From: Candidatus Micrarchaeota archaeon
GTDB lineage: Archaea; Micrarchaeota; Micrarchaeia; Micrarchaeales; CABMGC01
Length of the DNA stretch: 37,576 nt
NCBI GenBank assembly: GCA_027314465.1
Contig: DAHVAU010000004.1
Location: 1-37,576, forward strand
Reading direction: 5' to 3'
The position numbers and the translations under genes are program-made. Below the pieces are notes generated by a model, which was not told the origin of the DNA, did no database searches, and saw only the letters and a list, made by a program, of their open reading frames with translations. Positions within the stretch are counted from its first letter, which is position 1. The number at the start of each line of letters is the position of its first letter. Below are positions 1 through 37,576 of this stretch, piece after piece.

Positions 1-139
1 TAACTGAATTACTGACACCGACAACATTGGCCGGATTATTTCCGATTAATAGAGGAGTAGTTGCACTTACGAACGAGCTAAGTGTAATAAACATCAGCAA
101 CAGGATAACCCTATTGCCAGTCCTAATGTATTTATCCAT
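1..139 (-). CDS. 5' part of a CDS running off the window edge; secreted or membrane-anchored protein (signal-peptide-like N-terminus)
   Basis: The ATG at 139 (minus) reads MDKYIRTGNRVILLLMFITLSSFVSATTPLLIGNNPANVVGVSNSV and stays open to position 1. It is below the ORF-track size cutoff. A TTTTTAAA box-A-like element (plus coordinates 161-168) lies about 25-30 nt upstream. Confidence 0.35.
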   Translation of the reverse strand, partial: MDKYIRTGNRVILLLMFITLSSFVSATTPLLIGNNPANVVGVSNSV

Positions 140-312
140 GAGGTTTTATACAAAGAAAGATTTAAAAACAGTACCAGTATATGCCTAGGTAAAACGTGGC
201 TTCTCGTCGAGGGCAGATGGTCTTAGTCGACAAATTCGAGTCCCTTTCATGCTAAGATTATGTTAGACCGGGATGCGAAATGTTCGCTCTATATATAACC
301 CCAAGCGGAATT

Positions 313-385
313 TGGGGAGTCCGTGATTTGAACACGGGTCTTGAACTCCCAAAGCTCAAAGCCTACCAAGCTAGCCTAACTCCCC
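313..385 (-). tRNA. tRNA-Pro: tRNA-Pro (anticodon UGG), CCA not encoded
   Basis: The reverse complement folds by hand into a cloverleaf:
- acceptor GGGGAGT/ACTCCCC plus discriminator A;
- D arm GGCT-AGCTTGGTA-GGCT (with G-U pairs);
- anticodon arm TGAGC-TTTGGGA-GTTCA, loop U-U-UGG-G-A;
- T arm CCGTG-TTCAAAT-CACGG.
A TAATATAG-like TATA (plus about 416-424) lies roughly 30-39 nt upstream of the 5' end. Confidence 0.85.
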
Positions 386-438
386 GCTTTTGCAATCAGT
401 ACATTTGAGGACACGCCTATATTAGGCTTGCTTTTGGC

Positions 439-1392
439 TTACTTTGCTTGCTTTTGCTTGCTTTTTGGCCTTCCCTTTCCCGCGCCTGAAGTGAGCTGCT
501 TGTATATCACTACCGGCAGGATTGTGAGCCAGAAGTTGAGGAATGCGCTAACAAGCGAAACGACGATGACGTATGGGGATGAATAGGCGCTGTGCTCTGC
601 CTGCAGCACAGCGGAAGTTGCAGTTGCATTGGCTGACGCGCCTACTGCAGCATGCGCGGCTATAGATGATGCGATTATGCCAGATATCCACGGGATCTCT
701 ATTATGCCAACTATAACCCACAATATTATGGCCACTATCAGATACGACAGGAAGATGTACCACCAGCTGCCCTGAGTCGCATCCCAGCTCAGCCTGAGCG
801 AGTCTATAGGGCCCTTGCCTGATACAACCAGTGGCATTGATACTGAGATTCTTATCGCCACGTACGCCACGCCTATGAAGTAGAGTATAAACAGTATGGC
901 AAGAAACGGCACCACGGCTGAGAGCACTGCAAGTACCGCTGCCGGTATGCTTATGCCTATACCTATCAGTATCAGAAGCGCCAGCGCGTAGATGTACCTT
1001 CCCAAGGCGCGCGACATTGACTGCGACGCGCCCTTCTTGCGGCCGTAGAACGCGCGCGTCATTATAGTTAGCATGAAGAACAGCGATAGCAGGCCTGCGA
1101 GTAGGTCTATTGTGAAGACCTTCCCCACTATGTCAAGTATGATTAGCACGACTCTATGAGGCGCGCTGGAAGCGGCCAGGCTTGACTGTATTGAGCTGAT
1201 GCTGGAGAGCACAGTGGTAGCCGATATGTATGCTATTGCAGATGTTATTATAGCGAATATTATTGCCAGAACAAGCAGTGTGCTGTCCTTGAACAGAAGA
1301 AGTATGGAGTCATGCACAGTTTCTCCTATATTGCCAGCCATATAGCATGCACCGCATAGTATGGTGCTGGGGAAGATATATAAAGGCGGCAT
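439..1392 (-). CDS. polytopic integral membrane protein, unknown function, basic C-terminal tail
   Basis: 317-aa ORF with an ATG start. It has about 7-8 long hydrophobic segments and ends in the Lys-rich tail GAGKGRPKSKQKQAK. I recognise no catalytic motif. Confidence 0.7.
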   Translation of the reverse strand: MPPLYIFPSTILCGACYMAGNIGETVHDSILLLFKDSTLLVLAIIFAIITSAIAYISATTVLSSISSIQSSLAASSAPHRVVLIILDIVGKVFTIDLLAGLLSLFFMLTIMTRAFYGRKKGASQSMSRALGRYIYALALLILIGIGISIPAAVLAVLSAVVPFLAILFILYFIGVAYVAIRISVSMPLVVSGKGPIDSLRLSWDATQGSWWYIFLSYLIVAIILWVIVGIIEIPWISGIIASSIAAHAAVGASANATATSAVLQAEHSAYSSPYVIVVSLVSAFLNFWLTILPVVIYKQLTSGAGKGRPKSKQKQAK

Positions 1393-1430
1393 TTCAGTAC
1401 GCCGTTTGGATTATCGCCTGGCGGCAAAGC

Positions 1431-2327
1431 CTACTGCTTCTTTTTCTTCTTGCCCGGCATCCTGCCCTTCGGCTTTGGTATCTTGAGGCCGGGGAACATG
1501 TCCATTAGCGTGTCAGGGCTCACCTCAAGGTCCACCTTTATGTTCTGCAGCATCCTTGCAAACAGGTATACGACTGCCGCAGCCCTGATCGACCGGTCTT
1601 GCGCTGCGGCATCGATCCTGCCCTTGGTATCTGCAGAGCACAGCGCCTGAACTATCTTCTCTATGTTGGCTGCGCTCTTTCTCATGGTGCCGGTTATCTG
1701 CGATGCGTATTCGTCAAGCGCCTCAGTATCTACCCCAAGTACCTGAGGGGCCTTCCTGTCTGTGGCTAGGCGTATTGATGAGAGATGAGCGGACACTTCC
1801 TCAGGCTTAGTGGCGCCGGATATTGAGAGCTTTTTTACCGATATCCACTCGCCGTACTTGGCCATGAAAGAGATTCCCTCTGACTGCGGCTGAGCGATCT
1901 GGGAAGCCTTCTTAGGCTGCGCGATCTGGGCTGCGCTGTCCTTAGACAGGTACCACTGCAGACCCAGACGCCTTAGGGCTGACCTGAAGATATATGCCTT
2001 TGCGAACGGCCTGAGTTCCTCCCTGGCAGATGAGGCAGCGTTTATGCTCTGCTCGGCTTGCTGCGATCCCAGGGCCTTGTACACTGCAGGTATTGAGGAA
2101 TAGTCGTTCTTCTTAAGGTCCTTTGTAATTGATGCTGAGCAGGAATCAAGCAGCTTGGTTTCTATTCCCAGTACCTCGAACGCCTTCTCAGCAACCTCCT
2201 CACGTATGGACACGAGGTATGATGCTATCTCCCTTGGCGTAGTCGAGCTTCCTATCTCAAGGCTGCTGGCTGCACTCCAGTTCTTGTATCTGGCCAGGAA
2301 ATCTATCGAGTCTGGGCTCTGTGCCAT
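1431..2327 (-). CDS. cytoplasmic protein built from two tandem copies of a ~140-aa helical domain, poly-Lys C-terminus
   Basis: 298-aa ORF with an ATG start. The N-terminal half (PDSIDFLARYKNWSAASSLEIGSSTTPREIASYLVSIREEVAEKAFEVLGIETKLLDSCSASIT) aligns with the C-terminal half (EGISFMAKYGEWISVKKLSISGATKPEEVSAHLSSIRLATDRKAPQVLGVDTEALDEYASQIT). The linker carries AQIAQP twice. The protein ends in GKKKKKQ. Confidence 0.7.
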   Translation of the reverse strand: MAQSPDSIDFLARYKNWSAASSLEIGSSTTPREIASYLVSIREEVAEKAFEVLGIETKLLDSCSASITKDLKKNDYSSIPAVYKALGSQQAEQSINAASSAREELRPFAKAYIFRSALRRLGLQWYLSKDSAAQIAQPKKASQIAQPQSEGISFMAKYGEWISVKKLSISGATKPEEVSAHLSSIRLATDRKAPQVLGVDTEALDEYASQITGTMRKSAANIEKIVQALCSADTKGRIDAAAQDRSIRAAAVVYLFARMLQNIKVDLEVSPDTLMDMFPGLKIPKPKGRMPGKKKKKQ

Positions 2328-2353
2328 GCGCTACACCCAACATTATGCAGCGA

Positions 2354-2584
2354 CTAGGCGGCAGGAACTACGTAGTATCCAGAGGCCTTCTCCCTTGCCA
2401 CTCTCTTTATGACACTCTTTTGCAGAAGTGTGACAAGCGCGTTGTTCACCATGCTCTTTGGCCTGTTGCACTTCTTGGCTATGTCATCAGCTGTCTTCTT
2501 CTTCTCGTCACTTGTGGCACCCAGGTCCTTCATCGCCTGGACTACAAGGCTCTCTATCGGGTTCAGATCTACCATTGCGATCAC
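2354..2584 (-). CDS. small winged-helix DNA-binding protein
   Basis: 76-aa ORF with a GTG at 2584 and an alternative ATG at 2575. The pattern LVVQAMKDLG...ADDIAKKCNRPKSMVNNALVTLLQKSVIKRV...GYYVV is typical of a wHTH (helix-turn-helix followed by a beta wing). Confidence 0.65.
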   Translation of the reverse strand: MIAMVDLNPIESLVVQAMKDLGATSDEKKKTADDIAKKCNRPKSMVNNALVTLLQKSVIKRVAREKASGYYVVPAA

Positions 2585-2598
2585 TCAGCATTAGCTAG

Positions 2599-2757
2599 TT
2601 ATTTCTTGACTCTCTTATCCTTCCTCTTTGCCCTGAGGTACCTGCAGCCGCACTTCCTGCACTTCTCTACTCCGACCTTGTTCCTGGACTTGCATCTCCT
2701 GCAGATTACCATCCTGCCGAGTACCTCGTCTGCCAGCGGAAACTTTCCCATTCTCAT
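2599..2757 (-). CDS. rpl40e: 50S ribosomal protein L40e
   Basis: MRMGKFPLADEVLGRMVICRRCKSRNKVGVEKCRKCGCRYLRAKRKDKRVKK has the L40e size and the C-x2-C...C-x2-C zinc ribbon with a basic tail. The ORF-track start at 2817 is a 5' over-extension. A TATA-like CTATATC (plus 2781-2789) lies about 25-30 nt upstream of the ATG at 2757. An alternative ATG is at 2751. Confidence 0.8.
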   Translation of the reverse strand: MRMGKFPLADEVLGRMVICRRCKSRNKVGVEKCRKCGCRYLRAKRKDKRVKK

Positions 2758-2914
2758 GACACCTAAATTCAGGGTATTAGATATAGCGTAAGTATTGTAC
2801 AAAGGTATTATAAGCATTAACGCAGATAAACCTATAGAGCTAATCTATACGTTAGCCTTGGCGAAGAACCTTTATAACCTTTGCCATTTTCATCTAATAT
2901 ACGCTGGTTGTATT

Positions 2915-5074
2915 ATGTCAAATTCTATGGAGCTTACAGTGGCAGATGCGCTTGTGACCGACTCGGGGCGCAGCATTGCCAGGATAGACTCCAAGTCAAG
3001 AACTGCCCTTGGGATAAACACTGGGGACATAATAGAGATAAAAGGCAGGCTCAAGGCCACAGCCGCAGTCGCATGGCAGGCGCACCCTAGCGACGAGGGC
3101 CTTGGCTTCATAAGAATAGATGGTTATCTGAGGCAGAACCTTGGAGTAGGCATAGGGGACAAGGTATTCATATCAAAGGCGGCAGTTAAGGATGCGGAGC
3201 GTGTCGTGATTGCTCCGCCCCCAGGGCAGAAGCCGCCGCTATCCCCAGACTTCACTGAGTATGCAAAGCGAAGGCTCGATGGAAGGCCCCTTGCAAAGGG
3301 GGACTCGGTTCCAATACCGATGTTTGGCATAGTGTTCAACTTCATAGTCATACAGGTCGTTCCTCACGGTATAGTGAAGGTTGCCAGTACAACCAACTTC
3401 ATAGTGCGCCCGGAGCCTGTGCCGGAGTCTGCAGTAAAGATAGGGGACGTGCACTACGAGGACATAGGAGGCCTTGACGATGCGAAGCAGAAGATAAGGG
3501 AGATGGTAGAGCTGCCTATACGTAGGCCTGAACTGTTCGAGGCTCTTGGCATAGAGCCGCCCAGGGGAGTGCTTCTGTACGGCTCGCCTGGCACCGGAAA
3601 GACGCTGCTTGCAAAGGCTGTCGCAAACGAGAGCGATGCCAACTTCATATCGATATCAGGCCCTGAGCTTGTGAGCAAGTTCGTAGGAGAGAGCGAGGAG
3701 AGGCTAAGGGAGATATTCAAGCAGGCAGCAGAGAAGGCCCCTACCATCATATTCATGGATGAGATAGACGCCATAGCCCCGAGAAGGGACGAGTCCACCA
3801 ACGAGGTGGAGAAGAGGATGGTCTCGCAGCTGCTCACGCTAATGGACGGAATGAATACTCGCGGCCAGGTGATAGTGCTTGGAGCCACGAACCGCCCAGA
3901 CTCGATAGACCCTGCATTGCGCAGGCCGGGGAGGTTCGACAGGGAGATAGAGATAGGCGTGCCCAGCAGGGAGGCGCGTAAGACCATACTGCAGATACAC
4001 ACACGAAACGTTCCGCTCAAGGACGATGTCAAACTCGAGGAGCTGGCAAGCATGACCCACGGATATACGGGCGCGGACCTTGCCGCTCTTGTAAGAGAGG
4101 CCGCAATGTCAAAGCTAAGGGAGGAGATTCCCGGACTTGACTACTCGCAGCCGATACCCAGCAACAAGCTTCTTAGCCTAAAGGTGTCCATGAACAACTT
4201 CATAGACGCAATGAGGAACATCCAGCCCAGCGCACTAAGGGAGGTATTCGTGGAGAGGCCAAATGTGCACTGGAGCGACATAGGCGCGCTTGACAAGGTA
4301 AAGGACGAGCTAAGGGAGTCCATAGAGCTGCCGATAAAAAGCCCGGAGTCGTTCGAGAAGATGGGCATAAGGCCAGTGAAGGGCCTATTGCTTGTTGGCC
4401 CTCCTGGAGTCGGAAAGACGCTGCTTGCAAAGGCCGTTGCTACAGAGCGTGAGTCGAACTTCATATCGATAAACGGGCCCGAGGTTCTAAGCAAGTACGT
4501 CGGAGACAGCGAGAAGACAGTGCGGGAGATATTCAGGAAGGCAAGGCTCGCTGCGCCATGCATAATATTCATTGATGAGATTGATTCTATAACTAATGCC
4601 AGAGGGACTCCTGATGATGTAGGAAACAGGGTCTCGCAGCGCGTGGTGGACACACTTCTAACAGAGATGGACGGACTCAAGGAGCTCAAGAACGTTGTAG
4701 TGCTTGCCGCAACTAACCGCCCTGAAGACATGGATCCTGCGCGGCTAAGGCCTGGGAGGTTCGACAAGATAATAGAGATCCCTATGCCTGACTACGAGGC
4801 AAGACTCAAGATATTCGGGATACACACAAGGCGCATGCCTCTTGACAAGGACGTGAGCAGGGAGCAGCTGGCGGAGATGACTGACAATTACACTGGAGCG
4901 GAGATAGAGAACCTGTGCAGGGAGGCAGGCATGAATGCCATACGCCACAGCAAGAACATTGTGAGCATGGCCGACTTCAAGCACGCGATGGAAGAAGTCA
5001 AGCCTGCGGTGCCAAAGGAGGTGGCTGAGAGGATAAGCAGGTTCAAGGAGGAGCCCCAGAGCATGTACAGGTAG
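2915..5074 (+). CDS. cdc48: Cdc48/VCP/p97-type double-ring AAA+ ATPase
   Basis: - N-domain: ARIDSKSRTALGINTGDIIEIKG.
- D1: Walker A GSPGTGKT, Walker B IIFMDEID.
- D2: Walker A GPPGVGKT, Walker B IIFIDEID.
- Second region of homology: ATNRPDSIDPALRRPGRFD and ATNRPEDMDPARLRPGRFD.
- C-terminus ...SMYR, which is HbYX-like.
The start is set at ATG 2915 (MSNSMELTV). The ORF-track start at 2795 is an upstream extension. TTTATAA lies at 2871-2877. Confidence 0.95.
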   Translation: MSNSMELTVADALVTDSGRSIARIDSKSRTALGINTGDIIEIKGRLKATAAVAWQAHPSDEGLGFIRIDGYLRQNLGVGIGDKVFISKAAVKDAERVVIAPPPGQKPPLSPDFTEYAKRRLDGRPLAKGDSVPIPMFGIVFNFIVIQVVPHGIVKVASTTNFIVRPEPVPESAVKIGDVHYEDIGGLDDAKQKIREMVELPIRRPELFEALGIEPPRGVLLYGSPGTGKTLLAKAVANESDANFISISGPELVSKFVGESEERLREIFKQAAEKAPTIIFMDEIDAIAPRRDESTNEVEKRMVSQLLTLMDGMNTRGQVIVLGATNRPDSIDPALRRPGRFDREIEIGVPSREARKTILQIHTRNVPLKDDVKLEELASMTHGYTGADLAALVREAAMSKLREEIPGLDYSQPIPSNKLLSLKVSMNNFIDAMRNIQPSALREVFVERPNVHWSDIGALDKVKDELRESIELPIKSPESFEKMGIRPVKGLLLVGPPGVGKTLLAKAVATERESNFISINGPEVLSKYVGDSEKTVREIFRKARLAAPCIIFIDEIDSITNARGTPDDVGNRVSQRVVDTLLTEMDGLKELKNVVVLAATNRPEDMDPARLRPGRFDKIIEIPMPDYEARLKIFGIHTRRMPLDKDVSREQLAEMTDNYTGAEIENLCREAGMNAIRHSKNIVSMADFKHAMEEVKPAVPKEVAERISRFKEEPQSMYR

Positions 5075-5094
5075 GCGTAACGTTTAGTGGTTTT

Positions 5095-5481
5095 ATGAAA
5101 CTAGTATATTCTGACAAGAAGACAGGCAAGACAGGGCAGGTAGACATAGCCAAGGACAGGGAGAACCTTGTCGTTGGACGATCGATGGGCGAGACCATAG
5201 ACGGCAGCGTAGGCGGGCTCGATGGGTTCAAGCTGCTGATAACCGGCCTGAGTGACAGCGCGGGCGCGCCGTCAAGGCCTGAGATAGAGGGCACCAGGAA
5301 GGCAAGGCCGCTCATAGGCAGCGGGCCCGGGATGAGGCACCCGAAGAAGGGTTTCAGGGCCAGGAGGTCTGTGCGCGGATCGACGGTGAGCTCTGATACT
5401 GCGCAGGTCAACACAGTGATAACAGAATACGGCGCAAAGCCCGCGGAGGAGCTGTTCAGGCCCAAGGAGAAGAAGGAGTAA
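5095..5481 (+). CDS. rps6e: 30S ribosomal protein S6e
   Basis: MKLVYSDKKTGKTGQVDI...GFKLLITGLSDSAGAPSRPEIEGTRKARPLIGSGPGMRHPKKGFRARRSVRGSTVSSDTAQVN matches the archaeal S6e pattern. It sits next to eif2g, as in many archaea. Confidence 0.9.
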   Translation: MKLVYSDKKTGKTGQVDIAKDRENLVVGRSMGETIDGSVGGLDGFKLLITGLSDSAGAPSRPEIEGTRKARPLIGSGPGMRHPKKGFRARRSVRGSTVSSDTAQVNTVITEYGAKPAEELFRPKEKKE

Positions 5482-5483
5482 TA

Positions 5484-5924
5484 TTGACTAGTTCCCTGAA
5501 AAGACGCCAGGCATACCCGGAAGTCGCGGTCGGCACGTTCATAATGAACAGGAAGGGGGAGCTGCTGCTCGTATCCTCATACAAGTGGCCTGGAGTTTAT
5601 GCCGTCGCAGGCGGCCACGTTGAGCTCGGGGAGAGCATCGCAGAGGCCGCTGAGCGCGAGGCGCTTGAGGAGACTGGGCTTAAGGTGAGGTTCAGGCGCA
5701 TAATAAACATGCAGGAAGCAATATACCCCAGGGGATTTGTGACGAAAAGGCACTTCATATTCATTGACGTTGTATGCGACGCAATTACAACGAAGGTGAG
5801 GCTCGATGGTAATGAACTGCAGGGCTACAGGTGGATAAAGCCGCGTGCTGCGCTCAGGCTAAGGTTAAATACTTATACGCGAAAAGCAATACAGGACATA
5901 CTGAAAGGCAAGAGGATAGTCTGA
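5484..5924 (+). CDS. Nudix hydrolase
   Basis: The Nudix box G-x5-E-x7-REUxEExGU is seen as GGHVELGESIAEAAEREALEETGL. The apparent start is TTG, 2 nt after the rps6e stop. The first ATG (MNRKGELL) would truncate the first beta-strand of the fold. Confidence 0.85.
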   Translation: MTSSLKRRQAYPEVAVGTFIMNRKGELLLVSSYKWPGVYAVAGGHVELGESIAEAAEREALEETGLKVRFRRIINMQEAIYPRGFVTKRHFIFIDVVCDAITTKVRLDGNELQGYRWIKPRAALRLRLNTYTRKAIQDILKGKRIV

Positions 5925-5929
5925 TACAC

Positions 5930-7141
5930 ATGCTTAAGCAGAGCGAATTCAACATAGGCACACTGGGTCACGTGGACCACGGCAAGACCACGCTTACTTC
6001 GGCGATAACCCACCAGTGGACTGACACGCATAGCGAGAGCGTGAAGCGAAGCATGACCATAAAGCTCGGCTACGCTGACGCAACTATAAGCAGGTGCGAT
6101 GCCAAGGACGGAACCATTACGTACACTACTGCCGACGCATGCCCCGATGGCTCAAAGCCCGTGCCTGTCAGGAAGATATCGCTGCTCGACTCGCCGGGGC
6201 ACGAAACGCTCATGGCCACTGCCATAGCCAGATCGAGCATAATAGACGCAGCCATGTTCGTTATCTCGGCAGCGGAGCCGTGCCCCATGCCCCAGACAAG
6301 AGAGCACCTGATGATCATCAATGCACTTGACATAACCAACGTTGTCGTGGTGCAGACCAAGATAGACATAATAGGGATGGAGAAGGCAAAGGCGCACTAC
6401 GCGCAGATAAGGCAGTTCCTTAAGGGCAGCAAGATAGAGAATGCGCCCATAGTGCCGGTCATGGCGAACAAGAACGTCAATATCGATGCAGTCCTCGAAG
6501 AGATAATAAAGCTCAAGATGCCTGAGAGGGACACTAAGTCAGACCCCATAATGTACGTTGCAAGGTCGTTCGACGTGAACAGACCTGGAAGCGCCATAAA
6601 GGACCTCAATGGCGGAGTCATAGGCGGATCGATAATAAGGGGCAAGCTGAAGATAGGCGACGAGATCGAGATAAGGCCCGGGCTGAACACTGCCAAGGAC
6701 AAGTCCAAGAGAGAGGCTTACGAACCGATATTCACAAAAGTTGAGAGCCTGTCTGCAGGGCAGGATCATCTTGACGAGGCAGTTGCAGGAGGGCTCATAG
6801 CCATAGGCACTGACGTGGATCCGGCATTCACCAAGGCTGACGGCCTTGTTGGACAGGTGCTTGGCCTTGCAGGCAAGCTTCCGGAGCCCATCCAGTCAGC
6901 TGAGCTACACTATGTATCGCTCAACAGAAGCGACATACCTAAGGCAGCTTTCAGGGATGGAGAGCCTGTGCTTCTGGGAGTTGGAACTGGCACGGTAGTA
7001 GGATATGTCAAGAGGGCCAGGAAGGACAGGGTACAGGTTGACTTCAAGCACACAGTGTGCATTGACAGAGCTGCAAAGATATCGCTTCTAAGGAACTTTG
7101 CACAGCGATGGAGGCTCTCAGGCTTTTGCACTCTGCGCTGA
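5930..7141 (+). CDS. eif2g: translation initiation factor aIF2 gamma subunit
   Basis: The G1 motif is GHVDHGKTTL, G3 is DSPGHE and G4 is QTKID, followed by EF-Tu-like beta-barrel domains II/III. The start is set at ATG 5930 (MLKQSEFNIGTLGHVDHGKT). The ORF-track start at 5831 overlaps the Nudix gene and is an over-extension. Confidence 0.93.
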   Translation: MLKQSEFNIGTLGHVDHGKTTLTSAITHQWTDTHSESVKRSMTIKLGYADATISRCDAKDGTITYTTADACPDGSKPVPVRKISLLDSPGHETLMATAIARSSIIDAAMFVISAAEPCPMPQTREHLMIINALDITNVVVVQTKIDIIGMEKAKAHYAQIRQFLKGSKIENAPIVPVMANKNVNIDAVLEEIIKLKMPERDTKSDPIMYVARSFDVNRPGSAIKDLNGGVIGGSIIRGKLKIGDEIEIRPGLNTAKDKSKREAYEPIFTKVESLSAGQDHLDEAVAGGLIAIGTDVDPAFTKADGLVGQVLGLAGKLPEPIQSAELHYVSLNRSDIPKAAFRDGEPVLLGVGTGTVVGYVKRARKDRVQVDFKHTVCIDRAAKISLLRNFAQRWRLSGFCTLR

Positions 7142-7159
7142 TCCCTGATCAGGGCCTTT

Positions 7160-8140
7160 CTATTTAACGAGCTGCTCGATCTTTACCTGTATGAAGTCTG
7201 CCAGTCTCCTTTTCTGGGCCGCTGTGCGCAGCTTGCCGAACCTCTTGTCCACGTTGAATCCGGAGGCGTGAGGATGGCCTCCGCCTCCAAGGGCGCTGGC
7301 AAGACGGGATATATCTCCGTCCTCGCACCTTAAGTGGCCGCGCATGTTTGAAGTATTGATGTATATCCCTATCTCCTTGCCGCTGCGCTCCATGAGCGAT
7401 ACGCATCCTGCAGTGGACTGCACGTAGCTTGAGAAGCCTATCGCTGCCCTTGGATAGAGAAGCATTGACTTCACCATGCCATCTATGCGCCTGTCATTTA
7501 ACCTCTTGAATCTCTGTGCATCGTCCCTTACGGCTTTGTCATACAGCCTTCCAGAGCTTATTACATCGGCAAGATGGCGCAGCCTGGCAGTCATCCTCTC
7601 CCTTGACTTGAGTATGCCGTAGGAGGTTATGCTTAGGGCGTACGTACCCACGGTCTTGTAATCCTTGCTCGACTTGGGAGTTATGTTGAAGTCTGAGTAG
7701 TGTACAAGCCTGACGAACTGCCTTGTGAACCTGTCCTTGAAGCCAAGCTCCCTGTAGGTTATCTCTGTTGCGCAGAAACGCTCGTTCTCCCCTACCACTG
7801 CTAGCTCGCAGAGGGGAGTAAGCTCGTCTATTGCACGCTTGGGCCAGGGGTGGTGATCAAGCCATATTACCTTTCCCCCACCCTTTAGCACAGATTCCAG
7901 AATGTGCCTGTAGCCTTCTATGAGCGACTCGTTGGTACCAAGATCCGCAAGGAACAGCGTGATTGCTGACTTATACAGCGGCCTTAGCCTGCTGTCCACG
8001 TATTCCAGTGAACTTTTTGAATAGTCTGAGAAGAAGAGCCTTTTGAGCGGCACAGCGTACTTTCTGCGTATCAGCGCGGCGCTCCCTACACCGTCTATGT
8101 CGCTGGCATGCGATATCACGCATATGTTCTCCATCATCAT
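7160..8140 (-). CDS. DHH/DHHA1-family phosphoesterase (NrnA/RecJ-like small form)
   Basis: - Motif I: HASDIDGVGS.
- DHH motif: WLDHHPW.
- DHHA1 motif: GGGGHPHASGF.
The ORF is 326 aa with an ATG start (MMMEN). Confidence 0.8.
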   Translation of the reverse strand: MMMENICVISHASDIDGVGSAALIRRKYAVPLKRLFFSDYSKSSLEYVDSRLRPLYKSAITLFLADLGTNESLIEGYRHILESVLKGGGKVIWLDHHPWPKRAIDELTPLCELAVVGENERFCATEITYRELGFKDRFTRQFVRLVHYSDFNITPKSSKDYKTVGTYALSITSYGILKSRERMTARLRHLADVISSGRLYDKAVRDDAQRFKRLNDRRIDGMVKSMLLYPRAAIGFSSYVQSTAGCVSLMERSGKEIGIYINTSNMRGHLRCEDGDISRLASALGGGGHPHASGFNVDKRFGKLRTAAQKRRLADFIQVKIEQLVK

Positions 8141-8279
8141 GACCTAATTGCCGCATAATGCTTAAATGCCTGAGCCTGAGGCTGAGGCTGAGGAGGGAAA
8201 CATAGGCAATTTGATGCCTACATAGTCTGTAGGCATCTGGCCATTGCCCGTCGCGCAATCAATCCATTAGAAGGGAAAG

Positions 8280-8308
8280 GGCCCGCATGGGGAAGAAGAT
8301 TGCGGGCC
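8280..8308 (-). terminator. stem-loop immediately downstream of the 8317-8844 gene (candidate transcript end)
   Basis: A perfect 8-bp stem GGCCCGCA (8280-8287) / TGCGGGCC (8301-8308) encloses a 13-nt loop, 9 nt past the stop codon. On the minus strand it is followed by the pyrimidine/T-rich run CTTTCCCTTC. Confidence 0.45.
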
Positions 8309-8316
8309 TCTTTCTC

Positions 8317-8844
8317 TCACTGTGGAGGTGATATGATTAGCGCGTTAGTCGCCTTGCCAGCATCAATTCGGTAATAGACCCTGTGACCAAGCTGTGTCTT
8401 TACCAGGAATCCGGAGAGCACAAGCCGGTTCAGCCTGTTGCACGCCGCATTCCTGCCCCTGTATCCCATATATTCCTTTACGTCATCGGCGCATGCCATG
8501 CCCTTGGTCTTCACAAAGTCAAGTATCATGCCATCGAGGTGCGACACCGCCACCTCCATCTGGCCCTGCTGAATTGGAGTCGCGTACGACTCCTGGGCCT
8601 CGAAGGCCTCTCTCCACTGCTGCTCCATCTTGTTTATCTTCTCGGTTATTGCCAGAAGCGCCCTGTTGGTCCTCTCCCTCTCCTCCATTAGCCTGGTAAG
8701 GGTGGATGCAAGAGCCTCATCGGCAGATCTCTCAAGCTGCCTGTCGGGTGAATTCTCGTTCTTCATTGACAAGGCCTTGACCTCACTCTTAAGCCTGGAG
8801 ATCTCATCTTCTATTTGATCCTTGTTCACGGCCAACCCAATCAT
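8317..8844 (-). CDS. coiled-coil protein with C-terminal winged-helix domain (putative transcription regulator)
   Basis: 175-aa ORF with an ATG start. The N-terminal ~100 aa are heptad-rich and charged (IEDEISRLKSEVKAL...). The C-terminus, ILDFVKTKGMACADDVKEYMGYRGRNAACNRLNRLVLSGFLVKTQLGHRVYYRI, is a typical wHTH. Confidence 0.65.
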   Translation of the reverse strand: MIGLAVNKDQIEDEISRLKSEVKALSMKNENSPDRQLERSADEALASTLTRLMEERERTNRALLAITEKINKMEQQWREAFEAQESYATPIQQGQMEVAVSHLDGMILDFVKTKGMACADDVKEYMGYRGRNAACNRLNRLVLSGFLVKTQLGHRVYYRIDAGKATNALIISPPQ

Positions 8845-8853
8845 CTGCTCGAT

Positions 8854-8914
8854 GCATGATTCCAGTATGAAGGCTTCATGAGCGCTTCATGAAAGAATCA
8901 TGAACGAATCATAT
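8854..8914. promoter_or_regulatory. six phased 11-bp repeats centred on (C/T)ATGA, candidate operator array upstream of the wHTH gene
   Basis: The units are gCATGA 8854, gTATGA 8865, tCATGA 8876, tCATGA 8887, tCATGA 8898 and tCATAT 8909. The spacing is exactly 11 bp, starting 10 bp upstream of the ATG at 8844. TCATGA is palindromic. Confidence 0.5.
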
Positions 8915-9615
8915 CTATTAGGATAAGGATATTTAAACCTTTCTTGATTTTGTGGGTTGTCCACTATTCGAACTGATGCCAAAAACAGGTTCATTGCATG
9001 CGGCCGGCATGGCCCATGAATAATCATCTTATGGAATAGAACATTTTTAAAGCTGCCTTGCCGTGCAGCTTGCAGCTTACGTCGTATTGCCTAGGGAGAG
9101 CAGTGTGCACCTGAAATAAACTCCGTGCAGACCAGTAGGAGTGACGTTGCAGCTATTTAGAGGCAGGTATGGATATGGTTGCTGTTATGCACCCATTATG
9201 ATACACACTCCAGGACATGCCAGATACGAAATGCAGTTCCGCTTGAGGAACGAACATATGTGCGCCATGAGCGTTGCCCTGATAGTTTTCCGGCGTTATA
9301 GGCAGGTATCAGGGGGCTGTGGAGGGGATTGTTATGGTGGCATCTGATAGTTGAATCAGCATCAAAGATGTTGCAATGAGACATGTGGACCTGGGATCTG
9401 CCAATACGAAGCGGGCCGATCTGGGATAAGAATGACTTCCCCTTTACAGAAGCGCCCTGTTGGCTGTTCCCATTAGGGCTTGCGCCAGTGGTGCTTACTT
9501 GATTGCGCAGTGATTGGCTGCAGGTAATTGCAGAGGCGCATCGTATACCAAGCAATATCTTTATAGAAGTTTGGCACGGAAGAATAAAAACATACTACTC
9601 CCACCAGGCTTGCTT

Positions 9616-10122
9616 ATGGAACATATACTTATCCCGCACAAGAGAGCGTCATTACTAGACAAGAAGACCCTTGAGAGGCTTGAGGACAGGCTCAAGTGCA
9701 GCGTAGACCTTACAGACAACGAAGTGACGATAAACGGGCAGCCGTATGACGAGTACAACGCAAAGAACGTGCTCCAGGCGTTTGGGAGGGGATTTGAGAT
9801 CAGCAAGGCTTACAAGCTTCTTGATGAGGACTACTTCTTCCAGACAATCAATCTCAAGGACGAGTTCAGGAACCCTGACCAGTTGGCAAGGGTAAAGGCC
9901 AGGCTCATAGGCAGCGATGGCAAGGCCAAGGAGTACATAGAGTCTGTGAGCGGCGCTGAGATAGTAGTGTATGGCAACACCATAAGCACGATAGGCAGGA
10001 TAGACGAAGTACGCATAGCCGATGCCGCGATAAAGATTCTCGTGGGCGGAGGAACGCATAAGACAGCCTACGCAGTGATGGAGAAGGAGAAGAGGAAGAT
10101 AAACAGTGAGACGCATGGCTGA
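9616..10122 (+). CDS. KH-domain RNA-binding protein (archaeal Dim2/Pno1-like)
   Basis: The sequence is MEHILIPHKRASLLDKKTLERLEDRLKCSVDL...NAKNVLQAFGRGFEISKAYKLL...RVKARLIGSDGKAKEYIESVSGAEIVVYGNTISTIGR. It shows two KH-like modules with a GxxG-type loop (GSDGKAK). The start is set at ATG 9616; the ORF-track start at 9514 is an extension into the intergenic region. Confidence 0.8.
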   Translation: MEHILIPHKRASLLDKKTLERLEDRLKCSVDLTDNEVTINGQPYDEYNAKNVLQAFGRGFEISKAYKLLDEDYFFQTINLKDEFRNPDQLARVKARLIGSDGKAKEYIESVSGAEIVVYGNTISTIGRIDEVRIADAAIKILVGGGTHKTAYAVMEKEKRKINSETHG

Positions 10123-11788
10123 GACCAAGGTTGTTGACGCAGATACAATATTCAAGGAGCTTAGGACGCATTCCATATCAGAGTTCTTCAGGAAGAACAG
10201 CCAGATGCTCGGATACTCGGGCAAGGTGAGGTCACTCACCACAGCGGTGCACGAATACGTGAGCAACTCGCTGGACGCATGCGAAGAGGCGGGAATACTC
10301 CCGGACATAGCTGTGGAGATAAAGCAGCTCTCAGAGTTCAAATACTCTGTGCAGGTAAGCGACAACGGTCCTGGAATACCCCAAAATATACTGGGCAGGG
10401 TGCTTGCAACGGTTCTATCAGGCACAAAGTTCCACAGATACGTACAGCAGAGGGGACAGCAGGGAATAGGAGGGTCTGGCTGCACGCTGTTCTCCCAGAT
10501 AACTACAGGAAAGGCCATACATATAAAATCAGGGACAGGACGATCCGCTTACGAATGCGACCTCACCATCGACATAAAGTCGAACAGGCCTCTCATAACA
10601 AACATGCGCGGCATGGACAACTCTTTTAGGGGAGTCACAATATACGGGGAGTTCGGGGACGTGAAGTACGAGAACAGCGAGCACGGCATATACGAGTACC
10701 TTAGGCGCACTGCGCTCTCAAACCCTCATGCCAGCATAAAGCTCGCAGATCCGGAGGGGAAGGAGTACAACTTCGTGAGGTCGGTGCTGGAGATGCCAAA
10801 GAAGCCCAAGGTGACTAAGCCGCACCCGCTTGGAATCGGTACCAACGATCTTCTGGAGTTCGCGCACCACAGCGAGAGCAAGAAGATATCCATGTTCCTC
10901 ATGGAGACGTTCTCCAGGCTCAGCCAGGGCAAGGTTGACGAGCTCAAGGGCATGATGCCTGGCTTCGACTTCGACAAGGAGCCAAGGCAGCTCACATGGG
11001 ACGAGTCTGAGAAGCTGGTTAACGCATTCAAGCAGATCAAGTGGCTGGCTCCTGACCTTGATTCACTCTCGACTATAGGCGAGGAGCAGATAAAGGCGAC
11101 GATAAAGAACATACTTAATCCGCAGTTCATGAGCGTGGTTGAGAGGCGCCCGAAGGTGTTTCGGGGAGGCATACCATTCGTCGTAGAGGCAGGAATAGCT
11201 TACGGAGGTAACGCCGGGAAGGGGGTGGGCGAGGGGGGCTCAAAAGGGGTGCTCATAAGGTTCGCAAACAAGGTACCGCTGCTGTTCGACGGATCGATAT
11301 GCGCTGTGACGACAGCTGTTGCAAGCATAGACTGGAAGAGGTACGGCATAAAGGAGTTCGAGAACGAGCCTATAAGCGTGCTTGTCAATGTCTCCAGCGT
11401 GTACGTCCCCTATTCCGGGGTGGGCAAACAGGCCATATCCCAGGAGCCGGAGGTGGTGGACGAGATAAAGCTTGCGGTGCAGGACTGCGCCAGGGGCCTG
11501 CAGAGGTACATGAGCGGAGAGCGCAACAGGAACATACAAGCATCGAAGTACCAGACCGTAATGAGGTACGTGAACCAGCTCTCGATAAACCTGAGCGAGA
11601 TTACAGGCAAGCAGCAGAAGTCCATAGAGACCGAGCTGCGCTCGCTCATAGACAGGAGATACAAGAAGCTGCTAGAGGCAGAATCTGCAGCAAATGCCGC
11701 TGAAGAGGAAGCTGAAGCCGCTGTGGATAGCGCGGATGACGCCAGGAGCGAGCCAGGGGAAGGCGAAGCCGGTCCTGAAGACGAATGA
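10115..11788 (+). CDS. top6B: DNA topoisomerase VI subunit B
   Basis: The GHKL/Bergerat ATP-binding motifs are EYVSNSLDACEE, DNGPGIP and GQQGIGGSG, followed by the transducer domain. The tail is acidic (AEEEAEAAVDSADDARSEPGEGEAGPEDE). ATG 10115 overlaps the KH gene stop by 8 nt. An upstream GTG at 10106 is also possible. Confidence 0.93.
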   Translation: MAETKVVDADTIFKELRTHSISEFFRKNSQMLGYSGKVRSLTTAVHEYVSNSLDACEEAGILPDIAVEIKQLSEFKYSVQVSDNGPGIPQNILGRVLATVLSGTKFHRYVQQRGQQGIGGSGCTLFSQITTGKAIHIKSGTGRSAYECDLTIDIKSNRPLITNMRGMDNSFRGVTIYGEFGDVKYENSEHGIYEYLRRTALSNPHASIKLADPEGKEYNFVRSVLEMPKKPKVTKPHPLGIGTNDLLEFAHHSESKKISMFLMETFSRLSQGKVDELKGMMPGFDFDKEPRQLTWDESEKLVNAFKQIKWLAPDLDSLSTIGEEQIKATIKNILNPQFMSVVERRPKVFRGGIPFVVEAGIAYGGNAGKGVGEGGSKGVLIRFANKVPLLFDGSICAVTTAVASIDWKRYGIKEFENEPISVLVNVSSVYVPYSGVGKQAISQEPEVVDEIKLAVQDCARGLQRYMSGERNRNIQASKYQTVMRYVNQLSINLSEITGKQQKSIETELRSLIDRRYKKLLEAESAANAAEEEAEAAVDSADDARSEPGEGEAGPEDE

Positions 11789-11926
11789 CCTAAGTGCCAT
11801 ACGTTCCGGGCATGGCCAGACGCTGCAACCCAGCGCCGTTAATGCGTTTTATAAAGACCTCTCAGAAGCCTTATATATCACGGCAGAAGAGAAGAAGAAT
11901 AGAATCTTGAACAAGTAGTGATACCC

Positions 11927-13075
11927 ATGATTAGCAAGACCGTACCCAAGCACCTAAGGCATGATCAGCACATTAGCAACAGCCAGATTCACCAGCATGC
12001 GAAGCCTGCGCACCTGAAGAATGGACAGAAGACAGGCATGGTAGAGCTGGTGGCAGAGGCAATGGTGTTACGCAGGCACAGCGAGAATGCGCTGCACCTG
12101 AGAAGGTACTTACCGCCTGCGCACCTGAAGATGGATCCCGATACAGCAGTGGCCTTGGCTGGGAATGGATCAGTAGTATCTCCCATTACTGGAGAGCGCC
12201 CAAAGCACCTTAGGAAGGACAGAGCGACAGGAGCAGTCACTTATGTAGCGGCATCGGGATCCGGAGATGCGCGCATTACCGGAATAGAAGAGAAGAGGAA
12301 TAAGCACCTGCACAGCGCCCAAAAGCCCAAGAGGATGCACAGGAAAATCGCTGCTGCAGCTGCAGTGGCAGTTCTTGGAATAGCGCTTGGGGCAGTCACA
12401 GACCCGGGAGCAGCCAGGGCAGGGGCCAATCAGACCTCAAACACAATTTCTGCAAAGGCCAGGGACTACATAGCGAGAAGGTTCTGGCAGGCAGAGGCAA
12501 TGTATAATGACCAGTTTGATTCCGTCTCCCCGAAGGTCAGGATGACATTTGACAAGTGGGCGAAGAACTATGCCCAGGAGGCGCGGAGCACAGCGGCAAG
12601 CTATGGTCTTGTTGGCCTGGTCCACGGTGCCAATGTAATACTTGCCAATACGATAAACCAGTACAAGCTAAACGTGGCGAGCGCCAAGGAAGGACTCACA
12701 TACCCGTACATTGCAGCAAGCAGTGGGCAGGGAACGAGCGCTGCGAAGAGCACACATTTACGCGCGCCTGTGGGCGAGCGCCTGGAGATGCAGGAGGTCA
12801 GGGCGATAACCTTTGGCAATACTGCAATATCCATGAGCCTGCAGTACAGCCAGTATCTATTGGGCTCGTACAATAAGCAGATAACAGCCTTCGCGCAGCT
12901 TTCAGTGCGTTATGCTAATCAGGCAGTGCAGCTAGCCAACGAAATACCCGGAATGGCCGGGCTTAAGAAGGTGCAGCAGGCAGGAGCTCTGCTTGGCGTA
13001 GAGGAGAAAAAGGCCAGTGAGCTATTTGCGCAGGTAAAGAGATCAGAGGCCCAGATCACGGCGCAGAGCCAGTGA
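11927..13075 (+). CDS. bitopic membrane protein: cytoplasmic N-terminal region with repeated P-[KA]-H-L-[RK] motifs, one TM helix, helical C-terminal domain
   Basis: The ORF has ATG 11927 (MISKTVPKHL) and a GTG at 11918. The motifs PKHLR, PAHLK, LHLR, PAHLK, PKHLR and NKHLH fall within the first ~135 aa. The TM helix is KIAAAAAVAVLGIALGAV. I recognise no family. Confidence 0.6.
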   Translation: MISKTVPKHLRHDQHISNSQIHQHAKPAHLKNGQKTGMVELVAEAMVLRRHSENALHLRRYLPPAHLKMDPDTAVALAGNGSVVSPITGERPKHLRKDRATGAVTYVAASGSGDARITGIEEKRNKHLHSAQKPKRMHRKIAAAAAVAVLGIALGAVTDPGAARAGANQTSNTISAKARDYIARRFWQAEAMYNDQFDSVSPKVRMTFDKWAKNYAQEARSTAASYGLVGLVHGANVILANTINQYKLNVASAKEGLTYPYIAASSGQGTSAAKSTHLRAPVGERLEMQEVRAITFGNTAISMSLQYSQYLLGSYNKQITAFAQLSVRYANQAVQLANEIPGMAGLKKVQQAGALLGVEEKKASELFAQVKRSEAQITAQSQ

Positions 13076-13098
13076 TGATGGCATAAGGTATGTGAGGA

Positions 13099-15546
13099 TT
13101 ATACCTTGATCTGCTCAAGGTCCCCGGCGTCGACGAGCTTCACATTCCCGTATCTTATGGCGAGCTTGATAATCTCTGCGTTGTTCCCGTATGACCTGTA
13201 CAGCTTGTCCATGAAGCTTAGCTTCTTCTCCTGGTCAAGGAACACTATGTAGCTCCTGGAGCGCTGGCTTATCTCTATGTCCTTTATCTTGGCAGTGTCT
13301 GAATAGATCTTGATGTAGCTCTGCGTGCCCTTGTTGGTTATTATCATATCGCTCTTAGAGGATGCGTCCATCTCAGTGAACATCATTGCGTTTGCTATGC
13401 AGTAGTCCCTGAGCTTGCGGTATATGACCAGGTAATCTATGCTGTGGCCCGACTGCGCCGCCCATGCCGAAGGCGCATAGTAGTCTCCTGCAGATTCAAC
13501 AAGCCCCTTCTTTATGAGCACATTGAGCAGCGCATAGGTATTTCTCAGCGTTATTGATATGCGCGTGTTCCCGTACTTTATGAAGTTGCTTACCCCCGAG
13601 CGCATCTCCTCAGGGGTGAGCGGCATGAACCTCCAGTGGTAGAATGAATTGACCTTGTCGAACACCGCCACCACTGCGTCAGGGGACTCCATAGCCCTCT
13701 CATGCGTGCTCATCTTTATCTCTGGAACATCTACGAAGTACTGCTCTACGTTGTTAGGCACCAGCACCCTGTTAAGCACTATTATGAACACGAGCGCTAT
13801 TGCAAAGGCTATGTACAGCGGAGGTATGTTCAGACCTGCGCCCTGATACTGGTAGGGCACGTAATAGTTGCTGCCCAGTATCATTATCTCGAATGTGCCG
13901 TTGCCGTGGCTTAGAGCAGCGCCGTTAGGCAGTGAGTACCTGATGTCTCCGCCGGTTATGGTGCCCTGCGAAGCGTATGCCCCACTCACGCTGGCAGTAT
14001 ATGCAGTGCCTGATATTGGCACGCCGTTGCTGTATGCAGTGAACAGGAAGGTGCCGTTATTGAAATTAAGCACTACAGGAGCTATTGTGGCATTTGCTAC
14101 CTGGAACAGTGCTGATGAATATGTCCTGTTCTGCTGGTCGTCCAGCCTGGCTATGTAGTAGCCGCTTGGCAGCTCGAAGGACTGGTATGAGTAGAGCGTA
14201 GATGCCCCCACCTGCCCTATCCTTATTGGGGCCTGCGGCGCAGGCGTGAAGTTCATATCCACAAGGGGCACGTAGGCTATGACAGCGCTGCCGTGCGTTG
14301 AATTGAATACCTGCGTGCTTATCTGGGCCTGCTGCGAGAGGCCGACGACTGGAGGGAGCCCTATCTCTCCGTTCTGCTTCATCCTGATCCTGAACTCTGA
14401 CTCGAACTTGCTTGTGGTGTTGGCATTTGACAGGTTGAGGAATACTAGCGAGTACGAGCTATTTATTATGTCCGACACGCTCGGAGAGTAAGGTATCAGG
14501 GTGTTGAGCGTGAATATCGTGTAGTTGCCCGATGACGACTGCGGCAGAGGCGTGAAGCCGTGAGCTATGAACGGGATCCAGTACCTTGACGCAAGAACGG
14601 TGGCTATGTCTGACGAGAGGTTCAGGGCGCTGTTGTTCCACCCCGCCGAGGGATAGTTGCTCAGGGCTATGAACGTACCGTTGAGCACTGATACAGAAGT
14701 TGCAGAGCCGAACGAGAGGCCAGGCACGAACCTGAACGTGGGCGTGTTTAGTATGAGCCTGTTGTACGTGTAGTTGGAGTTGCTCGTATTGGCGAATCCC
14801 GTGCTGTTGTAGTAGCTCATGTACGGCATCTTCAGCGCTTCTGCAGTAGCATTGCTGTTCTGCGCTATCTGCCCGGTGCATGAGACTGACCTTGACAGAT
14901 TCCTGCCTACGTACAGCACGACATCGCCATTGGAGAGCAGATTTGGCAGTGTTGTGTTTGAGTACCTCTGGCAGCCCTCAGTGTAGGTTACATTAGGGAG
15001 CAGTATGTTGGGCATAAGCCCTGAAGCTATTATGACTATGGATCTCTTGGGTATGGCGTCCATCTGATTTATGTTGATGTAATTGAGGCTCGATGCGTTG
15101 AACAGCAGGCCTGAGTGCGACAGCGTGCTGTTGAGAGTGCTGAACAGCGTTGAGGGGAGGAAGCATTGCACGCAGTAGCTCTCCACGTTTATGACGTATA
15201 TTGGCATCACCGGCTTTGATGTGTACACCGTGAGAGACAGGTTAGCCGCGGCGACATTGTTGCTTGTGTATGCAACACGGGCATACTCCACGAGCTGGTT
15301 CGAGTAGTTGTACGTAAGCGCTCCGTAGTAGTCTGTTGTGAGACCCCCATATATCGGCCCGGATGCGGCCGGAGGCGCGACCTGTATGGCAGCAACTTGC
15401 TGCCCCACGTAGAGCACAAGCAAGGCCATTAGCACTACTGCCACAAGCACTGCAACTATCGCTAGCTTTATCTTTCCGCTCATGCCACTGGCGCTGGGTT
15501 CAGGAGCCATTTCCTGCAGCGCTGACTTGGATGCTCCTACTGTCAT
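13099..15546 (-). CDS. large type-I-like surface glycoprotein candidate: N-terminal anchor/signal, ~520-aa sequon-dense ectodomain, second TM, 216-aa cytoplasmic domain
   Basis: 815-aa ORF. The ATG overlaps the stop of the upstream 49-aa ORF (ATGA).
- First TM: KLAIVAVLVAVVLMALLVLYV.
- Ectodomain: about 24 N-x-S/T sequons by my count (NYS, NLS, NST, NAS, NVT, NTT, NAT, NGT and others).
- Second TM: PPLYIAFAIALVFIIVLNRVLV.
- C-terminal domain: contains a wHTH-like stretch, TLRNTYALLNVLIKKGLVES. Confidence 0.8.
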   Translation of the reverse strand: MTVGASKSALQEMAPEPSASGMSGKIKLAIVAVLVAVVLMALLVLYVGQQVAAIQVAPPAASGPIYGGLTTDYYGALTYNYSNQLVEYARVAYTSNNVAAANLSLTVYTSKPVMPIYVINVESYCVQCFLPSTLFSTLNSTLSHSGLLFNASSLNYININQMDAIPKRSIVIIASGLMPNILLPNVTYTEGCQRYSNTTLPNLLSNGDVVLYVGRNLSRSVSCTGQIAQNSNATAEALKMPYMSYYNSTGFANTSNSNYTYNRLILNTPTFRFVPGLSFGSATSVSVLNGTFIALSNYPSAGWNNSALNLSSDIATVLASRYWIPFIAHGFTPLPQSSSGNYTIFTLNTLIPYSPSVSDIINSSYSLVFLNLSNANTTSKFESEFRIRMKQNGEIGLPPVVGLSQQAQISTQVFNSTHGSAVIAYVPLVDMNFTPAPQAPIRIGQVGASTLYSYQSFELPSGYYIARLDDQQNRTYSSALFQVANATIAPVVLNFNNGTFLFTAYSNGVPISGTAYTASVSGAYASQGTITGGDIRYSLPNGAALSHGNGTFEIMILGSNYYVPYQYQGAGLNIPPLYIAFAIALVFIIVLNRVLVPNNVEQYFVDVPEIKMSTHERAMESPDAVVAVFDKVNSFYHWRFMPLTPEEMRSGVSNFIKYGNTRISITLRNTYALLNVLIKKGLVESAGDYYAPSAWAAQSGHSIDYLVIYRKLRDYCIANAMMFTEMDASSKSDMIITNKGTQSYIKIYSDTAKIKDIEISQRSRSYIVFLDQEKKLSFMDKLYRSYGNNAEIIKLAIRYGNVKLVDAGDLEQIKV

Positions 15547-15692
15547 CTCCCTTCAGCCTCGCCGCCCTTCTTCACAACGTATTTCTGCAGCAGAGACTCT
15601 ACCAGCTTAGAGAATGCGTTCTGGTTTCCTGAGGGCTTCTTCTTTATCGCGTATATCCTTACGTAACTGAACTTCCTGTTTATAGTAGCCAT
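15543..15692 (-). CDS. unannotated 49-aa basic protein (below ORF-track cutoff)
   Basis: Hand translation of the minus strand gives MATINRKFSYVRIYAIKKKPSGNQNAFSKLVESLLQKYVVKKGGEAEGR. It fills the only gap between the 253-aa and 815-aa genes. Its TGA overlaps the ATG of the 815-aa gene (ATGA), which suggests translational coupling. Confidence 0.45.
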   Translation of the reverse strand: MATINRKFSYVRIYAIKKKPSGNQNAFSKLVESLLQKYVVKKGGEAEGR

Positions 15693-15710
15693 GTATGCCA
15701 TTCAAAGCAC

Positions 15711-16472
15711 CTATCCCTTGAGCTCCAGGTATCCCAGTGATACCATCTTATCCAGTATCTGCTCCACCCTTGTTGGAGACACGCCGTGGGACTTGGAGAA
15801 CTCAACTATGTCTATGGAGCTGTTGTGAACGGTTATCCAGTCCTCCACCAGTGCCATGAGCGACTCGTCGCTGTATTTCTGCAGCGATGCAAGCTGGCCT
15901 TTGAGCACCTTGTTCTCTTCCGAGAGCTGCGCTGACTGTATCGTAAGATTCCTGTTTGCAGCAGATACCTCTATCTCAAGCCTCTTTGTCTCCCTGTATT
16001 CGGATAGCAGCGAGTCGTACCTGTTGTACAGTGTGGTGTAGTTCTGCGAGAGGCCTGATAGAAGCCCGTCAAGCACGGAGTCTATGTACTGTATGAACTT
16101 GAGCTGGTCCAGAGAGTACTTGCCGTCAAGAATCGAGACTATGGCGGCTACGCTCTTAAGCACGCTTGCGCGCCGCAGGCTGACGCTGGAATCCGGTATG
16201 ATTGAATATGTGATATCGATGCCGTCGGGCTTTATGCTTATTATGTGGAATAGGTACGGCCTGCGGTTTATGCTCCTGCTCTCCACCTTTATCAGGTCCA
16301 GCCCGGAGTCTGATGACTTGAACAGATAGAACGGCAGGCTCCCCAGTGCCGCCTTAACATCGCCCATTGTGCCATTGAGCTTGCCTGATATCGAGAACTC
16401 CTCAACCTTTGGCTGCGAGACCTGCTGCGATGGGCTGGCGTTCTGTGATGCTGGATCCGGAGCATTAGCCAC
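15711..16472 (-). CDS. cytoplasmic coiled-coil protein with C-terminal winged-helix domain
   Basis: 253-aa ORF with an apparent GTG start. The central heptad region is LLSEYRETKRLEIEVSAANRNLTIQSAQLSEENKVLKGQLASLQ. The C-terminus, IDIVEFSKSHGVSPTRVEQILDKMVSLGYLELKG, is wHTH-like. Confidence 0.7.
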   Translation of the reverse strand: MANAPDPASQNASPSQQVSQPKVEEFSISGKLNGTMGDVKAALGSLPFYLFKSSDSGLDLIKVESRSINRRPYLFHIISIKPDGIDITYSIIPDSSVSLRRASVLKSVAAIVSILDGKYSLDQLKFIQYIDSVLDGLLSGLSQNYTTLYNRYDSLLSEYRETKRLEIEVSAANRNLTIQSAQLSEENKVLKGQLASLQKYSDESLMALVEDWITVHNSSIDIVEFSKSHGVSPTRVEQILDKMVSLGYLELKG

Positions 16473-16486
16473 TATACCACCATACT

Positions 16487-16876
16487 CTATTCATGCTGGC
16501 CATTTTTATAGCCTTTCTTTGTTCCGTGCCTTGGTATCTCCAGCGCAGGAGTGTAATTCAGCAGGGACATTAGGTACATGATCAGGAGCACCACCGCAGC
16601 TATGAGGAACGTTGATATTGAAGGGGCCATGAACAGGCTCAGAATCATGAATATTACTCCAAGCGCAACGTACATTATCTGCCTTGAAGTGTACTTGTCC
16701 CTCCTCTTCCTGTACTGGGCATAGCATGCCCTGCACACCACGAGCCTGCTGCCCTTCTCGTTCTTTGTGACATTTCTCTTGAACAGCCTTATGGCGTCTA
16801 TGATATGGTCGTTGGCGACAGGAAGTCCGTCCCTCCTCTTCCCGCACATTATGCAGTAGCTTGGTTTCGCTGGCAT
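16487..16876 (-). CDS. zinc-ribbon protein with two C-terminal TM helices
   Basis: 129-aa ORF with an ATG start. The zinc ribbon is CIMC...35 residues...CRAC. It is followed by a basic linker (YRKRRDKYTSR) and two hydrophobic helices (IMYVALGVIFMILSLFM and FLIAAVVLLIMYLMSLL). Confidence 0.7.
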   Translation of the reverse strand: MPAKPSYCIMCGKRRDGLPVANDHIIDAIRLFKRNVTKNEKGSRLVVCRACYAQYRKRRDKYTSRQIMYVALGVIFMILSLFMAPSISTFLIAAVVLLIMYLMSLLNYTPALEIPRHGTKKGYKNGQHE

Positions 16877-16880
16877 CTCA

Positions 16881-17186
16881 TCATTCTATTGTAAGCTCCA
16901 CTATCTTTCCGAAGGTGTTCTTTATCCTTTCCTCTTCAAACGCATCCATCACGTTTGAGACGGATACATCGTCTATGCCTATCCTTCGCAGTATGTTTAT
17001 GACATCGCTCTGATGAAGGCCGGTCCTAAGCAGCATGTCCGTGAACATGAGCACGTTGACGTGGCTGTGCATCTTGTCCAGCTGGCCCACTATCTGCTCT
17101 ATGTTCTTCTCCCCGACCTTGAAGCTGGCCAGTAGCTTCTTGAATTCCAGCTTGCTTATCCCCAGCGATCCTGCCAATTCTATCAC
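16881..17186 (-). CDS. small helical protein homologous to the C-terminal module of the upstream ATPase
   Basis: 101-aa ORF whose GTG start overlaps the ATPase stop (GTGA). FKKLLASFKV..IEQIVGQLDKMHSHVNVLMFTDMLLRTGLHQSDVINILRRIGIDDVSVSNVMDAF aligns with the ATPase residues FEKLLLTSKF..IIDAVFKQLDARTRLVDLKEFVKILISERMTKEAIVSLLRAIGISDNIISRAF. Confidence 0.65.
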   Translation of the reverse strand: MIELAGSLGISKLEFKKLLASFKVGEKNIEQIVGQLDKMHSHVNVLMFTDMLLRTGLHQSDVINILRRIGIDDVSVSNVMDAFEEERIKNTFGKIVELTIE

Positions 17187-18688
17187 TCACTATATACAAA
17201 AGCCCTGCTTATTATGTTGTCCGATATGCCTATGGCCCTGAGCAGGGACACTATGGCCTCCTTGGTCATCCTCTCGCTGATCAGTATCTTGACGAACTCC
17301 TTGAGGTCCACGAGCCTTGTCCTTGCATCGAGCTGCTTGAACACTGCATCTATTATATCGTTGTTTATGCTGCTCTCTATGAACTTCGACGTGAGCAGCA
17401 GCTTCTCGAACGAGTACTCCTTTTGCAGGGTCTGGTCCCTGTTCTCCGATTCCGAGAGCAGGTCTGCCAGCGTTATTGTGTACACATCAAGAGGCACCTC
17501 TCCAACAACCCTGTTGAGTATGAACGTTGATGGGAACTGCGCAGAGGTCTGAAACGACATGTCTATTGCGGCTTCGCCAACCCCAAGCTTGCTTATCTCC
17601 GACCTTATGAACGGAGAGAAGTTGAGCGACCCTTGTATGTAGTCCATGAACTTCTGGAACTTTATCCTGAGTATTATGTTGGTGCCTACGTTTGAGAATA
17701 TGGCCTCGTTGATATCCGTTGGGTTCTGCGAAGCGACTATTAGGCCGAACTGGTACTTCCTTCCCTCCCTTACTATCGTGATCGCATCGCTCCTGTCATC
17801 GCTGGCCACCTTCCACGCCTCGTCCAGCACTATTATTGCCTTGAGGCCCTTTACTGCGCTCCATCCCTCGGATCTCATCTTCTCCTTGAGCGTCTGGAGC
17901 ATGAACAGCGCAGCAAGCGCCCTGAACCTCTCGTCAGGCAGGCCCGACAGATCGAGGTCCACGAGCCCTGATGATATGAGCTTGTCGAGATCTATGGTGC
18001 TCTTCCTGGCGAAGTAGTCCTCGCCCTCCCTTGAGAACTGCCTGAGCCTGTATATCGCATTCTCGAGCTCCGCAGGATACTCGTAGGTGCCTTCCTGGAG
18101 CTTCTCCTCCAGCAGCTTTGCAACGTCCTTGAGCGTCGGCGCAGGCCTGTTGCCAGTAGGCAGGCTTGAGAGTATGAAGCCTGCATTGAGGTACGCCTGC
18201 TCCACGGCCTCCGCCGTGAGCCTTCGCTGCTCAGGGAACCCGGTTATGTCGGTGAGTATGTCAAGCGAGTTCATTATCTGCTTTGACCTGTCTATCGGCT
18301 TCATGCCAGCAAGGTCCATCAGGTTTATGTAGTCGCCCTTTGCCAGCGATATTATGGTGCCGCCGCTCTGCTTGACCCAGCCCCTGTACTCCCCGGCCCA
18401 GTCTATTATTATGGCGTTAGTCCCCCACACGTAGCTTGCGCGCGTCAGGAACGTCTTTACGAAGAAGCTCTTTCCTGACCCTGTTATTCCCACCACAGAT
18501 ATATGCGGGTTTGTGAGGTTGTTGAACGTCCAGGTGAACGGCACGCCGAACCTCTTTGTTATGCCCACGAATATTGAATCCGTGGGGTCGTTGAGCAGGA
18601 ACTCTGGCGGCGGCTCTGGAGGCCTTGATAGGAAGGTTCTCTTGGCCAGTTCGTTGCTCATCAGTTTTTGCATCTTTATTAGTCCCAT
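17183..18688 (-). CDS. VirB4/TraC/CedB-like ATPase of the HerA-FtsK superfamily (DUF87/AAA_10-type), short form lacking a VirB4 N-terminal domain
   Basis: - Walker A: VVGITGSGKSFFVKT (nt ~18467-18490).
- NAIIIDWAGEY and INLMD.
- Walker B: AIIVLDEAWK.
- Arg-finger/sensor block: REGRKYQFGLIVASQNPTD.
The gene is embedded in a membrane-protein operon. I took ATG 18688 as the start; a TTG at 18709 (the ORF-track start) would overlap the upstream gene. Confidence 0.85.
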   Translation of the reverse strand: MGLIKMQKLMSNELAKRTFLSRPPEPPPEFLLNDPTDSIFVGITKRFGVPFTWTFNNLTNPHISVVGITGSGKSFFVKTFLTRASYVWGTNAIIIDWAGEYRGWVKQSGGTIISLAKGDYINLMDLAGMKPIDRSKQIMNSLDILTDITGFPEQRRLTAEAVEQAYLNAGFILSSLPTGNRPAPTLKDVAKLLEEKLQEGTYEYPAELENAIYRLRQFSREGEDYFARKSTIDLDKLISSGLVDLDLSGLPDERFRALAALFMLQTLKEKMRSEGWSAVKGLKAIIVLDEAWKVASDDRSDAITIVREGRKYQFGLIVASQNPTDINEAIFSNVGTNIILRIKFQKFMDYIQGSLNFSPFIRSEISKLGVGEAAIDMSFQTSAQFPSTFILNRVVGEVPLDVYTITLADLLSESENRDQTLQKEYSFEKLLLTSKFIESSINNDIIDAVFKQLDARTRLVDLKEFVKILISERMTKEAIVSLLRAIGISDNIISRAFVYSE

Positions 18689-18692
18689 ATGA

Positions 18693-19514
18693 TCACTTCT
18701 GTTGGTCAAACTCCGAAGACAGCTCGCCGATGCTAGGTACCCTGTAATTGAAGTTGTGCACCAGGTACATCTCCCTGCCCATTATGCGGGCTATGCTCAG
18801 GTCGAATATGTTGAATACCGTGGAGAGCTCGTTGAGCTGGTTTGTGAGCCTGTCCATCGCCTCTTTCTGGCTCACGCCTACCGCAGTACTCTCTATATAC
18901 ATTATGCTGTTGACCGGTCTTTCCCCTTCACCTATCCTGTCTATCCTTGCCTGTATCACATTTATCTGCCTCTGTATTGTCTCAAGGCCCATTGGATTGG
19001 GGTTGCTTCCCTGTGTCTCCTTAGAGTACTGGAACTCCAGAAGGCCGCGTTTGGCCTCAAGCTCCTCCCTGTAGTGCTGCACCTCCTCGGCAACGGCCAC
19101 TATGTTGAACTTGAACGGGAAGTGTATGTTCATTATGGCCTTCTCCCACTTGTCAGGCGCAGCTGCCAGGGCCATGTCCTCTTCCTGCACCTGCTCCTGC
19201 GCGAATATGTAGTTGTAGATGTTTGCTGTTAGGTATCCTGTCGCATAGTATATGCCGTTGGAGTACTTTATTATTGCATCCTGGCTCTTTGGTATTATGT
19301 AGCCCTTTGAAGGCACTATGACTATATTGAGCAGCTTTGTGAATGCGGGGAATATCAGGAAGTCTGCGAAGGCTATGAGCAGTATGAGGCCCAGGGAGAC
19401 GAACCCGAAGACAACTATTATTAGCCCGACTACGCCGTACTTGACACCGTTGACTATTACTAGCAGAACTACCAGCACTGAGAGGGCTATGTGTATTATC
19501 GTCTTCTCGTCCAT
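18693..19514 (-). CDS. membrane-anchored protein (N-terminal TM hairpin plus ~190-aa soluble domain), paralog of the 19519-20346 product
   Basis: 273-aa ORF with an ATG start. The TM region is IHIALSVLVVLLVIV...VVGLIIVVFGFVSLGLILLIAF. With the upstream gene it shares the blocks SNGIYYATGYL, FPFKFNIV and GVSQKEAMDRLTNQLNEL, and the ending RVPSIGEL. Confidence 0.75.
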   Translation of the reverse strand: MDEKTIIHIALSVLVVLLVIVNGVKYGVVGLIIVVFGFVSLGLILLIAFADFLIFPAFTKLLNIVIVPSKGYIIPKSQDAIIKYSNGIYYATGYLTANIYNYIFAQEQVQEEDMALAAAPDKWEKAIMNIHFPFKFNIVAVAEEVQHYREELEAKRGLLEFQYSKETQGSNPNPMGLETIQRQINVIQARIDRIGEGERPVNSIMYIESTAVGVSQKEAMDRLTNQLNELSTVFNIFDLSIARIMGREMYLVHNFNYRVPSIGELSSEFDQQK

Positions 19515-19518
19515 CCCA

Positions 19519-20346
19519 TCACATCATGTTCTGCGTCTGCTGGTTCTGCGAGTACCTCATGAGCTCGCTTATGGTCGTAGGCGGTATCATGTATTCAGGC
19601 TCCACCAGCACAAGCATGTCCGCCCCAGTTACCACTGATGCGCTCACCCCCACAGTTGCACTTATTCCTGCTGCAACCTCATCGGCCTTGAGCGATATCA
19701 TGTTCATCGCCTCTTCCTCTGTGCCTCCGAATACGGTGACTGCCGCATACACATCAAGGGCCTGCGAGTTTGCCTTTGAGACGCTGTCAAGCAGGTTGTG
19801 CCACATCGTCACCTCCCCCTTTATCCTGTCGAGCTGGGGCTTGCTGGCGTTCTTGTCAAGTTGTATGGCGTTGTACCTGGCCTCGGCCTCGTTTAGCCTG
19901 GAAGTCACCCTGGCTATGTAATCGTCTTTGTTTATGGAGTAGAGCTGCGAGGTCACCTTTATCGGGGTCTTGCTTATGCTTACCATCCTTGAGAACACAT
20001 TGGAGAAGTTGAACTTCTGTTCGTCATTCATCTCGGTGGACGAACTGTACACAGGCACCTTGATGAATGATGTCGCGTATATGAGGTTGTCCTTCCTTAC
20101 CAGTATCGCGTTGCCGTTCTGCGACATGTAGAAGGCATCGTCTGGATCTAGCACCACGCTGCCGCTCTTGGATCGCAGCACAGGCGCATACAGGTAGTAG
20201 TAGTACCTGGTCGCGAATGCCAGCACAGCGGCAATAAGCGCTATGATGGCTAAGAGTAGAGCCACCGGGCTCAGGCTGGCTGGAGGCAACCCAGTAAGCG
20301 TTGCAAAAACGAAACCAACCGCAGCGATGACAATGAAGATTACCAT
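19519..20346 (-). CDS. membrane-anchored protein (N-terminal TM hairpin plus ~200-aa soluble domain), paralog of the 18693-19514 product
   Basis: ATG 20346 (MVIFIVIAAVGF...); the ORF-track TTG is at 20367. There are two TM helices. The shared blocks are QNGNAILVRKDNLIYATSFI, TPIKVTSQL and GGTEEEAMNMISLKADEV, ending in MIPPTTISEL. Confidence 0.75.
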   Translation of the reverse strand: MVIFIVIAAVGFVFATLTGLPPASLSPVALLLAIIALIAAVLAFATRYYYYLYAPVLRSKSGSVVLDPDDAFYMSQNGNAILVRKDNLIYATSFIKVPVYSSSTEMNDEQKFNFSNVFSRMVSISKTPIKVTSQLYSINKDDYIARVTSRLNEAEARYNAIQLDKNASKPQLDRIKGEVTMWHNLLDSVSKANSQALDVYAAVTVFGGTEEEAMNMISLKADEVAAGISATVGVSASVVTGADMLVLVEPEYMIPPTTISELMRYSQNQQTQNMM

Positions 20347-20377
20347 TTCTTGATTGCTGCTGGGCAACTGACCACTG

Positions 20378-20398
20378 GTTTATACTAACAATATAAAC
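20378..20398 (-). promoter_or_regulatory. A/T-rich box-A candidates upstream of the ATPase sub-module
   Basis: The minus strand reads TAGTTTATATTGTTAGTATAAACC. The GTATAAAC element lies 32-39 nt upstream of ATG 20346 and the TTTATATT element lies 45-52 nt upstream. Confidence 0.35.
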
Positions 20399-20435
20399 TA
20401 TTAAAAGCTAACCGTGCACATGCCAGACGCTGGCT

Positions 20436-22871
20436 CTAGGAGCGCTTTCTGGAAAGCTTCTTTCTGAGCGTCTCTGCAGCTGTTGCGCTGACACCCACAT
20501 TTGCACTGGCCTGCAGGCTCCTTAGCGTGGTCTCTGAAGCGCTTGAGTTCGAAGCCACAGAGAGCTGCTCTGCAACATTGCCAGTTGTTGCGATGCTATC
20601 CAGAGTCTCTTCTGATGCGCTGGAATTGGATGCCACAGTGACTCTTTCCTCGCTGCTGCCGCCCCTTGCGATGGCATCCAGCGCAGGCTTTGCTGTGCTC
20701 GTGTCCCTTGCGATGGCCATGCGTTCCTTGAGCGTTCTGTCAGCAGTATTGGCTATCTCTGCTTCATCGCGCATGTCTGTCGCGCGGCCGGCAGGGGCCT
20801 TGCTTATGTCCCCCTCGCTCATGTCCTTGTAAGGCGATGCAGCCATGGTCTCCAGCACGTCCCTTGGGGTGCTTGGATTCGAAGCCGCTGCCAGCTTCTC
20901 CCCGGCAGCGCCAGTAGTTGCTATTGTCCTGAGCACATCGACAGGAGTGTGCGAGTTGCCTGCAAGGGCCGTGCGCAGGTCCGCGTTTGCGGCCCCGTGA
21001 TTGTCATGCAGGTCCTGCAGTGTGGACTGGCTTGTGAATGCATTTGACGCTGCTGTCACATGAATCCTGTTTAGCTCCCTCTGCTTGTCGGATAGGATCT
21101 TGGCCTGCTGTGCAGCTTCATCTGAGCGTTCCTTTGCCTCTTTCGCCAGGCGCGCTGCGTCTTCGTGGCGCGCTGCGCGCGCCGCAACTGCGCTTGCATT
21201 TGAAAGGCGCGTCGCCTCGTTGTTGAGGCTGGTAACTTCAGACTGCCTGTCGCTCAGGTTGTCCTCGTACTTTCTCATGAATGCATCTATGCGCTCAGGA
21301 TTGCTCAGGCGCTTGAGATGCTCTCTTCTTGCCCCGCTGAGCATGCTGGCAGCAGTCTCATTCGGGCTTCCTGCAGCAGCAAGCCTGTCCTCCTTAGCCT
21401 GCGATATGCCCCTAGTAAGGCTGCGGTTGCGCATTATAGAGCCAGCAGTTAAGCCGCCTGTTGCTGCGGCCACACCGGCCATGCCAGTAATGCCCCTGTA
21501 CGCCCTAGTATAAGGAGTCGATGTCGGCTTCGTGCCCGCTTCGGATATCTTCTCGCGTACCTTAGCTGGCAAGTCCCGTATCTTCATCGGGGCGAGCGCG
21601 CCTCCTGGAACCAGGACTGCAGGCGATGCCAGACCAGCAGCGCTCCTCGCTGCTGGCGCCCCGTAACCAGTAAAATCGTATCCGCCTTGAGGGCCTTTCA
21701 TGGCATGGTAGATGCCAAGCAGCGCGGCAGATGTTATGGAATGGTCGTAAGAGCCGGGTTTTGCTGCGGCATAATGTATCTTCTTTACCTCGTCAATCAC
21801 GGCCTTCTCCATGGCCTTGTGCTCCTTTCGTGTCATCTGGGACAGATCACCGGCATACTTTGCTGAGTGTACTGCTATTATATCGCGCGCGCTATCGTAC
21901 CTGCTGTCAGCAGCTATCTTGCTCCTCTCTATGGGTTTGCGGTATCCGACATCGACGGCCTTCTGGGATGCCCTGTAACCCAGGTATAGCGGAGGTACGC
22001 CCATCAGAGCCACGGTGCTGCCTACTCCCCTAATGTGTTGCGGAAGCCTCTTGTCGAGATTCCTAACGAAATGGCTGTCCTGCCTCTTTGCAGAGGCATT
22101 TGCCTGGAAGCGGGTATTCCTTAGCCTGTATGCATGGCCTGAGCGCAATACACCATACGACAATCCCAGGATAGGATTTACTGCTAATATCCCCAGCCCT
22201 AACGCGCCGCCCATAGCTACCTTCGTTTTTCTGGACCTTCCCTGCCACCTGCGCTTGAGCGCTGACGAGGTCTTAGACACCCCCGAAACAGCCTTACCCA
22301 CGGTCTTGCCGTACAGCGCAGAAGATCCTGCAAGAGTAGCATTTACTCCACTCGCTTTGGCTGCAGTCCAGCTGCCCATCTTCCTGAGCCTGTTCCTGGC
22401 GCCCGTTGGCTTGCCAGGGACCCCTGTGAAGACCTTTCTGAGGCGCCTTCCAGTACGCCGCCTGAACATTGTAGCACGGCCGCCGGTCGGCATTACAGCT
22501 GCCATAGGAGCCAGAATTCTTGCCGCTGCCCTCTTAGGCAGTGGCGGTCTCCCTCCTGCAGCCCCTATAAGCGTCTTTCCGGTGAACTTCGCGCTCTTGC
22601 TCCTGCCCTTTGCGGCGCGCAGCCTGCTGCCCACCATTAGCTCGCCAGCGTGGTGGCCCAATAGGGGCAGCACGAATGCATTCTTCCCTGCCAGCGAGGC
22701 CTTTCCTGCGGGATTGATGGCGCTGAACGTTGTTATGCCGAAGAAGTTGAACAGGCTGTATCCCCTGTTCAGGCCAGCGGCAGCGACTAGAAGTATGAGT
22801 ATGATTATTATTGGAATAAGGCCGTTTATGGCCCCCAGGGACAGCAATATAGCCATCAGAACCAATAACAT
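20436..22871 (-). CDS. 811-aa membrane protein: N-terminal TM segments, extremely basic acid-free region, central domain, coiled coil, C-terminal LRV/HEAT-like repeats
   Basis: ATG 22871.
- First TM: LLVLMAILLSLGAINGLIPIIIILILLVAAAGL.
- Residues ~81-220: about 35 Arg/Lys and no Asp/Glu by my count.
- Further hydrophobic segments near residues 217-242 and 283-297.
- Coiled coil near residues 535-605.
- Residues ~606-803: 5-7 repeats of roughly 24-26 aa, such as ERVTVASNSSASEETLDSIATTG and AEQLSVASNSSASETTLRSLQASA. Confidence 0.8.
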   Translation of the reverse strand: MLLVLMAILLSLGAINGLIPIIIILILLVAAAGLNRGYSLFNFFGITTFSAINPAGKASLAGKNAFVLPLLGHHAGELMVGSRLRAAKGRSKSAKFTGKTLIGAAGGRPPLPKRAAARILAPMAAVMPTGGRATMFRRRTGRRLRKVFTGVPGKPTGARNRLRKMGSWTAAKASGVNATLAGSSALYGKTVGKAVSGVSKTSSALKRRWQGRSRKTKVAMGGALGLGILAVNPILGLSYGVLRSGHAYRLRNTRFQANASAKRQDSHFVRNLDKRLPQHIRGVGSTVALMGVPPLYLGYRASQKAVDVGYRKPIERSKIAADSRYDSARDIIAVHSAKYAGDLSQMTRKEHKAMEKAVIDEVKKIHYAAAKPGSYDHSITSAALLGIYHAMKGPQGGYDFTGYGAPAARSAAGLASPAVLVPGGALAPMKIRDLPAKVREKISEAGTKPTSTPYTRAYRGITGMAGVAAATGGLTAGSIMRNRSLTRGISQAKEDRLAAAGSPNETAASMLSGARREHLKRLSNPERIDAFMRKYEDNLSDRQSEVTSLNNEATRLSNASAVAARAARHEDAARLAKEAKERSDEAAQQAKILSDKQRELNRIHVTAASNAFTSQSTLQDLHDNHGAANADLRTALAGNSHTPVDVLRTIATTGAAGEKLAAASNPSTPRDVLETMAASPYKDMSEGDISKAPAGRATDMRDEAEIANTADRTLKERMAIARDTSTAKPALDAIARGGSSEERVTVASNSSASEETLDSIATTGNVAEQLSVASNSSASETTLRSLQASANVGVSATAAETLRKKLSRKRS

Positions 22872-22899
22872 GCGATCAACATATTACAGGAGGCATTTT

Positions 22900-22908
22900 C
22901 ATATAAAT
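22900..22908 (-). promoter_or_regulatory. TATA/box-A candidate for the 811-aa gene
   Basis: The minus strand reads GGTATTTATATGAAAATG. The TATTTATAT element lies about 30-37 nt upstream of ATG 22871, in the 51-nt gap after the six-paralog block. Confidence 0.4.
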
Positions 22909-22922
22909 ACCTACCTAGGCGC

Positions 22923-24023
22923 CTAGACAAGTGTGCGCAGCCTTCCCGAGGTCTTTGCCATCCCCCCCAGTATCTCGGCTATCTGGGTCACCAGCGCATA
23001 TGTGAGAGCTATGATAAGCGCTGGGAAGAACAGTATGGAGAGCCAGAATGCCCCGAAAGTGCTCTGTAGCTGCCCTATGGTCGATACGAGAGGGGCGCTG
23101 GCTGACAGGGAATTGTCTATGAGGCCGCTTGGGGATGCGCCATATCTGTTGAGCGCAGTCTGCGATTGCGAGAGCTGCGTGTAGATGTTGGTCGATGTGT
23201 AGTAGTATGCTATCGAGAACAGGGTAGGCATTATAAAGTAGAATCCTATGGCCATGGCTATCATCATGCCGCCCAGGTTGCGCGTAGGTATCAGAGCCCT
23301 GAATATGATTCCAGGCACAAGGAATACAGGTATTGCGGCGTACATGAAGAATATTATCAGGTAGAACTGCGTGTACAGCGACAGCATCGCCTCGAACATG
23401 AACGCCACCACGACCCATGACGGCCAGAAGAACAGGTACTGGAAGGCGAGAGCCCACACCGGCGGTATGGTAGGGAAGTTGAATCCGCCAACTTCGCCCT
23501 CGAGCTTGAAGCTGGTGTAGCTGTAACCCAGGGTGCCAAGGTAGAAGACGTGGGATGCAGTGGTGTATGTTGTGTTCAGAGTGGTTGCTATGTAAGTAAG
23601 CGATGCATCAAACGGATTGATCGGGCCTGCAGTAACTGCCGGGAGTATGCCGAACATGACAGCGCTTATGAACACGAACAGTATCGCCATCATTGCCGTT
23701 GCTGTGGCCTCGTACAGCTCTCCTGTGCCAAACGTCCTGAGCCTGTCGTTTCTGAACGCCACTCCGAACATGAATAGGACAGCCGCTATTGAATAGGAGA
23801 ACATCACAGCGACCATCATCAGCGGGAAGTACTTGTGCCATTCGCTTATTATTGAGGGATTTATGTACTTGCAGTACCACGGAGCCACATTCTCTACTAT
23901 TCCTCCGGCAGCAGGATTTCCACAGTACTGGCTAAGTATGCCCTGCGCGTGCAATAGGCCGGTTATGCAGAGCACCGCTACAAACGCAATGGCCAGGGCG
24001 AATGTTATCCTCTTTGGCATCAT
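22923..24023 (-). CDS. polytopic membrane protein, paralog 6 of a six-member tandem family (VirB6/TrbL/CedA-like role hypothesised)
   Basis: 366-aa ORF whose ATGATG start overlaps the upstream stop by 4 nt. It has a signal-like N-terminus (ITFALAIAFVAVLCITGLLHAQG) and about 7 or more TM segments. The family signature is GIIFRALIPTRNLGGMMIAMAIGFYFIMP. Confidence 0.8.
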   Translation of the reverse strand: MMPKRITFALAIAFVAVLCITGLLHAQGILSQYCGNPAAGGIVENVAPWYCKYINPSIISEWHKYFPLMMVAVMFSYSIAAVLFMFGVAFRNDRLRTFGTGELYEATATAMMAILFVFISAVMFGILPAVTAGPINPFDASLTYIATTLNTTYTTASHVFYLGTLGYSYTSFKLEGEVGGFNFPTIPPVWALAFQYLFFWPSWVVVAFMFEAMLSLYTQFYLIIFFMYAAIPVFLVPGIIFRALIPTRNLGGMMIAMAIGFYFIMPTLFSIAYYYTSTNIYTQLSQSQTALNRYGASPSGLIDNSLSASAPLVSTIGQLQSTFGAFWLSILFFPALIIALTYALVTQIAEILGGMAKTSGRLRTLV

Positions 24024-25117
24024 AGTATCCTCGTTAATATCGAAAACAGGTCCATCCTCTCCCCTATGGACCTGGAGAAGTCGACTATGAAGGCGTCGAC
24101 CACCACCAGATTGAGGAGCGGTATGAATACTAACCCTGCTCCTATAAATCCAGCATACATGATCAGTGGAGCAAATATCTTGCTGAACACTGCATTAGTA
24201 TAATTAAGCGGATTGACTATATTCAATAGAGACTGCACGAGGAAGTTCCCAAGGGTGTCAAGCGGCACGGCTACCCCGCTGGTGGCGCCGCCTATGGCCG
24301 CATGCGCTATTGCAGAGTCAAGGAATCCGTACGTAAGGCCCACCATCAACGGATACACAACGCCTATGCCCAGGCCGAAGGCTATCATAGCCCCGCCGAA
24401 GCTTTTGGTGACCCCGAAAGACCTTGCTATAAGACCTATTATGATGAATGCGCTGAACAGGAGCATTGATGAGCTTATCAGGTACTGCTGCAGCAAGGAG
24501 GCGATGGAAAGCGCGTAGTATACCTGCATGTAAGGTATGATGTATTGGTGAACGAACACTATCGGGAGCAGCTGTATGGTGAAGCTGATGCCTATTCCGC
24601 CGTAGCCTAGATTTACCGGTATTGCCGGCGCTATGCCCCCTGCAAGCGAGAACCAGAACAGGGAGGTGCTGAACTGGGCAAGATCCGTATTGTATTGGTA
24701 CATGTCGCATGTTGCCACGCCGAAGATATCTGCTACGTTTGACGGCGATGGAGTTGCGCCTGCGTTGGCAGGATTGCATGCCTGCGGCAGCAATCCTATC
24801 GAATTCAGGGGCGTCACAGGATTGACGCATATGAGCATTGTGGAGAAGCTCACGAAGATTATCGCGAATACTATAGTGACCAGTCCGTCGTATATCTTGG
24901 CCCTTGCCCATACCTTCATGTCATTTCTTCCGAGCGCAGGGGAGAGCATGTAGAACAGCGCTGCAATGCCTATTATGACAGAGACGGCCATTAGCACTAT
25001 GGGGAACCATACATTGGGAGTGGCGGAGAAGAAGCTGACCACATTGTTGGTGTATCCCCCTCCAGCGAATGGGCACACTGCAAGTTGCAGCATCCATGGA
25101 ATTATAACTTCTAGCAT
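24020..25117 (-). CDS. polytopic membrane protein, paralog 5 of the tandem family
   Basis: 365-aa ORF with an ATG start 1 nt after the upstream stop. The family signature is GLIARSFGVTKSFGGAMIAFGLGIGVVYP. Cys-containing predicted external loops include QACNPANAG and ATCDMY. Confidence 0.8.
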   Translation of the reverse strand: MLEVIIPWMLQLAVCPFAGGGYTNNVVSFFSATPNVWFPIVLMAVSVIIGIAALFYMLSPALGRNDMKVWARAKIYDGLVTIVFAIIFVSFSTMLICVNPVTPLNSIGLLPQACNPANAGATPSPSNVADIFGVATCDMYQYNTDLAQFSTSLFWFSLAGGIAPAIPVNLGYGGIGISFTIQLLPIVFVHQYIIPYMQVYYALSIASLLQQYLISSSMLLFSAFIIIGLIARSFGVTKSFGGAMIAFGLGIGVVYPLMVGLTYGFLDSAIAHAAIGGATSGVAVPLDTLGNFLVQSLLNIVNPLNYTNAVFSKIFAPLIMYAGFIGAGLVFIPLLNLVVVDAFIVDFSRSIGERMDLFSILTRIL

Positions 25118-25118
25118 A

Positions 25119-26300
25119 TCACACCACCCTTCCGAGCATCCTGGCGCCCTGCAGCGAAGGCGCCCCTAGTATTGTTCCCAGCTTCTCTACCATCTCGTAT
25201 GATACTATTAGCGAGATTATTAATCCGATTAGGTCTATGCCTATGAACTGCAGTCCCTGGATAAATGCGAATACGTTCTCGTAGTATACCTCGCCGAAAT
25301 TGTAATCCATCAGGCCCAGTATCTCCTTGCCTGACGTGGTCAGGAAGCTCCCTGAATTGCACAGGCTTGAGAACGTAGTGTTGAACGTGCTGGAGTCGCA
25401 AAAGCCCTTGCCGCTAAGGCCGTGCCCGGTCACTCCGAGGAACGGGAACATCAATGCCGGGAATATCAGGTAAAACGATATGAACAGCGCTATAAGCGAT
25501 CCTCCGGCAGGCCGCGTCCATGGGAAGGAGCGCAGCACTATGCCAAGGTAGAGGAACAGTGGGAATAGGTAGTATATGGTGAACAGTATCACTATGATGA
25601 ACATGCCCATGAACATGCCCCCGAAGTAGATCGTCTGCTCGTCCCATAGCAGCTGTATTAGCAGCGCGATTCCCTGGAACGGATCGAACGCCACGCCGAA
25701 GTTGTTTGGCATTATGGAGATCCTGAATCCCCCTGTCGGAGGCGATGAGGTGGCGAATGCATTGGCTACCATAAGATTCACGTATATGCCAAACCAGTTC
25801 TCCAGACTGGACGTTATCACATTTGTGTTTATGTCATTGCACAGATTCACATACATGGTGTTTATGCTGCCTGTGCCTGACGAAGCCGATCCCACACCTG
25901 TTGAGGATGTCGCTATGTTGGAGAAGAAGGACAGCGATGCAGGGGCGAATGCCATGGCTGTGCCTATGACGGCTATTATGGCGAGATTGCCCCCTGCTTC
26001 TACCATCTCGGCCTTGCTGAAATTGATAAGCTGGTCCAGATGGAATGCTGTGCCTATTGCGTATGTGACGCCAACTATCGAGAGCATTGCTAGTATTATC
26101 AGCACTGCGATGGTAAGCATCGAGCTGCCGAGCGATGAGATGCCGGTTCCGGGGCTTGTTATTGCGGCAAGATTGCCCGCTGGGGACAGTGAGGCTGATG
26201 AAGAGAAGAAGTTGTTGCAGTTCACTACTGATATGGCGTTTGACGCGCCGATGAGCACGGCGAAAGCCAGGAGCGTTAGTGCAAATTGCCTGTATCCCAT
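25119..26300 (-). CDS. polytopic membrane protein, paralog 4 of the tandem family
   Basis: 393-aa ORF with an ATG start and a signal-like N-terminus (FALTLLAFAVLIGASNAIS). The family signature is GIVLRSFPWTRPAGGSLIALFISFYLIFP. Confidence 0.8.
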   Translation of the reverse strand: MGYRQFALTLLAFAVLIGASNAISVVNCNNFFSSSASLSPAGNLAAITSPGTGISSLGSSMLTIAVLIILAMLSIVGVTYAIGTAFHLDQLINFSKAEMVEAGGNLAIIAVIGTAMAFAPASLSFFSNIATSSTGVGSASSGTGSINTMYVNLCNDINTNVITSSLENWFGIYVNLMVANAFATSSPPTGGFRISIMPNNFGVAFDPFQGIALLIQLLWDEQTIYFGGMFMGMFIIVILFTIYYLFPLFLYLGIVLRSFPWTRPAGGSLIALFISFYLIFPALMFPFLGVTGHGLSGKGFCDSSTFNTTFSSLCNSGSFLTTSGKEILGLMDYNFGEVYYENVFAFIQGLQFIGIDLIGLIISLIVSYEMVEKLGTILGAPSLQGARMLGRVV

Positions 26301-26310
26301 CTAATCCAAC

Positions 26311-27948
26311 TCATATGAACCTGCTCAGCCCTATGATGGTGGTCTCTCCCCCCATCAGCGAAGAGATCCCCACCATTGCCGATATCATCATCAATACGTT
26401 TATTATAGGAATTATGAACGCCGACACCGCTATAATTCCATACATATTTGCCAGGGCACTAAGCGCCGCGGCTATGTTGTACGGGCCTATCCTGGCCACG
26501 CATGCGCCATTGTTTGCAGTAAGCAGGCCCAGAGGCGACGACAGCGGAGATATTCCGGTGAAGAACGACAGTATGAAAGTTACCGGCAGTGATATCTCCT
26601 GCACTAGAGTCTGCGCAAGCGCCTCTGACTCAAAAGGCCATATCGTAGTGGCGCCAGCCTGGATGTTACATGAGTACAGATTGATAACGTCGCCTGCGTA
26701 TGGATACACGTAGAAGTTTATGTTGCGCTTCACGTAGCATGTAGCCGCAGTGCTGAATGGATTCCCCCCGCTGATGAAAGGCTGCTCGCCCTGCGATACG
26801 CTTGAGCACGCATTTAGAGTGGTGGCAGTTCCTTTTGCAGGGGTCAGACCCTTAAGTATGTAGCTGGTCTTGAGCGAATCGGCGCTAGTGTAGCAGTACA
26901 GCACGTTGTTACCAGCGCTGTTCGCAAGCTGCCCGAAGCCGCACAGCGATACTGCAGGTATGGAGCTTGCCCCTATGAACGAGTTGGGGTTGAGGTTGCT
27001 GAGCGATGAATATTCGAAGAGGAACACCGTAGGGTATATCACTACAGCGACCACTGTCGCTGCAATCAGTAGTCCCCCTATTCTCCTCGTGAAGGGTATG
27101 GTGCGCAGCACTATTCCTCCTGCAAGCAGGTACGGCCATCCCATAAGCACTATCAGGATGAGCACCATCTGTATGACGAACATATACAGGGCTATTGTGC
27201 CCTCAGTGGTTATGGCAGGCATTATCGCCCTCTGCAGCACGTAGCCGCCGTAGGGATTATATGAGAGCTTCAGTGTGGGCACAACGTCAGGAACCGGGAG
27301 GTCGCACTCCGCAGGTATGCACACAACTATGAAAGGCCGCAGGTTCCTGAGAAAGAACAGCAGGCTGTCGAAGTTGTACAGCGAGTTCAGCTCCATTGCC
27401 GACTGATTGCTCATGTTTGCGAACACAACGTACGTAGAGGCGAGTCCGTAGTCAATCTGCCTTGTGACTGGAGTGACTCCTGCATTGCTGTCTATCAGGT
27501 ACTTGCATACGGCAGTGGTAGGCCCTGGCAGGTTCTGGGCGTTGTCCTGGTATACGCTATTGAAAGTGCTTATCTGCGAGTTCGGAAGTATGTTGTTGCA
27601 TATATTGTTTATCTGTGATGTGCCCCCGCTTCCAAGTATGCTGGAGAAGCTTATGCTGGAGCTTGTGCCTATGAGAAAGAAGAACCATACTAGCAGCACT
27701 ACGATGAGTATGCTTGCGCCGGCGTGCTGCAGCTCCGATATGGCGCTGGCCTTCACCCTGTTATTGTTTAGGAGCCACCCTATCATATAGTATATCGAGG
27801 CCAACAGCACGGCCAGTGTGGAGGCTATGATTATGACAGGTATCCAGTTGTTGAATACATTATAGTTCGTGGCTATGCTCGACTGCGCGCCTGCGGCTGA
27901 TGAGAGGACCAACGCAGCTGCAATTGCGAATGCTATCGTAAGTCTCAT
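26311..27948 (-). CDS. polytopic membrane protein, paralog 3 (largest, with an expanded Cys-rich external region)
   Basis: 545-aa ORF whose ATG overlaps the upstream stop (ATGA). It has a signal-like N-terminus (LTIAFAIAAALVLSSAAGAQS). The family signature is GIVLRTIPFTRRIGGLLIAATVVAVVIYP. There are many Cys residues in predicted loops. Confidence 0.8.
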   Translation of the reverse strand: MRLTIAFAIAAALVLSSAAGAQSSIATNYNVFNNWIPVIIIASTLAVLLASIYYMIGWLLNNNRVKASAISELQHAGASILIVVLLVWFFFLIGTSSSISFSSILGSGGTSQINNICNNILPNSQISTFNSVYQDNAQNLPGPTTAVCKYLIDSNAGVTPVTRQIDYGLASTYVVFANMSNQSAMELNSLYNFDSLLFFLRNLRPFIVVCIPAECDLPVPDVVPTLKLSYNPYGGYVLQRAIMPAITTEGTIALYMFVIQMVLILIVLMGWPYLLAGGIVLRTIPFTRRIGGLLIAATVVAVVIYPTVFLFEYSSLSNLNPNSFIGASSIPAVSLCGFGQLANSAGNNVLYCYTSADSLKTSYILKGLTPAKGTATTLNACSSVSQGEQPFISGGNPFSTAATCYVKRNINFYVYPYAGDVINLYSCNIQAGATTIWPFESEALAQTLVQEISLPVTFILSFFTGISPLSSPLGLLTANNGACVARIGPYNIAAALSALANMYGIIAVSAFIIPIINVLMMISAMVGISSLMGGETTIIGLSRFI

Positions 27949-29171
27949 ACGTTACCCCAGAATGGCCCCACGGCCATCATCCTGTTTACCGAATTCAGTC
28001 CCTTGGTAAGCCCTTGCGCAAAGGCCAGCACTATTGCAAGGTCAATGCCTATCATAACTATGCCCTCGAAAAGGTACTCCGCAGTCTTTATTCCAAAGTC
28101 TATGGTTACCCCTGGCACATTGAACAAAGTACTGAACATCAGGGTTATTCCTTGCGAAAGCCCTCCTTCTGAAGAGAACGCCCCTGAGAGGAATGACGTG
28201 GTCAGCGGTATGCCGCTAAGTAGGCCGCTCCCGGTGTTGAAGCTCTGCGGCTGCGAGTTGAAGAAGTTGCTTGCCGGAGAGGCCCCAAGCTGGTAGGGGA
28301 ACGTGTACTGGTTGTATGGGTTGCACACCTGCCCTGCAACAGTGCACGGAGTGTTTATCCACGTTACAACGTAGGTATTGAACAGTATGGCAAGAGGCAG
28401 TATGAAGTAGAATCCTATGGCAAGGGCTAGGAATGTGTCTGACGACTCTCTGAGCTTGGGCCCGGCGAAAGGTATTGAGCGCATTGCTATGGCTACTGGG
28501 ACTACAATAGTCAGCGCAGTAGTCTGTATTAATGAGAGCAGCAGGTACACAACGAATATCACTCCGAAAGACACGATTATTAAGGGCGTGAAGGCCGCCA
28601 CCAGAGCGCCGCTGAATCCGTAGTATATGGTGAACAGTTCGGTACCAAGCTCCACGTGCAGGAAAGCAGAGAGATATGTATTCACTATCTCATCTACAGC
28701 GGAGCCGAGGTTTCCTGCTATTGTTATGAGTACCGATTCTGAGTATATCTGCTGGAATAGCGACAGCCCTTTTGAGAACATCAGATTGCCAAGGTAGAGC
28801 TGCGCAAACTGCATCGGGTCCTGGTATGTGGCATGCAGCACAGGAGCCGCAGATGCAGTAAGAGATGAGCCTACCTGACATGTTGTCGCTGCTATTGCGA
28901 TGAGTATTATGACTATGATTATGGCTATGACGCCCTGGAAGGCCTCGTACTTCGCCGCGCCCTTCATCTTCTCGCGCATGGAAACAGGAAATATGTTGGC
29001 GAACGAGTATACCGCTGCGGATATCATGAACGATGCAAGTACGATAAGCAGGTTTATCTGGATCCAGGAATTTGTGTTGAGCGTGCCGCTAGCCCCGGTG
29101 GTGCCACCGAAAGTGCAGGCCTGCAGGTAGGGATTCTGCGCAGCAGCAAGTACCATTGGTAGGATGTTCAT
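27945..29171 (-). CDS. polytopic membrane protein, paralog 2 of the tandem family
   Basis: 408-aa ORF whose ATG shares 1 nt with the upstream stop (TGATG). It carries a divergent form of the signature, AIAMRSIPFAGPKLRESSDTFLALAIGFYFILP. Confidence 0.8.
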   Translation of the reverse strand: MNILPMVLAAAQNPYLQACTFGGTTGASGTLNTNSWIQINLLIVLASFMISAAVYSFANIFPVSMREKMKGAAKYEAFQGVIAIIIVIILIAIAATTCQVGSSLTASAAPVLHATYQDPMQFAQLYLGNLMFSKGLSLFQQIYSESVLITIAGNLGSAVDEIVNTYLSAFLHVELGTELFTIYYGFSGALVAAFTPLIIVSFGVIFVVYLLLSLIQTTALTIVVPVAIAMRSIPFAGPKLRESSDTFLALAIGFYFILPLAILFNTYVVTWINTPCTVAGQVCNPYNQYTFPYQLGASPASNFFNSQPQSFNTGSGLLSGIPLTTSFLSGAFSSEGGLSQGITLMFSTLFNVPGVTIDFGIKTAEYLFEGIVMIGIDLAIVLAFAQGLTKGLNSVNRMMAVGPFWGNV

Positions 29172-30445
29172 CAGCTCGCCAACCTCAGTTTGCCTCCCAG
29201 AGAGAGCTTTATGCTTCCCCCAAATACCCTAGCTATGTTGTCAACTATCGGATAGATTATGATTATGTCGATAGCAAGCAGTAGGAGCTGCACGATCAGA
29301 TATAGCCCGTACTGCAGTATCTGGTTCATGTAGTGGTAGATGGCCTTGGTGCTGAATACTGCAGAAGATGACCCTATGGAATCCGCGACATTGCCTATTG
29401 TGCCTATTGCAGAGTTTATAAGGGCACATCCGGTTCCAAGCACTGTAGTCACAACTGTGCCAAATACCCCTCCACCTATGGTAGGGCATGTGAGCGGACC
29501 TGATACAACTGCAGAGGGCTGCTGCAGCGGAAGGGCGCTGTCAAGAGCCTGCGTGACGGGATAATTGAACAGCACAAGCACTGCAGGGAACACCACGGCC
29601 ATTGCAACACCTATGGCAAGCAGCGTGCCGCCTATTCCCCTTACGAACGGAAGGGCGCGGAACACCAGGCCTATTGGTATGAAGAACGCCAAACCTATGT
29701 AAGCGAGTGCAGGAAGCAGCGTTATGACGCCTATCTCCATGGACGTGTATGGAAACATTATGAAGTTTGAGAGGTCGTTGATTATTGAACCGAAGAATGC
29801 GATGTGGAAGTTTCCTGTCTGCAGGGCCCAATTGCCGAATGGGAGGAACAGGACGCCGAAGTTTATCCCGATTGCAATGGTTGTGAGAAGATCCGTAGGG
29901 GATGGGACATAGAAGCTGACCTGGAGCGTTGACCAGAACCCTGTGCCAGAGGCCATCTGCCCCAAAAGGCCCCATATGTTCACAACGTTTGCATTTACGC
30001 TGCATAGATACCCCTCTGCGCCGTTTATAAGGTAACCCAGGTTTGCTACGCCAGGAGCTCCAGCCCCAACCGTCTGCGGACTTGGAGATATTGCATTGGC
30101 CAGGTTGCCGATGAATATTATGATCGCATAGATGCTAATTATTATCAGCGCCGACTTGCCTATCTCCCAGTACTCCCCCTGCAGCCAGTTCCTGATGCCC
30201 AGATGCGGGAAGAGCCTGCTTATCATGTACCCTATTGCGACTACGTCAAAAGATATAGTAAGGGCCAGGAGCGCCATGGCAACGGCATTGAAGTAGTTGA
30301 AAGACACTGGAGCTATGGTAGGACTGGCATTGCACTCGGCAGGAACAGGTATTGTTGGAGTGGGAGGTATGCCTGTAGCAGCATATGACATACTAATAAG
30401 AAGGCACAGTAGGACACTGACCGATGCTACCGCTCGCAGCCGCAT
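29171..30445 (-). CDS. polytopic membrane protein, paralog 1 of the tandem family
   Basis: 424-aa ORF with an ATG start and a signal-like N-terminus (AVASVSVLLCLLISMSYAATG). The family signature is GLVFRALPFVRGIGGTLLAIGVAMAVVFP. Confidence 0.8.
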   Translation of the reverse strand: MRLRAVASVSVLLCLLISMSYAATGIPPTPTIPVPAECNASPTIAPVSFNYFNAVAMALLALTISFDVVAIGYMISRLFPHLGIRNWLQGEYWEIGKSALIIISIYAIIIFIGNLANAISPSPQTVGAGAPGVANLGYLINGAEGYLCSVNANVVNIWGLLGQMASGTGFWSTLQVSFYVPSPTDLLTTIAIGINFGVLFLPFGNWALQTGNFHIAFFGSIINDLSNFIMFPYTSMEIGVITLLPALAYIGLAFFIPIGLVFRALPFVRGIGGTLLAIGVAMAVVFPAVLVLFNYPVTQALDSALPLQQPSAVVSGPLTCPTIGGGVFGTVVTTVLGTGCALINSAIGTIGNVADSIGSSSAVFSTKAIYHYMNQILQYGLYLIVQLLLLAIDIIIIYPIVDNIARVFGGSIKLSLGGKLRLAS

Positions 30446-30466
30446 GGTTATATGTTGCGTGGAGGG

Positions 30467-30476
30467 CTTAAAAAGG
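30467..30476 (-). promoter_or_regulatory. TATA/box-A candidate in front of the six-paralog block
   Basis: The minus strand reads AAACCTTTTTAAGCCC. The element lies 22-31 nt upstream of ATG 30445, inside the only sizeable gap (116 nt) in this part of the cluster. Confidence 0.4.
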
Positions 30477-30561
30477 TTTACAGACGCAGCTTGAACATGA
30501 TTAATGGAATTGGGTGCTTAGTTGCCCGATGGGCAGCTATGCAACTGGCAGGCATGTGAAT

Positions 30562-31299
30562 TCAGTGCCTAAGCAACCTGAACCTGTCCATGTACGCCTG
30601 AGCCTGGAAGATGACGAAATACGGAACTACGAGCAGGGAGTTTATGATCAGCGCTATGTACCTTGACCAGAGGGTGCCGAACAAGCCTATGCACGCCACA
30701 TCCACAAGAGACACTATGACTGTAGCAAGCACAAGCCATATGATGAAGTACTGCGGCTCGTGGAGCACAAGCCTCAGGCTGTCAACAACCGCCCGTGACG
30801 CCTTCTTGTTGTCTACAACTATTGCGCTGGGAGCATAGAATATCACAAGGAAGAGCACAAAACCAACGACGGCTGTTAGCAGCGTCGATATCCCAAGTGC
30901 ATACCCAACCATGCTAGCTACCATGAGTATCAGAGTGTATACAAGCAGGACGGCGAACACCTTCCATATGTACTTCTCAAGATCCTCGAATACCCTCTTG
31001 CCAACTGACGAGTGAGTCCTCTTTGACTTGACCAGCAGGCTTATCAGCACAAAGGCGAAGCTTAGGAACAGAAGGGAGAATATAGTCGATGCTGTGATCA
31101 CTGCAAGGCTCACCAGGTCTATGTTCCCGTTCGCGAATATGCTTGCGCTCCTAAGGAATATGGCTCCGGCGCTTATGTAGGTTGGAAGCGGGGCGAGCAA
31201 TGGTATCGCGAAGGCTATCACGAATGGTATGGAGAATATTATGGCTAGGCCTATCCTCTCCCTGTAGACATTCCAGGATTCCCTTATCACACCTGCCAA
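30562..31299 (-). CDS. six-TM integral membrane protein, unknown function
   Basis: 245-aa ORF with no ATG near its 5' end (TTG 31299 or GTG 31290). It has six evenly spaced hydrophobic helices and no recognisable catalytic motif. Confidence 0.65.
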   Translation of the reverse strand: MAGVIRESWNVYRERIGLAIIFSIPFVIAFAIPLLAPLPTYISAGAIFLRSASIFANGNIDLVSLAVITASTIFSLLFLSFAFVLISLLVKSKRTHSSVGKRVFEDLEKYIWKVFAVLLVYTLILMVASMVGYALGISTLLTAVVGFVLFLVIFYAPSAIVVDNKKASRAVVDSLRLVLHEPQYFIIWLVLATVIVSLVDVACIGLFGTLWSRYIALIINSLLVVPYFVIFQAQAYMDRFRLLRH

Positions 31300-31342
31300 C
31301 CGGACACCGGATTGCTATCTCAAAGAACTATTAAAAAGGTGA

Positions 31343-33208
31343 CTATCTTGCAGGAGGAGCAGTGACAGTAAATGAAGGCCCCACATAGTAATGGCCGCTG
31401 TTGTAGATCACGGTGTTGAGATAGGCAGTACCGGCAGTTATGTTGGATGGTATGGTTGCATTCAGGGCATAAATGCCGTTTGACAGGTGCATCAGGTTGG
31501 GATTCGTGGCGCATGGATAGGCTGCGCAGTTCAGGCTGCCTTTGAATAATCGCTGTGCAGAAAGGCCGTAGAAGAGCCCTCCCTGACCCTGGTACTCTAT
31601 CATGAATGCGAGGTATGCACTGGTACCTGGACCGCCATACAGCACGTCTGCACGGTACAGCACTGTGCCATTATTCTGAAGCTCTGCGGTCTGGTTGTAC
31701 AGATGTATGCTGAACCCGCTTTCATAAGAAGCATGGGAGAGAGCTACAACAGCAACTATGGCCGCTATTACAACGAGCGTAGCTACGTAGGCAGCGGCCT
31801 TGCCTGCGGCCGTATTAACGTACGATCTGAACCGCCCTATTGGCCTGTGTCCAGAGTCAATGCGGCATACCAGCGTAAAGAGGAGGGCCAGCAGTATGTA
31901 GTACACCAAGAGCAGATGGTTAATGAACAGCAGAGGTATCATTGCAAGTAATGGTATTGCCCTCCTGTCGTTGGCATAGAGCGATACGATCACCATCAGC
32001 GCCGTAGACAGGGCGATAAGTATGGGATACGAATGCATGCCTATTGGATACTGCGAGGCTATTAGGTAGCCTATGGAGGACGATGGCTGTGGCAGTATGT
32101 TGCCAACAGTAAGTAACACTGATGATATGTAGCTGTATGGTGCGCTAATGATGAAATACCCATTTATCAGCATGAAGATGGCCCCTGCCCCAACAATCTC
32201 GCGTATGCCGCTTCTCCAGCCCTTGTTGTTTATGGTATAGACTATGAACAGCAGCATTATTGGCCAGAGCAGCTCCTGCAGCGATACTGCAAGTCCAATT
32301 ATAAGCCACGAGTACTTCTTGCTAGCTGCAGTGTAGAGAAGCAGCACCAAGGCAAGCATCAGAAATGTCTGCATTGATGCAATGAACATTGAGAATGCAC
32401 CGAACAGCACGTAAGCTGCGAAATTAGGTCTGAAGGGCTCGTCTTTTTTCATCACCAGAGCGAGTGCACCTATAAAGATCAGGAAGAATACAACCGCCTG
32501 GGTATGCATGTACAACTGGGCTATCGCCTGGAAGCCATACCCGCTGAACGCAAGATAGAACGGCACTGACACGAGGAAGTATAGGGCAGGATAATCAACG
32601 GCGCCTATCACAGTGTTGTCCTGGGTGAATGTTATCCTCCCGGTAGTGACATTTGATGTGAACAGAGTCTGGCTTATGGAAGTGGTGTATGGATTTATGC
32701 CCTGCAGCATGTGCTGCACTGCGTAGTATCCTATTACTGTCTCGTCATCAGCAGCGTAAATCACGTAGTGGAGATAGAATACCACCACTATGGCGATGAT
32801 GGCTATTGCAAGCGCTGCCTTAATCCTCCTGTCCTTTATGAACAGCGCGGCGCTGAGCGTCAGGGCCAGTACCATGAAAATGCATGCATAAGCAAACGCA
32901 TCTTCAAGCCATGATAGCCAATATGCAGTCAACTGACCCGTTGATAGGTAAAGAAATGAGGATACTGCAAATAGTACCAGTGATACTAGGAAAAGTACGT
33001 TGAACAGCCGCTTTCCAGCGCGGTCCGTTGCATGCGCAGCGTTCAATACTGCCAGAGCCACCACTACAGCGGCAAACGCAGCGTCGACCAGAGCCCCTGA
33101 CCAGAGATATTTCACTGGCCCGGCTATGGATGCAATAATAAATAAAACGAGGGCGATGAGGAGCCTGGCAGTCCTGTCAGGAACCTGCCGGCCCCTTCGC
33201 TCTCGCAT
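31343..33208 (-). CDS. large polytopic membrane protein with C-terminal external domain; GT-C-fold (PimE/DUF2029-like) glycosyltransferase candidate
   Basis: 621-aa ORF with an ATG start and about 13 TM segments. The loop AADDETVIGYYAVQHMLQGINPYT....AVDYPALYFL resembles the acidic-loop / G-x-N-P-Y / Y-P-P arrangement of DUF2029/GT87-type GT-C enzymes. The C-terminal ~130 aa are soluble and carry sequons (NQT, NGT, NAT, NIT). Confidence 0.7.
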   Translation of the reverse strand: MRERRGRQVPDRTARLLIALVLFIIASIAGPVKYLWSGALVDAAFAAVVVALAVLNAAHATDRAGKRLFNVLFLVSLVLFAVSSFLYLSTGQLTAYWLSWLEDAFAYACIFMVLALTLSAALFIKDRRIKAALAIAIIAIVVVFYLHYVIYAADDETVIGYYAVQHMLQGINPYTTSISQTLFTSNVTTGRITFTQDNTVIGAVDYPALYFLVSVPFYLAFSGYGFQAIAQLYMHTQAVVFFLIFIGALALVMKKDEPFRPNFAAYVLFGAFSMFIASMQTFLMLALVLLLYTAASKKYSWLIIGLAVSLQELLWPIMLLFIVYTINNKGWRSGIREIVGAGAIFMLINGYFIISAPYSYISSVLLTVGNILPQPSSSIGYLIASQYPIGMHSYPILIALSTALMVIVSLYANDRRAIPLLAMIPLLFINHLLLVYYILLALLFTLVCRIDSGHRPIGRFRSYVNTAAGKAAAYVATLVVIAAIVAVVALSHASYESGFSIHLYNQTAELQNNGTVLYRADVLYGGPGTSAYLAFMIEYQGQGGLFYGLSAQRLFKGSLNCAAYPCATNPNLMHLSNGIYALNATIPSNITAGTAYLNTVIYNSGHYYVGPSFTVTAPPAR

Positions 33209-33235
33209 GAAATCTCGGCGCTGCCGTCAGCGGAT

Positions 33236-33598
33236 TTAGGCGCAGTTTGTGGTAGTGCTAAGTCCACCAGAGGTTGCTATGAGGCTTATGACTCCAGGGG
33301 CGATTATCACTATTATTAGGCCCACTATTCCTCCGACTATCATTCCAAGAGACCAGCCCTGTAGGTTGCCTCTGAGGTTTCCAGCCGCAGGCAGCATGTG
33401 CGCTATTGCGTACATTACGCCTCCTAGTATGAACAATACTAGTGAGATTATTCCCACTACTGTCCTTACAGTAGTTATTATATTACATAGCGAGCTGCTC
33501 ACTGCCGTTGAGGCAGCAGCTGCATTCACGAGCGAAACAACGCTCATTACGCTTACCATTGCCATTACGACAAGGTACAGTCTATTCAGCAATGCCAT
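33236..33598 (-). CDS. VirB2/TrbC/CedA1-like conjugative-type pilin candidate
   Basis: 120-aa ORF, first gene of the cluster.
- Long signal peptide MALLNRLYLVVMAMVSVMSVVSLVNAAAA, followed by S.
- Hydrophobic helix 1: LCNIITTVRTVVGIISLVLFILGGVMYAIAHML.
- Short basic loop: PAAGNLRGNLQG.
- Hydrophobic helix 2: WSLGMIVGGIVGLIIVIIAPGVISLIA.
- Short tail: TSGGLSTTTNCA. Confidence 0.7.
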   Translation of the reverse strand: MALLNRLYLVVMAMVSVMSVVSLVNAAAASTAVSSSLCNIITTVRTVVGIISLVLFILGGVMYAIAHMLPAAGNLRGNLQGWSLGMIVGGIVGLIIVIIAPGVISLIATSGGLSTTTNCA

Positions 33599-33630
33599 TC
33601 TATCAACTGCTTGATATGAGGATTGACTGA

Positions 33631-33640
33631 TTTATATAGG
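33631..33640 (-). promoter_or_regulatory. TATA/box-A candidate for the pilin-led operon
   Basis: The minus strand reads GAAACCTATATAAATCAG. The TATA lies 33-42 nt upstream of ATG 33598, in the divergent intergenic region shared with the AbrB-like gene. Confidence 0.45.
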
Positions 33641-33687
33641 TTTCCATGAAGTTCAGTGCCTTTTAAAGGTTTGTACTGTATATCTTA

Positions 33688-33729
33688 GGTACCAAATTAT
33701 GATAATCAATATAAACTTTGGGTACCAAA
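33688..33729. repeat. two direct copies of GGTACCAAA spaced 33 bp in the divergent control region
   Basis: GGTACCAAA occurs at 33688-33696 and 33721-33729. The core GGTACC is palindromic. The spacing is three helical turns. Both copies lie between the pilin operon promoter and the AbrB-like gene start at 33753. Confidence 0.5.
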
Positions 33730-33752
33730 CTTATCTATATAACAGTGGTTTC

Positions 33753-33968
33753 ATGATACTGCAAAGGCAGCTCGCGAGGAGATACAAAGGCAAGAAATAC
33801 CTGAAATGGACGGTTACAATACCGCCCAGGGGAATAGCCCAGCTGGGGTGGCAGCATGGAGAGGTGCTCAAGGCCACAGTGATTGGGGGCAGGGGCGGAA
33901 AACTGGTAGTTGAGGCTGTTTCTGGAAGGCTCAGGCCGCGCAGGGGCTATGTTGACATAATACCATGA
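33753..33968 (+). CDS. AbrB/SpoVT (swapped-hairpin) family small DNA-binding protein
   Basis: MILQRQLARRYKGKKYLKWTVTIPPRGIAQLGWQHGEVLKATVIGGRGGKLVVEAV fits the AbrB/MazE-type pattern: x-V-T-I-P, then L-G-hydrophobic, then G-D/E-x-hydrophobic, then a strand. An alternative upstream ATG at 33699 (the ORF-track start) has TTTTAAAG at 33661-33668 about 31-38 nt upstream. Confidence 0.6.
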   Translation: MILQRQLARRYKGKKYLKWTVTIPPRGIAQLGWQHGEVLKATVIGGRGGKLVVEAVSGRLRPRRGYVDIIP

Positions 33969-34075
33969 CCGCATTTGCCAAGGGTTTGAAGCAGCTTTGC
34001 TGGCAGCTTTCTGGCAAAAAGCCGCTATTATTATAAGCTTAAGGCTTGAACTATTGTATTGTGTTGTGGTTCTAA

Positions 34076-35248
34076 ATGGCTGAGCAGGAAATCAAGACAA
34101 GCATTGACGCCCTGATGGCGTACCTGAACGAACATGGAGAGTCAAACTCAACAGTAGTGTCTTCGGCGCTTGGAGTAAGCGAGAATGTAGTGCTTGGATG
34201 GGCAAACGTGCTCGAGAAGGCCAAGCTGATAAAGATACTCCACAAGTCCGGAAGAGTCTTCCTTGCGCCCCTTGGGGCCAAGACTGCGATAGCTGAAGGT
34301 GGCAGCAGGCAGGAGGAGAAGTCCAGCGCCGTGATGGAGATCGAATCTCAAGTAGAGATAGTAAAGCAGGTCTCCGCAAGGATAGAGGACCTGAACAAGT
34401 CCCTTGCAAGCGTAGACTCCGTATTTGACACGAAGTACAGGAACGCAAAGAAGATGCTTGACAAGCTCAACTCTGTTGAGGGCGCAGTTGACAAGGCAGA
34501 GAAGAAGATAGCAGGTCGCGGATCCAAGGTAAAGGACATATCTGACAAGGTCGAGAGCGGAATGGAGGGCATGCAGAAGTACATGGATCAGCTCGAATCG
34601 TTCTCTGTTGACACCAACAATGCAAGCGCCATATCGCAGGAGCTTCACGCGCTGCTCAAGACCTATGAGAAGAACGAGGCAGACATGTCAAAGAGTCTTG
34701 AGGCAGTCATATACCAGTACAGGAGGAATGCACTGGACATATCGCGCACAATACGCGAGAAGCACGACCAGCTCAGGCAGGTGCTTGAGTACGAGGACAG
34801 ACAGATCAGACAGTACGAGCACGTAGCCACTGACTATAAGAGGAGCACAGATGCGCTTATCAGGCATGCAGAGAGCATAGAAAAGGACGTGATGGACGAG
34901 GTCGAGAAGGGAAATGCAGATCTTGACAGGCTCGCGCAGGCGGCAACTGTGCAGGTTGCTGGAGTGAAGAGCATAGTTGACGAGATGAAGAAGGATCTGG
35001 GCGGCATCTCTGAGCTTAACGCGCAGCTGCAGGGCCTGAAGAAGGATCTTGCTGATGTTACGGCCATGAGGGATTCGCTGCTCTCCGAGCTCAAGGGCAT
35101 ACAGCAGGAGATCAAGGAGAGCAGGGAGGACTGGCTGAGTTCAGGGATAAAGAAGCGTGCTGCTGGGGCTGCGAGCGCAGCAACGGAGCTTAAGGGAAAG
35201 ATCGGGAAAGTGGAATCGGGGTTCAAGGAGTTGGGCGACAGGAAATGA
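34076..35248 (+). CDS. N-terminal winged-helix plus long coiled-coil protein
   Basis: 390-aa ORF with an ATG start. The N-terminus, IDALMAYLNEHGESNSTVVSSALGVSENVVLGWANVLEKAKLIKILHKSGRVFLAP, is wHTH-like. The remainder is a heptad-rich, charged coiled coil. The gene lies immediately upstream of the secretion ATPase. Confidence 0.7.
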   Translation: MAEQEIKTSIDALMAYLNEHGESNSTVVSSALGVSENVVLGWANVLEKAKLIKILHKSGRVFLAPLGAKTAIAEGGSRQEEKSSAVMEIESQVEIVKQVSARIEDLNKSLASVDSVFDTKYRNAKKMLDKLNSVEGAVDKAEKKIAGRGSKVKDISDKVESGMEGMQKYMDQLESFSVDTNNASAISQELHALLKTYEKNEADMSKSLEAVIYQYRRNALDISRTIREKHDQLRQVLEYEDRQIRQYEHVATDYKRSTDALIRHAESIEKDVMDEVEKGNADLDRLAQAATVQVAGVKSIVDEMKKDLGGISELNAQLQGLKKDLADVTAMRDSLLSELKGIQQEIKESREDWLSSGIKKRAAGAASAATELKGKIGKVESGFKELGDRK

Positions 35249-35312
35249 TTCGCTTTGGACTTAGGGCATATGTGGCTGTGCACCAGGCTGCGCGCGTGAG
35301 GATTGGTTCTTG

Positions 35313-36824
35313 ATGGCAGAGGATGTCGTTAGCGGCGTGTTGAAGGAGTACGCAATGTACAAGCTAAACGCCAACGGCATAGAGGCTACCATAAGGATAA
35401 TAGACATAGGCAAGTATGTTCCAGAATACAACGTGAGCGTGCCGGGTCTTGGAGAGGCTACAAGGATACTGCTCACCTCGCTAAGAACAGAATTGCTTAC
35501 CCTCGTTCCGATAGACACAAGCAGGATATCTGATTCCGAGTATGCCAAGGAGCTGAACAGGAAGTACACGAGCGCCGCCTCTGTTGTTATAGACAAGTAC
35601 CTCCCTGGCACGCCCAAGAGCACAAAGGAGGTGCTCATAGCCTACGTAATAAACATCATGCTCGGGCTTGGGGATCTCGAGGTGCTTCTGGCCGACGAGG
35701 ACCTTGAAGAAGTGGCGGTGAACTCGTCAAGGGATGGAGTGTGGGTGTTCCACAAGAAGTTCGGATGGTGCAAGTCCAATGTGAAGATGTACAGCGAGGA
35801 GGCGATATACGACCACGCGGAGCAGATAGGCAGGAGGGTCGGAAGGCAGATAACAACGCTCTCGCCGCTCATGGACGCAGAGCTTACAGATGGATCCAGA
35901 GTCAATGCCACGCTCTACCCAGTCTCCCAGGGAGGGAACACGATCACGATAAGAAAGTTCTCGAAGAACCCGTGGACCATGCCTGCGCTTGTAGCGTCAA
36001 ACTCTGTATCCGCAGAGGTGGCCTCCATACTATGGGTGTGCATACAGAACGAGATCAGCGTTGTGATCTCAGGTGGAACGGCAAGCGGAAAGACAAGCTT
36101 CCTGAACGCAATGAGTATATTCATGCCCACGAACCATCGCATCATATCCATTGAAGAGACCAGGGAACTGACGCTGCCTGAATTCCTGCAGTGGGTCCCG
36201 ATGCTAACAAGACAGCCGAACCCTGAAGGCAAGGGAGAGATCAACCTCTACAACCTCATGATAAATGCGCTAAGGCAGCGACCGGACATAATACTTGTAG
36301 GAGAGATCAGAACCAAATACGACGCCCAGACGCTCTTCGAGGCAATCCACACAGGTCACGCAGTGTACGGCACCATACACGCAGACAACGTGCAGGACAC
36401 CGTGGTGAGGATGACCAACCCGCCCATAGAACTGCCCAAGATAATGCTCAACTCGATGGGAGGGATAATATCGCTGTTCAGGCACAGGAGGCTTGGAATA
36501 AGGAGGACTCTTGAGTTTGGGGAGATGACAAACTCGGGAGATGCAAACGTGCTGTACAGGTGGAATCTGAGGAGCGACAACTTCCCGCAGATATCAAACA
36601 TGACAAGGCTTGCGGAGGTCATTTCGCTCTACGGAGGATACACGTACAACGAGCTCATGGAGGATATACACCAGAAGAGCAAGATACTCGACTGGATGGT
36701 GGCCAACAAGCTTACGGACGTTAACTCCGCAGGCAACTTAATAGCTAAGTATTATAAGGACAAGGATAAGGTAATAAAGTTCGTTGGGGATAATGTCAAG
36801 TACACCCCAGACCTGATCGACTAG
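35313..36824 (+). CDS. type II/IV secretion-system ATPase (FlaI/PilB/GspE/VirB11/TadA family)
   Basis: - Walker A: ISGGTASGKTSFLNA.
- Asp box: RIISIEETRELTL.
- Walker B: PDIILVGEIR.
- His box: TGHAVYGTIHA.
There is an N-terminal ~200-aa domain, as in archaeal FlaI-like ATPases. The ATG at 35313 follows the TTG at 35310. Confidence 0.9.
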   Translation: MAEDVVSGVLKEYAMYKLNANGIEATIRIIDIGKYVPEYNVSVPGLGEATRILLTSLRTELLTLVPIDTSRISDSEYAKELNRKYTSAASVVIDKYLPGTPKSTKEVLIAYVINIMLGLGDLEVLLADEDLEEVAVNSSRDGVWVFHKKFGWCKSNVKMYSEEAIYDHAEQIGRRVGRQITTLSPLMDAELTDGSRVNATLYPVSQGGNTITIRKFSKNPWTMPALVASNSVSAEVASILWVCIQNEISVVISGGTASGKTSFLNAMSIFMPTNHRIISIEETRELTLPEFLQWVPMLTRQPNPEGKGEINLYNLMINALRQRPDIILVGEIRTKYDAQTLFEAIHTGHAVYGTIHADNVQDTVVRMTNPPIELPKIMLNSMGGIISLFRHRRLGIRRTLEFGEMTNSGDANVLYRWNLRSDNFPQISNMTRLAEVISLYGGYTYNELMEDIHQKSKILDWMVANKLTDVNSAGNLIAKYYKDKDKVIKFVGDNVKYTPDLID

Positions 36825-36832
36825 ACAAAAGG

Positions 36833-37438
36833 ATGCCAATGTACTACAACGACTGCGTGCAATACATAAGTTCCGTAGAGGCCTACGACTCGCAGGACAG
36901 GAGCGCCACTGCAGACGTGTATGACTTCGGGGAGCAGGTGCAGATACAGGAGATTGACAGGGCCAAGGCAGCGTCGTTGATCGAGAGCATAGAGGGACTG
37001 GAAGGAGGTACTGCGCAGGGCGCATCCCAGGCGCCCGAAGAGCAGGCTTTGGGACCAAAGCAGAAGGTGCCTCCGCAGAGGGTCACGGGCAGGGCAGGGG
37101 AGCAGGCAGGCAAGGCAGTCCACGCTGCAGGGGACCTATCAAAGCTGATGGCAAATACCGGAGCAGGCGCGGGAAGGGCAGTAAGCGAGCTTTACGCCGT
37201 GGCGGGAAGGGCAGGCGAGAAGATCTCAAAGCGCGTTGGCAGCAAGGGCAGGAAGGAGAAACTGGTTGCTACAGAGCTGTCGCTGCAGGACCAGATTAAC
37301 GAACTGGAGAAGATAGGCCTTGGGCTAGACGGCAACGCATACGGCCCGGAGCAGATATCGATAATCAAGACAGAGATCTTAGGGCTGCTGAAAAACAGGG
37401 GCAAGCCGCCAGCAAACGAGTTCCAGAAGGGGCTTTAA
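36833..37438 (+). CDS. low-complexity Ala/Gly/Glu-rich protein, unknown function
   Basis: 201-aa ORF starting 9 nt after the ATPase stop. It has an internal GRAGE repeat (TGRAGEQAGKAV / AGRAGEKISKRV). There is no TM segment and I recognise no motif. Confidence 0.5.
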   Translation: MPMYYNDCVQYISSVEAYDSQDRSATADVYDFGEQVQIQEIDRAKAASLIESIEGLEGGTAQGASQAPEEQALGPKQKVPPQRVTGRAGEQAGKAVHAAGDLSKLMANTGAGAGRAVSELYAVAGRAGEKISKRVGSKGRKEKLVATELSLQDQINELEKIGLGLDGNAYGPEQISIIKTEILGLLKNRGKPPANEFQKGL

Positions 37439-37488
37439 AAGCTAAGAGACGAGAGGCTCGATGAAGTGGCCTCCAAACTGGGATTGTG

Positions 37489-37576
37489 ATGCTTGGTAAA
37501 AAGAAGTTGGTGAACAGACAGATAGTGGGATTCACTAAGCCCAGGAAGATACTGTTCTTCAGGATAAAACCAAAGC
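37489..37576 (+). CDS. 5' end of a CDS running off the window (MLGKKKLVNRQIVGFTKPRKILFFRIKPK...)
   Basis: The ATG at 37489 stays open to the window end. Its position after a FlaI/PilB-like ATPase would suit a FlaJ/PilC/TadC-type platform protein, but only 29 basic residues are visible. Confidence 0.3.
   Translation, partial: MLGKKKLVNRQIVGFTKPRKILFFRIKPK

Follow-up and report, generated by a model that had tools for sequence, protein, structure and literature searches.

A chromosomally fixed gene array of Micrarchaeota probably encodes a greatly expanded conjugation-type secretion derivative

The main finding of this study is that 18 co-directional ORFs in an uninterrupted minus-strand array—positions 13099–33598 of a 37,576-nt chromosomal stretch (hereafter the window) from a Micrarchaeota (DPANN) symbiont—probably encode a conjugation-type (type IV secretion, T4SS) derivative of the minimal Ced/Ted kind, which is chromosomally fixed, vertically inherited, greatly expanded, and specific to Micrarchaeota. 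This reading is supported by TrbC matches of the pilin, links of the ATPase to VirB4 and to CedA1-containing modules, the homology of the adaptors g11 and g12, and a hairpin in the six paralogs g4–g9. A sequence-only reading of the same DNA had proposed a chromosomal T4SS-like, Ced/Ted-like machine of unusual composition and of an undescribed lineage, which these components bear out. The locus is apparently undescribed in the literature that we searched and is a strong candidate for material exchange between Micrarchaeota cells and their hosts. The genes present, their paralogy and synteny, and the homologies on which the pilin, ATPase, and adaptor assignments rest were observed directly.

Results

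The sequence-only reading had counted 17 genes, 12 of them for membrane proteins. Both counts were too low, because the ATGA overlap at 15543/15546 requires a 52-aa ORF (15543–15701), which is kept in relatives, and hydrophobic transmembrane (TM) segments occur in 14 of the 18 products. The junctions that it named are real: 4-nt overlaps at 15543/15546, 24020/24023, 27945/27948, and 17183/17186, and a 1-nt overlap at 29171. So are the six paralogs, the duplicated pair, the LRV and zinc-ribbon TM proteins, and the DUF87 ATPase. Every gap of at least 43 nt (before g1, g3, g4, g10, and g11) contains a TATA-like box 22–38 nt upstream of the start codon, and the array therefore probably forms four to five transcription units rather than one operon. 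In the putative promoter of g1 (33599–33645, minus strand), the box TATATAAA, read directly from the sequence, lies ~31–38 nt upstream of the ATG.

As had been claimed, the array lies between housekeeping genes (CDC48, S6e, aIF2-gamma, and top6B) and a FlaI/PilB-like locus. The latter consists of two divergent, possibly associated neighbors (34076–36824, plus strand), a 390-aa coiled-coil protein and a FlaI/T2SSE-family ATPase, which matches Pfam T2SSE and scores 247 bits with NCBIfam FlaI, 177 with TadA, and 133 with VirB11, all below cut-offs. This adjacency recurs in loci L011, L019, L032, L039, L041, and L043.

The second important finding is that the locus is a vertically inherited core feature of Micrarchaeota. 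The order g1-(g2)-g3-g4..g9-(g10)-g11..g17, followed tail-to-tail by top6B on the opposite strand, recurs in ~80 Micrarchaeota species, including on the complete chromosome of the cultured Ca. Micrarchaeum A_DKE. It is seen in practically all of the 83 related loci, counted as those long enough to reveal it, and is thus more than chance. Orthologues of the ATPase and of g9 are almost confined to records titled Micrarchaeota. That the array might instead be mobile DNA, an integrated conjugative element or plasmid remnant, is effectively refuted and very improbable. Some ATPase relatives do lie in integrated elements, a Ced-like module (L084) adjoins a tyrosine integrase, and Mia14 has genomic islands with "likely conjugative elements" (PMC5498576). 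However, each core gene has 1:1 orthologues at the same chromosomal place beside top6B in ~80 species, the ATPase is 63–87% identical across Micrarchaeota, like a housekeeping gene, and G+C is uniform across the array boundaries. Furthermore, the window ORFs that were searched yielded no match to relaxase, integrase, VirD4, or capsid families, and the window has no replication gene, as the sequence-only reading had noted.

A virus-derived module, comprising a packaging ATPase with virion or egress membrane proteins, is improbable in the extreme and effectively refuted by the housekeeping synteny. The FtsK-HerA superfamily does include viral packaging ATPases, and the profile search with the array ATPase retrieved STIV B204 at E 1e-3, but VirB4 and HerA match far better than the viral ATPases do, and comparison of the g9 model with predicted structures of viral proteins gave no significant match. 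Neither the window nor the 83 related loci contain a gene for a capsid or another virion protein; the homologous arrays are surrounded by housekeeping genes and in no case adjoin virion genes.

The first gene, g1 (33236–33598), encodes a 120-aa VirB2/TrbC-like pilin candidate with a cleavable-looking signal peptide, two hydrophobic helices, a short basic loop, a near-invariant Cys38, and an invariant C-terminal Cys119. Its match to Pfam TrbC (E 1.9e-4, 22 bits) is below the curated cut-off of 27.9, but 14 of 33 orthologues match TrbC/VirB2, with full-length alignment and a best E of 9.7e-7. T4SS_pilin is matched by four of the 33, and no competing family was found among them; the VirB2-like nature that had been suggested for this product is thus borne out at the level of the family. 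Similarity of g1 to the first helical hairpin of g4–g9 is detected by hhalign at 70–81%, while similarity to the CedA1-like pilins of Ced-like modules is undetectable.

The ATPase g13 (17183–18709), which probably starts at Met8 (18688) or Met13 (18673), is a P-loop ATPase of the FtsK-HerA superfamily and of VirB4/CedB/CedD type, with an added C-terminal helical domain. Pfam DUF87 (57 bits), P-loop_TraG (49.5), and AAA_10 (46.7) match it, the last two above their cut-offs. The best whole-domain NCBIfam matches are CedD, TraC, the CD1110 VirB4-like family, and CedB, whereas the HerA match is confined to the C-terminal half of the ATPase domain; none of the NCBIfam scores comes near its family cut-off. 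In a family profile search of the PDB, VirB4 (4ag5, 100.6 bits) is the top match and the best co-linear, full-domain solved structure, although HerA and DptH score nearly the same. The nearest relatives outside the family (~33% identity) belong to modules of a CedA1-type pilin, a CedA-like protein, and the ATPase, so that, contrary to one possibility raised beforehand, g13 does not group with viral packaging enzymes.

These relatives carry a fused, membrane-anchored N-terminal module of 285 aa, and g13 starts exactly at the linker that follows it. The module is homologous to the g11 family (hhalign 97.1%, E 7e-11). The paralogs g11 and g12 (18693–20367; 282 and 273 aa; hhalign 97% with each other) each begin with two TM helices, followed by a cytoplasmic alpha/beta domain. 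The duplicated anchor proteins of the sequence-only reading are thus really duplicated but, judged by profile homology, they are N-terminal modules that have been split off from a CedB/VirB4-type ATPase. The g12 model (pLDDT 79) superposes well only on R388 TrwK/VirB4 chains (prob 0.95, TM 0.40, rmsd 5.6 Å), with a Foldseek E-value of 0.38 and the aligned part of VirB4 undefined. In L111, from a distant lineage, a single g11/g12-like gene precedes the ATPase and a g16-like gene follows it (hhalign 99%). The C-terminal helical domain also exists as a stand-alone copy, the 101-aa g14 (16881–17186), which matches g13 residues 429–506 (hhalign 97.2%).

The six polytopic membrane proteins g4–g9 (22923–30445; 424, 408, 545, 393, 365, and 366 aa) are paralogs (pairwise hhalign 96–99.5%), and each has a 1:1 positional orthologue, in order, in every related genome. 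We consider them candidates for CedA/VirB6-like subunits of a channel or stalk. Their combined profile matches the CedA-like family (hhalign 88.3%, E 2.9e-6) over a near-invariant R..R..GG..A...P hairpin conserved in that family, a match of 74 hydrophobic columns in which composition bias is possible, and single paralog families reach only 7–15%. The earlier assignment to the VirB6/TrbL/CedA class thus stands for this local CedA-like match, which is the sole route by which the paralogs would be linked to VirB6, but not for the other searches: Pfam TrbL/VirB6 was found in 0 of 96 paralog sequences, the family profile found nothing among PDB sequences, and the g9 model (pLDDT 89.5; six helices of 34–55 residues) has no significant match among PDB and BFVD structures, R388 VirB6 included.

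These results bear on the rival possibility of a non-T4SS membrane complex with a HerA-like ATPase, for example in envelope/S-layer assembly, division, or DNA segregation, where the pilin/CedA likeness would be an artefact of hydrophobic composition. The near-equal scores of HerA-family structures, the lack of a TrbL/VirB6 match in g4–g9 in sequence or fold, the sub-threshold TrbC match of the window g1, and weak coiled-coil matches of g16 to the division proteins ZapB and MreC would all fit. We nevertheless consider it unlikely, in view of the TrbC matches of the pilin orthologues, for which no other family competes, the location of the fusion relatives within CedA1/CedA modules, the g12–VirB4 superposition, which had been predicted ahead of the structure search, the confinement of HerA matches to half of the ATPase domain, and the absence of NurA or another HerA-specific partner near the ATPase.

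The remaining products include conserved and variable parts. The conserved polytopic membrane protein g3 (30562–31299; 245 aa) is present in nearly all loci (36–71% identity), with no match in family searches. A zinc-ribbon protein, g15 (16487–16876), weakly matches zinc-ribbon and HNH_5 families (Cys pattern) and has a C-terminal TM hairpin (64–112). The cytoplasmic g16 (15711–16472) has a coiled coil and a C-terminal winged-helix domain; 10–19 of its orthologues match ZapB in the coiled coil and EAP30, PCI, and HTH_Cmi2_C in the winged helix. The 52-aa basic protein g16b (15543–15701) has orthologues of 48–58 aa at the same position in most loci. Always last before top6B, the 815-aa bitopic surface protein g17 (13099–15546; 25–58% identity among loci) starts with a TM/signal segment, after which come ~500 extracellular aa containing 24 N-x-S/T sequons, another TM segment, and a 215-aa cytoplasmic domain; Pfam and NCBIfam searches gave no match. 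It is distinct from the S-layer protein of Micrarchaeota, which is encoded elsewhere in the genome and has an S-layer domain (bioRxiv 10.1101/2021.04.28.441871).

Two products are variable accessories rather than core parts, a refinement by locus comparison of the accessory set listed in the sequence-only reading. The first, g2 (31343–33208), is a polytopic membrane protein of 621 aa whose C-terminal domain is extracellular and in which D155 and E156 are invariant; it is absent or replaced in many genomes, A_DKE being among those without it. It matches nothing in Pfam, NCBIfam, or PDB sequences, and the label of GT-C-like enzyme, having no support there, was dropped. The second, g10 (20436–22871), is a membrane-anchored, very basic 811-aa protein (K+R = 120), in which the LRV repeats noted earlier are present (Pfam LRV, 35 bits); among relatives it is present, absent, moved, or inverted, and is thus mobile within the locus.

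Discussion

Homology and gene order suggest how such a machine might work, including its channel stoichiometry, pilus formation, substrate, and transport direction. A hexameric VirB4/CedB-type ATPase (g13) would sit at the cytoplasmic face, held on the membrane by the adaptors g11 and g12, the equivalent of the TM and N-terminal-domain module that is fused in related Ced-like systems. One copy of each of g4–g9 would together form a channel in the membrane and a helical stalk outside the cell. The signal-peptide pilin g1 would be extracted from the membrane and polymerized into a conjugative-type tube through the S-layer. g14–g17—the helical domain copy and the zinc-ribbon TM, coiled-coil winged-helix, small basic, and glycosylated bitopic surface proteins—may be system-specific accessories, and g2 and g10 dispensable additions. 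The machine would probably use ATP to move DNA or another macromolecule through the envelope, either between symbiont and host or from one symbiont cell to another.

Where the symbiont touches its host, the same machine could instead act as an effector or "feeding" apparatus that exports or imports proteins, lipids, or metabolites, much as proposed for Patescibacteria T4SS and for nanohaloarchaeal SPEARE/VirB4-like proteins. We regard this as a possible though less than even prospect. Micrarchaeota are host-dependent symbionts without nucleotide, amino acid, and lipid biosynthesis (PMC11329633, PMC5498576), giant surface proteins of nanohaloarchaea have been linked to VirB4-like ATPases (PMC10266531), and the locus encodes no DNA-processing enzymes and a large, predictedly glycosylated surface protein (g17). 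However, the closest characterized relatives, Ced and Ted, move DNA (PMC9905601, PMC11868833), and the winged-helix g16, the zinc-ribbon g15, and the very basic g16b and g10 would suit nucleic-acid handling.

Comparison with known systems places the array nearest to Ced (Sulfolobales/Desulfurococcales) and Ted (Thermoproteales), which are DNA-exchange systems (van Wolferen 2016; Beltran 2023, PMC9905601; PMC11868833). Like the array, they are chromosomal, "domesticated" minimal T4SS with a VirB2-like pilin, a CedA/VirB6-like polytopic protein, and a VirB4/HerA-clade ATPase, and have no relaxase or coupling protein (PMC9905601) and no outer-membrane parts. Their ATPase is likewise associated with a TM and VirB4-NTD-like module, CedB and CedD being composed of TM, VirB4-NTD-like, and ATPase parts (PMC11868833). 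The likeness between the pilin and the first hairpin of the channel protein is shared as well, having been reported for CedA/CedA1 and VirB6/VirB2 (PMC9905601), the TedC pilin has a cleavable signal peptide as g1 does, and there are paralogous extra components (CedD and CedE). In contrast, the array has 16 core genes rather than three to six, six channel paralogs in fixed order, an ATPase divided among two adaptor genes and one catalytic gene, with its C-terminal domain present a second time, and the added conserved proteins g3, g15, g16, g16b, and g17. Its pilin is TrbC-like by Pfam and has no detectable likeness to CedA1, its ATPase scores 56 and 78 bits with NCBIfam CedB and CedD (cut-offs 700 and 600), it has no HerA, Rad50, or ParA neighbors, and its host is a mesophilic or acidophilic DPANN symbiont rather than a hyperthermophilic crenarchaeon.

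The uncharacterized Ced-like modules L084–L110 consist of a CedA1-family pilin, a ~293-aa CedA-like protein, a ~65-aa TM protein, and a fused TM-NTD-ATPase of ~870–913 aa. They share with the array the order pilin, channel protein, ATPase, the hairpin motif of g4–g9 (88%), the ATPase nearest to g13 outside its family, and an N-terminal module homologous to g11 (97%). However, they have only four genes, a single channel protein, a pilin with no detectable similarity to g1, and a fused ATPase with a different C-terminal domain, and some adjoin an integrase and are therefore probably mobile. HerA-NurA DNA-end resection and HerA-based defense systems share the DUF87/HerA-type P-loop domain, but the array has no NurA, Sir2, or DUF4297 partner, its ATPase scores 55–58 bits with NCBIfam HerA (cut-offs 800–970), and that ATPase is embedded among 14 membrane proteins.

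Two bacterial systems show parallels. The Patescibacteria (CPR) T4SS, of MPF-FATA ancestry, is near-universal and relaxase-less in an ultra-small episymbiotic lineage, with VirB2-like pilins near virB4 and a proposed role in epibiotic lifestyle; it differs in having a VirB4 with a canonical N-terminal domain and monoderm conjugation-type components, with no six-fold channel expansion reported (PMC12102498; PMC10633639). The Rickettsiales vir homologue (Rvh) T4SS is also vertically inherited on the chromosome of an obligate, genome-reduced symbiont or parasite, with duplications of VirB4 and VirB8, but it is diderm, with a full VirB7-B11/VirD4 set and clear Pfam TrbL/VirB6 domains (PMC2653234), and its components are unrelated in sequence to g4–g9. 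The likeness between the array and Rvh is an analogy of evolutionary pattern rather than membership.

Conservation and layout of the locus

The minus-strand gene block that runs without interruption from 33598 to 13099 is, with near certainty, a real and conserved core locus of Micrarchaeota. Scanning one genome per species with an alignment of the g9 family returned 80 loci (106 matches), practically all titled Micrarchaeota (a few are evidently mis-binned), among them that on the complete chromosome of Ca. Micrarchaeum sp. A_DKE, a cultured strain, and one in a MAG of Ca. Mancarchaeum. When the window proteins were mapped to these 80 loci, the order g1-(g2)-g3-g4-g5-g6-g7-g8-g9-(g10)-g11-g12-g13-g14-g15-g16-g16b-g17, with top6B next on the other strand, was recovered in essentially every locus that is long enough; gene order is thus kept across related genomes, which the sequence-only reading had put forward as a point to check. 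About 80 species share this chromosomal setting unchanged. In related loci every one of the paralogs g4-g9 is matched by a positional orthologue of its own, so the sixfold duplication is older than the radiation of these genomes. The ATPase g13 is by far the most conserved gene of the array (63-87% identity, against 25-66% for g4-g9), with more than 100 close relatives at 70-87% identity, the named ones being nearly all Candidatus Micrarchaeota, Micrarchaeia, or Micrarchaeaceae; relatives of g9 and g12 carry the same nearly exclusive labels. Because g2 and g10 are frequently missing, relocated, or inverted, we regard them as accessories. Taken together, the conserved order, the positional orthologues, and the identity pattern define a core of 16 genes and exclude a mobile element and a virus. 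An integrative conjugative element or conjugative plasmid was considered in its own right and rejected, there being no integrase, replication gene, or relaxase, an invariant position next to top6B, and a uniform G+C content that stays level across the array boundaries.

The related loci also vary in several details. The pilin gene g1 is present as two tandem copies at the start of the array in five of them (L022, L068, L069, L071, and L072). g10 is missing from most genomes, and where present it may follow g9 and precede g11, stand upstream of g4, or be inverted (L012, L028, L040, L045, L046, L054, L055, L063, L066, and L080). Single paralogs show jumps in size, to 529-582 aa for g9 in the A_DKE clade and to 841-843 aa for g8 in two genomes (L050, L056, which is A_DKE, L057, L064, L065, and L083; L068 and L075), which suggests that these lineage-specific enlargements are inserted extracellular domains.

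An ORF map of the window bears out the co-directional packing and the gene overlaps named in the sequence-only reading and raises its count from 17 genes to 18. All lie on the minus strand and encode, in transcription order, products of 120 aa (g1, 33236-33598), 621 aa (g2), 245 aa (g3), 424, 408, 545, 393, 365, and 366 aa (g4, g5, g6, g7, g8, and g9), 811 aa (g10, 20436-22871), 282 aa (g11), 273 aa (g12), 508 aa at most (g13), 101 aa (g14), 129 aa (g15), 253 aa (g16), 52 aa (g16b, 15543-15701), and 815 aa (g17). The array is as membrane-rich as had been claimed, hydropathy placing TM segments in 14 products instead of 12. A TATA-like box lies in every gap of at least 43 nt, 22-38 nt ahead of the start codon that follows, namely before g1 (33599-33645), g3 (31300-31342), g4 (30446-30561), g10 (22872-22922), and g11 (20368-20435), all on the minus strand; these boxes read CTTTTTAA or TTTATATA. 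Their recurrence points to several promoters with short or absent leaders, and suggests that the array is organized in four to five transcription units. A scan for bacterial-type promoters and terminators was uninformative, the source being an archaeon.

One flank of the array holds the housekeeping genes CDC48, S6e, aIF2-gamma, and top6B, and the other a coiled-coil protein and a FlaI/T2SSE-like ATPase. The latter pair (34076-36824, plus strand) is divergent from g1, and its adjacency to the array is repeated in L011, L019, L032, L039, L041, and L043; it could have a VirB11-like role or, like Ups in the case of Ced, supply a type IV pilus partner. An ORF for an 89-aa basic protein (33699-33968, plus strand), which matches no family and could be a small regulator, lies in the intergenic stretch from which g1 and the coiled-coil gene diverge. 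Between top6B and g17 lies a 385-aa ORF (11918-13075, plus strand) with one TM segment and about seven "KHL(R/H/K)"-type repeats in its N-terminal half, for which we found no counterpart among 83 related loci and no family match.

The ATPase and its probable detached N-terminal module

The product of g13 provides the VirB4-type P-loop ATPase expected of a minimal T4SS of Ced/Ted type. In agreement with its original description as a VirB4/HerA/DUF87-type ATPase, it matches Pfam DUF87, P-loop_TraG (49.5 bits, cut-off 25.8), and AAA_10 (46.7 bits, cut-off 27.5), all above threshold, and a g13 profile built with distant relatives included has as its best PDB match the VirB4 C-terminal domain 4ag5 (100.6 bits, aligned co-linearly in a single stretch over profile positions 59-375), with DptH and HerA close behind. 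Among NCBIfam models, CedD, F-type TraC, the CD1110 VirB4-like family, CedB, and a mycoplasma VirB4 family match over the whole domain, with scores far under the family cut-offs (77.7 bits versus 600 for CedD, 56 versus 700 for CedB). A HerA-NurA repair module, for which the proximity of HerA in the profile search might speak, was rejected because HerA models score 55-58 bits against cut-offs of 800-970 and cover only residues 247-382, the C-terminal half, and because NurA, Mre11, and Rad50 are absent from the locus. The sequence matches alone are not decisive, and place g13 as a distinct family in the VirB4/HerA assemblage. The small protein g14 is a separate copy of the C-terminal helical domain of g13 (profile-profile, 97%).

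An exhaustive HMMER search brought up relatives of g13 at about 33% identity that are longer, at about 870-913 aa. The extra 285 N-terminal residues of these fused ATPases comprise two TM helices and a domain that hhalign identifies as homologous to g11-family proteins (97.1%, E 7e-11), with a weaker match to g12, which is itself a paralog of g11 (profile-profile, 97%); the start of g13 corresponds to the proline-rich linker that follows this module. Upstream of the fused ATPases are a TM protein of about 65 aa, a protein of 84-90 aa, and a protein of about 293 aa, the last two with Pfam CedA1 matches and the N terminus of the longer homologous to the shorter (96%), which is the CedA1/CedA/CedB arrangement of Beltran et al. 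(PMC9905601). The VirB4 N-terminal domain is absent from the g13 polypeptide, and a search for Pfam CagE_TrbE_VirB gave no match; g11 and g12 are separate proteins, each with two TM helices and an α/β domain. The homology of the fused module to g11 and its Ced-like setting suggest that g11/g12 plus g13 represent, in split form, the combination of TM helices, NTD, and ATPase known from CedB/CedD and from VirB3-VirB4 (PMC11868833). This prediction was set down before the fold search with g12, in which the only geometrically good matches of the model (pLDDT 79) were chains of R388 TrwK/VirB4 (prob 0.95, E 0.38, TM 0.40 over the whole 273 residues, rmsd 5.6 Å, 184 columns), with no indication of which part of VirB4 is aligned.

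Beyond the N-terminal module, the C-terminal ~250 aa of the fused ATPases resemble, by eye, a winged helix and, after it, a PD-(D/E)xK-type nuclease motif ("H.Y.V...DLV.D..IA.EVE"); fused ATPases with this nuclease-like C terminus are found at L084 10001-12586, L085 10001-12742, and in L086-L103. Comparison of g14, g16, and g17 with this C-terminal domain by hhalign was negative. A tyrosine integrase (L084, 12797-14221) adjoins one of these Ced-like modules, which is probably an integrated conjugative element of an archaeon.

The six paralogs and the pilin candidate

The paralogs g4-g9 are mutually homologous (96-99.5% in profile-profile comparisons of orthologue alignments). Although the sequence-only reading had placed them in the position and topology class of VirB6/TrbL/CedA, a direct match to VirB6/TrbL found no support: none of 96 paralog sequences matches Pfam TrbL/VirB6 (PF04610) at E ≤ 1, and a paralog profile has no match among PDB sequences. 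A confident model of g9 (pLDDT 89.5, pTM 0.80), predicting six very long helices of 34-55 residues, gave by Foldseek nothing below E 0.05 in the PDB, no VirB6 chain in the top 50, and nothing significant in BFVD, so that a VirB6 fold for g9 is not confirmed by the model. A phage "TrbL" protein at rank 9 of the Foldseek list was not taken as evidence (E 0.34). A relationship to CedA emerges when the families are pooled. The near-invariant motif of the paralogs (R242, R248, G251, G252, A256, and P266 in g9) resembles the most conserved stretch of CedA-like proteins, and the pooled six-paralog profile aligns with 16 CedA-like sequences, taken from 25 metagenomic loci, at 88.3% (E 2.9e-6) over 74 columns that fall exactly on the conserved hairpin. 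Single paralog families reach only 7-15% against the CedA-like family, and neither these single families nor g1 gave any match by hhalign to individual CedA-like or CedA1-like sequences. On these sequence comparisons, homology of g4-g9 to CedA-type channel proteins is likely, though short of proof, and we lean toward regarding them as CedA/VirB6 homologues. A 377-aa g9/g4 homologue also occurs on another, more distant archaeal contig (L112), beside a PA14 surface protein and a related ATPase.

The VirB2/TrbC-type pilin of a minimal T4SS of Ced/Ted type is represented by g1. Its family alignment shows a long signal peptide, whose cleavage region is Ala-rich, and two hydrophobic helices separated by a short basic loop, and 14 of 33 orthologues match Pfam TrbC (best 9.7e-7, over profile positions 8-97 of 98); four of the 33 match T4SS_pilin, and no competing family recurs. 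The proposal of a VirB2/TrbC-like two-helix pilin thus holds for the family, even though the window copy itself (E 1.9e-4, 22 bits) lies below the curated cut-off of 27.9. Profile-profile comparison finds a weak likeness between g1 and the first hairpin of helices in the paralogs (81% for g5, 70% for the pooled profile), and hhalign none to CedA1-like pilins (0.1%). The signal peptide is long and of the type I kind, and g1 has no Pilin_N match. A type IV filament system (T4P or archaellum) was rejected because g1 is without a class III signal peptide, the ATPase of the array belongs to the FtsK-HerA superfamily, and the FlaI-like ATPase is only a divergent neighbor. Two cysteines are conserved in the g1 family, C38 near the start and C119 at the very end of the mature protein; we speculate that a disulfide between them might mimic the head-to-tail cyclization of T-pilin and VirB2/TrbC pilins.

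Among the other components, g16 has a coiled coil and a C-terminal winged helix, and in a distant lineage (L111) a g16-type gene stands with a single g11/g12-like gene beside the ATPase. g15 combines a zinc ribbon with a TM hairpin, and g10 is very basic with LRV repeats. g17 is a bitopic protein with a cytoplasmic tail and 24 N-x-S/T sequons between its two TM segments, and is glycosylated; that it might be the S-layer protein was ruled out, since in A_DKE another gene, one with S-layer domains, encodes that protein (bioRxiv 10.1101/2021.04.28.441871). Pfam, NCBIfam, and PDB sequence searches gave nothing usable for g2, g3, g11/g12, g17, and the paralogs, and the GT-C-like label once attached to g2 was dropped, no GT-C signature being detected in it.

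Discussion

On the model of Ced/Ted and bacterial T4SS, g11/g12 would tether the ATPase ring, g4-g9 would build the membrane conduit, with one copy of each fitting a hexameric motor, and g1 would be polymerized into a tube through the S-layer. We consider it somewhat less likely than not that the machine moves DNA, a cargo to which the closest characterized systems point, along with the cytoplasmic proteins of winged-helix, zinc-ribbon, and basic type. Protein or another substrate at the interface with the host has to be taken seriously as well, in view of proposals for Patescibacteria and nanohaloarchaea (PMC10266531). Cryo-ET of Micrarchaeota/Microcaldota-host pairs has revealed an unidentified 21-nm barrel-shaped docking complex and filamentous connections, and in the cultured relative ARM-1 tubes between cells and, in the envelope of the symbiont, a barrel-shaped 21-nm complex that is still unidentified (PMC11329633); the array is an obvious candidate for such structures. 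We nevertheless think it rather unlikely that the machine is a host-contact organelle. A similarly modest chance attaches to a more specific picture, in which the locus would be the symbiont-side organelle of the Micrarchaeota-host link, a T4SS-derived conduit taking up host DNA or other macromolecules through a pseudo-sixfold hetero-oligomeric channel of six CedA/VirB6-like proteins matched to a hexameric ATPase, which could be the 21-nm barrel or the filamentous connections.

The locus bears on the supply of nucleotides, lipids, and other precursors that DPANN archaea draw from their hosts, and provides a list of 16 lineage-wide core genes, each with a predicted role and present in cultured A_DKE. 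It widens the idea of domesticated conjugation machinery from hyperthermophilic Crenarchaeota to DPANN, and its probable split VirB4/CedB architecture may clarify how the N-terminal domain works. We found no description of the g1-g17 locus in the main Micrarchaeota papers or in the literature on Micrarchaeota/DPANN with VirB4, T4SS, or conjugation, a coverage that is incomplete, so that this absence is not proof.

T4P and archaella are defined by class III signal-peptide pilins, a PilB/FlaI ATPase, and a TadC/FlaJ platform, a set that the array does not have. A HerA-NurA module consists of a HerA equivalog with adjacent NurA and often Mre11/Rad50, none of which is present. In bacteria, an analogy to the proliferation of channel genes is offered by Rickettsia, with five tandem VirB6 genes. 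The array would be an archaeal parallel to this VirB6 proliferation in Rickettsiales and to the relaxase-less T4SS of Patescibacteria, which suggests by analogy that genome-reduced symbionts of both domains repeatedly recruit and elaborate a T4SS-type machine. Like minimal T4SS of Ced/Ted type, the array is chromosomal and has neither a relaxase nor a VirD4-type coupling protein, none having been found among the window ORFs, as the sequence-only reading had noted. It differs from Ced proper in that its ATPase falls short of the CedB/CedD equivalog cut-offs and its pilin is not of the CedA1 family. Ced and Ted systems are further characterized by a lipid-containing conjugative-type pilus and DNA import. 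Descent of the array from Ced-like/T4SS machinery is probable, and we class it as a distinct, much-expanded DPANN lineage of T4SS-derived, Ced/Ted-like systems.

Follow-up and report, generated by a model that had tools for sequence, protein, structure and literature searches.

RRBP1/p180, the C-terminal tails of Oxa1 and YidC2, and zuotin combine a membrane anchor (a J-domain in the case of zuotin) with a long, highly basic region, which in p180 is followed by a coiled coil, and these proteins have been proposed to hold translating ribosomes at the membrane for large secreted or membrane clients. DjlA has an N-terminal membrane anchor, an N-out/C-in orientation and a cytoplasmic C-terminal J-domain, and is without a long polybasic region, while DotM, from the type IVB coupling complex of Legionella, is a membrane-anchored cytoplasmic element, i.e., a folded domain with basic patches, whose positive surface recognizes the acidic substrates of a secretion machine. 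The prototype of the LRV repeat family, from Azotobacter vinelandii, is soluble and carries an Fe-S domain. Micrarchaeota and other DPANN are attached to host archaea and have to take up most of their building blocks. Finally, Ced and Ted are chromosomal and conserved (PMC9905601), and CedB/CedD represent a split of a VirB4 N-domain (PMC11868833).

The locus described here lies in a window of 37,576 nt (the whole stretch of DNA analyzed) from Candidatus Micrarchaeota archaeon, a DPANN member, and centers on a complete ORF of 811 aa with an ATG start (20436..22871; this and all features below are on the minus strand), for which NCBI places the start at M6 (806 aa; P0001). The encoded protein has a net charge of +57 (120 R/K vs. 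63 D/E) and consists, in this order, of a membrane anchor, an acid-free polybasic stretch, a helical hairpin and LRV repeats; other Micrarchaeota MAGs contain syntenic full-length homologs (700-830 aa). What defines the family to which it belongs is a nearly invariant anchor of 66 aa rather than the basic stretch or the repeats; the family is undescribed, previously unannotated and Micrarchaeota-specific. Specifically, the anchor domain (aa 1-66; 22674..22871) comprises a transmembrane helix (aa 2-34; 22770..22868), with small-residue packing motifs (G13, A17, A30-G33) and an invariant P20, and the juxtamembrane motif NRGYSLFNFFG..T....NP.GK.S..GK. Kyte-Doolittle values (19-residue window) reach 2.77 over aa 1-41, and AlphaFold2 models the helix over aa 2-34 at pLDDT 62-77. 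Among 12-18 homologs that are elsewhere 22-26% identical, 30 columns within aa 11-66 are invariant, and invariant G, P, A and R positions mark the anchor helix across 102 family members. The 811-aa protein carries the family signature (G13, P20 and A30 invariant in the helix, then R36-G37-[YFW]-x-x-F-x-x-F-G) and scores 102.5 bits (E = 8e-25) against the anchor-domain profile. The same profile matches 344 representative clusters (240 at E <= 1e-10), with the anchor at the N-terminus in 150/150 of the matches listed and family lengths of 230-1137 aa, and every family member with a named source is labeled Micrarchaeota. These relatives came from an exhaustive representative search; a word-indexed search with the anchor alignment returned short fragments only. 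The anchor domain had no Pfam, NCBIfam or PDB match, the resemblance of its profile to an antibody heavy-chain CDR3/FR4 in the PDB ('RGY..FDYWGQGTLV'; E >= 0.09) being due to chance, and no description of the family or of its ~17-gene cluster was found in the literature searched. Further, no relative was found in viral contigs, and thus nothing points to an origin from viruses or mobile elements.

The protein would be single-pass, with the short, uncharged N-terminus outside and the ~775-residue remainder in the cytoplasm, based on the positive-inside rule and on domain fusions in relatives. That is, no charge precedes the anchor helix, R36 and 41 further R/K follow it, and three family members (P0223, P0269 and P0291, out of about 130 examined) end in J-domains with the HPD motif; one family member ends in a zinc ribbon. 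The basic region should therefore be cytoplasmic and within reach of nucleic acid or lipid head-groups, which leaves room for the nucleic-acid- or lipid-binding role that the preliminary description had suggested for it. The same description had placed this region between two hydrophobic segments; the N-terminal one is a true transmembrane segment, whereas the C-terminal one, a Gly/Ala/Leu segment at aa 217-242 (22146..22223), is weakly hydrophobic (Kyte-Doolittle 1.75 here and 0.87-1.62 in 15 homologs) and not conserved, a second hydrophobic segment being absent in 111 of the 128 family members. Hence, aa 217-242 are probably not a membrane span.

The polybasic region itself is longer than first noted (~81-220, with ~35 R/K). 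This Ala/Gly/Ser-rich, disordered region covers aa 78-264 (22080..22640), i.e., 187 residues with 25 R and 16 K (41 in total) and no D/E, and E77 is the sole acidic residue among the first 264 of the protein. When the 811-aa protein was shuffled 100,000 times, the longest D/E-free run averaged 57 residues and never exceeded 177, with 0/100,000 shuffles reaching 187. AlphaFold2 gives pLDDT <50 over aa 34-323. The basic character recurs in relatives, with 43-56 R/K vs. 2-9 D/E within aa 76-300 in 15/16 close homologs; over the first 150 residues of the tail, the wider family shows a median of 29 R/K vs. 8 D/E, and its median net tail charge is +32. It is, however, the composition of the stretch that is kept among homologs and not its sequence, and the family tails are otherwise unalignable. 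BLAST alignments of the 811-aa protein were restricted to the N-terminal region in 8/10 loci and, in the other two, covered at most 323 of the 811 residues at 31-35% identity; in the same genome pairs, neighboring genes are 47-84% identical, compared to 22-26% for the whole 811-aa protein and its homologs. A local conservation maximum (0.54-0.66) coincides with a semi-conserved helical island (aa 314-395; 21687..21932) that holds the clade motif L-[ST]-x-x-E-x-R-x-L and is modeled by AlphaFold2 as helices at aa 314-337, 348-369 and 379-395 (pLDDT 56-71).

Toward the C-terminus, AlphaFold2 predicts two long helices (aa 525-566 and 570-609; 21045..21299; pLDDT 72-88) where a coiled coil had been noted at ~535-605, and the modeled pair would fit either a helical hairpin or a coiled coil. 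Six LRV-type alpha-alpha repeats (aa ~601-790) and a basic C-terminal helix to aa 810 follow (20442..21071; Pfam PF01816), and the C-terminal ~200 residues resemble the LRV family (PF01816/PF25591). The six units, for which a count of 5-7 had been given, carry the tandem LRV pattern (L-x-x-[VL]-A-x-N-x-x-[ST]) and start near aa 601, 630, 656, 714, 740 and 766; they repeat every ~26-29 aa, interrupted by a ~32-aa insert after the third. The PF01816 profile agrees with this assignment (E = 1.3e-8; 35.1 bits vs. a gathering cutoff of 21.6), its score being cumulative over the whole protein with no single repeat significant by itself, and LRV_2 (PF25591) falls below cutoff (21.1 vs. 27). The repeat region is modeled as short helix pairs (pLDDT 70-90). 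Because 54% of the full-length AlphaFold2 model is at pLDDT <50, only the class of its top Foldseek matches is informative: these were all ARM/HEAT alpha-solenoids in the PDB, none of them significant (best E 0.02, TM <= 0.25). LRV repeats score in 5/18 close homologs and in 1/102 of the wider family, and are a clade-specific addition. There are no DNA-level tandem repeats in the LRV region, and the repeats are therefore old. Unlike in the A. vinelandii prototype, they make up the distal part of a polybasic protein that is anchored in the membrane. Apart from LRV, the 811-aa protein matched no Pfam family, and no NCBIfam model (including those for CedB and CedD) matched it. A full-length profile search of the PDB returned the HP0958 coiled coil, the adenovirus pre-histone-like nucleoprotein and LeuRS, all at E >= 0.29 and attributable to compositional chance, in line with the earlier remark that no known T4SS, Ced or Ted component has this architecture. 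A type IV coupling protein (VirD4/TraG/TrwB) was also considered and rejected, since the anchor is present but the P-loop nucleotide-binding domain is not; Pfam, NCBIfam and AlphaFold2 revealed no P-loop or other NTPase domain in the tail.

In its own clade, the 811-aa gene is located inside a membrane/ATPase cluster of ~17 genes that adjoins topoisomerase VI and includes an 815-aa protein with a predicted ectodomain. No other protein of the cluster is strongly cationic (-7 to +14, vs. +57 for the 811-aa protein). Directly upstream are genes for six paralogous polytopic membrane proteins (366, 365, 393, 545, 408 and 424 aa; 22923..30445; pairwise BLASTP E = 1e-4 to 6e-8), and directly downstream are those for two paralogous proteins (282 and 273 aa; 18693..20367), each made up of transmembrane segments at the N-terminus and a cytoplasmic domain, whose families align by hhalign at a probability of 96.9% and had no Pfam or PDB match. 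A 508-aa P-loop ATPase of the FtsK-HerA superfamily (HerA/VirB4/CedB/CedD-like by Pfam, NCBIfam and PDB; 17183..18709), 80-84% identical between genomes, is also encoded. The locus is similar to Ced, Ted and T4SS in that a HerA/VirB4/CedB/CedD-superfamily ATPase is encoded together with several polytopic membrane proteins; the cluster is chromosomal and conserved, as Ced and Ted are (PMC9905601), and the two transmembrane-plus-N-domain paralogs next to a separate ATPase recall the CedB/CedD split (PMC11868833). A VirB4 N-domain was sought in the 282- and 273-aa proteins, and nothing was recovered by PDB profile search or, for the 273-aa family only, by Pfam.

There are also differences from Ced, Ted and T4SS. 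The ATPase is without the VirB4 N-domain. In Pfam it matches DUF87 (3.8e-15), TraG P-loop (3.3e-13) and AAA_10 (3.1e-12); in NCBIfam it matches CedD (7.6e-22; 77.7 bits vs. a cutoff of 600) and TraC (2e-19; 69 bits vs. 567) far below cutoff, and the HerA, CedB and VirB4 models likewise far below their cutoffs, with HerA and VirB4 chains as its PDB matches. Judged by these profiles, superfamily membership is clear while no subfamily model is reached. There are six paralogs and ~17 genes, and among source-labeled homologs the locus is almost confined to Micrarchaeota; the 366-aa paralog, for instance, has at least 167 homologs, and the source-labeled ones are all Micrarchaeota except two labeled Marsarchaeota. 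The paralogs had been described as channel-like, and this likeness was not found: with an AlphaFold2 model at pLDDT 88, Foldseek placed TrwI/VirB6 (7o3v_J) at rank 8 for the 366-aa paralog (E = 0.41, TM 0.17-0.22), and none of 68 homologs matched TrbL/VirB6 in Pfam at E <= 1. Nor was any VirB6/CedA/TedA likeness found, and no pilin, relaxase or coupling protein was recognized at the locus, which also holds small ORFs (52-129 aa). The T4SS/Ced/Ted framing rests only on the HerA/VirB4/CedD-superfamily ATPase. Finally, more distant Micrarchaeota keep the cluster without the 811-aa gene (L011, L013) and one (L012) has a short relative at the cluster head instead; the gene is accessory to the cluster.

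Outside the cluster, family genes lie directly behind giant surface-protein genes. In 17/17 non-cluster loci (metagenome/MAG set, >=2.3 kb upstream), the family gene is immediately preceded, on its own strand, by an ORF of 764 to >2883 aa, where the lower sizes come from ORFs cut by contig ends, and the gap between the two is often 30-31 bp; two further targeted look-ups showed the same arrangement. The giant proteins are mutually homologous and net acidic, have a common C-terminal motif that precedes a transmembrane segment and a short basic tail, and show no similarity to the proteins of the ~17-gene cluster. The clade of the 811-aa protein differs from other family members in genomic context, tail length and the presence of LRV repeats, and thus its function may have shifted.

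We tentatively favor, while considering it short of probable, the hypothesis that the protein, anchored in the membrane, serves envelope machinery as a cytoplasmic tether or adaptor and binds a polyanion. Under this hypothesis, the anchor helix, rich in small-residue packing motifs, would dock on partner membrane proteins, which, as guessed from gene order, may be a complex of the six polytopic paralogs and the HerA/VirB4-like ATPase here and the C-terminal membrane anchor of the giant surface protein encoded just upstream in most relatives. The acid-free stretch (+41 over 187 residues) would then act as a flexible electrostatic arm holding a polyanion at the membrane, with nucleic acid as the favored candidate and RNA (translating ribosomes or envelope-protein mRNA) somewhat preferred over DNA, and the helical hairpin and the six LRV repeats at the distal end could, in this clade, provide a protein-binding platform. 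By analogy, the family resembles the RRBP1/p180, Oxa1, YidC2 and zuotin group in joining a membrane anchor to a long basic region, and its pairing with giant surface-protein genes and the J-domains of some members fit the comparison; the likeness is architectural only, with no sequence or fold relation. P0223, P0269 and P0291 resemble DjlA in anchor, orientation and C-terminal J-domain, whereas the 811-aa protein has no J-domain and the anchors are unrelated in sequence. The net acidic giant partners offer a parallel with DotM, but here the basic element is a 187-residue disordered polycation and there is no homology.

Long basic disordered regions can alternatively be lipid binders, entropic spacers or topology determinants. 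A less probable alternative is that the tail is mainly a scaffold or spacer whose charge only fixes topology and extends the chain, with the anchor, a few short conserved helices (aa 283-296, 314-395 and 451-470) and the C-terminal repeat platform recruiting protein partners such as chaperones or the ATPase. The fast evolution of the tail, its islands of conservation in otherwise unalignable sequence, and the swapping of C-terminal modules across the family (LRV, J-domain, zinc ribbon, coiled coils) are all consistent with this alternative. Nevertheless, topology needs few charges, not 41, and the exclusion of D/E over 187 residues, unmatched in the shuffles, together with the low D/E content of the family argues for selection on charge itself and against a mere spacer.

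It is also possible, but not favored, that the protein is the dedicated substrate (DNA) receptor or tether of a T4SS/Ced/Ted-like machine, a receptor or tether role having been suggested in the preliminary description; the arm would capture ss/dsDNA at the cytoplasmic mouth of the channel and hand it to, or receive it from, the HerA/VirB4-like ATPase. We consider this unlikely. The gene does have the polytopic paralogs on one side and the ATPase module on the other, and in NCBIfam the ATPase scores best against the DNA-translocating CedD, ahead of TraC, HerA and CedB. The N-domain pair with its separate ATPase recalls CedB/CedD (PMC11868833), and the basic region, predicted to lie in the cytoplasm, is conserved in composition. 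Against these points, the gene is absent from the same cluster in L011 and L013, L012 has a short relative at the cluster head instead, non-cluster relatives are found behind giant surface-protein genes, and neither this pairing nor the J-domains are explained by DNA handling; the subthreshold ATPase matches and the failure to find VirB6/CedA/TedA likeness in the paralogs or to recognize a pilin, relaxase or coupling protein argue in the same direction.

Equally doubtful is the possibility that the polybasic stretch binds anionic lipid head-groups on the inner leaflet, clustering lipids, shaping the membrane or stabilizing a complex, with no nucleic acid involved. The stretch starts right after the anchor, behind the aromatic interfacial motif YSLFNFFG, the helical hydrophobic moment of some segments is moderate (up to 0.60-0.64), and its charge is conserved while its sequence is not. 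Known lipid-binding polybasic motifs are short and have hydrophobic anchors, whereas the arm here is very long at 187-250 residues and has few hydrophobic/aromatic residues; AlphaFold2 shows no confident amphipathic helices in it, and the J-domain/LRV ends and the giant-protein pairing would be left unexplained. Lastly, a reversed topology, with the tail as an extracellular cationic adhesin or brush touching the host's negative surface, might suit a fast-evolving family linked to surface-protein genes in a host-attached DPANN lineage but is very improbable, as moving 41 positive charges across the membrane after an N-terminus devoid of charge would violate the positive-inside rule, the J-domains and zinc ribbon on relatives' tails need the cytoplasm, and N-glycosylation sequons occur at 0.99 per 100 aa, compared to 2.94 in the neighboring 815-aa protein (predicted large ectodomain) and 0.59 in the cytoplasmic ATPase.

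More broadly, the family, with its 344 representative clusters, couples an unusually constrained anchor to a fast-evolving polycationic tail predicted to be cytoplasmic, and its two genomic ties, one to giant surface proteins and the other to a membrane/ATPase cluster found throughout the phylum, make these genes concrete candidates for study in the few available co-cultures. It is a more speculative idea still, and one we hold to be rather improbable, that the ~17-gene cluster and the giant surface proteins form a symbiont-side exchange apparatus of which the polybasic family would be the cytoplasmic receiving arm, capturing imported host nucleic acid or coupling the surface adhesins to the cell interior. 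The 21-nm ARM-1 barrel that docks host nanotubes in a micrarchaeon, as seen by cryo-tomography, may be one candidate structure for such an apparatus (bioRxiv 10.1101/2024.05.20.594898). The results also call for caution, in that a locus with a HerA/VirB4-like ATPase is by itself unsafe ground for calling a DNA-transfer T4SS; here, the cluster can do without the proposed receptor, and the proposed homology of the paralogs to a channel does not hold.

Finally, the 811-aa gene may have a promoter of its own: reading from the sequence, a TATA-box-like TTTATAT (22901..22907) is located ~33 nt 5' of the ATG, within the 51-bp gap after the preceding gene, and represents a putative promoter element. 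The same heptamer is also present ahead of the next gene.

The 811-aa protein encoded at 20436-22871 on the minus strand (the NCBI call on the same contig, P0001, starts five codons later and gives 806 aa) is a long member, bearing leucine-rich repeat variant (LRV) repeats, of a previously undescribed Micrarchaeota family, and is built from familiar blocks, i.e., an anchor, a disordered polycation, a coiled coil and a solenoid. The family is defined by the anchor (aa 1-66, a transmembrane helix plus juxtamembrane motif), the near-invariant N-terminus of the 600-830-aa homologues (L-S-L-G-A-I-N-x-x-I-P-x-x-I-I-L-I-L-L-V-A-A-A-G-L-N-R-G-Y-S-L-F-N-F-F-G...N-P-G-G-K-x-S-x-x-G-K), with 30 invariant columns within aa 11-66 compared to 22-26% identity overall among homologues. 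BLAST with the whole protein aligned the N-terminal region alone in 8 of 10 loci and no more than 323 of the 811 residues, at 31-35% identity, in the others; its cluster neighbours share 47-84% identity between the genome pairs used for this comparison. Within the cluster, the remainder of the protein (the tail) evolves fastest by a wide margin. An anchor-only profile run against 1.84 billion representative proteins recovered 344 clusters (240 at E <= 1e-10), with the anchor at the N-terminus in all 150 matches listed, and every source-named member is from Micrarchaeota. In a set of 119 members with a minimum length of 230 aa, lengths span 231 to 1137 aa (median 454) and tails are typically positive, with medians of 29 R/K vs. 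8 D/E in the first 150 tail residues and of +32 for net tail charge. No counterpart of the anchor was found in Pfam, NCBIfam or PDB, no family member in the viral contigs searched, and no description of the family in the literature searched.

The acid-free polybasic region, which the preliminary description had placed at about aa 81-220, proved to be longer, covering aa 78-264 (187 aa; 25 Arg and 16 Lys, no Asp or Glu), and E77 is the sole acidic residue in aa 1-264. Such a run is far beyond chance (shuffling the protein 100,000 times gave a longest acid-free run of 57 residues on average and 177 at most). The stretch is high in Ala/Gly/Ser/Thr, and an AlphaFold2 model built from an 18-sequence alignment has pLDDT <50 at aa 34-323 and 365-436. 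Of the hydrophobic flanks described earlier, the N-terminal one stands as a predicted strong transmembrane helix (Kyte-Doolittle hydropathy up to 2.77; model helix at aa 2-34), whereas the flank at aa 217-242 is weak and was discounted as a membrane span, the value of 1.75 being confined to this protein vs. 0.87-1.62 in 15 homologues.

The charge pattern (none ahead of the helix, then R36 plus another 41 positive charges), the absence of further hydrophobic segments in 111 of 128 family members, the cytoplasm-requiring J-domain and zinc ribbon located on relatives' tails, and an N-glycosylation sequon density of 0.99 per 100 aa (2.94 for the ectodomain protein of the same cluster, 0.59 for its cytoplasmic ATPase) together lead us to infer that the short N-terminus lies outside and the entire tail in the cytoplasm. 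The basic region is accordingly placed inside the cell, and not outside in a setting closed to nucleic acid, the topology that the preliminary description had named as refuting its reading. That the tail is instead an extracellular cationic adhesin is very improbable.

Toward the C-terminus, the region described earlier as a coiled coil corresponds to two long, confident helices in the AlphaFold2 model (aa 525-566 and 570-609), followed by six repeats of ~26-29 residues starting near aa 601, 630, 656, 714, 740 and 766. Their assignment as LRV-type was borne out by the Pfam profile (PF01816), which matched the whole protein at 35.1 bits (E = 1.3e-8; cutoff 21.6), with no individual repeat significant alone and the LRV_2 match below its family cutoff; the top matches of a structure search with the model were all ARM/HEAT solenoids, none of them significant (best E = 0.02). 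The repeats are a clade feature, detected in five of the 18 close homologues and one of 102 members of the wider family. Elsewhere in the family, the C-terminus is an HPD-bearing J-domain (P0223, P0269, P0291) or a zinc ribbon.

The gene sits in a cluster of ~17 minus-strand genes (13099-33208), which runs from 621-aa and 245-aa membrane proteins through six paralogous polytopic membrane proteins to the 811-aa protein, then to two paralogous proteins of 282 and 273 aa (hhalign probability 96.9%), each joining N-terminal transmembrane segments to a domain in the cytoplasm, and onward to a 508-aa FtsK-HerA-superfamily ATPase, four proteins of small or medium size and an 815-aa protein. The latter (13099-15546, minus strand; 50-58% identity between genomes) opens with an anchor and has a ~500-aa ectodomain rich in N-glycosylation sequons (2.94 per 100 aa), then another membrane span near aa 569-600 and a C-terminal domain of ~215 aa in the cytoplasm. 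Since the entire cluster is syntenic in the other Micrarchaeota loci examined (L001, L002, L011-L013) and adjoins topoisomerase VI-B in each of the five related loci for which gene tables were read, it is a chromosomal feature of ancient standing in the phylum. The window's housekeeping genes (CDC48, S6e, eIF2-gamma, topoisomerase VI-B, tRNA-Pro) are archaeal, the related loci belong to Candidatus Micrarchaeota MAGs, and the paralog adjoining the 811-aa protein has at least 167 homologues, the source-labelled ones all from Micrarchaeota except two (Marsarchaeota). No description of the cluster was found in the literature searched.

The 811-aa gene is accessory to this cluster, and its family has a second genomic home. 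In three more distant Micrarchaeota (L011, L012, L013) the cluster is intact and the last paralog is directly followed by a 276-aa gene; the anchor HMM found no member in L011 or L013, L012 carries a 368-aa member at the cluster head, and the genome of L013 encodes a 584-aa member (P0311) on a different contig, 45 bp downstream of a 1639-aa ORF. Among 50 anchor-bearing ORFs counted across 53 loci, two contexts emerged. The family gene lies either inside the cluster after the last paralog, as in the window's clade, or directly behind a giant ORF on the same strand, as in every one of the 17 other loci whose upstream sequence extends for 2.3 kb or more (L014, L016-L018, L022, L026-L028, L031, L032, L034, L043, L044, L047, L052, L054, L055) and in two targeted look-ups, one with a J-domain member. 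The gap is often 30-31 bp, and the giant ORFs range from 764 to >2883 aa, the smaller ones being interrupted by contig ends. Their products are mutually homologous (32-82% identity), net acidic, with an N-terminal signal or anchor, and share a C-terminal end ('NYTWSPNETT...LG..LSYGSI' motif, membrane span, short basic tail) reminiscent of a signal for sorting or anchoring; they look like anchored cell-surface proteins. Several giant ORFs are near integrases or transposases, and in L014 an 85-aa family remnant adjoins a DDE transposase. The family gene of a close relative (L009, 9992-12958) is just 403 aa, with ~1.7 kb before the next conserved gene, possibly because this copy has been truncated or frameshifted.

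Within the locus, the ATPase alone points to type IV secretion (T4SS), Ced or Ted systems. It matches DUF87, TraG P-loop and AAA_10 in Pfam, HerA and VirB4 chains in PDB, and CedD, TraC, HerA, CedB and VirB4 in NCBIfam (E = 1e-10 to 1e-22, each scoring far short of its family cutoff). The 282-/273-aa pair recalls the arrangement of CedB and CedD, whose N-domains jointly mimic that of VirB4 (PMC11868833), but a PDB profile search, and Pfam for the 273-aa family, found no similarity to the VirB4 N-domain. The upstream paralogs, earlier called channel-like, did not bear that name out: an AlphaFold2 model of one (pLDDT 88) had no significant PDB neighbour (VirB6/TrwI at rank 8, E = 0.41), and not one of 68 homologues gave a Pfam match to TrbL/VirB6 at a threshold as loose as E <= 1. 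With no VirB6 likeness found, the locus is best described as encoding a membrane complex, specific to Micrarchaeota, that includes a HerA/VirB4-like ATPase. The cytoplasmic polybasic element, the LRV repeats and the want of a T4SS, Ced or Ted counterpart for the 811-aa protein survive from the preliminary description, which had over-read the genomic context.

Based on the highly constrained helix with small-residue packing motifs, the cytoplasmic polycation and the gene linkage to envelope proteins, we propose that family members are tethers or adaptors that are fixed in the membrane, reach into the cytoplasm and serve envelope machinery. For the 811-aa protein, this would mean an anchor docked to the membrane complex encoded alongside, a disordered +41 arm that retains a polyanion at the membrane, and a helical hairpin plus LRV solenoid that bind a protein partner; this tether model, with a nucleic acid as the ligand, is our leading but tentative reading, held at clearly less than even confidence. 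A tail acting purely as a scaffold or spacer is unlikely; its rapid divergence would suit such a role, the positive charge retained across the family less so. It is doubtful that the arm binds lipid: its place next to the membrane helix would allow this, but its length, its composition (Ala, Gly, Ser and Thr beside Lys/Arg, aromatics scarce) and the ease with which Arg and Lys replace one another between homologues are closer to those of tails that bind nucleic acid than to those of the short motifs that bind lipid. Equally doubtful is a DNA receptor of a Ced-like machine, to which the ATPase would point; the giant secreted-protein pairing and J-domain fusions incline us towards a part in the production or handling of large envelope proteins, a better fit than DNA translocation. 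The tethers we propose might hold translating ribosomes or mRNA, in the manner of the analogous p180, zuotin and Oxa1 tails. Both the family and its two genomic links offer testable handles on the host-contact biology of DPANN archaea.

GC is 0.553-0.567 across the 811-aa gene (window 20001-23000) vs. ~0.50-0.53 in its flanks, for which the simplest explanation is the richness of the protein in Ala, Gly and Arg, not a foreign origin. A TTTATAT heptamer occurs at 22901-22907 and 20389-20395 (minus strand), ~25-35 nt ahead of the start codons of this gene and the next, in the sole sizeable intergenic gaps (51 and 68 bp) of this part of the cluster; the heptamers suggest putative separate archaeal promoters, which fits insertion of the gene. 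Downstream of the ATPase (17183-18709, minus), a 101-aa protein (16881-17186, minus) resembles the C-terminal ~65 residues of that ATPase (BLASTP E = 6e-4, 30% identity), suggesting a possible duplicated small helical domain. The 129-aa protein (16487-16876, minus; net +14), kept in every cluster examined, carries at its N-terminus a zinc-ribbon-like segment (CxxC...CxxC), followed by a basic stretch and, at the C-terminus, a membrane segment. Diverging from the cluster, a 390-aa coiled-coil protein and, after it, a 504-aa T2SSE/PilB/FlaI-type ATPase (Pfam T2SSE, 1.1e-32) at 34076-36824 on the plus strand form a separate type-IV-filament-like module.

Follow-up and report, generated by a model that had tools for sequence, protein, structure and literature searches.

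Six consecutive genes, p1 to p6, in a 37,576-nucleotide stretch of a Candidatus Micrarchaeota archaeon genome (contig DAHVAU010000004.1, positions 1 to 37,576; hereafter the window) encode genuine paralogs of a previously undescribed family of predicted five-TM membrane proteins. They lie in one cluster with genes for a TrbC/VirB2-type pilin candidate and a VirB4/HerA-type ATPase (Table 1), so that the type IV secretion-like setting proposed for them in a preliminary description of the window holds. We favour, with modest but better than even confidence, the reading that the six form the membrane platform or stalk base of a chromosomal apparatus derived from a type IV secretion system (T4SS) and conserved across the Micrarchaeota (DPANN).

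Table 1. Features of the cluster, in order of transcription.
Feature	Window coordinates	Strand	Length	Basis or remarks
TrbC/VirB2-type pilin candidate	33236-33598	-	120 aa	Pfam PF04956, orthologs
Polytopic protein	31343-33208	-	621 aa	About 12 TM segments and an external C-terminal domain
6-TM protein directly upstream of p1	30562-31299	-	245 aa	Ortholog loci
p1	29171-30445	-	424 aa	ORF and ortholog alignment A2 (54 sequences)
p2	27945-29171	-	408 aa	ORF; most diverged copy
p3	26311-27948	-	545 aa	ORF; biggest copy, expanded Cys-rich external loops
p4	25119-26300	-	393 aa	ORF
p5	24020-25117	-	365 aa	ORF
p6	22923-24023	-	366 aa	ORF; compact copy, source of best structural model
LRV-repeat protein	20436-22871	-	811 aa	Pfam LRV 1.3e-8; basic, low-complexity
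282-aa protein	19519-20367	-	282 aa	N-terminal hydrophobic hairpin and soluble, probably cytoplasmic domain
273-aa protein	18693-19514	-	273 aa	Paralog of the 282-aa protein
VirB4/CedB/HerA-type P-loop ATPase	17183-18709	-	508 aa	Pfam, NCBIfam, PDB
Accessory tail, co-directional block	13099-17186	-	101, 129, 253 and 815 aa	Four genes

Paralogy and conservation of the six genes

The six consecutive minus-strand ORFs have exactly the coordinates given for them in the preliminary description. Genes p1 and p2 overlap by 1 nt, p2 and p3 by 4 nt and p5 and p6 by 4 nt, while gaps of 10 nt and 1 nt separate p3 from p4 and p4 from p5. Because of these overlaps and gaps of 1-10 nt, the array fits an operon with possible translational coupling.

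Compared as single sequences from the window, the six proteins are weakly similar (21-28% identity) and collinear. HHalign comparison of their orthogroup profiles, built from 57-64 sequences each, matched all 15 pairs at a probability of 96.0-99.1% (E 4.6e-9 to 7.6e-19). The alignments span about 200-310 collinear columns, with the exception of p2-p4, where only 55 columns align. Probabilities were 98.3-99.1% for p1 against p2-p6 and 96.0-98.3% for p2 against the other paralogs; p4 matched p1 at 99.1% and p3 at 98.9%. As controls, four orthogroups of unrelated membrane proteins encoded in the same loci gave at most 3.1% (E of at least 0.014). Given 15 profile matches against such low-scoring controls, the similarity reflects homology and not hydrophobic composition, which had been named in advance as the way in which the family might dissolve.

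The cluster was found in 69 distinct loci, labelled almost entirely as Micrarchaeota. Gene order from p1 to p6 is identical in 53 related Micrarchaeota loci, and six consecutive genes also occur in the most diverged locus, L073; loci without a complete array mostly meet a contig end, or have a gene that is apparently split or missing. A hetero-oligomeric platform, of which p1-p6 would be ancient, non-redundant paralogs, agrees with the fixed order of the genes and with their universal co-occurrence.

Topology, motifs and predicted structure

Each paralog starts with a cleavable signal peptide or a short N-terminus. TM1 and TM2, joined by a basic loop, then form a pilin-like hairpin, and TM3 and TM4 form another, whose linker is the conserved R-x5-[RK]-x2-GG loop on the cytoplasmic side. 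A large Cys-bearing external domain separates the two hairpins; past TM4 lie another external domain, then TM5 and finally a basic tail in the cytoplasm. In p1 this appears as a signal peptide, five TM segments, two large Cys-bearing external loops and a basic C-terminal tail. Hydropathy and the distribution of charge, cysteines and sequons give the same predicted topology for all six orthogroups, that is N-out, five TM segments with a big loop after TM2, and C-in. This orientation follows from short loops and a tail that are K/R-rich and free of cysteine in all six orthogroups, as against long loops that are acidic and bear cysteines and N-x-S/T sequons, both of which are confined to these loops and the N-terminal segment. 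The earlier placement of cysteines in predicted external loops is thus borne out. The long loops are the variable parts of the family (52-184 residues), p3 averaging 3.8 cysteines in loop 2 and 5.1 in loop 4.

The R-x-x-P-x-x-R-x-x-GG signature by which the six genes had been recognised stands in part when scored over 150 family members. Its arginines are firm, with R263 in 143 members and R/K269 in 149; its middle proline, P266, is present in only 72, two of the paralog groups do not conserve it, and the glycines of the cytoplasmic loop (125 and 124 members) are missing in the p2 group. With A277 in 133 of the 150 and P287 in every one, R-x5-[RK]-x2-G-G-x3-A-x9-P is a better consensus. An acidic residue past TM1, also pointed out before, recurs as E91 in 124/150, with E, D or Q at position 94.

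AlphaFold2 (AF2) models of p1 (pLDDT 76, pTM 0.69) and p6 (72 sequences; pLDDT 87.2, pTM 0.77) are bundles of six very long helices, which in p6 span 34-53 residues each past the signal peptide. At about 35-50 residues, such helices are predicted to project well past the membrane.

A pilin gene and a pilin-like first hairpin

The T4SS context extends beyond what had been described, since the cluster also has a TrbC/VirB2-type pilin gene upstream of the array. Its 120-aa product aligns to positions 8-97 of the 98 of PF04956 (E 1.9e-4; its 22 bits fall short of the 27.9 gathering score), and among 47 orthologs PF04956 is matched by 22 (best 4e-8) and PF18895, T4SS_pilin, by 16 (best 9.6e-7). Its sequence comprises a signal peptide and two hydrophobic helices with a basic loop between them; Cys38 and the C-terminal Cys119 are conserved.

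The first hairpin of the six paralogs bears a moderate resemblance to this cognate pilin. In HHalign the pilin matched the whole family at 82.6% (E 9.6e-6), residues 42-114 aligning to 52-119 of p1, and hairpin 1 alone at 78.8% (E 1.7e-5), while hairpin 2 gave 0.5% and the C-terminal region 0.1%. Against single orthogroups the pilin exceeded 2% only with p2 (84%, E 7.6e-6). A pilin-like N-terminal region is also published for the pairs CedA/CedA1 and VirB6/VirB2 (PMC9905601).

The ATPase and other neighbouring genes

VirB4 had been thought to adjoin the array. The direct neighbour is in fact the LRV-repeat protein, and the VirB4/HerA-type ATPase is 4.2 kb further on. The LRV gene, which separates the array from the ATPase module, is a variable insert; it occurs in only 18 loci and is absent in L003, L004, L075 and L076. 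The ATPase matches DUF87 (3.8e-15), the TraG P-loop domain (3.3e-13) and AAA_10 (3.1e-12) in Pfam, CedD (7.6e-22), TraC (2e-19) and CedB (2.8e-15) in NCBIfam, and HerA and VirB4 (4ag5) in the PDB. It consists of the ATPase domain only, residues 61-376 aligning to 423-737 of the 800 of TraC/VirB4, and the VirB4-type N-terminal domain was not found in it. As its best NCBIfam scores (38-78 bits) fall far below every curated cut-off (325-1177), the protein is, by sequence, VirB4-like and not classified as VirB4. Its named nearest relatives outside the Micrarchaeota are archaeal.

The 621-aa polytopic protein is conserved in 42 loci and the 245-aa 6-TM protein in 57. Neither is related to the six paralogs, nor is the latter to TrwI, and neither has a consistent Pfam match; the 245-aa protein could be the true VirB6/CedA counterpart in place of the paralogs. 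The 282-aa and 273-aa proteins are paralogs of one another (orthogroup HHalign 97.6%, E 3e-12), and Pfam and PDB searches with the former gave no match. Beyond the ATPase, the accessory tail encodes a zinc-ribbon-like protein with a TM segment (129 aa), a coiled coil (253 aa) and an N-x-S/T-rich bitopic surface protein (815 aa), its Pfam matches being weak only; genes of these sizes follow the ATPase in L075 and not in L076. The core, namely the pilin, the 621-aa and 245-aa proteins, the six, two proteins of about 275 aa and one of about 501 aa, recurs in L001, L003, L004, L075 and L076, which differ in their chromosomal surroundings. A DUF2079 membrane protein gene is inserted near the cluster in L003 and L075.

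Searches against known families

No Pfam model matches the family; PF04610 (VirB6/TrbL) is absent from the six window proteins and from 108 family members alike at E<=1. None of the six proteins matched a relevant NCBIfam family, PDB sequence-profile searches with the family were empty at E<=10, and Foldseek against the PDB gave nothing at E<=1e-3 for the p6 model and likewise no significant match for p1. The preliminary description had allowed for a new family, and also for a transporter or enzyme family unrelated to secretion; no match to the latter was found in Pfam, NCBIfam or PDB, and we found no publication describing the Micrarchaeota six-paralog cluster.

VirB6/TrbL homology, raised before as a possibility, is not shown by these searches. 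HHalign against alignment A5, which is shallow and thus of limited sensitivity (TrwI of R388 and 34 relatives with at least 50% identity to it), gave 0.1% for alignment A4, 0.2% for A2 and at most 0.7% for every orthogroup. TrwI, present in PDB entries 7O3V and 8RTD, is the only T4SS chain recurring in the Foldseek top lists of both models: 8rtd_L, a chain taken to be TrwI, ranks fourth for p1 (E 0.25, probability 0.41, TM 0.18/0.26) and 7o3v_J ranks 24th for p6 (E 0.89, TM 0.23/0.30). These matches are not significant, and their neighbours in the lists are generic long-helix bundles (TTYH2, designed repeat proteins, aspartase).

Comparison with known systems

VirB6/TrbL proteins resemble the six in being polytopic and encoded between genes for a VirB2-type pilin and a VirB4-type ATPase, in having an N-terminal part that resembles the cognate pilin, and in their six to seven very long helices reaching out of the membrane, as in our AF2 models. 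VirB6 is described as N-out and C-in, with about five hydrophobic segments and, past TM2, a large external loop (PMC6120205), which is the topology predicted here. Unlike the six, VirB6 is the product of a single gene and a homopentamer. The paralogs in turn each have a signal peptide or short leader, disulfide-type external domains and a cytoplasmic R-x5-R-x2-GG loop without known counterpart, in addition to lacking PF04610 and TrwI-profile matches and to having Foldseek matches to TrwI that fall short of significance (E 0.25-0.89).

Ced in Sulfolobales and Ted in Thermoproteales are, like the Micrarchaeota cluster, archaeal chromosomal, domesticated T4SS derivatives that combine a VirB2-like pilin (CedA1/TedC), a polytopic protein (CedA/TedA) and a VirB4-like ATPase (CedB/TedB), without relaxase or VirD4. 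In both, the polytopic protein has an N-terminus homologous to the pilin (PMC9905601), a relation that is moderate in Micrarchaeota, and CedD and CedB are the best-scoring NCBIfam models for the Micrarchaeota ATPase among archaeal families, although it remains far below their cut-offs. Compared by description, Ced and Ted have one CedA/TedA component each (PMC9905601) and not six. The Micrarchaeota cluster further differs in that its six lack any NCBIfam match, in its extra conserved 621-aa and 245-aa polytopic proteins and 282/273-aa paralog pair, and in its host, a DPANN symbiont.

Tandem multiplication of VirB6 in an obligately host-associated organism with a reduced genome is known from the rvh T4SS of Rickettsiales, whose VirB6 paralogs are reported to be expressed and to interact among themselves (PMC7648143; Bao et al. 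2009). The rvh proteins, which frequently carry very large C-terminal extensions, can be recognised as VirB6/TrbL and belong to a bacterial, diderm envelope with VirB7-B10, whereas those of Micrarchaeota, at about 350-620 aa, are compact, cannot be recognised by sequence and number a constant six throughout the phylum. The T4SS of Patescibacteria (CPR) is likewise chromosomal and widely conserved (VirB4, VirB3, VirB6, VirB2-like) in ultra-small episymbionts, and one strain required VirB6 and other T4SS components for epibiotic growth (PMC12102498). It is bacterial and related to monoderm conjugation systems, its VirB6 is recognised by standard profiles and six-fold arrays are not reported in that work; the CPR-DPANN parallel is an analogy of lifestyle.

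Alternative explanations and proposed role

The likeness of hairpin 1 to a VirB2-like pilin could also mean that the six are membrane-anchored pilin derivatives, for example minor pilins, subunits of a tip or an adhesin, or modules for recognising the host, with variable Cys-rich external domains. The variable external loops, to which cysteines and sequons are confined, would suit this, as would PKD-domain matches, found in one of the 108 family members scanned. Three extra TM segments, the cytoplasmic R263/R269/GG loop and the basic tail would, however, retain the proteins in the membrane; the most conserved parts face the cytoplasm, which suits a machine component better than a fibre subunit, and a set of exactly six genes in fixed order is more in keeping with a stoichiometric complex than with an adhesin repertoire that diversifies. 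We consider such derivatives unlikely. There is a similarly small chance that the array is an unrelated membrane system (a transporter, or a complex that builds the envelope, S-layer or glycans) whose only tie to the pilin and ATPase genes is a common operon-like block, as might be argued from the absence of detected similarity to T4SS components save the moderate pilin-hairpin signal, from the two other polytopic proteins in the block and from the DUF2079 gene nearby in two loci. Yet no transporter or enzyme family was matched, packing is tight and co-directional with stops overlapping starts, the linkage of pilin, six and ATPase is invariant across different chromosomal neighbourhoods, and the pilin likeness is specific to hairpin 1, being absent from hairpin 2 and TM5.

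A VirB2-like pilin and a VirB4-like ATPase are hallmark genes of conjugative elements, and the window has a tRNA-Pro gene at 313-385. It nevertheless seems very improbable that the cluster serves an integrated conjugative element as its mating apparatus and is not host-encoded: the scanned window ORFs include no relaxase, integrase or coupling protein of VirD4 type, housekeeping genes (CDC48, aIF2-gamma, TopoVI-B) flank the cluster, GC content is even throughout, and a tblastn search of 72,556 plasmids with p6 gave no match. The loci, almost all labelled as Micrarchaeota, have housekeeping surroundings and include contigs of 0.65-0.85 Mb, and their orthologs diverge in step.

On the platform reading, p1-p6 are probably non-redundant subunits of a Ced/Ted-like T4SS-derived apparatus. 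The six proteins may form one hetero-oligomer, possibly a pseudo-six-fold ring matching a hexameric ATPase. This complex would recruit the pilin out of the membrane and act both as the base of a pilus or translocation channel and as its conduit, a role that the VirB6 pentamer plays in R388 and that CedA/TedA play when archaea import DNA. The conserved cytoplasmic loops and tails would touch the ATPase module. The cluster points to an unreported type IV secretion-like machine. Given the very small genomes of these obligate symbionts and the lack of mobile-element signs, its role is probably exchange with the host, and not plasmid transfer, the substrate that we infer being DNA or another macromolecule.

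An ancient array of six paralogs

The six co-directional ORFs of the preliminary description, p1 to p6, are present with the sizes it gave (coordinates in the table) and are packed with overlaps of 1-4 nt or gaps of 1-10 nt. Identity between the paralogs inside the window is 21-28%, and pairwise BLASTP and phmmer scores are marginal, yet collinear. Relatives were gathered to discriminate homology from mere hydrophobic composition. Searching a database with the alignment of all six sequences recovered 86 proteins, all unannotated and, where the source is named, from Candidatus Micrarchaeota or Micrarchaeaceae; these were p1- and p2-type proteins only, and p3-p6 orthologs were taken from the retrieved loci. 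Scanning GTDB with each species represented by one genome gave 69 loci, almost all labelled Micrarchaeota, in which ORFs were called and each was matched to its best window paralog. The exact order p1-p2-p3-p4-p5-p6 was found in 53 of these loci, and those without a complete array mostly reach a contig end or have a gene apparently split or missing. The most diverged locus (L073) likewise carries six consecutive genes.

When profiles of the six orthogroups (57-64 sequences each) were compared with HHalign, all 15 pairs matched at 96.0-99.1% (E 4.6e-9 to 7.6e-19), against 3.1% or less for four membrane-protein orthogroups of these loci that are unrelated to the array. The homology noted by eye is therefore confirmed and is not a product of hydrophobic bias. 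The Micrarchaeota sampled here diverged after the six-fold duplication, and each copy has been retained. Complete arrays also occur in two bins labelled Marsarchaeota and Saccharimonadales (L025 and L043), which are probably mis-binned Micrarchaeota contigs rather than real occurrences beyond the phylum.

Features of the window. Coordinates are in nt; TM, transmembrane segment.
Feature	Position	Strand	Remarks
tRNA-Pro(TGG)	313-385	-	left end of window
DUF2666 protein	1431-2327	-	left end of window
385-aa protein	11918-13075	+	several P-[KA]-H-L-[RK] repeats in N-terminal half, then TM; no Pfam match
Co-directional block	13099-33598	-	20.5 kb, around the array
815-aa protein	13099-15546	-	no family match
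ATPase, 508 aa	17183-18709	-	DUF87/AAA_10/TraG-P-loop
282/273-aa paralog pair	18693-20367	-	between array and ATPase; HHalign 97.6%, E 3e-12
LRV-repeat protein, 811 aa	20436-22871	-	inserted between array and ATPase module
303-aa ORF	22015-22926		opposite LRV gene; probably spurious
Six-gene array	22923-30445	-	p1 to p6
p6	22923-24023	-
p5	24020-25117	-
p4	25119-26300	-
p3	26311-27948	-
p2	27945-29171	-
p1	29171-30445	-
245-aa protein			6 TM; between pilin and array; conserved
621-aa protein			about 12 TM; between pilin and array; conserved
Pilin, 120 aa	33236-33598	-	first gene of co-directional block
Type IV filament locus	34076-37576	+	divergent from cluster; 390-aa coiled-coil protein and FlaI/T2SSE-type ATPase

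Conserved turn, topology and predicted fold

Among 150 family members P287 is invariant, and R263 (143/150), R/K269 (149/150) and A277 (133/150) are strongly conserved. The signature originally proposed, R-x-x-P-x-x-R-x-x-GG, has to be revised, as its central proline occurs in only 72 of the 150; its two glycines are kept in 125 and 124 members and are lost in the p2 group. The acidic residue reported after TM1 holds up (E91, 124/150). Hydropathy predicts a signal peptide, replaced in p2 and p5 by a short leader, followed by five hydrophobic segments. In all six orthogroups the TM1-TM2 loop, the TM3-TM4 loop and the C-terminal tail are K/R-rich and free of cysteine, and all cysteines and N-x-S/T sequons lie in the acidic N-terminal segment and the two long loops, which indicates an N-out, C-in topology. 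The conserved R-x5-[RK]-x2-GG turn is thus predicted from these sequence features to face the cytoplasm.

AlphaFold2 models built from ortholog alignments for p1 (pLDDT 76, pTM 0.69) and p6 (pLDDT 87, pTM 0.77) are each a six-helix bundle with helices of about 35-50 residues. These far exceed a bilayer crossing, so in the models much of the bundle would lie outside the membrane.

The first hairpin resembles a VirB2-type pilin

The pilin has a signal peptide and two hydrophobic helices with a basic loop between them, and its orthologs carry conserved cysteines at both mature ends. It matches the Pfam TrbC/VirB2 pilin model over nearly its whole length (E 1.9e-4); 22 of 47 orthologs match PF04956 (best 4e-8) and 16 of 47 match PF18895 T4SS_pilin (best 9.6e-7). 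TrbC/VirB2 pilins undergo head-to-tail cyclisation. C38, just after the signal peptide, is nearly invariant and C119 is at the extreme C-terminus; a possible disulfide between the two, joining the ends of the pilin, would mimic such cyclisation. Four loci (L037, L040, L045, L062) have two tandem pilin copies.

The pilin profile matches the profile of the six-paralog family at 82.6% (E 9.6e-6), with pilin residues 42-114, essentially the entire mature protein, aligned on TM1-loop-TM2, or hairpin 1 (p1 52-119). The match is to hairpin 1 alone (78.8%, E 1.7e-5), and not to hairpin 2, TM3-loop-TM4 (0.5%), the C-terminal TM region (0.1%) or four unrelated membrane orthogroups (0.6% or less). Taken singly, p2 is the one orthogroup with a clear match (84%, E 7.6e-6), and most of the others give non-significant alignments that keep this register. 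An internal duplication that would make hairpin 2 another pilin-like unit was considered and rejected (0.1-0.5%).

The N-terminus of CedA is homologous to the CedA1 pilin, and VirB6 more weakly to VirB2 (Beltran et al., PMC9905601); hairpin 1 stands in the same relation to the pilin of the cluster. The paralogs also fit the published topology of VirB6, in which the N-terminus and a large loop are periplasmic, the C-terminus is cytoplasmic and there are about five TM segments (PMC6120205). By analogy with these descriptions, the six paralogs would work like a VirB6/CedA-type component.

Comparison with VirB6 and other known families

No relevant Pfam or NCBIfam family emerged when the six proteins were scanned. 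Scanning 108 members individually against Pfam (E<=1) gave scattered single matches and no recurrent family, with PKD-domain matches in one member, and PDB sequence searches with the p1 and family profiles returned nothing at E<=10. Profile-profile comparison of the six paralogs with a 35-sequence alignment of TrwI, the VirB6 of plasmid R388, reached 0.1-0.7%; thus membership in VirB6/TrbL, a possibility raised in the preliminary description, is not demonstrated. Foldseek of the p1 and p6 models against PDB had no match at E<=1e-3, and both lists are dominated by generic long-helix bundles. A chain of the R388 T4SS stalk complex ranked fourth for p1 (E 0.25, non-significant, with the highest probability in the list), and such a chain ranked 24th for p6 (E 0.89, non-significant; TM 0.23/0.30, the highest TM among the 50 matches listed). 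We take these chains to be TrwI/VirB6, which is present in the PDB entries containing them; the structural likeness of the models is suggestive at best.

Sensitivity was too low when every cluster orthogroup was compared by HHalign with single R388 Trw proteins: even the ATPase gave only 13% against TrwK. The pilin ranked TrwL first; the ATPase ranked highest against TrwK, yet reached 67% with the unrelated TrwD/VirB11, in the Walker region only.

The ATPase and other genes of the block

The best NCBIfam matches of the ATPase are CedD, F-type TraC (VirB4), HerA, CD1110 VirB4-like and CedB, all far below cut-offs, and the PDB proteins related to it are HerA and a VirB4. An exhaustive search gave 2,193 relatives; all ten non-Micrarchaeota relatives examined have the same domains, and the two with a taxon name are archaeal (Bathyarchaeota and Thermoproteota).

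The 282/273-aa proteins each carry a hydrophobic hairpin at the N-terminus besides a soluble domain of about 220 aa, and their genes lie directly upstream of an ATPase that has no VirB4-type N-terminal domain. The pair could be a split equivalent of VirB3 and the VirB4 N-terminal domain; Pfam and PDB searches gave no match, and an identity as VirB3, VirB8 or the VirB4 N-terminal domain found no support. The 811-aa protein, very basic and Ala/Gly/Arg-rich with C-terminal LRV repeats, is found in only 18 related loci. The 815-aa protein is anchored at its N-terminus and has a large external region rich in N-x-S/T, followed by another TM and about 220 aa of cytoplasmic domain; the cluster of L075 ends with a gene of the same size class (781 aa).

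Across the phylum the core of the cluster is in fixed order: pilin, about 630 aa, about 245 aa, the six, about 275 aa twice, and an ATPase of about 501 aa. The linkage of the array to pilin and ATPase is invariant, and the core order recurs amid different chromosomal surroundings on contigs of up to 0.85 Mb. In L003 (7591-9150) and L075 (1098-2657) a gene for a DUF2079 polytopic protein lies on the opposite strand between the ~640-aa and ~245-aa genes. The ATPase of the neighbouring type IV filament locus matches NCBIfam FlaI at 5e-73, below cut-off, and in L001 the filament locus continues into two T2SSF genes; in L003, L004 and L076 it does not adjoin the T4SS-like cluster.

A proposed machine and its alternatives

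Building on the paralogy, the topology with its cytoplasmic loop, the long helices, the pilin-like hairpin 1 and the linkage to pilin and ATPase, we infer as the most likely mechanism that the six proteins would form one hetero-oligomeric platform, possibly pseudo-six-fold, matching a hexameric ATPase; VirB6 of R388, in contrast, is a homopentamer. The platform would pull the pilin out of the membrane and act as the nucleation site of a pilus or channel. Its coupling to the ATPase module would be through the R-x5-R-x2-GG loops and the basic tails, perhaps via the 282/273-aa pair. Because of the chromosomal location, the absence of transfer genes and the retention in genomes of less than 1 Mb, we speculate that the role is exchange with the host, either by importing DNA as Ced does or by taking up other macromolecules. 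This would echo Patescibacteria, in which a T4SS is needed for epibiotic growth (PMC12102498). Cryo-ET of Micrarchaeon ARM-1 shows a 21-nm barrel-like docking structure in the envelope where host nanotubes enter (PMC11329633), and its connection with the cluster is only a lead. Taken in full, the reading is possible but doubtful: Micrarchaeota, and perhaps other DPANN, would have a lineage-specific nanomachine derived from a T4SS, with a hetero-hexamer of six VirB6-position proteins on a hexameric VirB4/HerA-type ATPase, as the symbiont-side device for host exchange. Candidates for such a device are the ARM-1 docking barrel or a pilus taking up host DNA or other macromolecules.

The conserved 245-aa protein, with its six TM segments, could be the real VirB6 instead of the six paralogs, but it has no similarity to TrwI, nor to the six paralogs or the pilin, and no Pfam family. 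We consider it improbable that the six proteins are pilin-derived tip or adhesin subunits; the pilin-like hairpin 1 speaks for this, and the further TM segments, the conserved cytoplasmic loop and the basic tail, which would keep the proteins in the membrane, speak against it. An unrelated membrane system in a shared operon would go with the absence of profile similarity to TrwI; set beside the relation of hairpin 1 to the pilin, it too has little probability.

An integrated conjugative element, with which a conjugative-type pilin would agree, is very improbable. The window is archaeal chromosome, with CDC48, aIF2-gamma and topoisomerase VI-B at 2.8-11.8 kb. No integrase, relaxase or VirD4 was found among the window ORFs scanned and p6 had no match in 72,556 plasmids, and a mobile-element origin was rejected; beside tRNA-Pro(TGG) no integrase or repeat was seen. 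Like Ced and Ted, the cluster is host-encoded.

Significance

The literature, our coverage of which is incomplete, yielded no account of a T4SS-like, VirB2 or VirB4 cluster from Micrarchaeota or DPANN, and an earlier description may exist. In a T4SS review of December 2025 the archaeal section is limited to Sulfolobales and Thermococcus plasmids. We regard the cluster as a Ced/Ted-like domesticated T4SS derivative, in which the VirB6-position protein family with six fixed paralogs is new; it would carry this type of domesticated archaeal T4SS beyond Thermoproteota. The cluster also defines at least four currently unannotated protein families. It offers a natural case in which a VirB6-position component, usually homo-oligomeric, would have become six specialised subunits, and is thereby useful for the study of pilin recruitment by such platforms and of their coupling to the ATPase.

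The DPANN archaea live as obligate symbionts and have tiny genomes; to our knowledge the molecules by which they take host material are essentially unknown. The block is about 20 kb; in a genome the size of the related cluster-bearing contigs, which reach 0.65-0.85 Mb, it would make up a sizeable share. With a parallel in ultra-small bacterial symbionts, the Patescibacteria, where a T4SS is essential for epibiotic growth, the conjugative-type pilin, the VirB4/HerA-type ATPase and the six-fold platform are concrete candidate genes for the DPANN-host interface.

Follow-up and report, generated by a model that had tools for sequence, protein, structure and literature searches.

To our knowledge, the only T4SS-derived systems described in archaea outside plasmids are Ced, in the Sulfolobales and their relatives, and Ted, in the Thermoproteales. 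Each belongs to Thermoproteota and has been linked to the import of DNA. Micrarchaeota are obligate symbionts with genomes of about 1 Mb. Here we describe a gene cluster headed by a pilin-like gene in a stretch of 37,576 nucleotides from a Candidatus Micrarchaeota archaeon (contig DAHVAU010000004.1), hereafter called the window.

The Ted system of Pyrobaculum calidifontis (Thermoproteales) and the Micrarchaeota cluster are both chromosomal and non-mobile and, on the reading favored below, both T4SS-derived (PMC9905601). TedC resembles the window pilin in its cleavable Sec signal peptide and two-helix hairpin, its gene heads a locus in which multi-pass membrane proteins follow and a VirB4-type ATPase lies a few genes off, and a membrane partner in Ted likewise has a pilin-like N-terminus (PMC9905601). 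Conversely, no sequence similarity between TedC and the window pilin was detectable in the PDB. Ted has one TedA, whereas the Micrarchaeota cluster has six membrane paralogues, and the Micrarchaeota ATPase is shorter, HerA/CedD-like and devoid of a recognisable VirB4 N-terminal domain. Furthermore, the Micrarchaeota pilin carries a terminal cysteine pair, while cysteines and disulfides go unmentioned in the Ted paper (PMC9905601), and the host of Ted is a free-living hyperthermophile rather than a DPANN symbiont.

Ced is a domesticated T4SS-like DNA-import system, and on the favored reading the Micrarchaeota cluster is similarly built. Both include paralogous membrane components (CedA and CedE in Ced) and HerA-clade ATPases (CedB and CedD in Ced), CedD being the best NCBIfam match of the window ATPase. 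Ced works with a type IV pilus (Ups), and the Micrarchaeota cluster often has a divergent type IV pilus operon beside it. However, CedA1 is not processed by signal peptidase whereas the window pilin has a clear Sec signal, Ced has more than one ATPase whereas the cluster has only one, and no sequence similarity was detected.

Gene cluster and chromosomal setting

The pilin gene is the first of 17 co-directional genes that form a 20-kb cluster, whose order is kept in most related loci across Micrarchaeota, with contig ends as the sole limit (Table 1). Conservation is highest in the pilin (median identity 78%), followed by the ATPase (71%). The gene runs on the minus strand from an ATG at 33598 to a TAA at 33236-33238 and encodes MALLNRLYLVVMAMVSVMSVVSLVNAAAASTAVSSSLCNIITTVRTVVGIISLVLFILGGVMYAIAHMLPAAGNLRGNLQGWSLGMIVGGIVGLIIVIIAPGVISLIATSGGLSTTTNCA. 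It has 77 homologues (E from 1e-17 to 1e-56), and because of these and of the conserved gene order, which belong to the minus-strand reading, the ORF is more than a chance frame. A 121-aa ORF on the plus strand (33249-33614) overlaps it. Judged by its sequence, the TATATAAA (TATA) box upstream of the ATG is a likely candidate for the archaeal promoter of the cluster.

Table 1. Coordinates of the features discussed, in window positions.
Feature	Position	Strand	Remarks
Pilin precursor gene	33236..33598	-	ORF, VirB2/TrbC-like, 120 aa
Signal peptide, residues 1-29	33512..33598	-	R6, hydrophobic core, A27-A28-A29 then S30 (sequence reading)
C38 codon	33485..33487	-	Ninth residue after the 29/30 cut; outer end of helix 1
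Turn region PAAGNLRGNLQG, residues 70-81	33356..33391	-	Contains R76
C119 codon	33242..33244	-	Penultimate residue, C-terminal cysteine
TATATAAA box	33631..33638	-	Read from sequence; nearest base 33 nt upstream of the pilin ATG
621-aa protein, second gene	31343..33208	-	About 14 hydrophobic segments, C-terminal outside domain (hydropathy)
245-aa multi-pass membrane protein, third gene	30562..31299	-	Conserved
Six tandem paralogous multi-pass membrane proteins	22923..30445	-	424, 408, 545, 393, 365 and 366 aa
811-aa leucine-rich-repeat-variant (LRV) protein	20436..22871	-	Pfam LRV, 1.3e-8
Paralogous pair, 282 and 273 aa	18693..20367	-	One to three hydrophobic segments; lies immediately before the ATPase gene
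508-aa FtsK/HerA/VirB4-superfamily ATPase	17183..18709	-	Candidate motor
Four tail genes	13099..17186	-	101, 129, 253 and 815 aa; order kept in 63-79 loci
Divergent type IV pilus-like operon	34076..37576	+	390-aa coiled-coil protein, T2SSE ATPase, 201-aa protein

In the loci compared, the 621-aa gene always lies directly after the pilin gene. Its product matched nothing in Pfam, NCBIfam or the PDB and aligned with a PHROG annotated "membrane protein" at 2.2e-5, and the 245-aa protein gave a weak DUF5904 match alone in Pfam. The six tandem paralogue families are related pairwise in hhalign comparisons (E from 1e-10 to 2e-26). Furthermore, the pilin profile matched the N-terminus of the 408-aa paralogue (hhalign probability 91.7%, P=7.8e-7; HMMER E=4e-6) and, by hhalign, those of the 365-aa (P=9.6e-5), 393-aa (P=3e-4) and 545-aa (P=1.4e-3) paralogues. 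Matches to the 424-aa (P=0.012) and 366-aa (P=0.02) paralogues were at background level. Five other membrane or cluster proteins used as controls gave P>=0.03. This relation of the pilin to four of the six came to light only when families were compared profile to profile; against the single sequences of the 424-aa and 621-aa neighbors, the pilin profile gave nothing in hhalign. A pilin-like N-terminus has been reported to relate CedA to CedA1 and VirB6 to VirB2 (PMC9905601), a relation that the four matching N-termini mirror.

Within the 408-aa family, C19 and C98 are 100% conserved (in another alignment C19 is invariant and C98 at least 90% conserved), and they flank the pilin-like hairpin. 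By sequence comparison, the six paralogues are candidate counterparts of VirB6, CedA and TedA. No match to PF04610 (TrbL/VirB6) was found in 10 window proteins or 93 orthologues, and a Foldseek search with the AlphaFold2 model of the 408-aa paralogue returned no VirB6, the best match being TTYH2 (E=0.06, not significant).

The remaining genes include the 811-aa LRV gene, a variable insert found in only 4/87 related loci. The 282-aa and 273-aa families are related to each other (hhalign E=3.6e-12) and kept in 66-67 loci, and neither protein has a Pfam match. Among the tail gene products, the 129-aa protein combines a zinc ribbon (conserved CxxC…CxxC) with one membrane helix, the 253-aa protein ends in a winged-helix-like domain, and the 815-aa protein, which like the 621-aa protein found no useful match in the PDB, has an N-terminal membrane anchor. 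In a scan of 93 cluster proteins, HTH_Cmi2_C was matched by 3. Among the window proteins and 93 orthologues, Pfam recognised nothing equivalent to VirB3, VirB5, VirB8, a relaxase or a coupling protein, and the other cluster proteins with these orthologues matched no T4SS family in Pfam, NCBIfam or PHROGs.

The ATPase gene lies 14.5 kb downstream of the pilin gene on the same strand, in an uninterrupted gene array, and this order is conserved across Micrarchaeota species representatives. We found 379 relatives of its product, which is 67-84% identical across 80 Micrarchaeota species representatives. The protein matched DUF87/HerA (3.8e-15), TraG P-loop (3.3e-13) and AAA_10 (3.1e-12) in Pfam, and CedD (7.6e-22, the best), TraC (2e-19) and CedB (2.8e-15) in NCBIfam, all three far below the family cut-offs. 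In the PDB, HerA was best (about 1e-10), followed by the VirB4-like 4ag5 (2.3e-8). Alignment to the TraC/VirB4 models covers their C-terminal ATPase part only (positions 423-737 of 800). By its sequence matches, the cluster ATPase is a member of the HerA/VirB4 clade.

The cluster is chromosomal and fixed in position: of the 87 related loci, 53-55 have it next to the topoisomerase VI B gene, and its flanks are housekeeping genes. No relatives were found in IMG/VR viral contigs or PLSDB plasmids, and no integrase or relaxase domain was found. On these grounds a mobile-element origin was rejected. Gene order, chromosomal location and paralogy are shown in this analysis. A tRNA-Pro gene lies at 313-385, and the 12.7 kb that separate it from the cluster contain housekeeping genes.

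On the other side of the pilin gene lies a divergent type IV pilus-like operon, whose T2SSE ATPase matched PF00437 at 1.1e-32. Two T2SSF platform genes lie beyond the window end, and T2SSF genes were seen in loci L001, L002 and L004. The two operons are divergent neighbors in the window and in L001, L002, L004 and L005. In L006 and L007, no type IV pilus operon lies beside the pilin gene, which is flanked instead by MoxR, DUF2079, L21e and TBP genes. We treat this operon as a neighbor rather than as a demonstrated part of the pilin system.

A VirB2/TrbC-like hairpin with a conserved cysteine pair

The VirB2-type layout is present in the window protein: a Sec-type signal, two hydrophobic helices and a short turn with a conserved basic residue. 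The 29-residue signal peptide of the original prediction looks like a Sec-type signal (...NAAAA followed by S), but the exact cut may lie after A29 or, fitting equally well, after A26. In the homologues, the signal region closes with ASA or AFA and then Q (family alignment A1). Because the conserved alanine of this alignment is A26 of the window pilin, a cut after A26 fits the -3/-1 rule as well as one after A29. With two possible cuts, the predicted mature pilin is therefore 91-94 aa long by sequence reading, in agreement with the length of about 90 aa proposed earlier.

An AlphaFold2 model computed from a 78-sequence input (mean pLDDT 83.8) consists of a helix at residues 2-68, a break at 69-72, a second helix at 73-110 and a coil at 111-120, and confidence is low in the C-terminal tail (pLDDT 62). 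A helix-basic loop-helix had been predicted; the hairpin was recovered in the model, but the loop is shorter than PAAGNLRGNLQG and holds one basic residue, not several. This residue, R76, stands at the start of helix 2 in the model, and the position is K or R in 103/103 sequences of the wider alignment. P70, G73, Q80 and G81 are invariant in alignment A1.

Against PF04956, the window pilin scored 22.0 bits (E=1.9e-4, residues 4-106 on profile positions 8-97 of 98), which falls below the curated gathering threshold of 27.9 bits. Two relatives, 54-56% identical, exceeded this threshold (P0023, 33.2 bits; P0036, 35.0 bits), and 59/78 relatives matched the family at E <= 0.01 (best E 1.7e-8). The next Pfam family, the related PF18895, was matched by 6 of the 78, and no other family by more than six. 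In the wider family, PF04956 was matched by 30/103 and PF18895 by 21/103, while five reversed control sequences matched neither at E <= 1. At the level of sequence, membership in PF04956 is thus supported by close homologues, not by the window protein's own score.

The likeness to CedA1 and TedC structures that had been anticipated found no echo in the PDB. No PDB chain, deposited conjugative and archaeal pilins included, was matched at E <= 10 by the single sequence or by two family profiles, and a Foldseek search of the PDB with the full-length pilin model returned generic helical hairpins only (E > 2), none of them pilins. We regard the Foldseek result as uninformative rather than negative, since the model runs the signal-peptide helix and helix 1 together and a low-complexity two-helix hairpin carries little signal. 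By hhalign, a 40-sequence Agrobacterium-type VirB2 alignment, which is narrow (>=53% identical to VirB2) and a weak comparator, gave P=0.018 over helix 2 only, which is not significant. The VirB2/TrbC reading of the original prediction is therefore backed by the PF04956 profiles, but not by a match to a solved pilin or to the Agrobacterium VirB2 profile.

By profile, and in the case of the window pilin through its close homologues, Agrobacterium VirB2 and the window pilin share a Pfam family (PF04956). In both, a long signal ends in A-x-A, the hairpin has two helices, a single conserved basic residue marks the turn, and helix 1 begins close to a conserved cysteine (C64 of VirB2, invariant in alignment A3). 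Unlike the window pilin, VirB2 has no C-terminal cysteine, and it is encoded on a plasmid of a diderm bacterium with a full VirB1-11 set, unlike the Micrarchaeota cluster. Some relatives of the window pilin carry 4-7 tandem pilin modules (poly-pilins), each repeat keeping one cysteine pair, and some bear N-terminal PKD or Ig-like domains. Within the searches made, such tandem (up to seven) or PKD/Ig-fused modules are undescribed for this pilin family.

The window pilin has exactly two cysteines, C38 and C119, as originally counted from the sequence, and the same number is found in 133/168 pilin precursors. C38 is at least 90% conserved in alignment A1, with a cysteine in 95/103 sequences of the wider alignment, and C119 is invariant in A1. 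The C-terminal cysteine is the last residue in 66/168 relatives and the penultimate one in 32/168, and its distance from the turn varies widely, from 35 to 60 residues. An automated count found both cysteines in 215/230 modules (222 sequence clusters), and a by-eye check found both in 13 of the 15 flagged modules as well. The pair, whose conservation in orthologs had been named as one test of the prediction, is thus strongly kept, in about 228/230 modules; P0192 is one sequence without either cysteine. No cysteine lies between the pair in 215/230 pilin modules. This analysis thus shows family membership by profile, the hairpin fold, and that K/R76 and the two cysteines are conserved.

A C38-C119 disulfide is predicted, extracellular and most likely inside one subunit. 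Both ends of the hairpin would lie outside the cell, as we infer from the poly-pilins with a pair per repeat, the PKD/Ig fusions and the C19/C98 pair of the 408-aa paralogue. TrbC (RP4) and TrhA (R27) are VirB2-family hairpins with covalently joined ends (PMC12037004, PMC13434634), whereas the link in the window pilin is a predicted one. H-pili fail to assemble unless the ends are joined, and the joint is believed to confer added stability (PMC12037004, PMC13434634). The cyclisation that had been ascribed to bacterial pilins holds for TrbC, and for TrhA too, but not for Agrobacterium VirB2, which is acyclic in cryo-EM (PMC9905601; PMC12037004). The signal-peptidase-like enzyme TraF/TrhF joins the ends of TrbC and TrhA by a backbone peptide bond; in the window pilin the link would be a side-chain disulfide from mature residue 9 to the penultimate residue and, unlike in TrbC/TrhA, would close no true head-to-tail ring. 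Some relatives extend 5-10 residues past the C-terminal cysteine, recalling the C-terminal peptides removed from TrbC/TrhA. A peptidase S26-like (TraF-like) domain was found by Pfam in no cluster protein. If the pair forms a disulfide, it would represent a second route, besides the peptide bond, by which a conjugative-type pilin has its ends linked. That such a bond would form non-enzymatically, as first suggested, is likewise a prediction.

Proposed apparatus and alternative readings

We consider that the pilin gene probably encodes the major subunit of a chromosomally fixed, T4SS-derived, Ced/Ted-like apparatus of Micrarchaeota, and that the protein is most likely a domesticated Ced/Ted-like pilin with a predicted extracellular disulfide staple. 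In the following scheme we infer where the protein is cleaved, how it is oriented, its disulfide, its assembly into filaments and the cargo. The precursor would reach the membrane via Sec and lose a signal peptide of 26-29 residues, leaving a two-helix hairpin whose ends lie outside and whose K/R76 turn faces the cytoplasm. Outside the cell, a disulfide between the cysteines, most likely of one and the same subunit, would fasten the C-terminal tail to the upper end of helix 1, with an effect resembling that of the head-to-tail peptide bond of cyclic TrbC/TrhA. The platform of six paralogues would take pilin subunits out of the membrane, and the four that have a detectable pilin-like N-terminal hairpin may use it to start the first layer. 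The single HerA/VirB4-clade ATPase would power the polymerisation of subunits into a hollow filament, whose lumen the basic turn would line. The cargo of this filament could be DNA moving from one cell to another, as with Ced/Ted, or material that passes between the symbiont and its host.

It is unlikely, in our estimate, that the pilin-like protein instead stays in the membrane as the hairpin subunit of a complex with the six paralogues, a transporter or cell-to-cell channel, in which the cysteine pair would simply stabilise the outside face. The same hairpin does occur in multi-pass paralogues that cannot be extruded, Sulfolobus CedA2 offers the precedent of a small two-helix Ced protein (PMC11868833), homologues of pilus tips, adhesins or assembly factors went unrecognised among the 93 cluster proteins scanned, and PDB sequence and Foldseek searches gave no structural match to pilus subunits. 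However, the best Pfam matches are pilin families, and the pilin gene comes first behind a strong TATA box and encodes the most conserved protein of the cluster, a pattern expected of an abundant polymer subunit. Relatives with PKD/Ig domains or 4-7 modules are also more easily read as decorated or seeded filaments. That the protein is an unusual type IV pilin, a substrate of the neighboring machinery of T2SSE and two T2SSF proteins, is very improbable despite the divergent pairing of the two operons in the window and four other loci. This reading was rejected on the type of signal peptide and on the T2SSE/T2SSF linkage, which is not conserved, as the flanks of L006 and L007 show. In place of a class III prepilin signal, the protein begins with a Sec-type peptide of 26-29 residues that ends in an A-x-A site, two membrane helices are present in the mature form, and the Pfam matches are VirB2-type rather than type IV pilin families. 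The original prediction had also set the protein apart from type IV pilins, and the long Sec-type signal, the lack of a class III prepilin signal and the inconstant linkage to T2SSE/T2SSF bear this out.

The disulfide could also be placed differently, with C38 of one subunit bonded to C119 of the next, giving a cross-linked filament instead of stapled monomers. The cysteines lie at the outer hairpin ends, where known conjugative pilus subunits meet on the surface, the 35 to 60 residues from turn to cysteine resemble a flexible reaching arm, and in poly-pilins only about 15-25 residues separate the C-terminal cysteine of a repeat from the N-terminal cysteine of the one that follows. We nonetheless hold this arrangement to be quite unlikely. 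A bond within one chain is favored because C19 and C98 flank the hairpin of the 408-aa multi-pass paralogue, which need not polymerise. Moreover, C38 is placed in the model opposite residue 103, so that about 10 Å, or seven residues, separate it from the level at which helix 2 ends (residue 110), and we estimate from these AlphaFold2 helix limits that the nine-residue tail can reach C38 within one chain.

A domesticated, stapled pilin in this phylum would have several implications. The 20-kb cluster, kept across Micrarchaeota, may be a third archaeal conjugation-derived system, and a third system, unrelated in sequence but similarly built, would extend "domesticated conjugation" to DPANN obligate symbionts. 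In genomes of about 1 Mb, a retained 17-gene cluster of this length must be important. Many Micrarchaeota inhabit acid mine drainage, and co-cultures are available for Mia14 and ARM-1. The disulfide hypothesis is directly testable, and these co-cultures open the way to proteomics and cryo-tomography. In the literature on Micrarchaeota with VirB2, T4SS or conjugation, we found no account of this system.

We give a low probability to a more specific proposal, in which the cluster is a contact apparatus long sought in DPANN symbionts, a phylum-wide, conjugation-derived machine with a disulfide-stapled hollow pilus or a platform linking the Micrarchaeon to its host. Lipids, nucleotides, proteins or DNA would be moved by such a structure, whose role would not be DNA repair from Micrarchaeon to Micrarchaeon. 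If true, it would tell what the "pili-like" ARMAN-Thermoplasmatales connections are made of and could identify the unexplained 21-nm barrel in the envelope of Micrarchaeon ARM-1 (PMC11329633). It would also parallel the near-universal chromosomal T4SS of Patescibacteria (PMC12102498). These CPR bacteria are likewise ultra-small episymbionts, their T4SS-like system is vertically inherited rather than plasmid-borne, and its pilins are recognised by VirB2-type profiles (PMC12102498). However, the Patescibacteria T4SS is of the bacterial monoderm MPF-FATA class, with VirB4, VirB6 and others recognisable (PMC12102498), whereas at a detectable level it has only the pilin and the ATPase superfamily in common with the Micrarchaeota cluster.

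Candidate pilin precursor and its family membership

The originally predicted ORF is present on the minus strand and encodes a protein of 120 residues. At its N-terminus, MALLNRLYLVVMAMVSVMSVVSLVNAAAA followed by S, the n-, h- and c-regions typical of Sec signal peptides can be recognised. More than one cleavage site is plausible: the conserved alanine corresponds to A26 in the family alignment, so the mature chain has 91-94 residues. Also as predicted, the protein contains exactly two cysteines, C38 (codon 33485-33487) and C119 (codon 33242-33244), the latter separated from the stop codon only by A120. AlphaFold2 with 78 sequences predicted a confident hairpin (mean pLDDT 83.8) made of a helix (2-68), a break (69-72), a second helix (73-110) and a terminal coil (111-120). 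The basic loop announced for this hairpin shrinks to a single basic residue, R76, which is K or R in 103/103 sequences of the broad family alignment. A TATATAAA box is located 33 nt upstream of the ATG, suggesting that the pilin gene is plausibly the first of a transcription unit. An inverted repeat, CGCTG-CCGT-CAGCG, lies inside the 27-nt gap between the pilin stop codon and the next start codon, and may form a transcript-stabilising or attenuating hairpin raising pilin output relative to the downstream genes.

The only Pfam family matched by the pilin was PF04956 (TrbC/VirB2 pilin; E=1.9e-4, profile positions 8-97 of 98), a full-length match scoring below the curated threshold (22.0 vs 27.9 bits). 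We recovered 77 relatives from 5.8 billion proteins, those named being from metagenome-assembled Micrarchaeota genomes; several had a precomputed PF04956 match, and two bear the JGI name 'VirB2 component (pilin)'. When the 78 family members were scanned singly, 59 matched PF04956 at E <= 0.01 (best 1.7e-8) and six matched the related T4SS_pilin family PF18895, while every other family was matched by one member at most. In a wider alignment (n=103, down to 26% identity), the two families were matched by 30/103 and 21/103 sequences, respectively. To control for a signal that any hydrophobic hairpin would give, five members were scanned forward and reversed. Forward sequences scored 25-35 bits, two of them above threshold, whereas none of the reversed sequences matched either pilin family, even at E <= 1. 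Searching all PDB sequences with pilin profiles gave no match, Foldseek with the pilin model returned generic helical hairpins only, and the hhalign comparison with a narrow alignment of Agrobacterium VirB2 fell short of significance (P=0.018). The Pfam profile matches and the gene context support the proposed assignment to the VirB2/TrbC superfamily; every characterised pilin is too remote from the family for the relationship to be proven by pairwise comparison.

Cysteine pair, topology and candidate disulfide

C119 is invariant and C38 at least 90% conserved in the 78-sequence alignment. An HMMER scan of 1.84 billion representatives yielded 361 clusters at E <= 0.001; 222 cluster representatives supplied the 230 complete pilin modules in which cysteines were counted. 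The automated count found both cysteines in 215/230 modules, and inspection showed that 13 of the 15 flagged modules also carry both (alignment offsets or trimming). The exceptions are P0192, with neither cysteine, and the first module of P0168, which has none in the usual position before helix 1. Conservation of the pair in relatives, at about 228/230 modules, is therefore confirmed. Furthermore, the stretch between the two is cysteine-free in 215/230 modules, and 133/168 single-module precursors have exactly two cysteines. The N-proximal cysteine keeps a constant spacing to the turn (32 residues in 127 cases). The position of the C-terminal cysteine varies between 35 and 60 residues beyond the turn, as expected of a flexible tail. 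Among the 168 relatives, this C-terminal cysteine is the last residue in 66 and penultimate in 32, and in 52 it is followed by 5-10 residues, often glycine-rich.

Several relatives outside the window have unusual architectures. P0078 (1071 aa), P0079 (632 aa) and P0080 (342 aa) are poly-pilins of seven, four and four tandem modules, respectively, preceded in P0078 and P0079 by a large N-terminal outside domain; every module retains its own N-proximal and C-terminal cysteine. We know of no such architecture among VirB2-type pilins, and these proteins could be covalent seeds or adaptors of a filament. Others (P0105, P0183, P0221, P0163, P0190, P0202, P0097) fuse a single module to large Cys/Ser/Thr-rich or PKD/Ig-like outside domains, mostly at the N-terminus (three PKD domains in P0202, E=1.5e-32), with P0097 a C-terminal fusion. 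Such fusions have the appearance of minor pilins that carry adhesins.

The two cysteines are expected to face the cell exterior, because the turn holds the only conserved positive charge, because some relatives bear large N-terminal PKD or Ig-like domains, and because four to seven tandem modules, each with its own pair, require each module to begin and end on the same side of the membrane. Conservation and this topology together support the predicted disulfide, which passed the tests run, short of proof. From the AlphaFold2 helix limits, we estimate that C38 faces residue 103 of helix 2, seven residues or about 10 Å short of the helix end at 110, so that the nine-residue tail could reach it in one chain. 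The within-subunit form is also favoured over a between-subunit bond because a 100% conserved pair, C19/C98, flanks the pilin-like hairpin of a multi-pass 408-aa paralogue from the same cluster. Our analysis gave no support to the bond being 'non-enzymatic'. The parallel with cyclic pilins is apt for TrbC of RP4 and TrhA of R27, in which joining of the ends has been proven and, in TrhA, is required for assembly (PMC12037004; PMC13434634), but not for Agrobacterium VirB2, which is acyclic in three cryo-EM studies (PMC9905601; PMC12037004).

Gene cluster and paralogous membrane proteins

Features of the window in and around the pilin cluster
Feature	Position	Strand	Gene	Remarks
Ordinary chromosome	1-13075
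tRNA-Pro	313-385
Whole cluster	13099-33598	-	1-17	Overlaps or gaps <=164 nt
Proteins of 101, 129, 253, 815 aa		-	14-17	After ATPase
129-aa protein	16487-16876	-		Conserved CxxC…CxxC (zinc ribbon), then one membrane helix; kept just behind the ATPase in 78 loci
508-aa ATPase		-	13
Paralogous proteins, 282 and 273 aa	18693-20367	-		Directly upstream of ATPase; one to three hydrophobic segments
811-aa LRV-repeat (leucine-rich-repeat-variant) protein	20436-22871	-	10
Six multi-pass membrane proteins (424, 408, 545, 393, 365, 366 aa)	22923-30445	-	4-9
245-aa membrane protein		-	3
621-aa protein		-	2	About 14 hydrophobic segments
Inverted repeat	33219-33232	+
Pilin	33236-33598	-	1
89-aa ORF	33699-33968	+		Between pilin gene and type IV pilus operon
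Type IV pilus-like operon	34076-37576	+		Coiled-coil protein, T2SSE ATPase (1.1e-32), 201-aa protein

A tblastn search with all window proteins against 87 fetched related loci recovered one gene order as far as each contig extends; in most cases the cluster ends convergent with a topoisomerase VI B gene. The LRV gene, the only variable member, occurs in 4/87 loci and is therefore a lineage-specific insertion. In one locus (L057, 14875-15971), the ATPase block is followed downstream by a second pilin gene and another copy of the 245-aa gene, and some contigs carry two pilin paralogues (P0006 and P0024; P0045 and P0071). In L031, the complete chromosome OY969902.1, the block of membrane-protein genes does not precede the ATPase; the cluster can thus be split or rearranged. 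Three further cluster-bearing records are labelled Saccharimonadales bacterium (L055), 'bacterium' (L058) and Marsarchaeota (L022), probably through binning or labelling errors.

Family alignments built from the loci revealed that the six multi-pass proteins, which have no database annotation, are paralogues (hhalign E from 1e-10 to 2e-26), each family with its own conserved cysteines (e.g. C19/C98, C28/C154). The pilin profile matched the N-terminal hairpin of four: the 408-aa (91.7% probability, P=7.8e-7, pilin 45-103 aligned to residues 37-93), 365-aa (P=9.6e-5, 94 columns covering both cysteine positions), 393-aa (P=3e-4) and 545-aa (P=1.4e-3) proteins. The 424-aa and 366-aa proteins stayed at background level (P=0.012 and 0.02), and five control membrane or cluster proteins gave P>=0.03. 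Plain HMMER also recovered the 408-aa N-terminus among the six-frame ORFs of the window (E=4e-6). CedA and CedA1, like VirB6 and VirB2, are related by the same pilin-like N-terminus (Beltran et al., PMC9905601). Mainly for this reason, we infer that the paralogues are counterparts of VirB6/CedA/TedA. None matched the TrbL/VirB6 profile, and the model of the 408-aa protein (AlphaFold2, pLDDT 77.9, long helices of 44-63 residues) had no significant neighbour among PDB structures; the assignment is accordingly a tentative one.

The 508-aa ATPase is placed by its sequence in the FtsK/HerA/VirB4 superfamily, with Pfam matches to DUF87, TraG P-loop and AAA_10, NCBIfam matches below curated cut-offs (CedD, 7.6e-22; TraC, 2e-19; VirB4-like CD1110 model, 7e-16; CedB, 2.8e-15), and PDB matches to HerA (about 1e-10) and a VirB4-like protein (2e-8). 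Across one genome per species, 379 relatives of the ATPase were recovered, and the best 80 of them are 66-84% identical and nearly all labelled Micrarchaeota. The 282-aa and 273-aa proteins are mutual paralogues (hhalign E=3.6e-12) that recall VirB8-type bitopic proteins in position and size, with no profile support.

Chromosomal setting and known systems

The cluster is flanked by housekeeping genes: CDC48, ribosomal protein S6e, eIF2-gamma and topoisomerase VI B in the window, alongside DUF2666, NUDIX, DHH phosphoesterase and KH-domain protein genes and an unannotated 385-aa ORF adjoining topoisomerase VI B, and TBP, L21e and MoxR in other genomes. No integrase or relaxase was found at the cluster or its flanks, and pilin relatives are absent from IMG/VR and from 72,556 plasmids. 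The cluster is a chromosomal, vertically inherited system.

Among domesticated archaeal T4SS-derived systems, Ted is the closest in build, with a signal-peptide-processed pilin (TedC) first, a membrane partner with a pilin-like N-terminus, a nearby VirB4-type ATPase and a chromosomal location; Ced shares paralogous membrane parts and a HerA-clade ATPase. No sequence similarity to Ced or Ted was detectable, nor do these two recognisably resemble each other (PMC9905601). Unlike both, the Micrarchaeota system has six paralogues, the cysteine pair, fused or tandem pilins and numerous additional conserved genes for which no relatives could be recognised. Neither for Micrarchaeota nor for other DPANN did we find a published description of a VirB2-like pilin or a T4SS-like cluster; automated pipelines had already tagged some homologues with PF04956. 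Specialists should take note of a Ced/Ted-like system present throughout a phylum of DPANN symbionts, of a pilin capped by cysteines and of poly-pilin fusions, and cultured co-cultures bring the idea within reach of testing.

That the cluster serves as a conduit for host contact seems unlikely to us. Cryo-tomography of a Micrarchaeon and its host revealed unidentified nanotubes as well as a barrel of 21 nm in the envelope of the symbiont (PMC11329633). These nanotubes were ascribed to the host, and a wall as thin as theirs (6.7 nm outer, 4.4 nm inner) is at odds with a VirB2-type tube.

The divergent type IV pilus-like operon continues past the window end with two T2SSF platform genes (L001, L002, L004), with Laminin_G_3 proteins of 900-1100 aa coming next in other genomes, and matches the pilus loci with LamG genes described in the cultured Micrarchaeon Mia14 (PMC5498576). 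We rejected the pilin as a substrate of this pilus, since the operons are not adjacent in L006 and L007 and a class III signal is missing from the pilin. That the two often lie side by side offers no more than an analogy to Sulfolobales, where Ups type IV pili are functionally paired with Ced (PMC11868833). The intervening 89-aa ORF occurs, among the 87 loci, in L001 only, a contig with an identical pilin gene; it had no Pfam match at E <= 0.1, and its C-terminal half, judged by eye, may resemble an AbrB/SpoVT-type DNA-binding fold.
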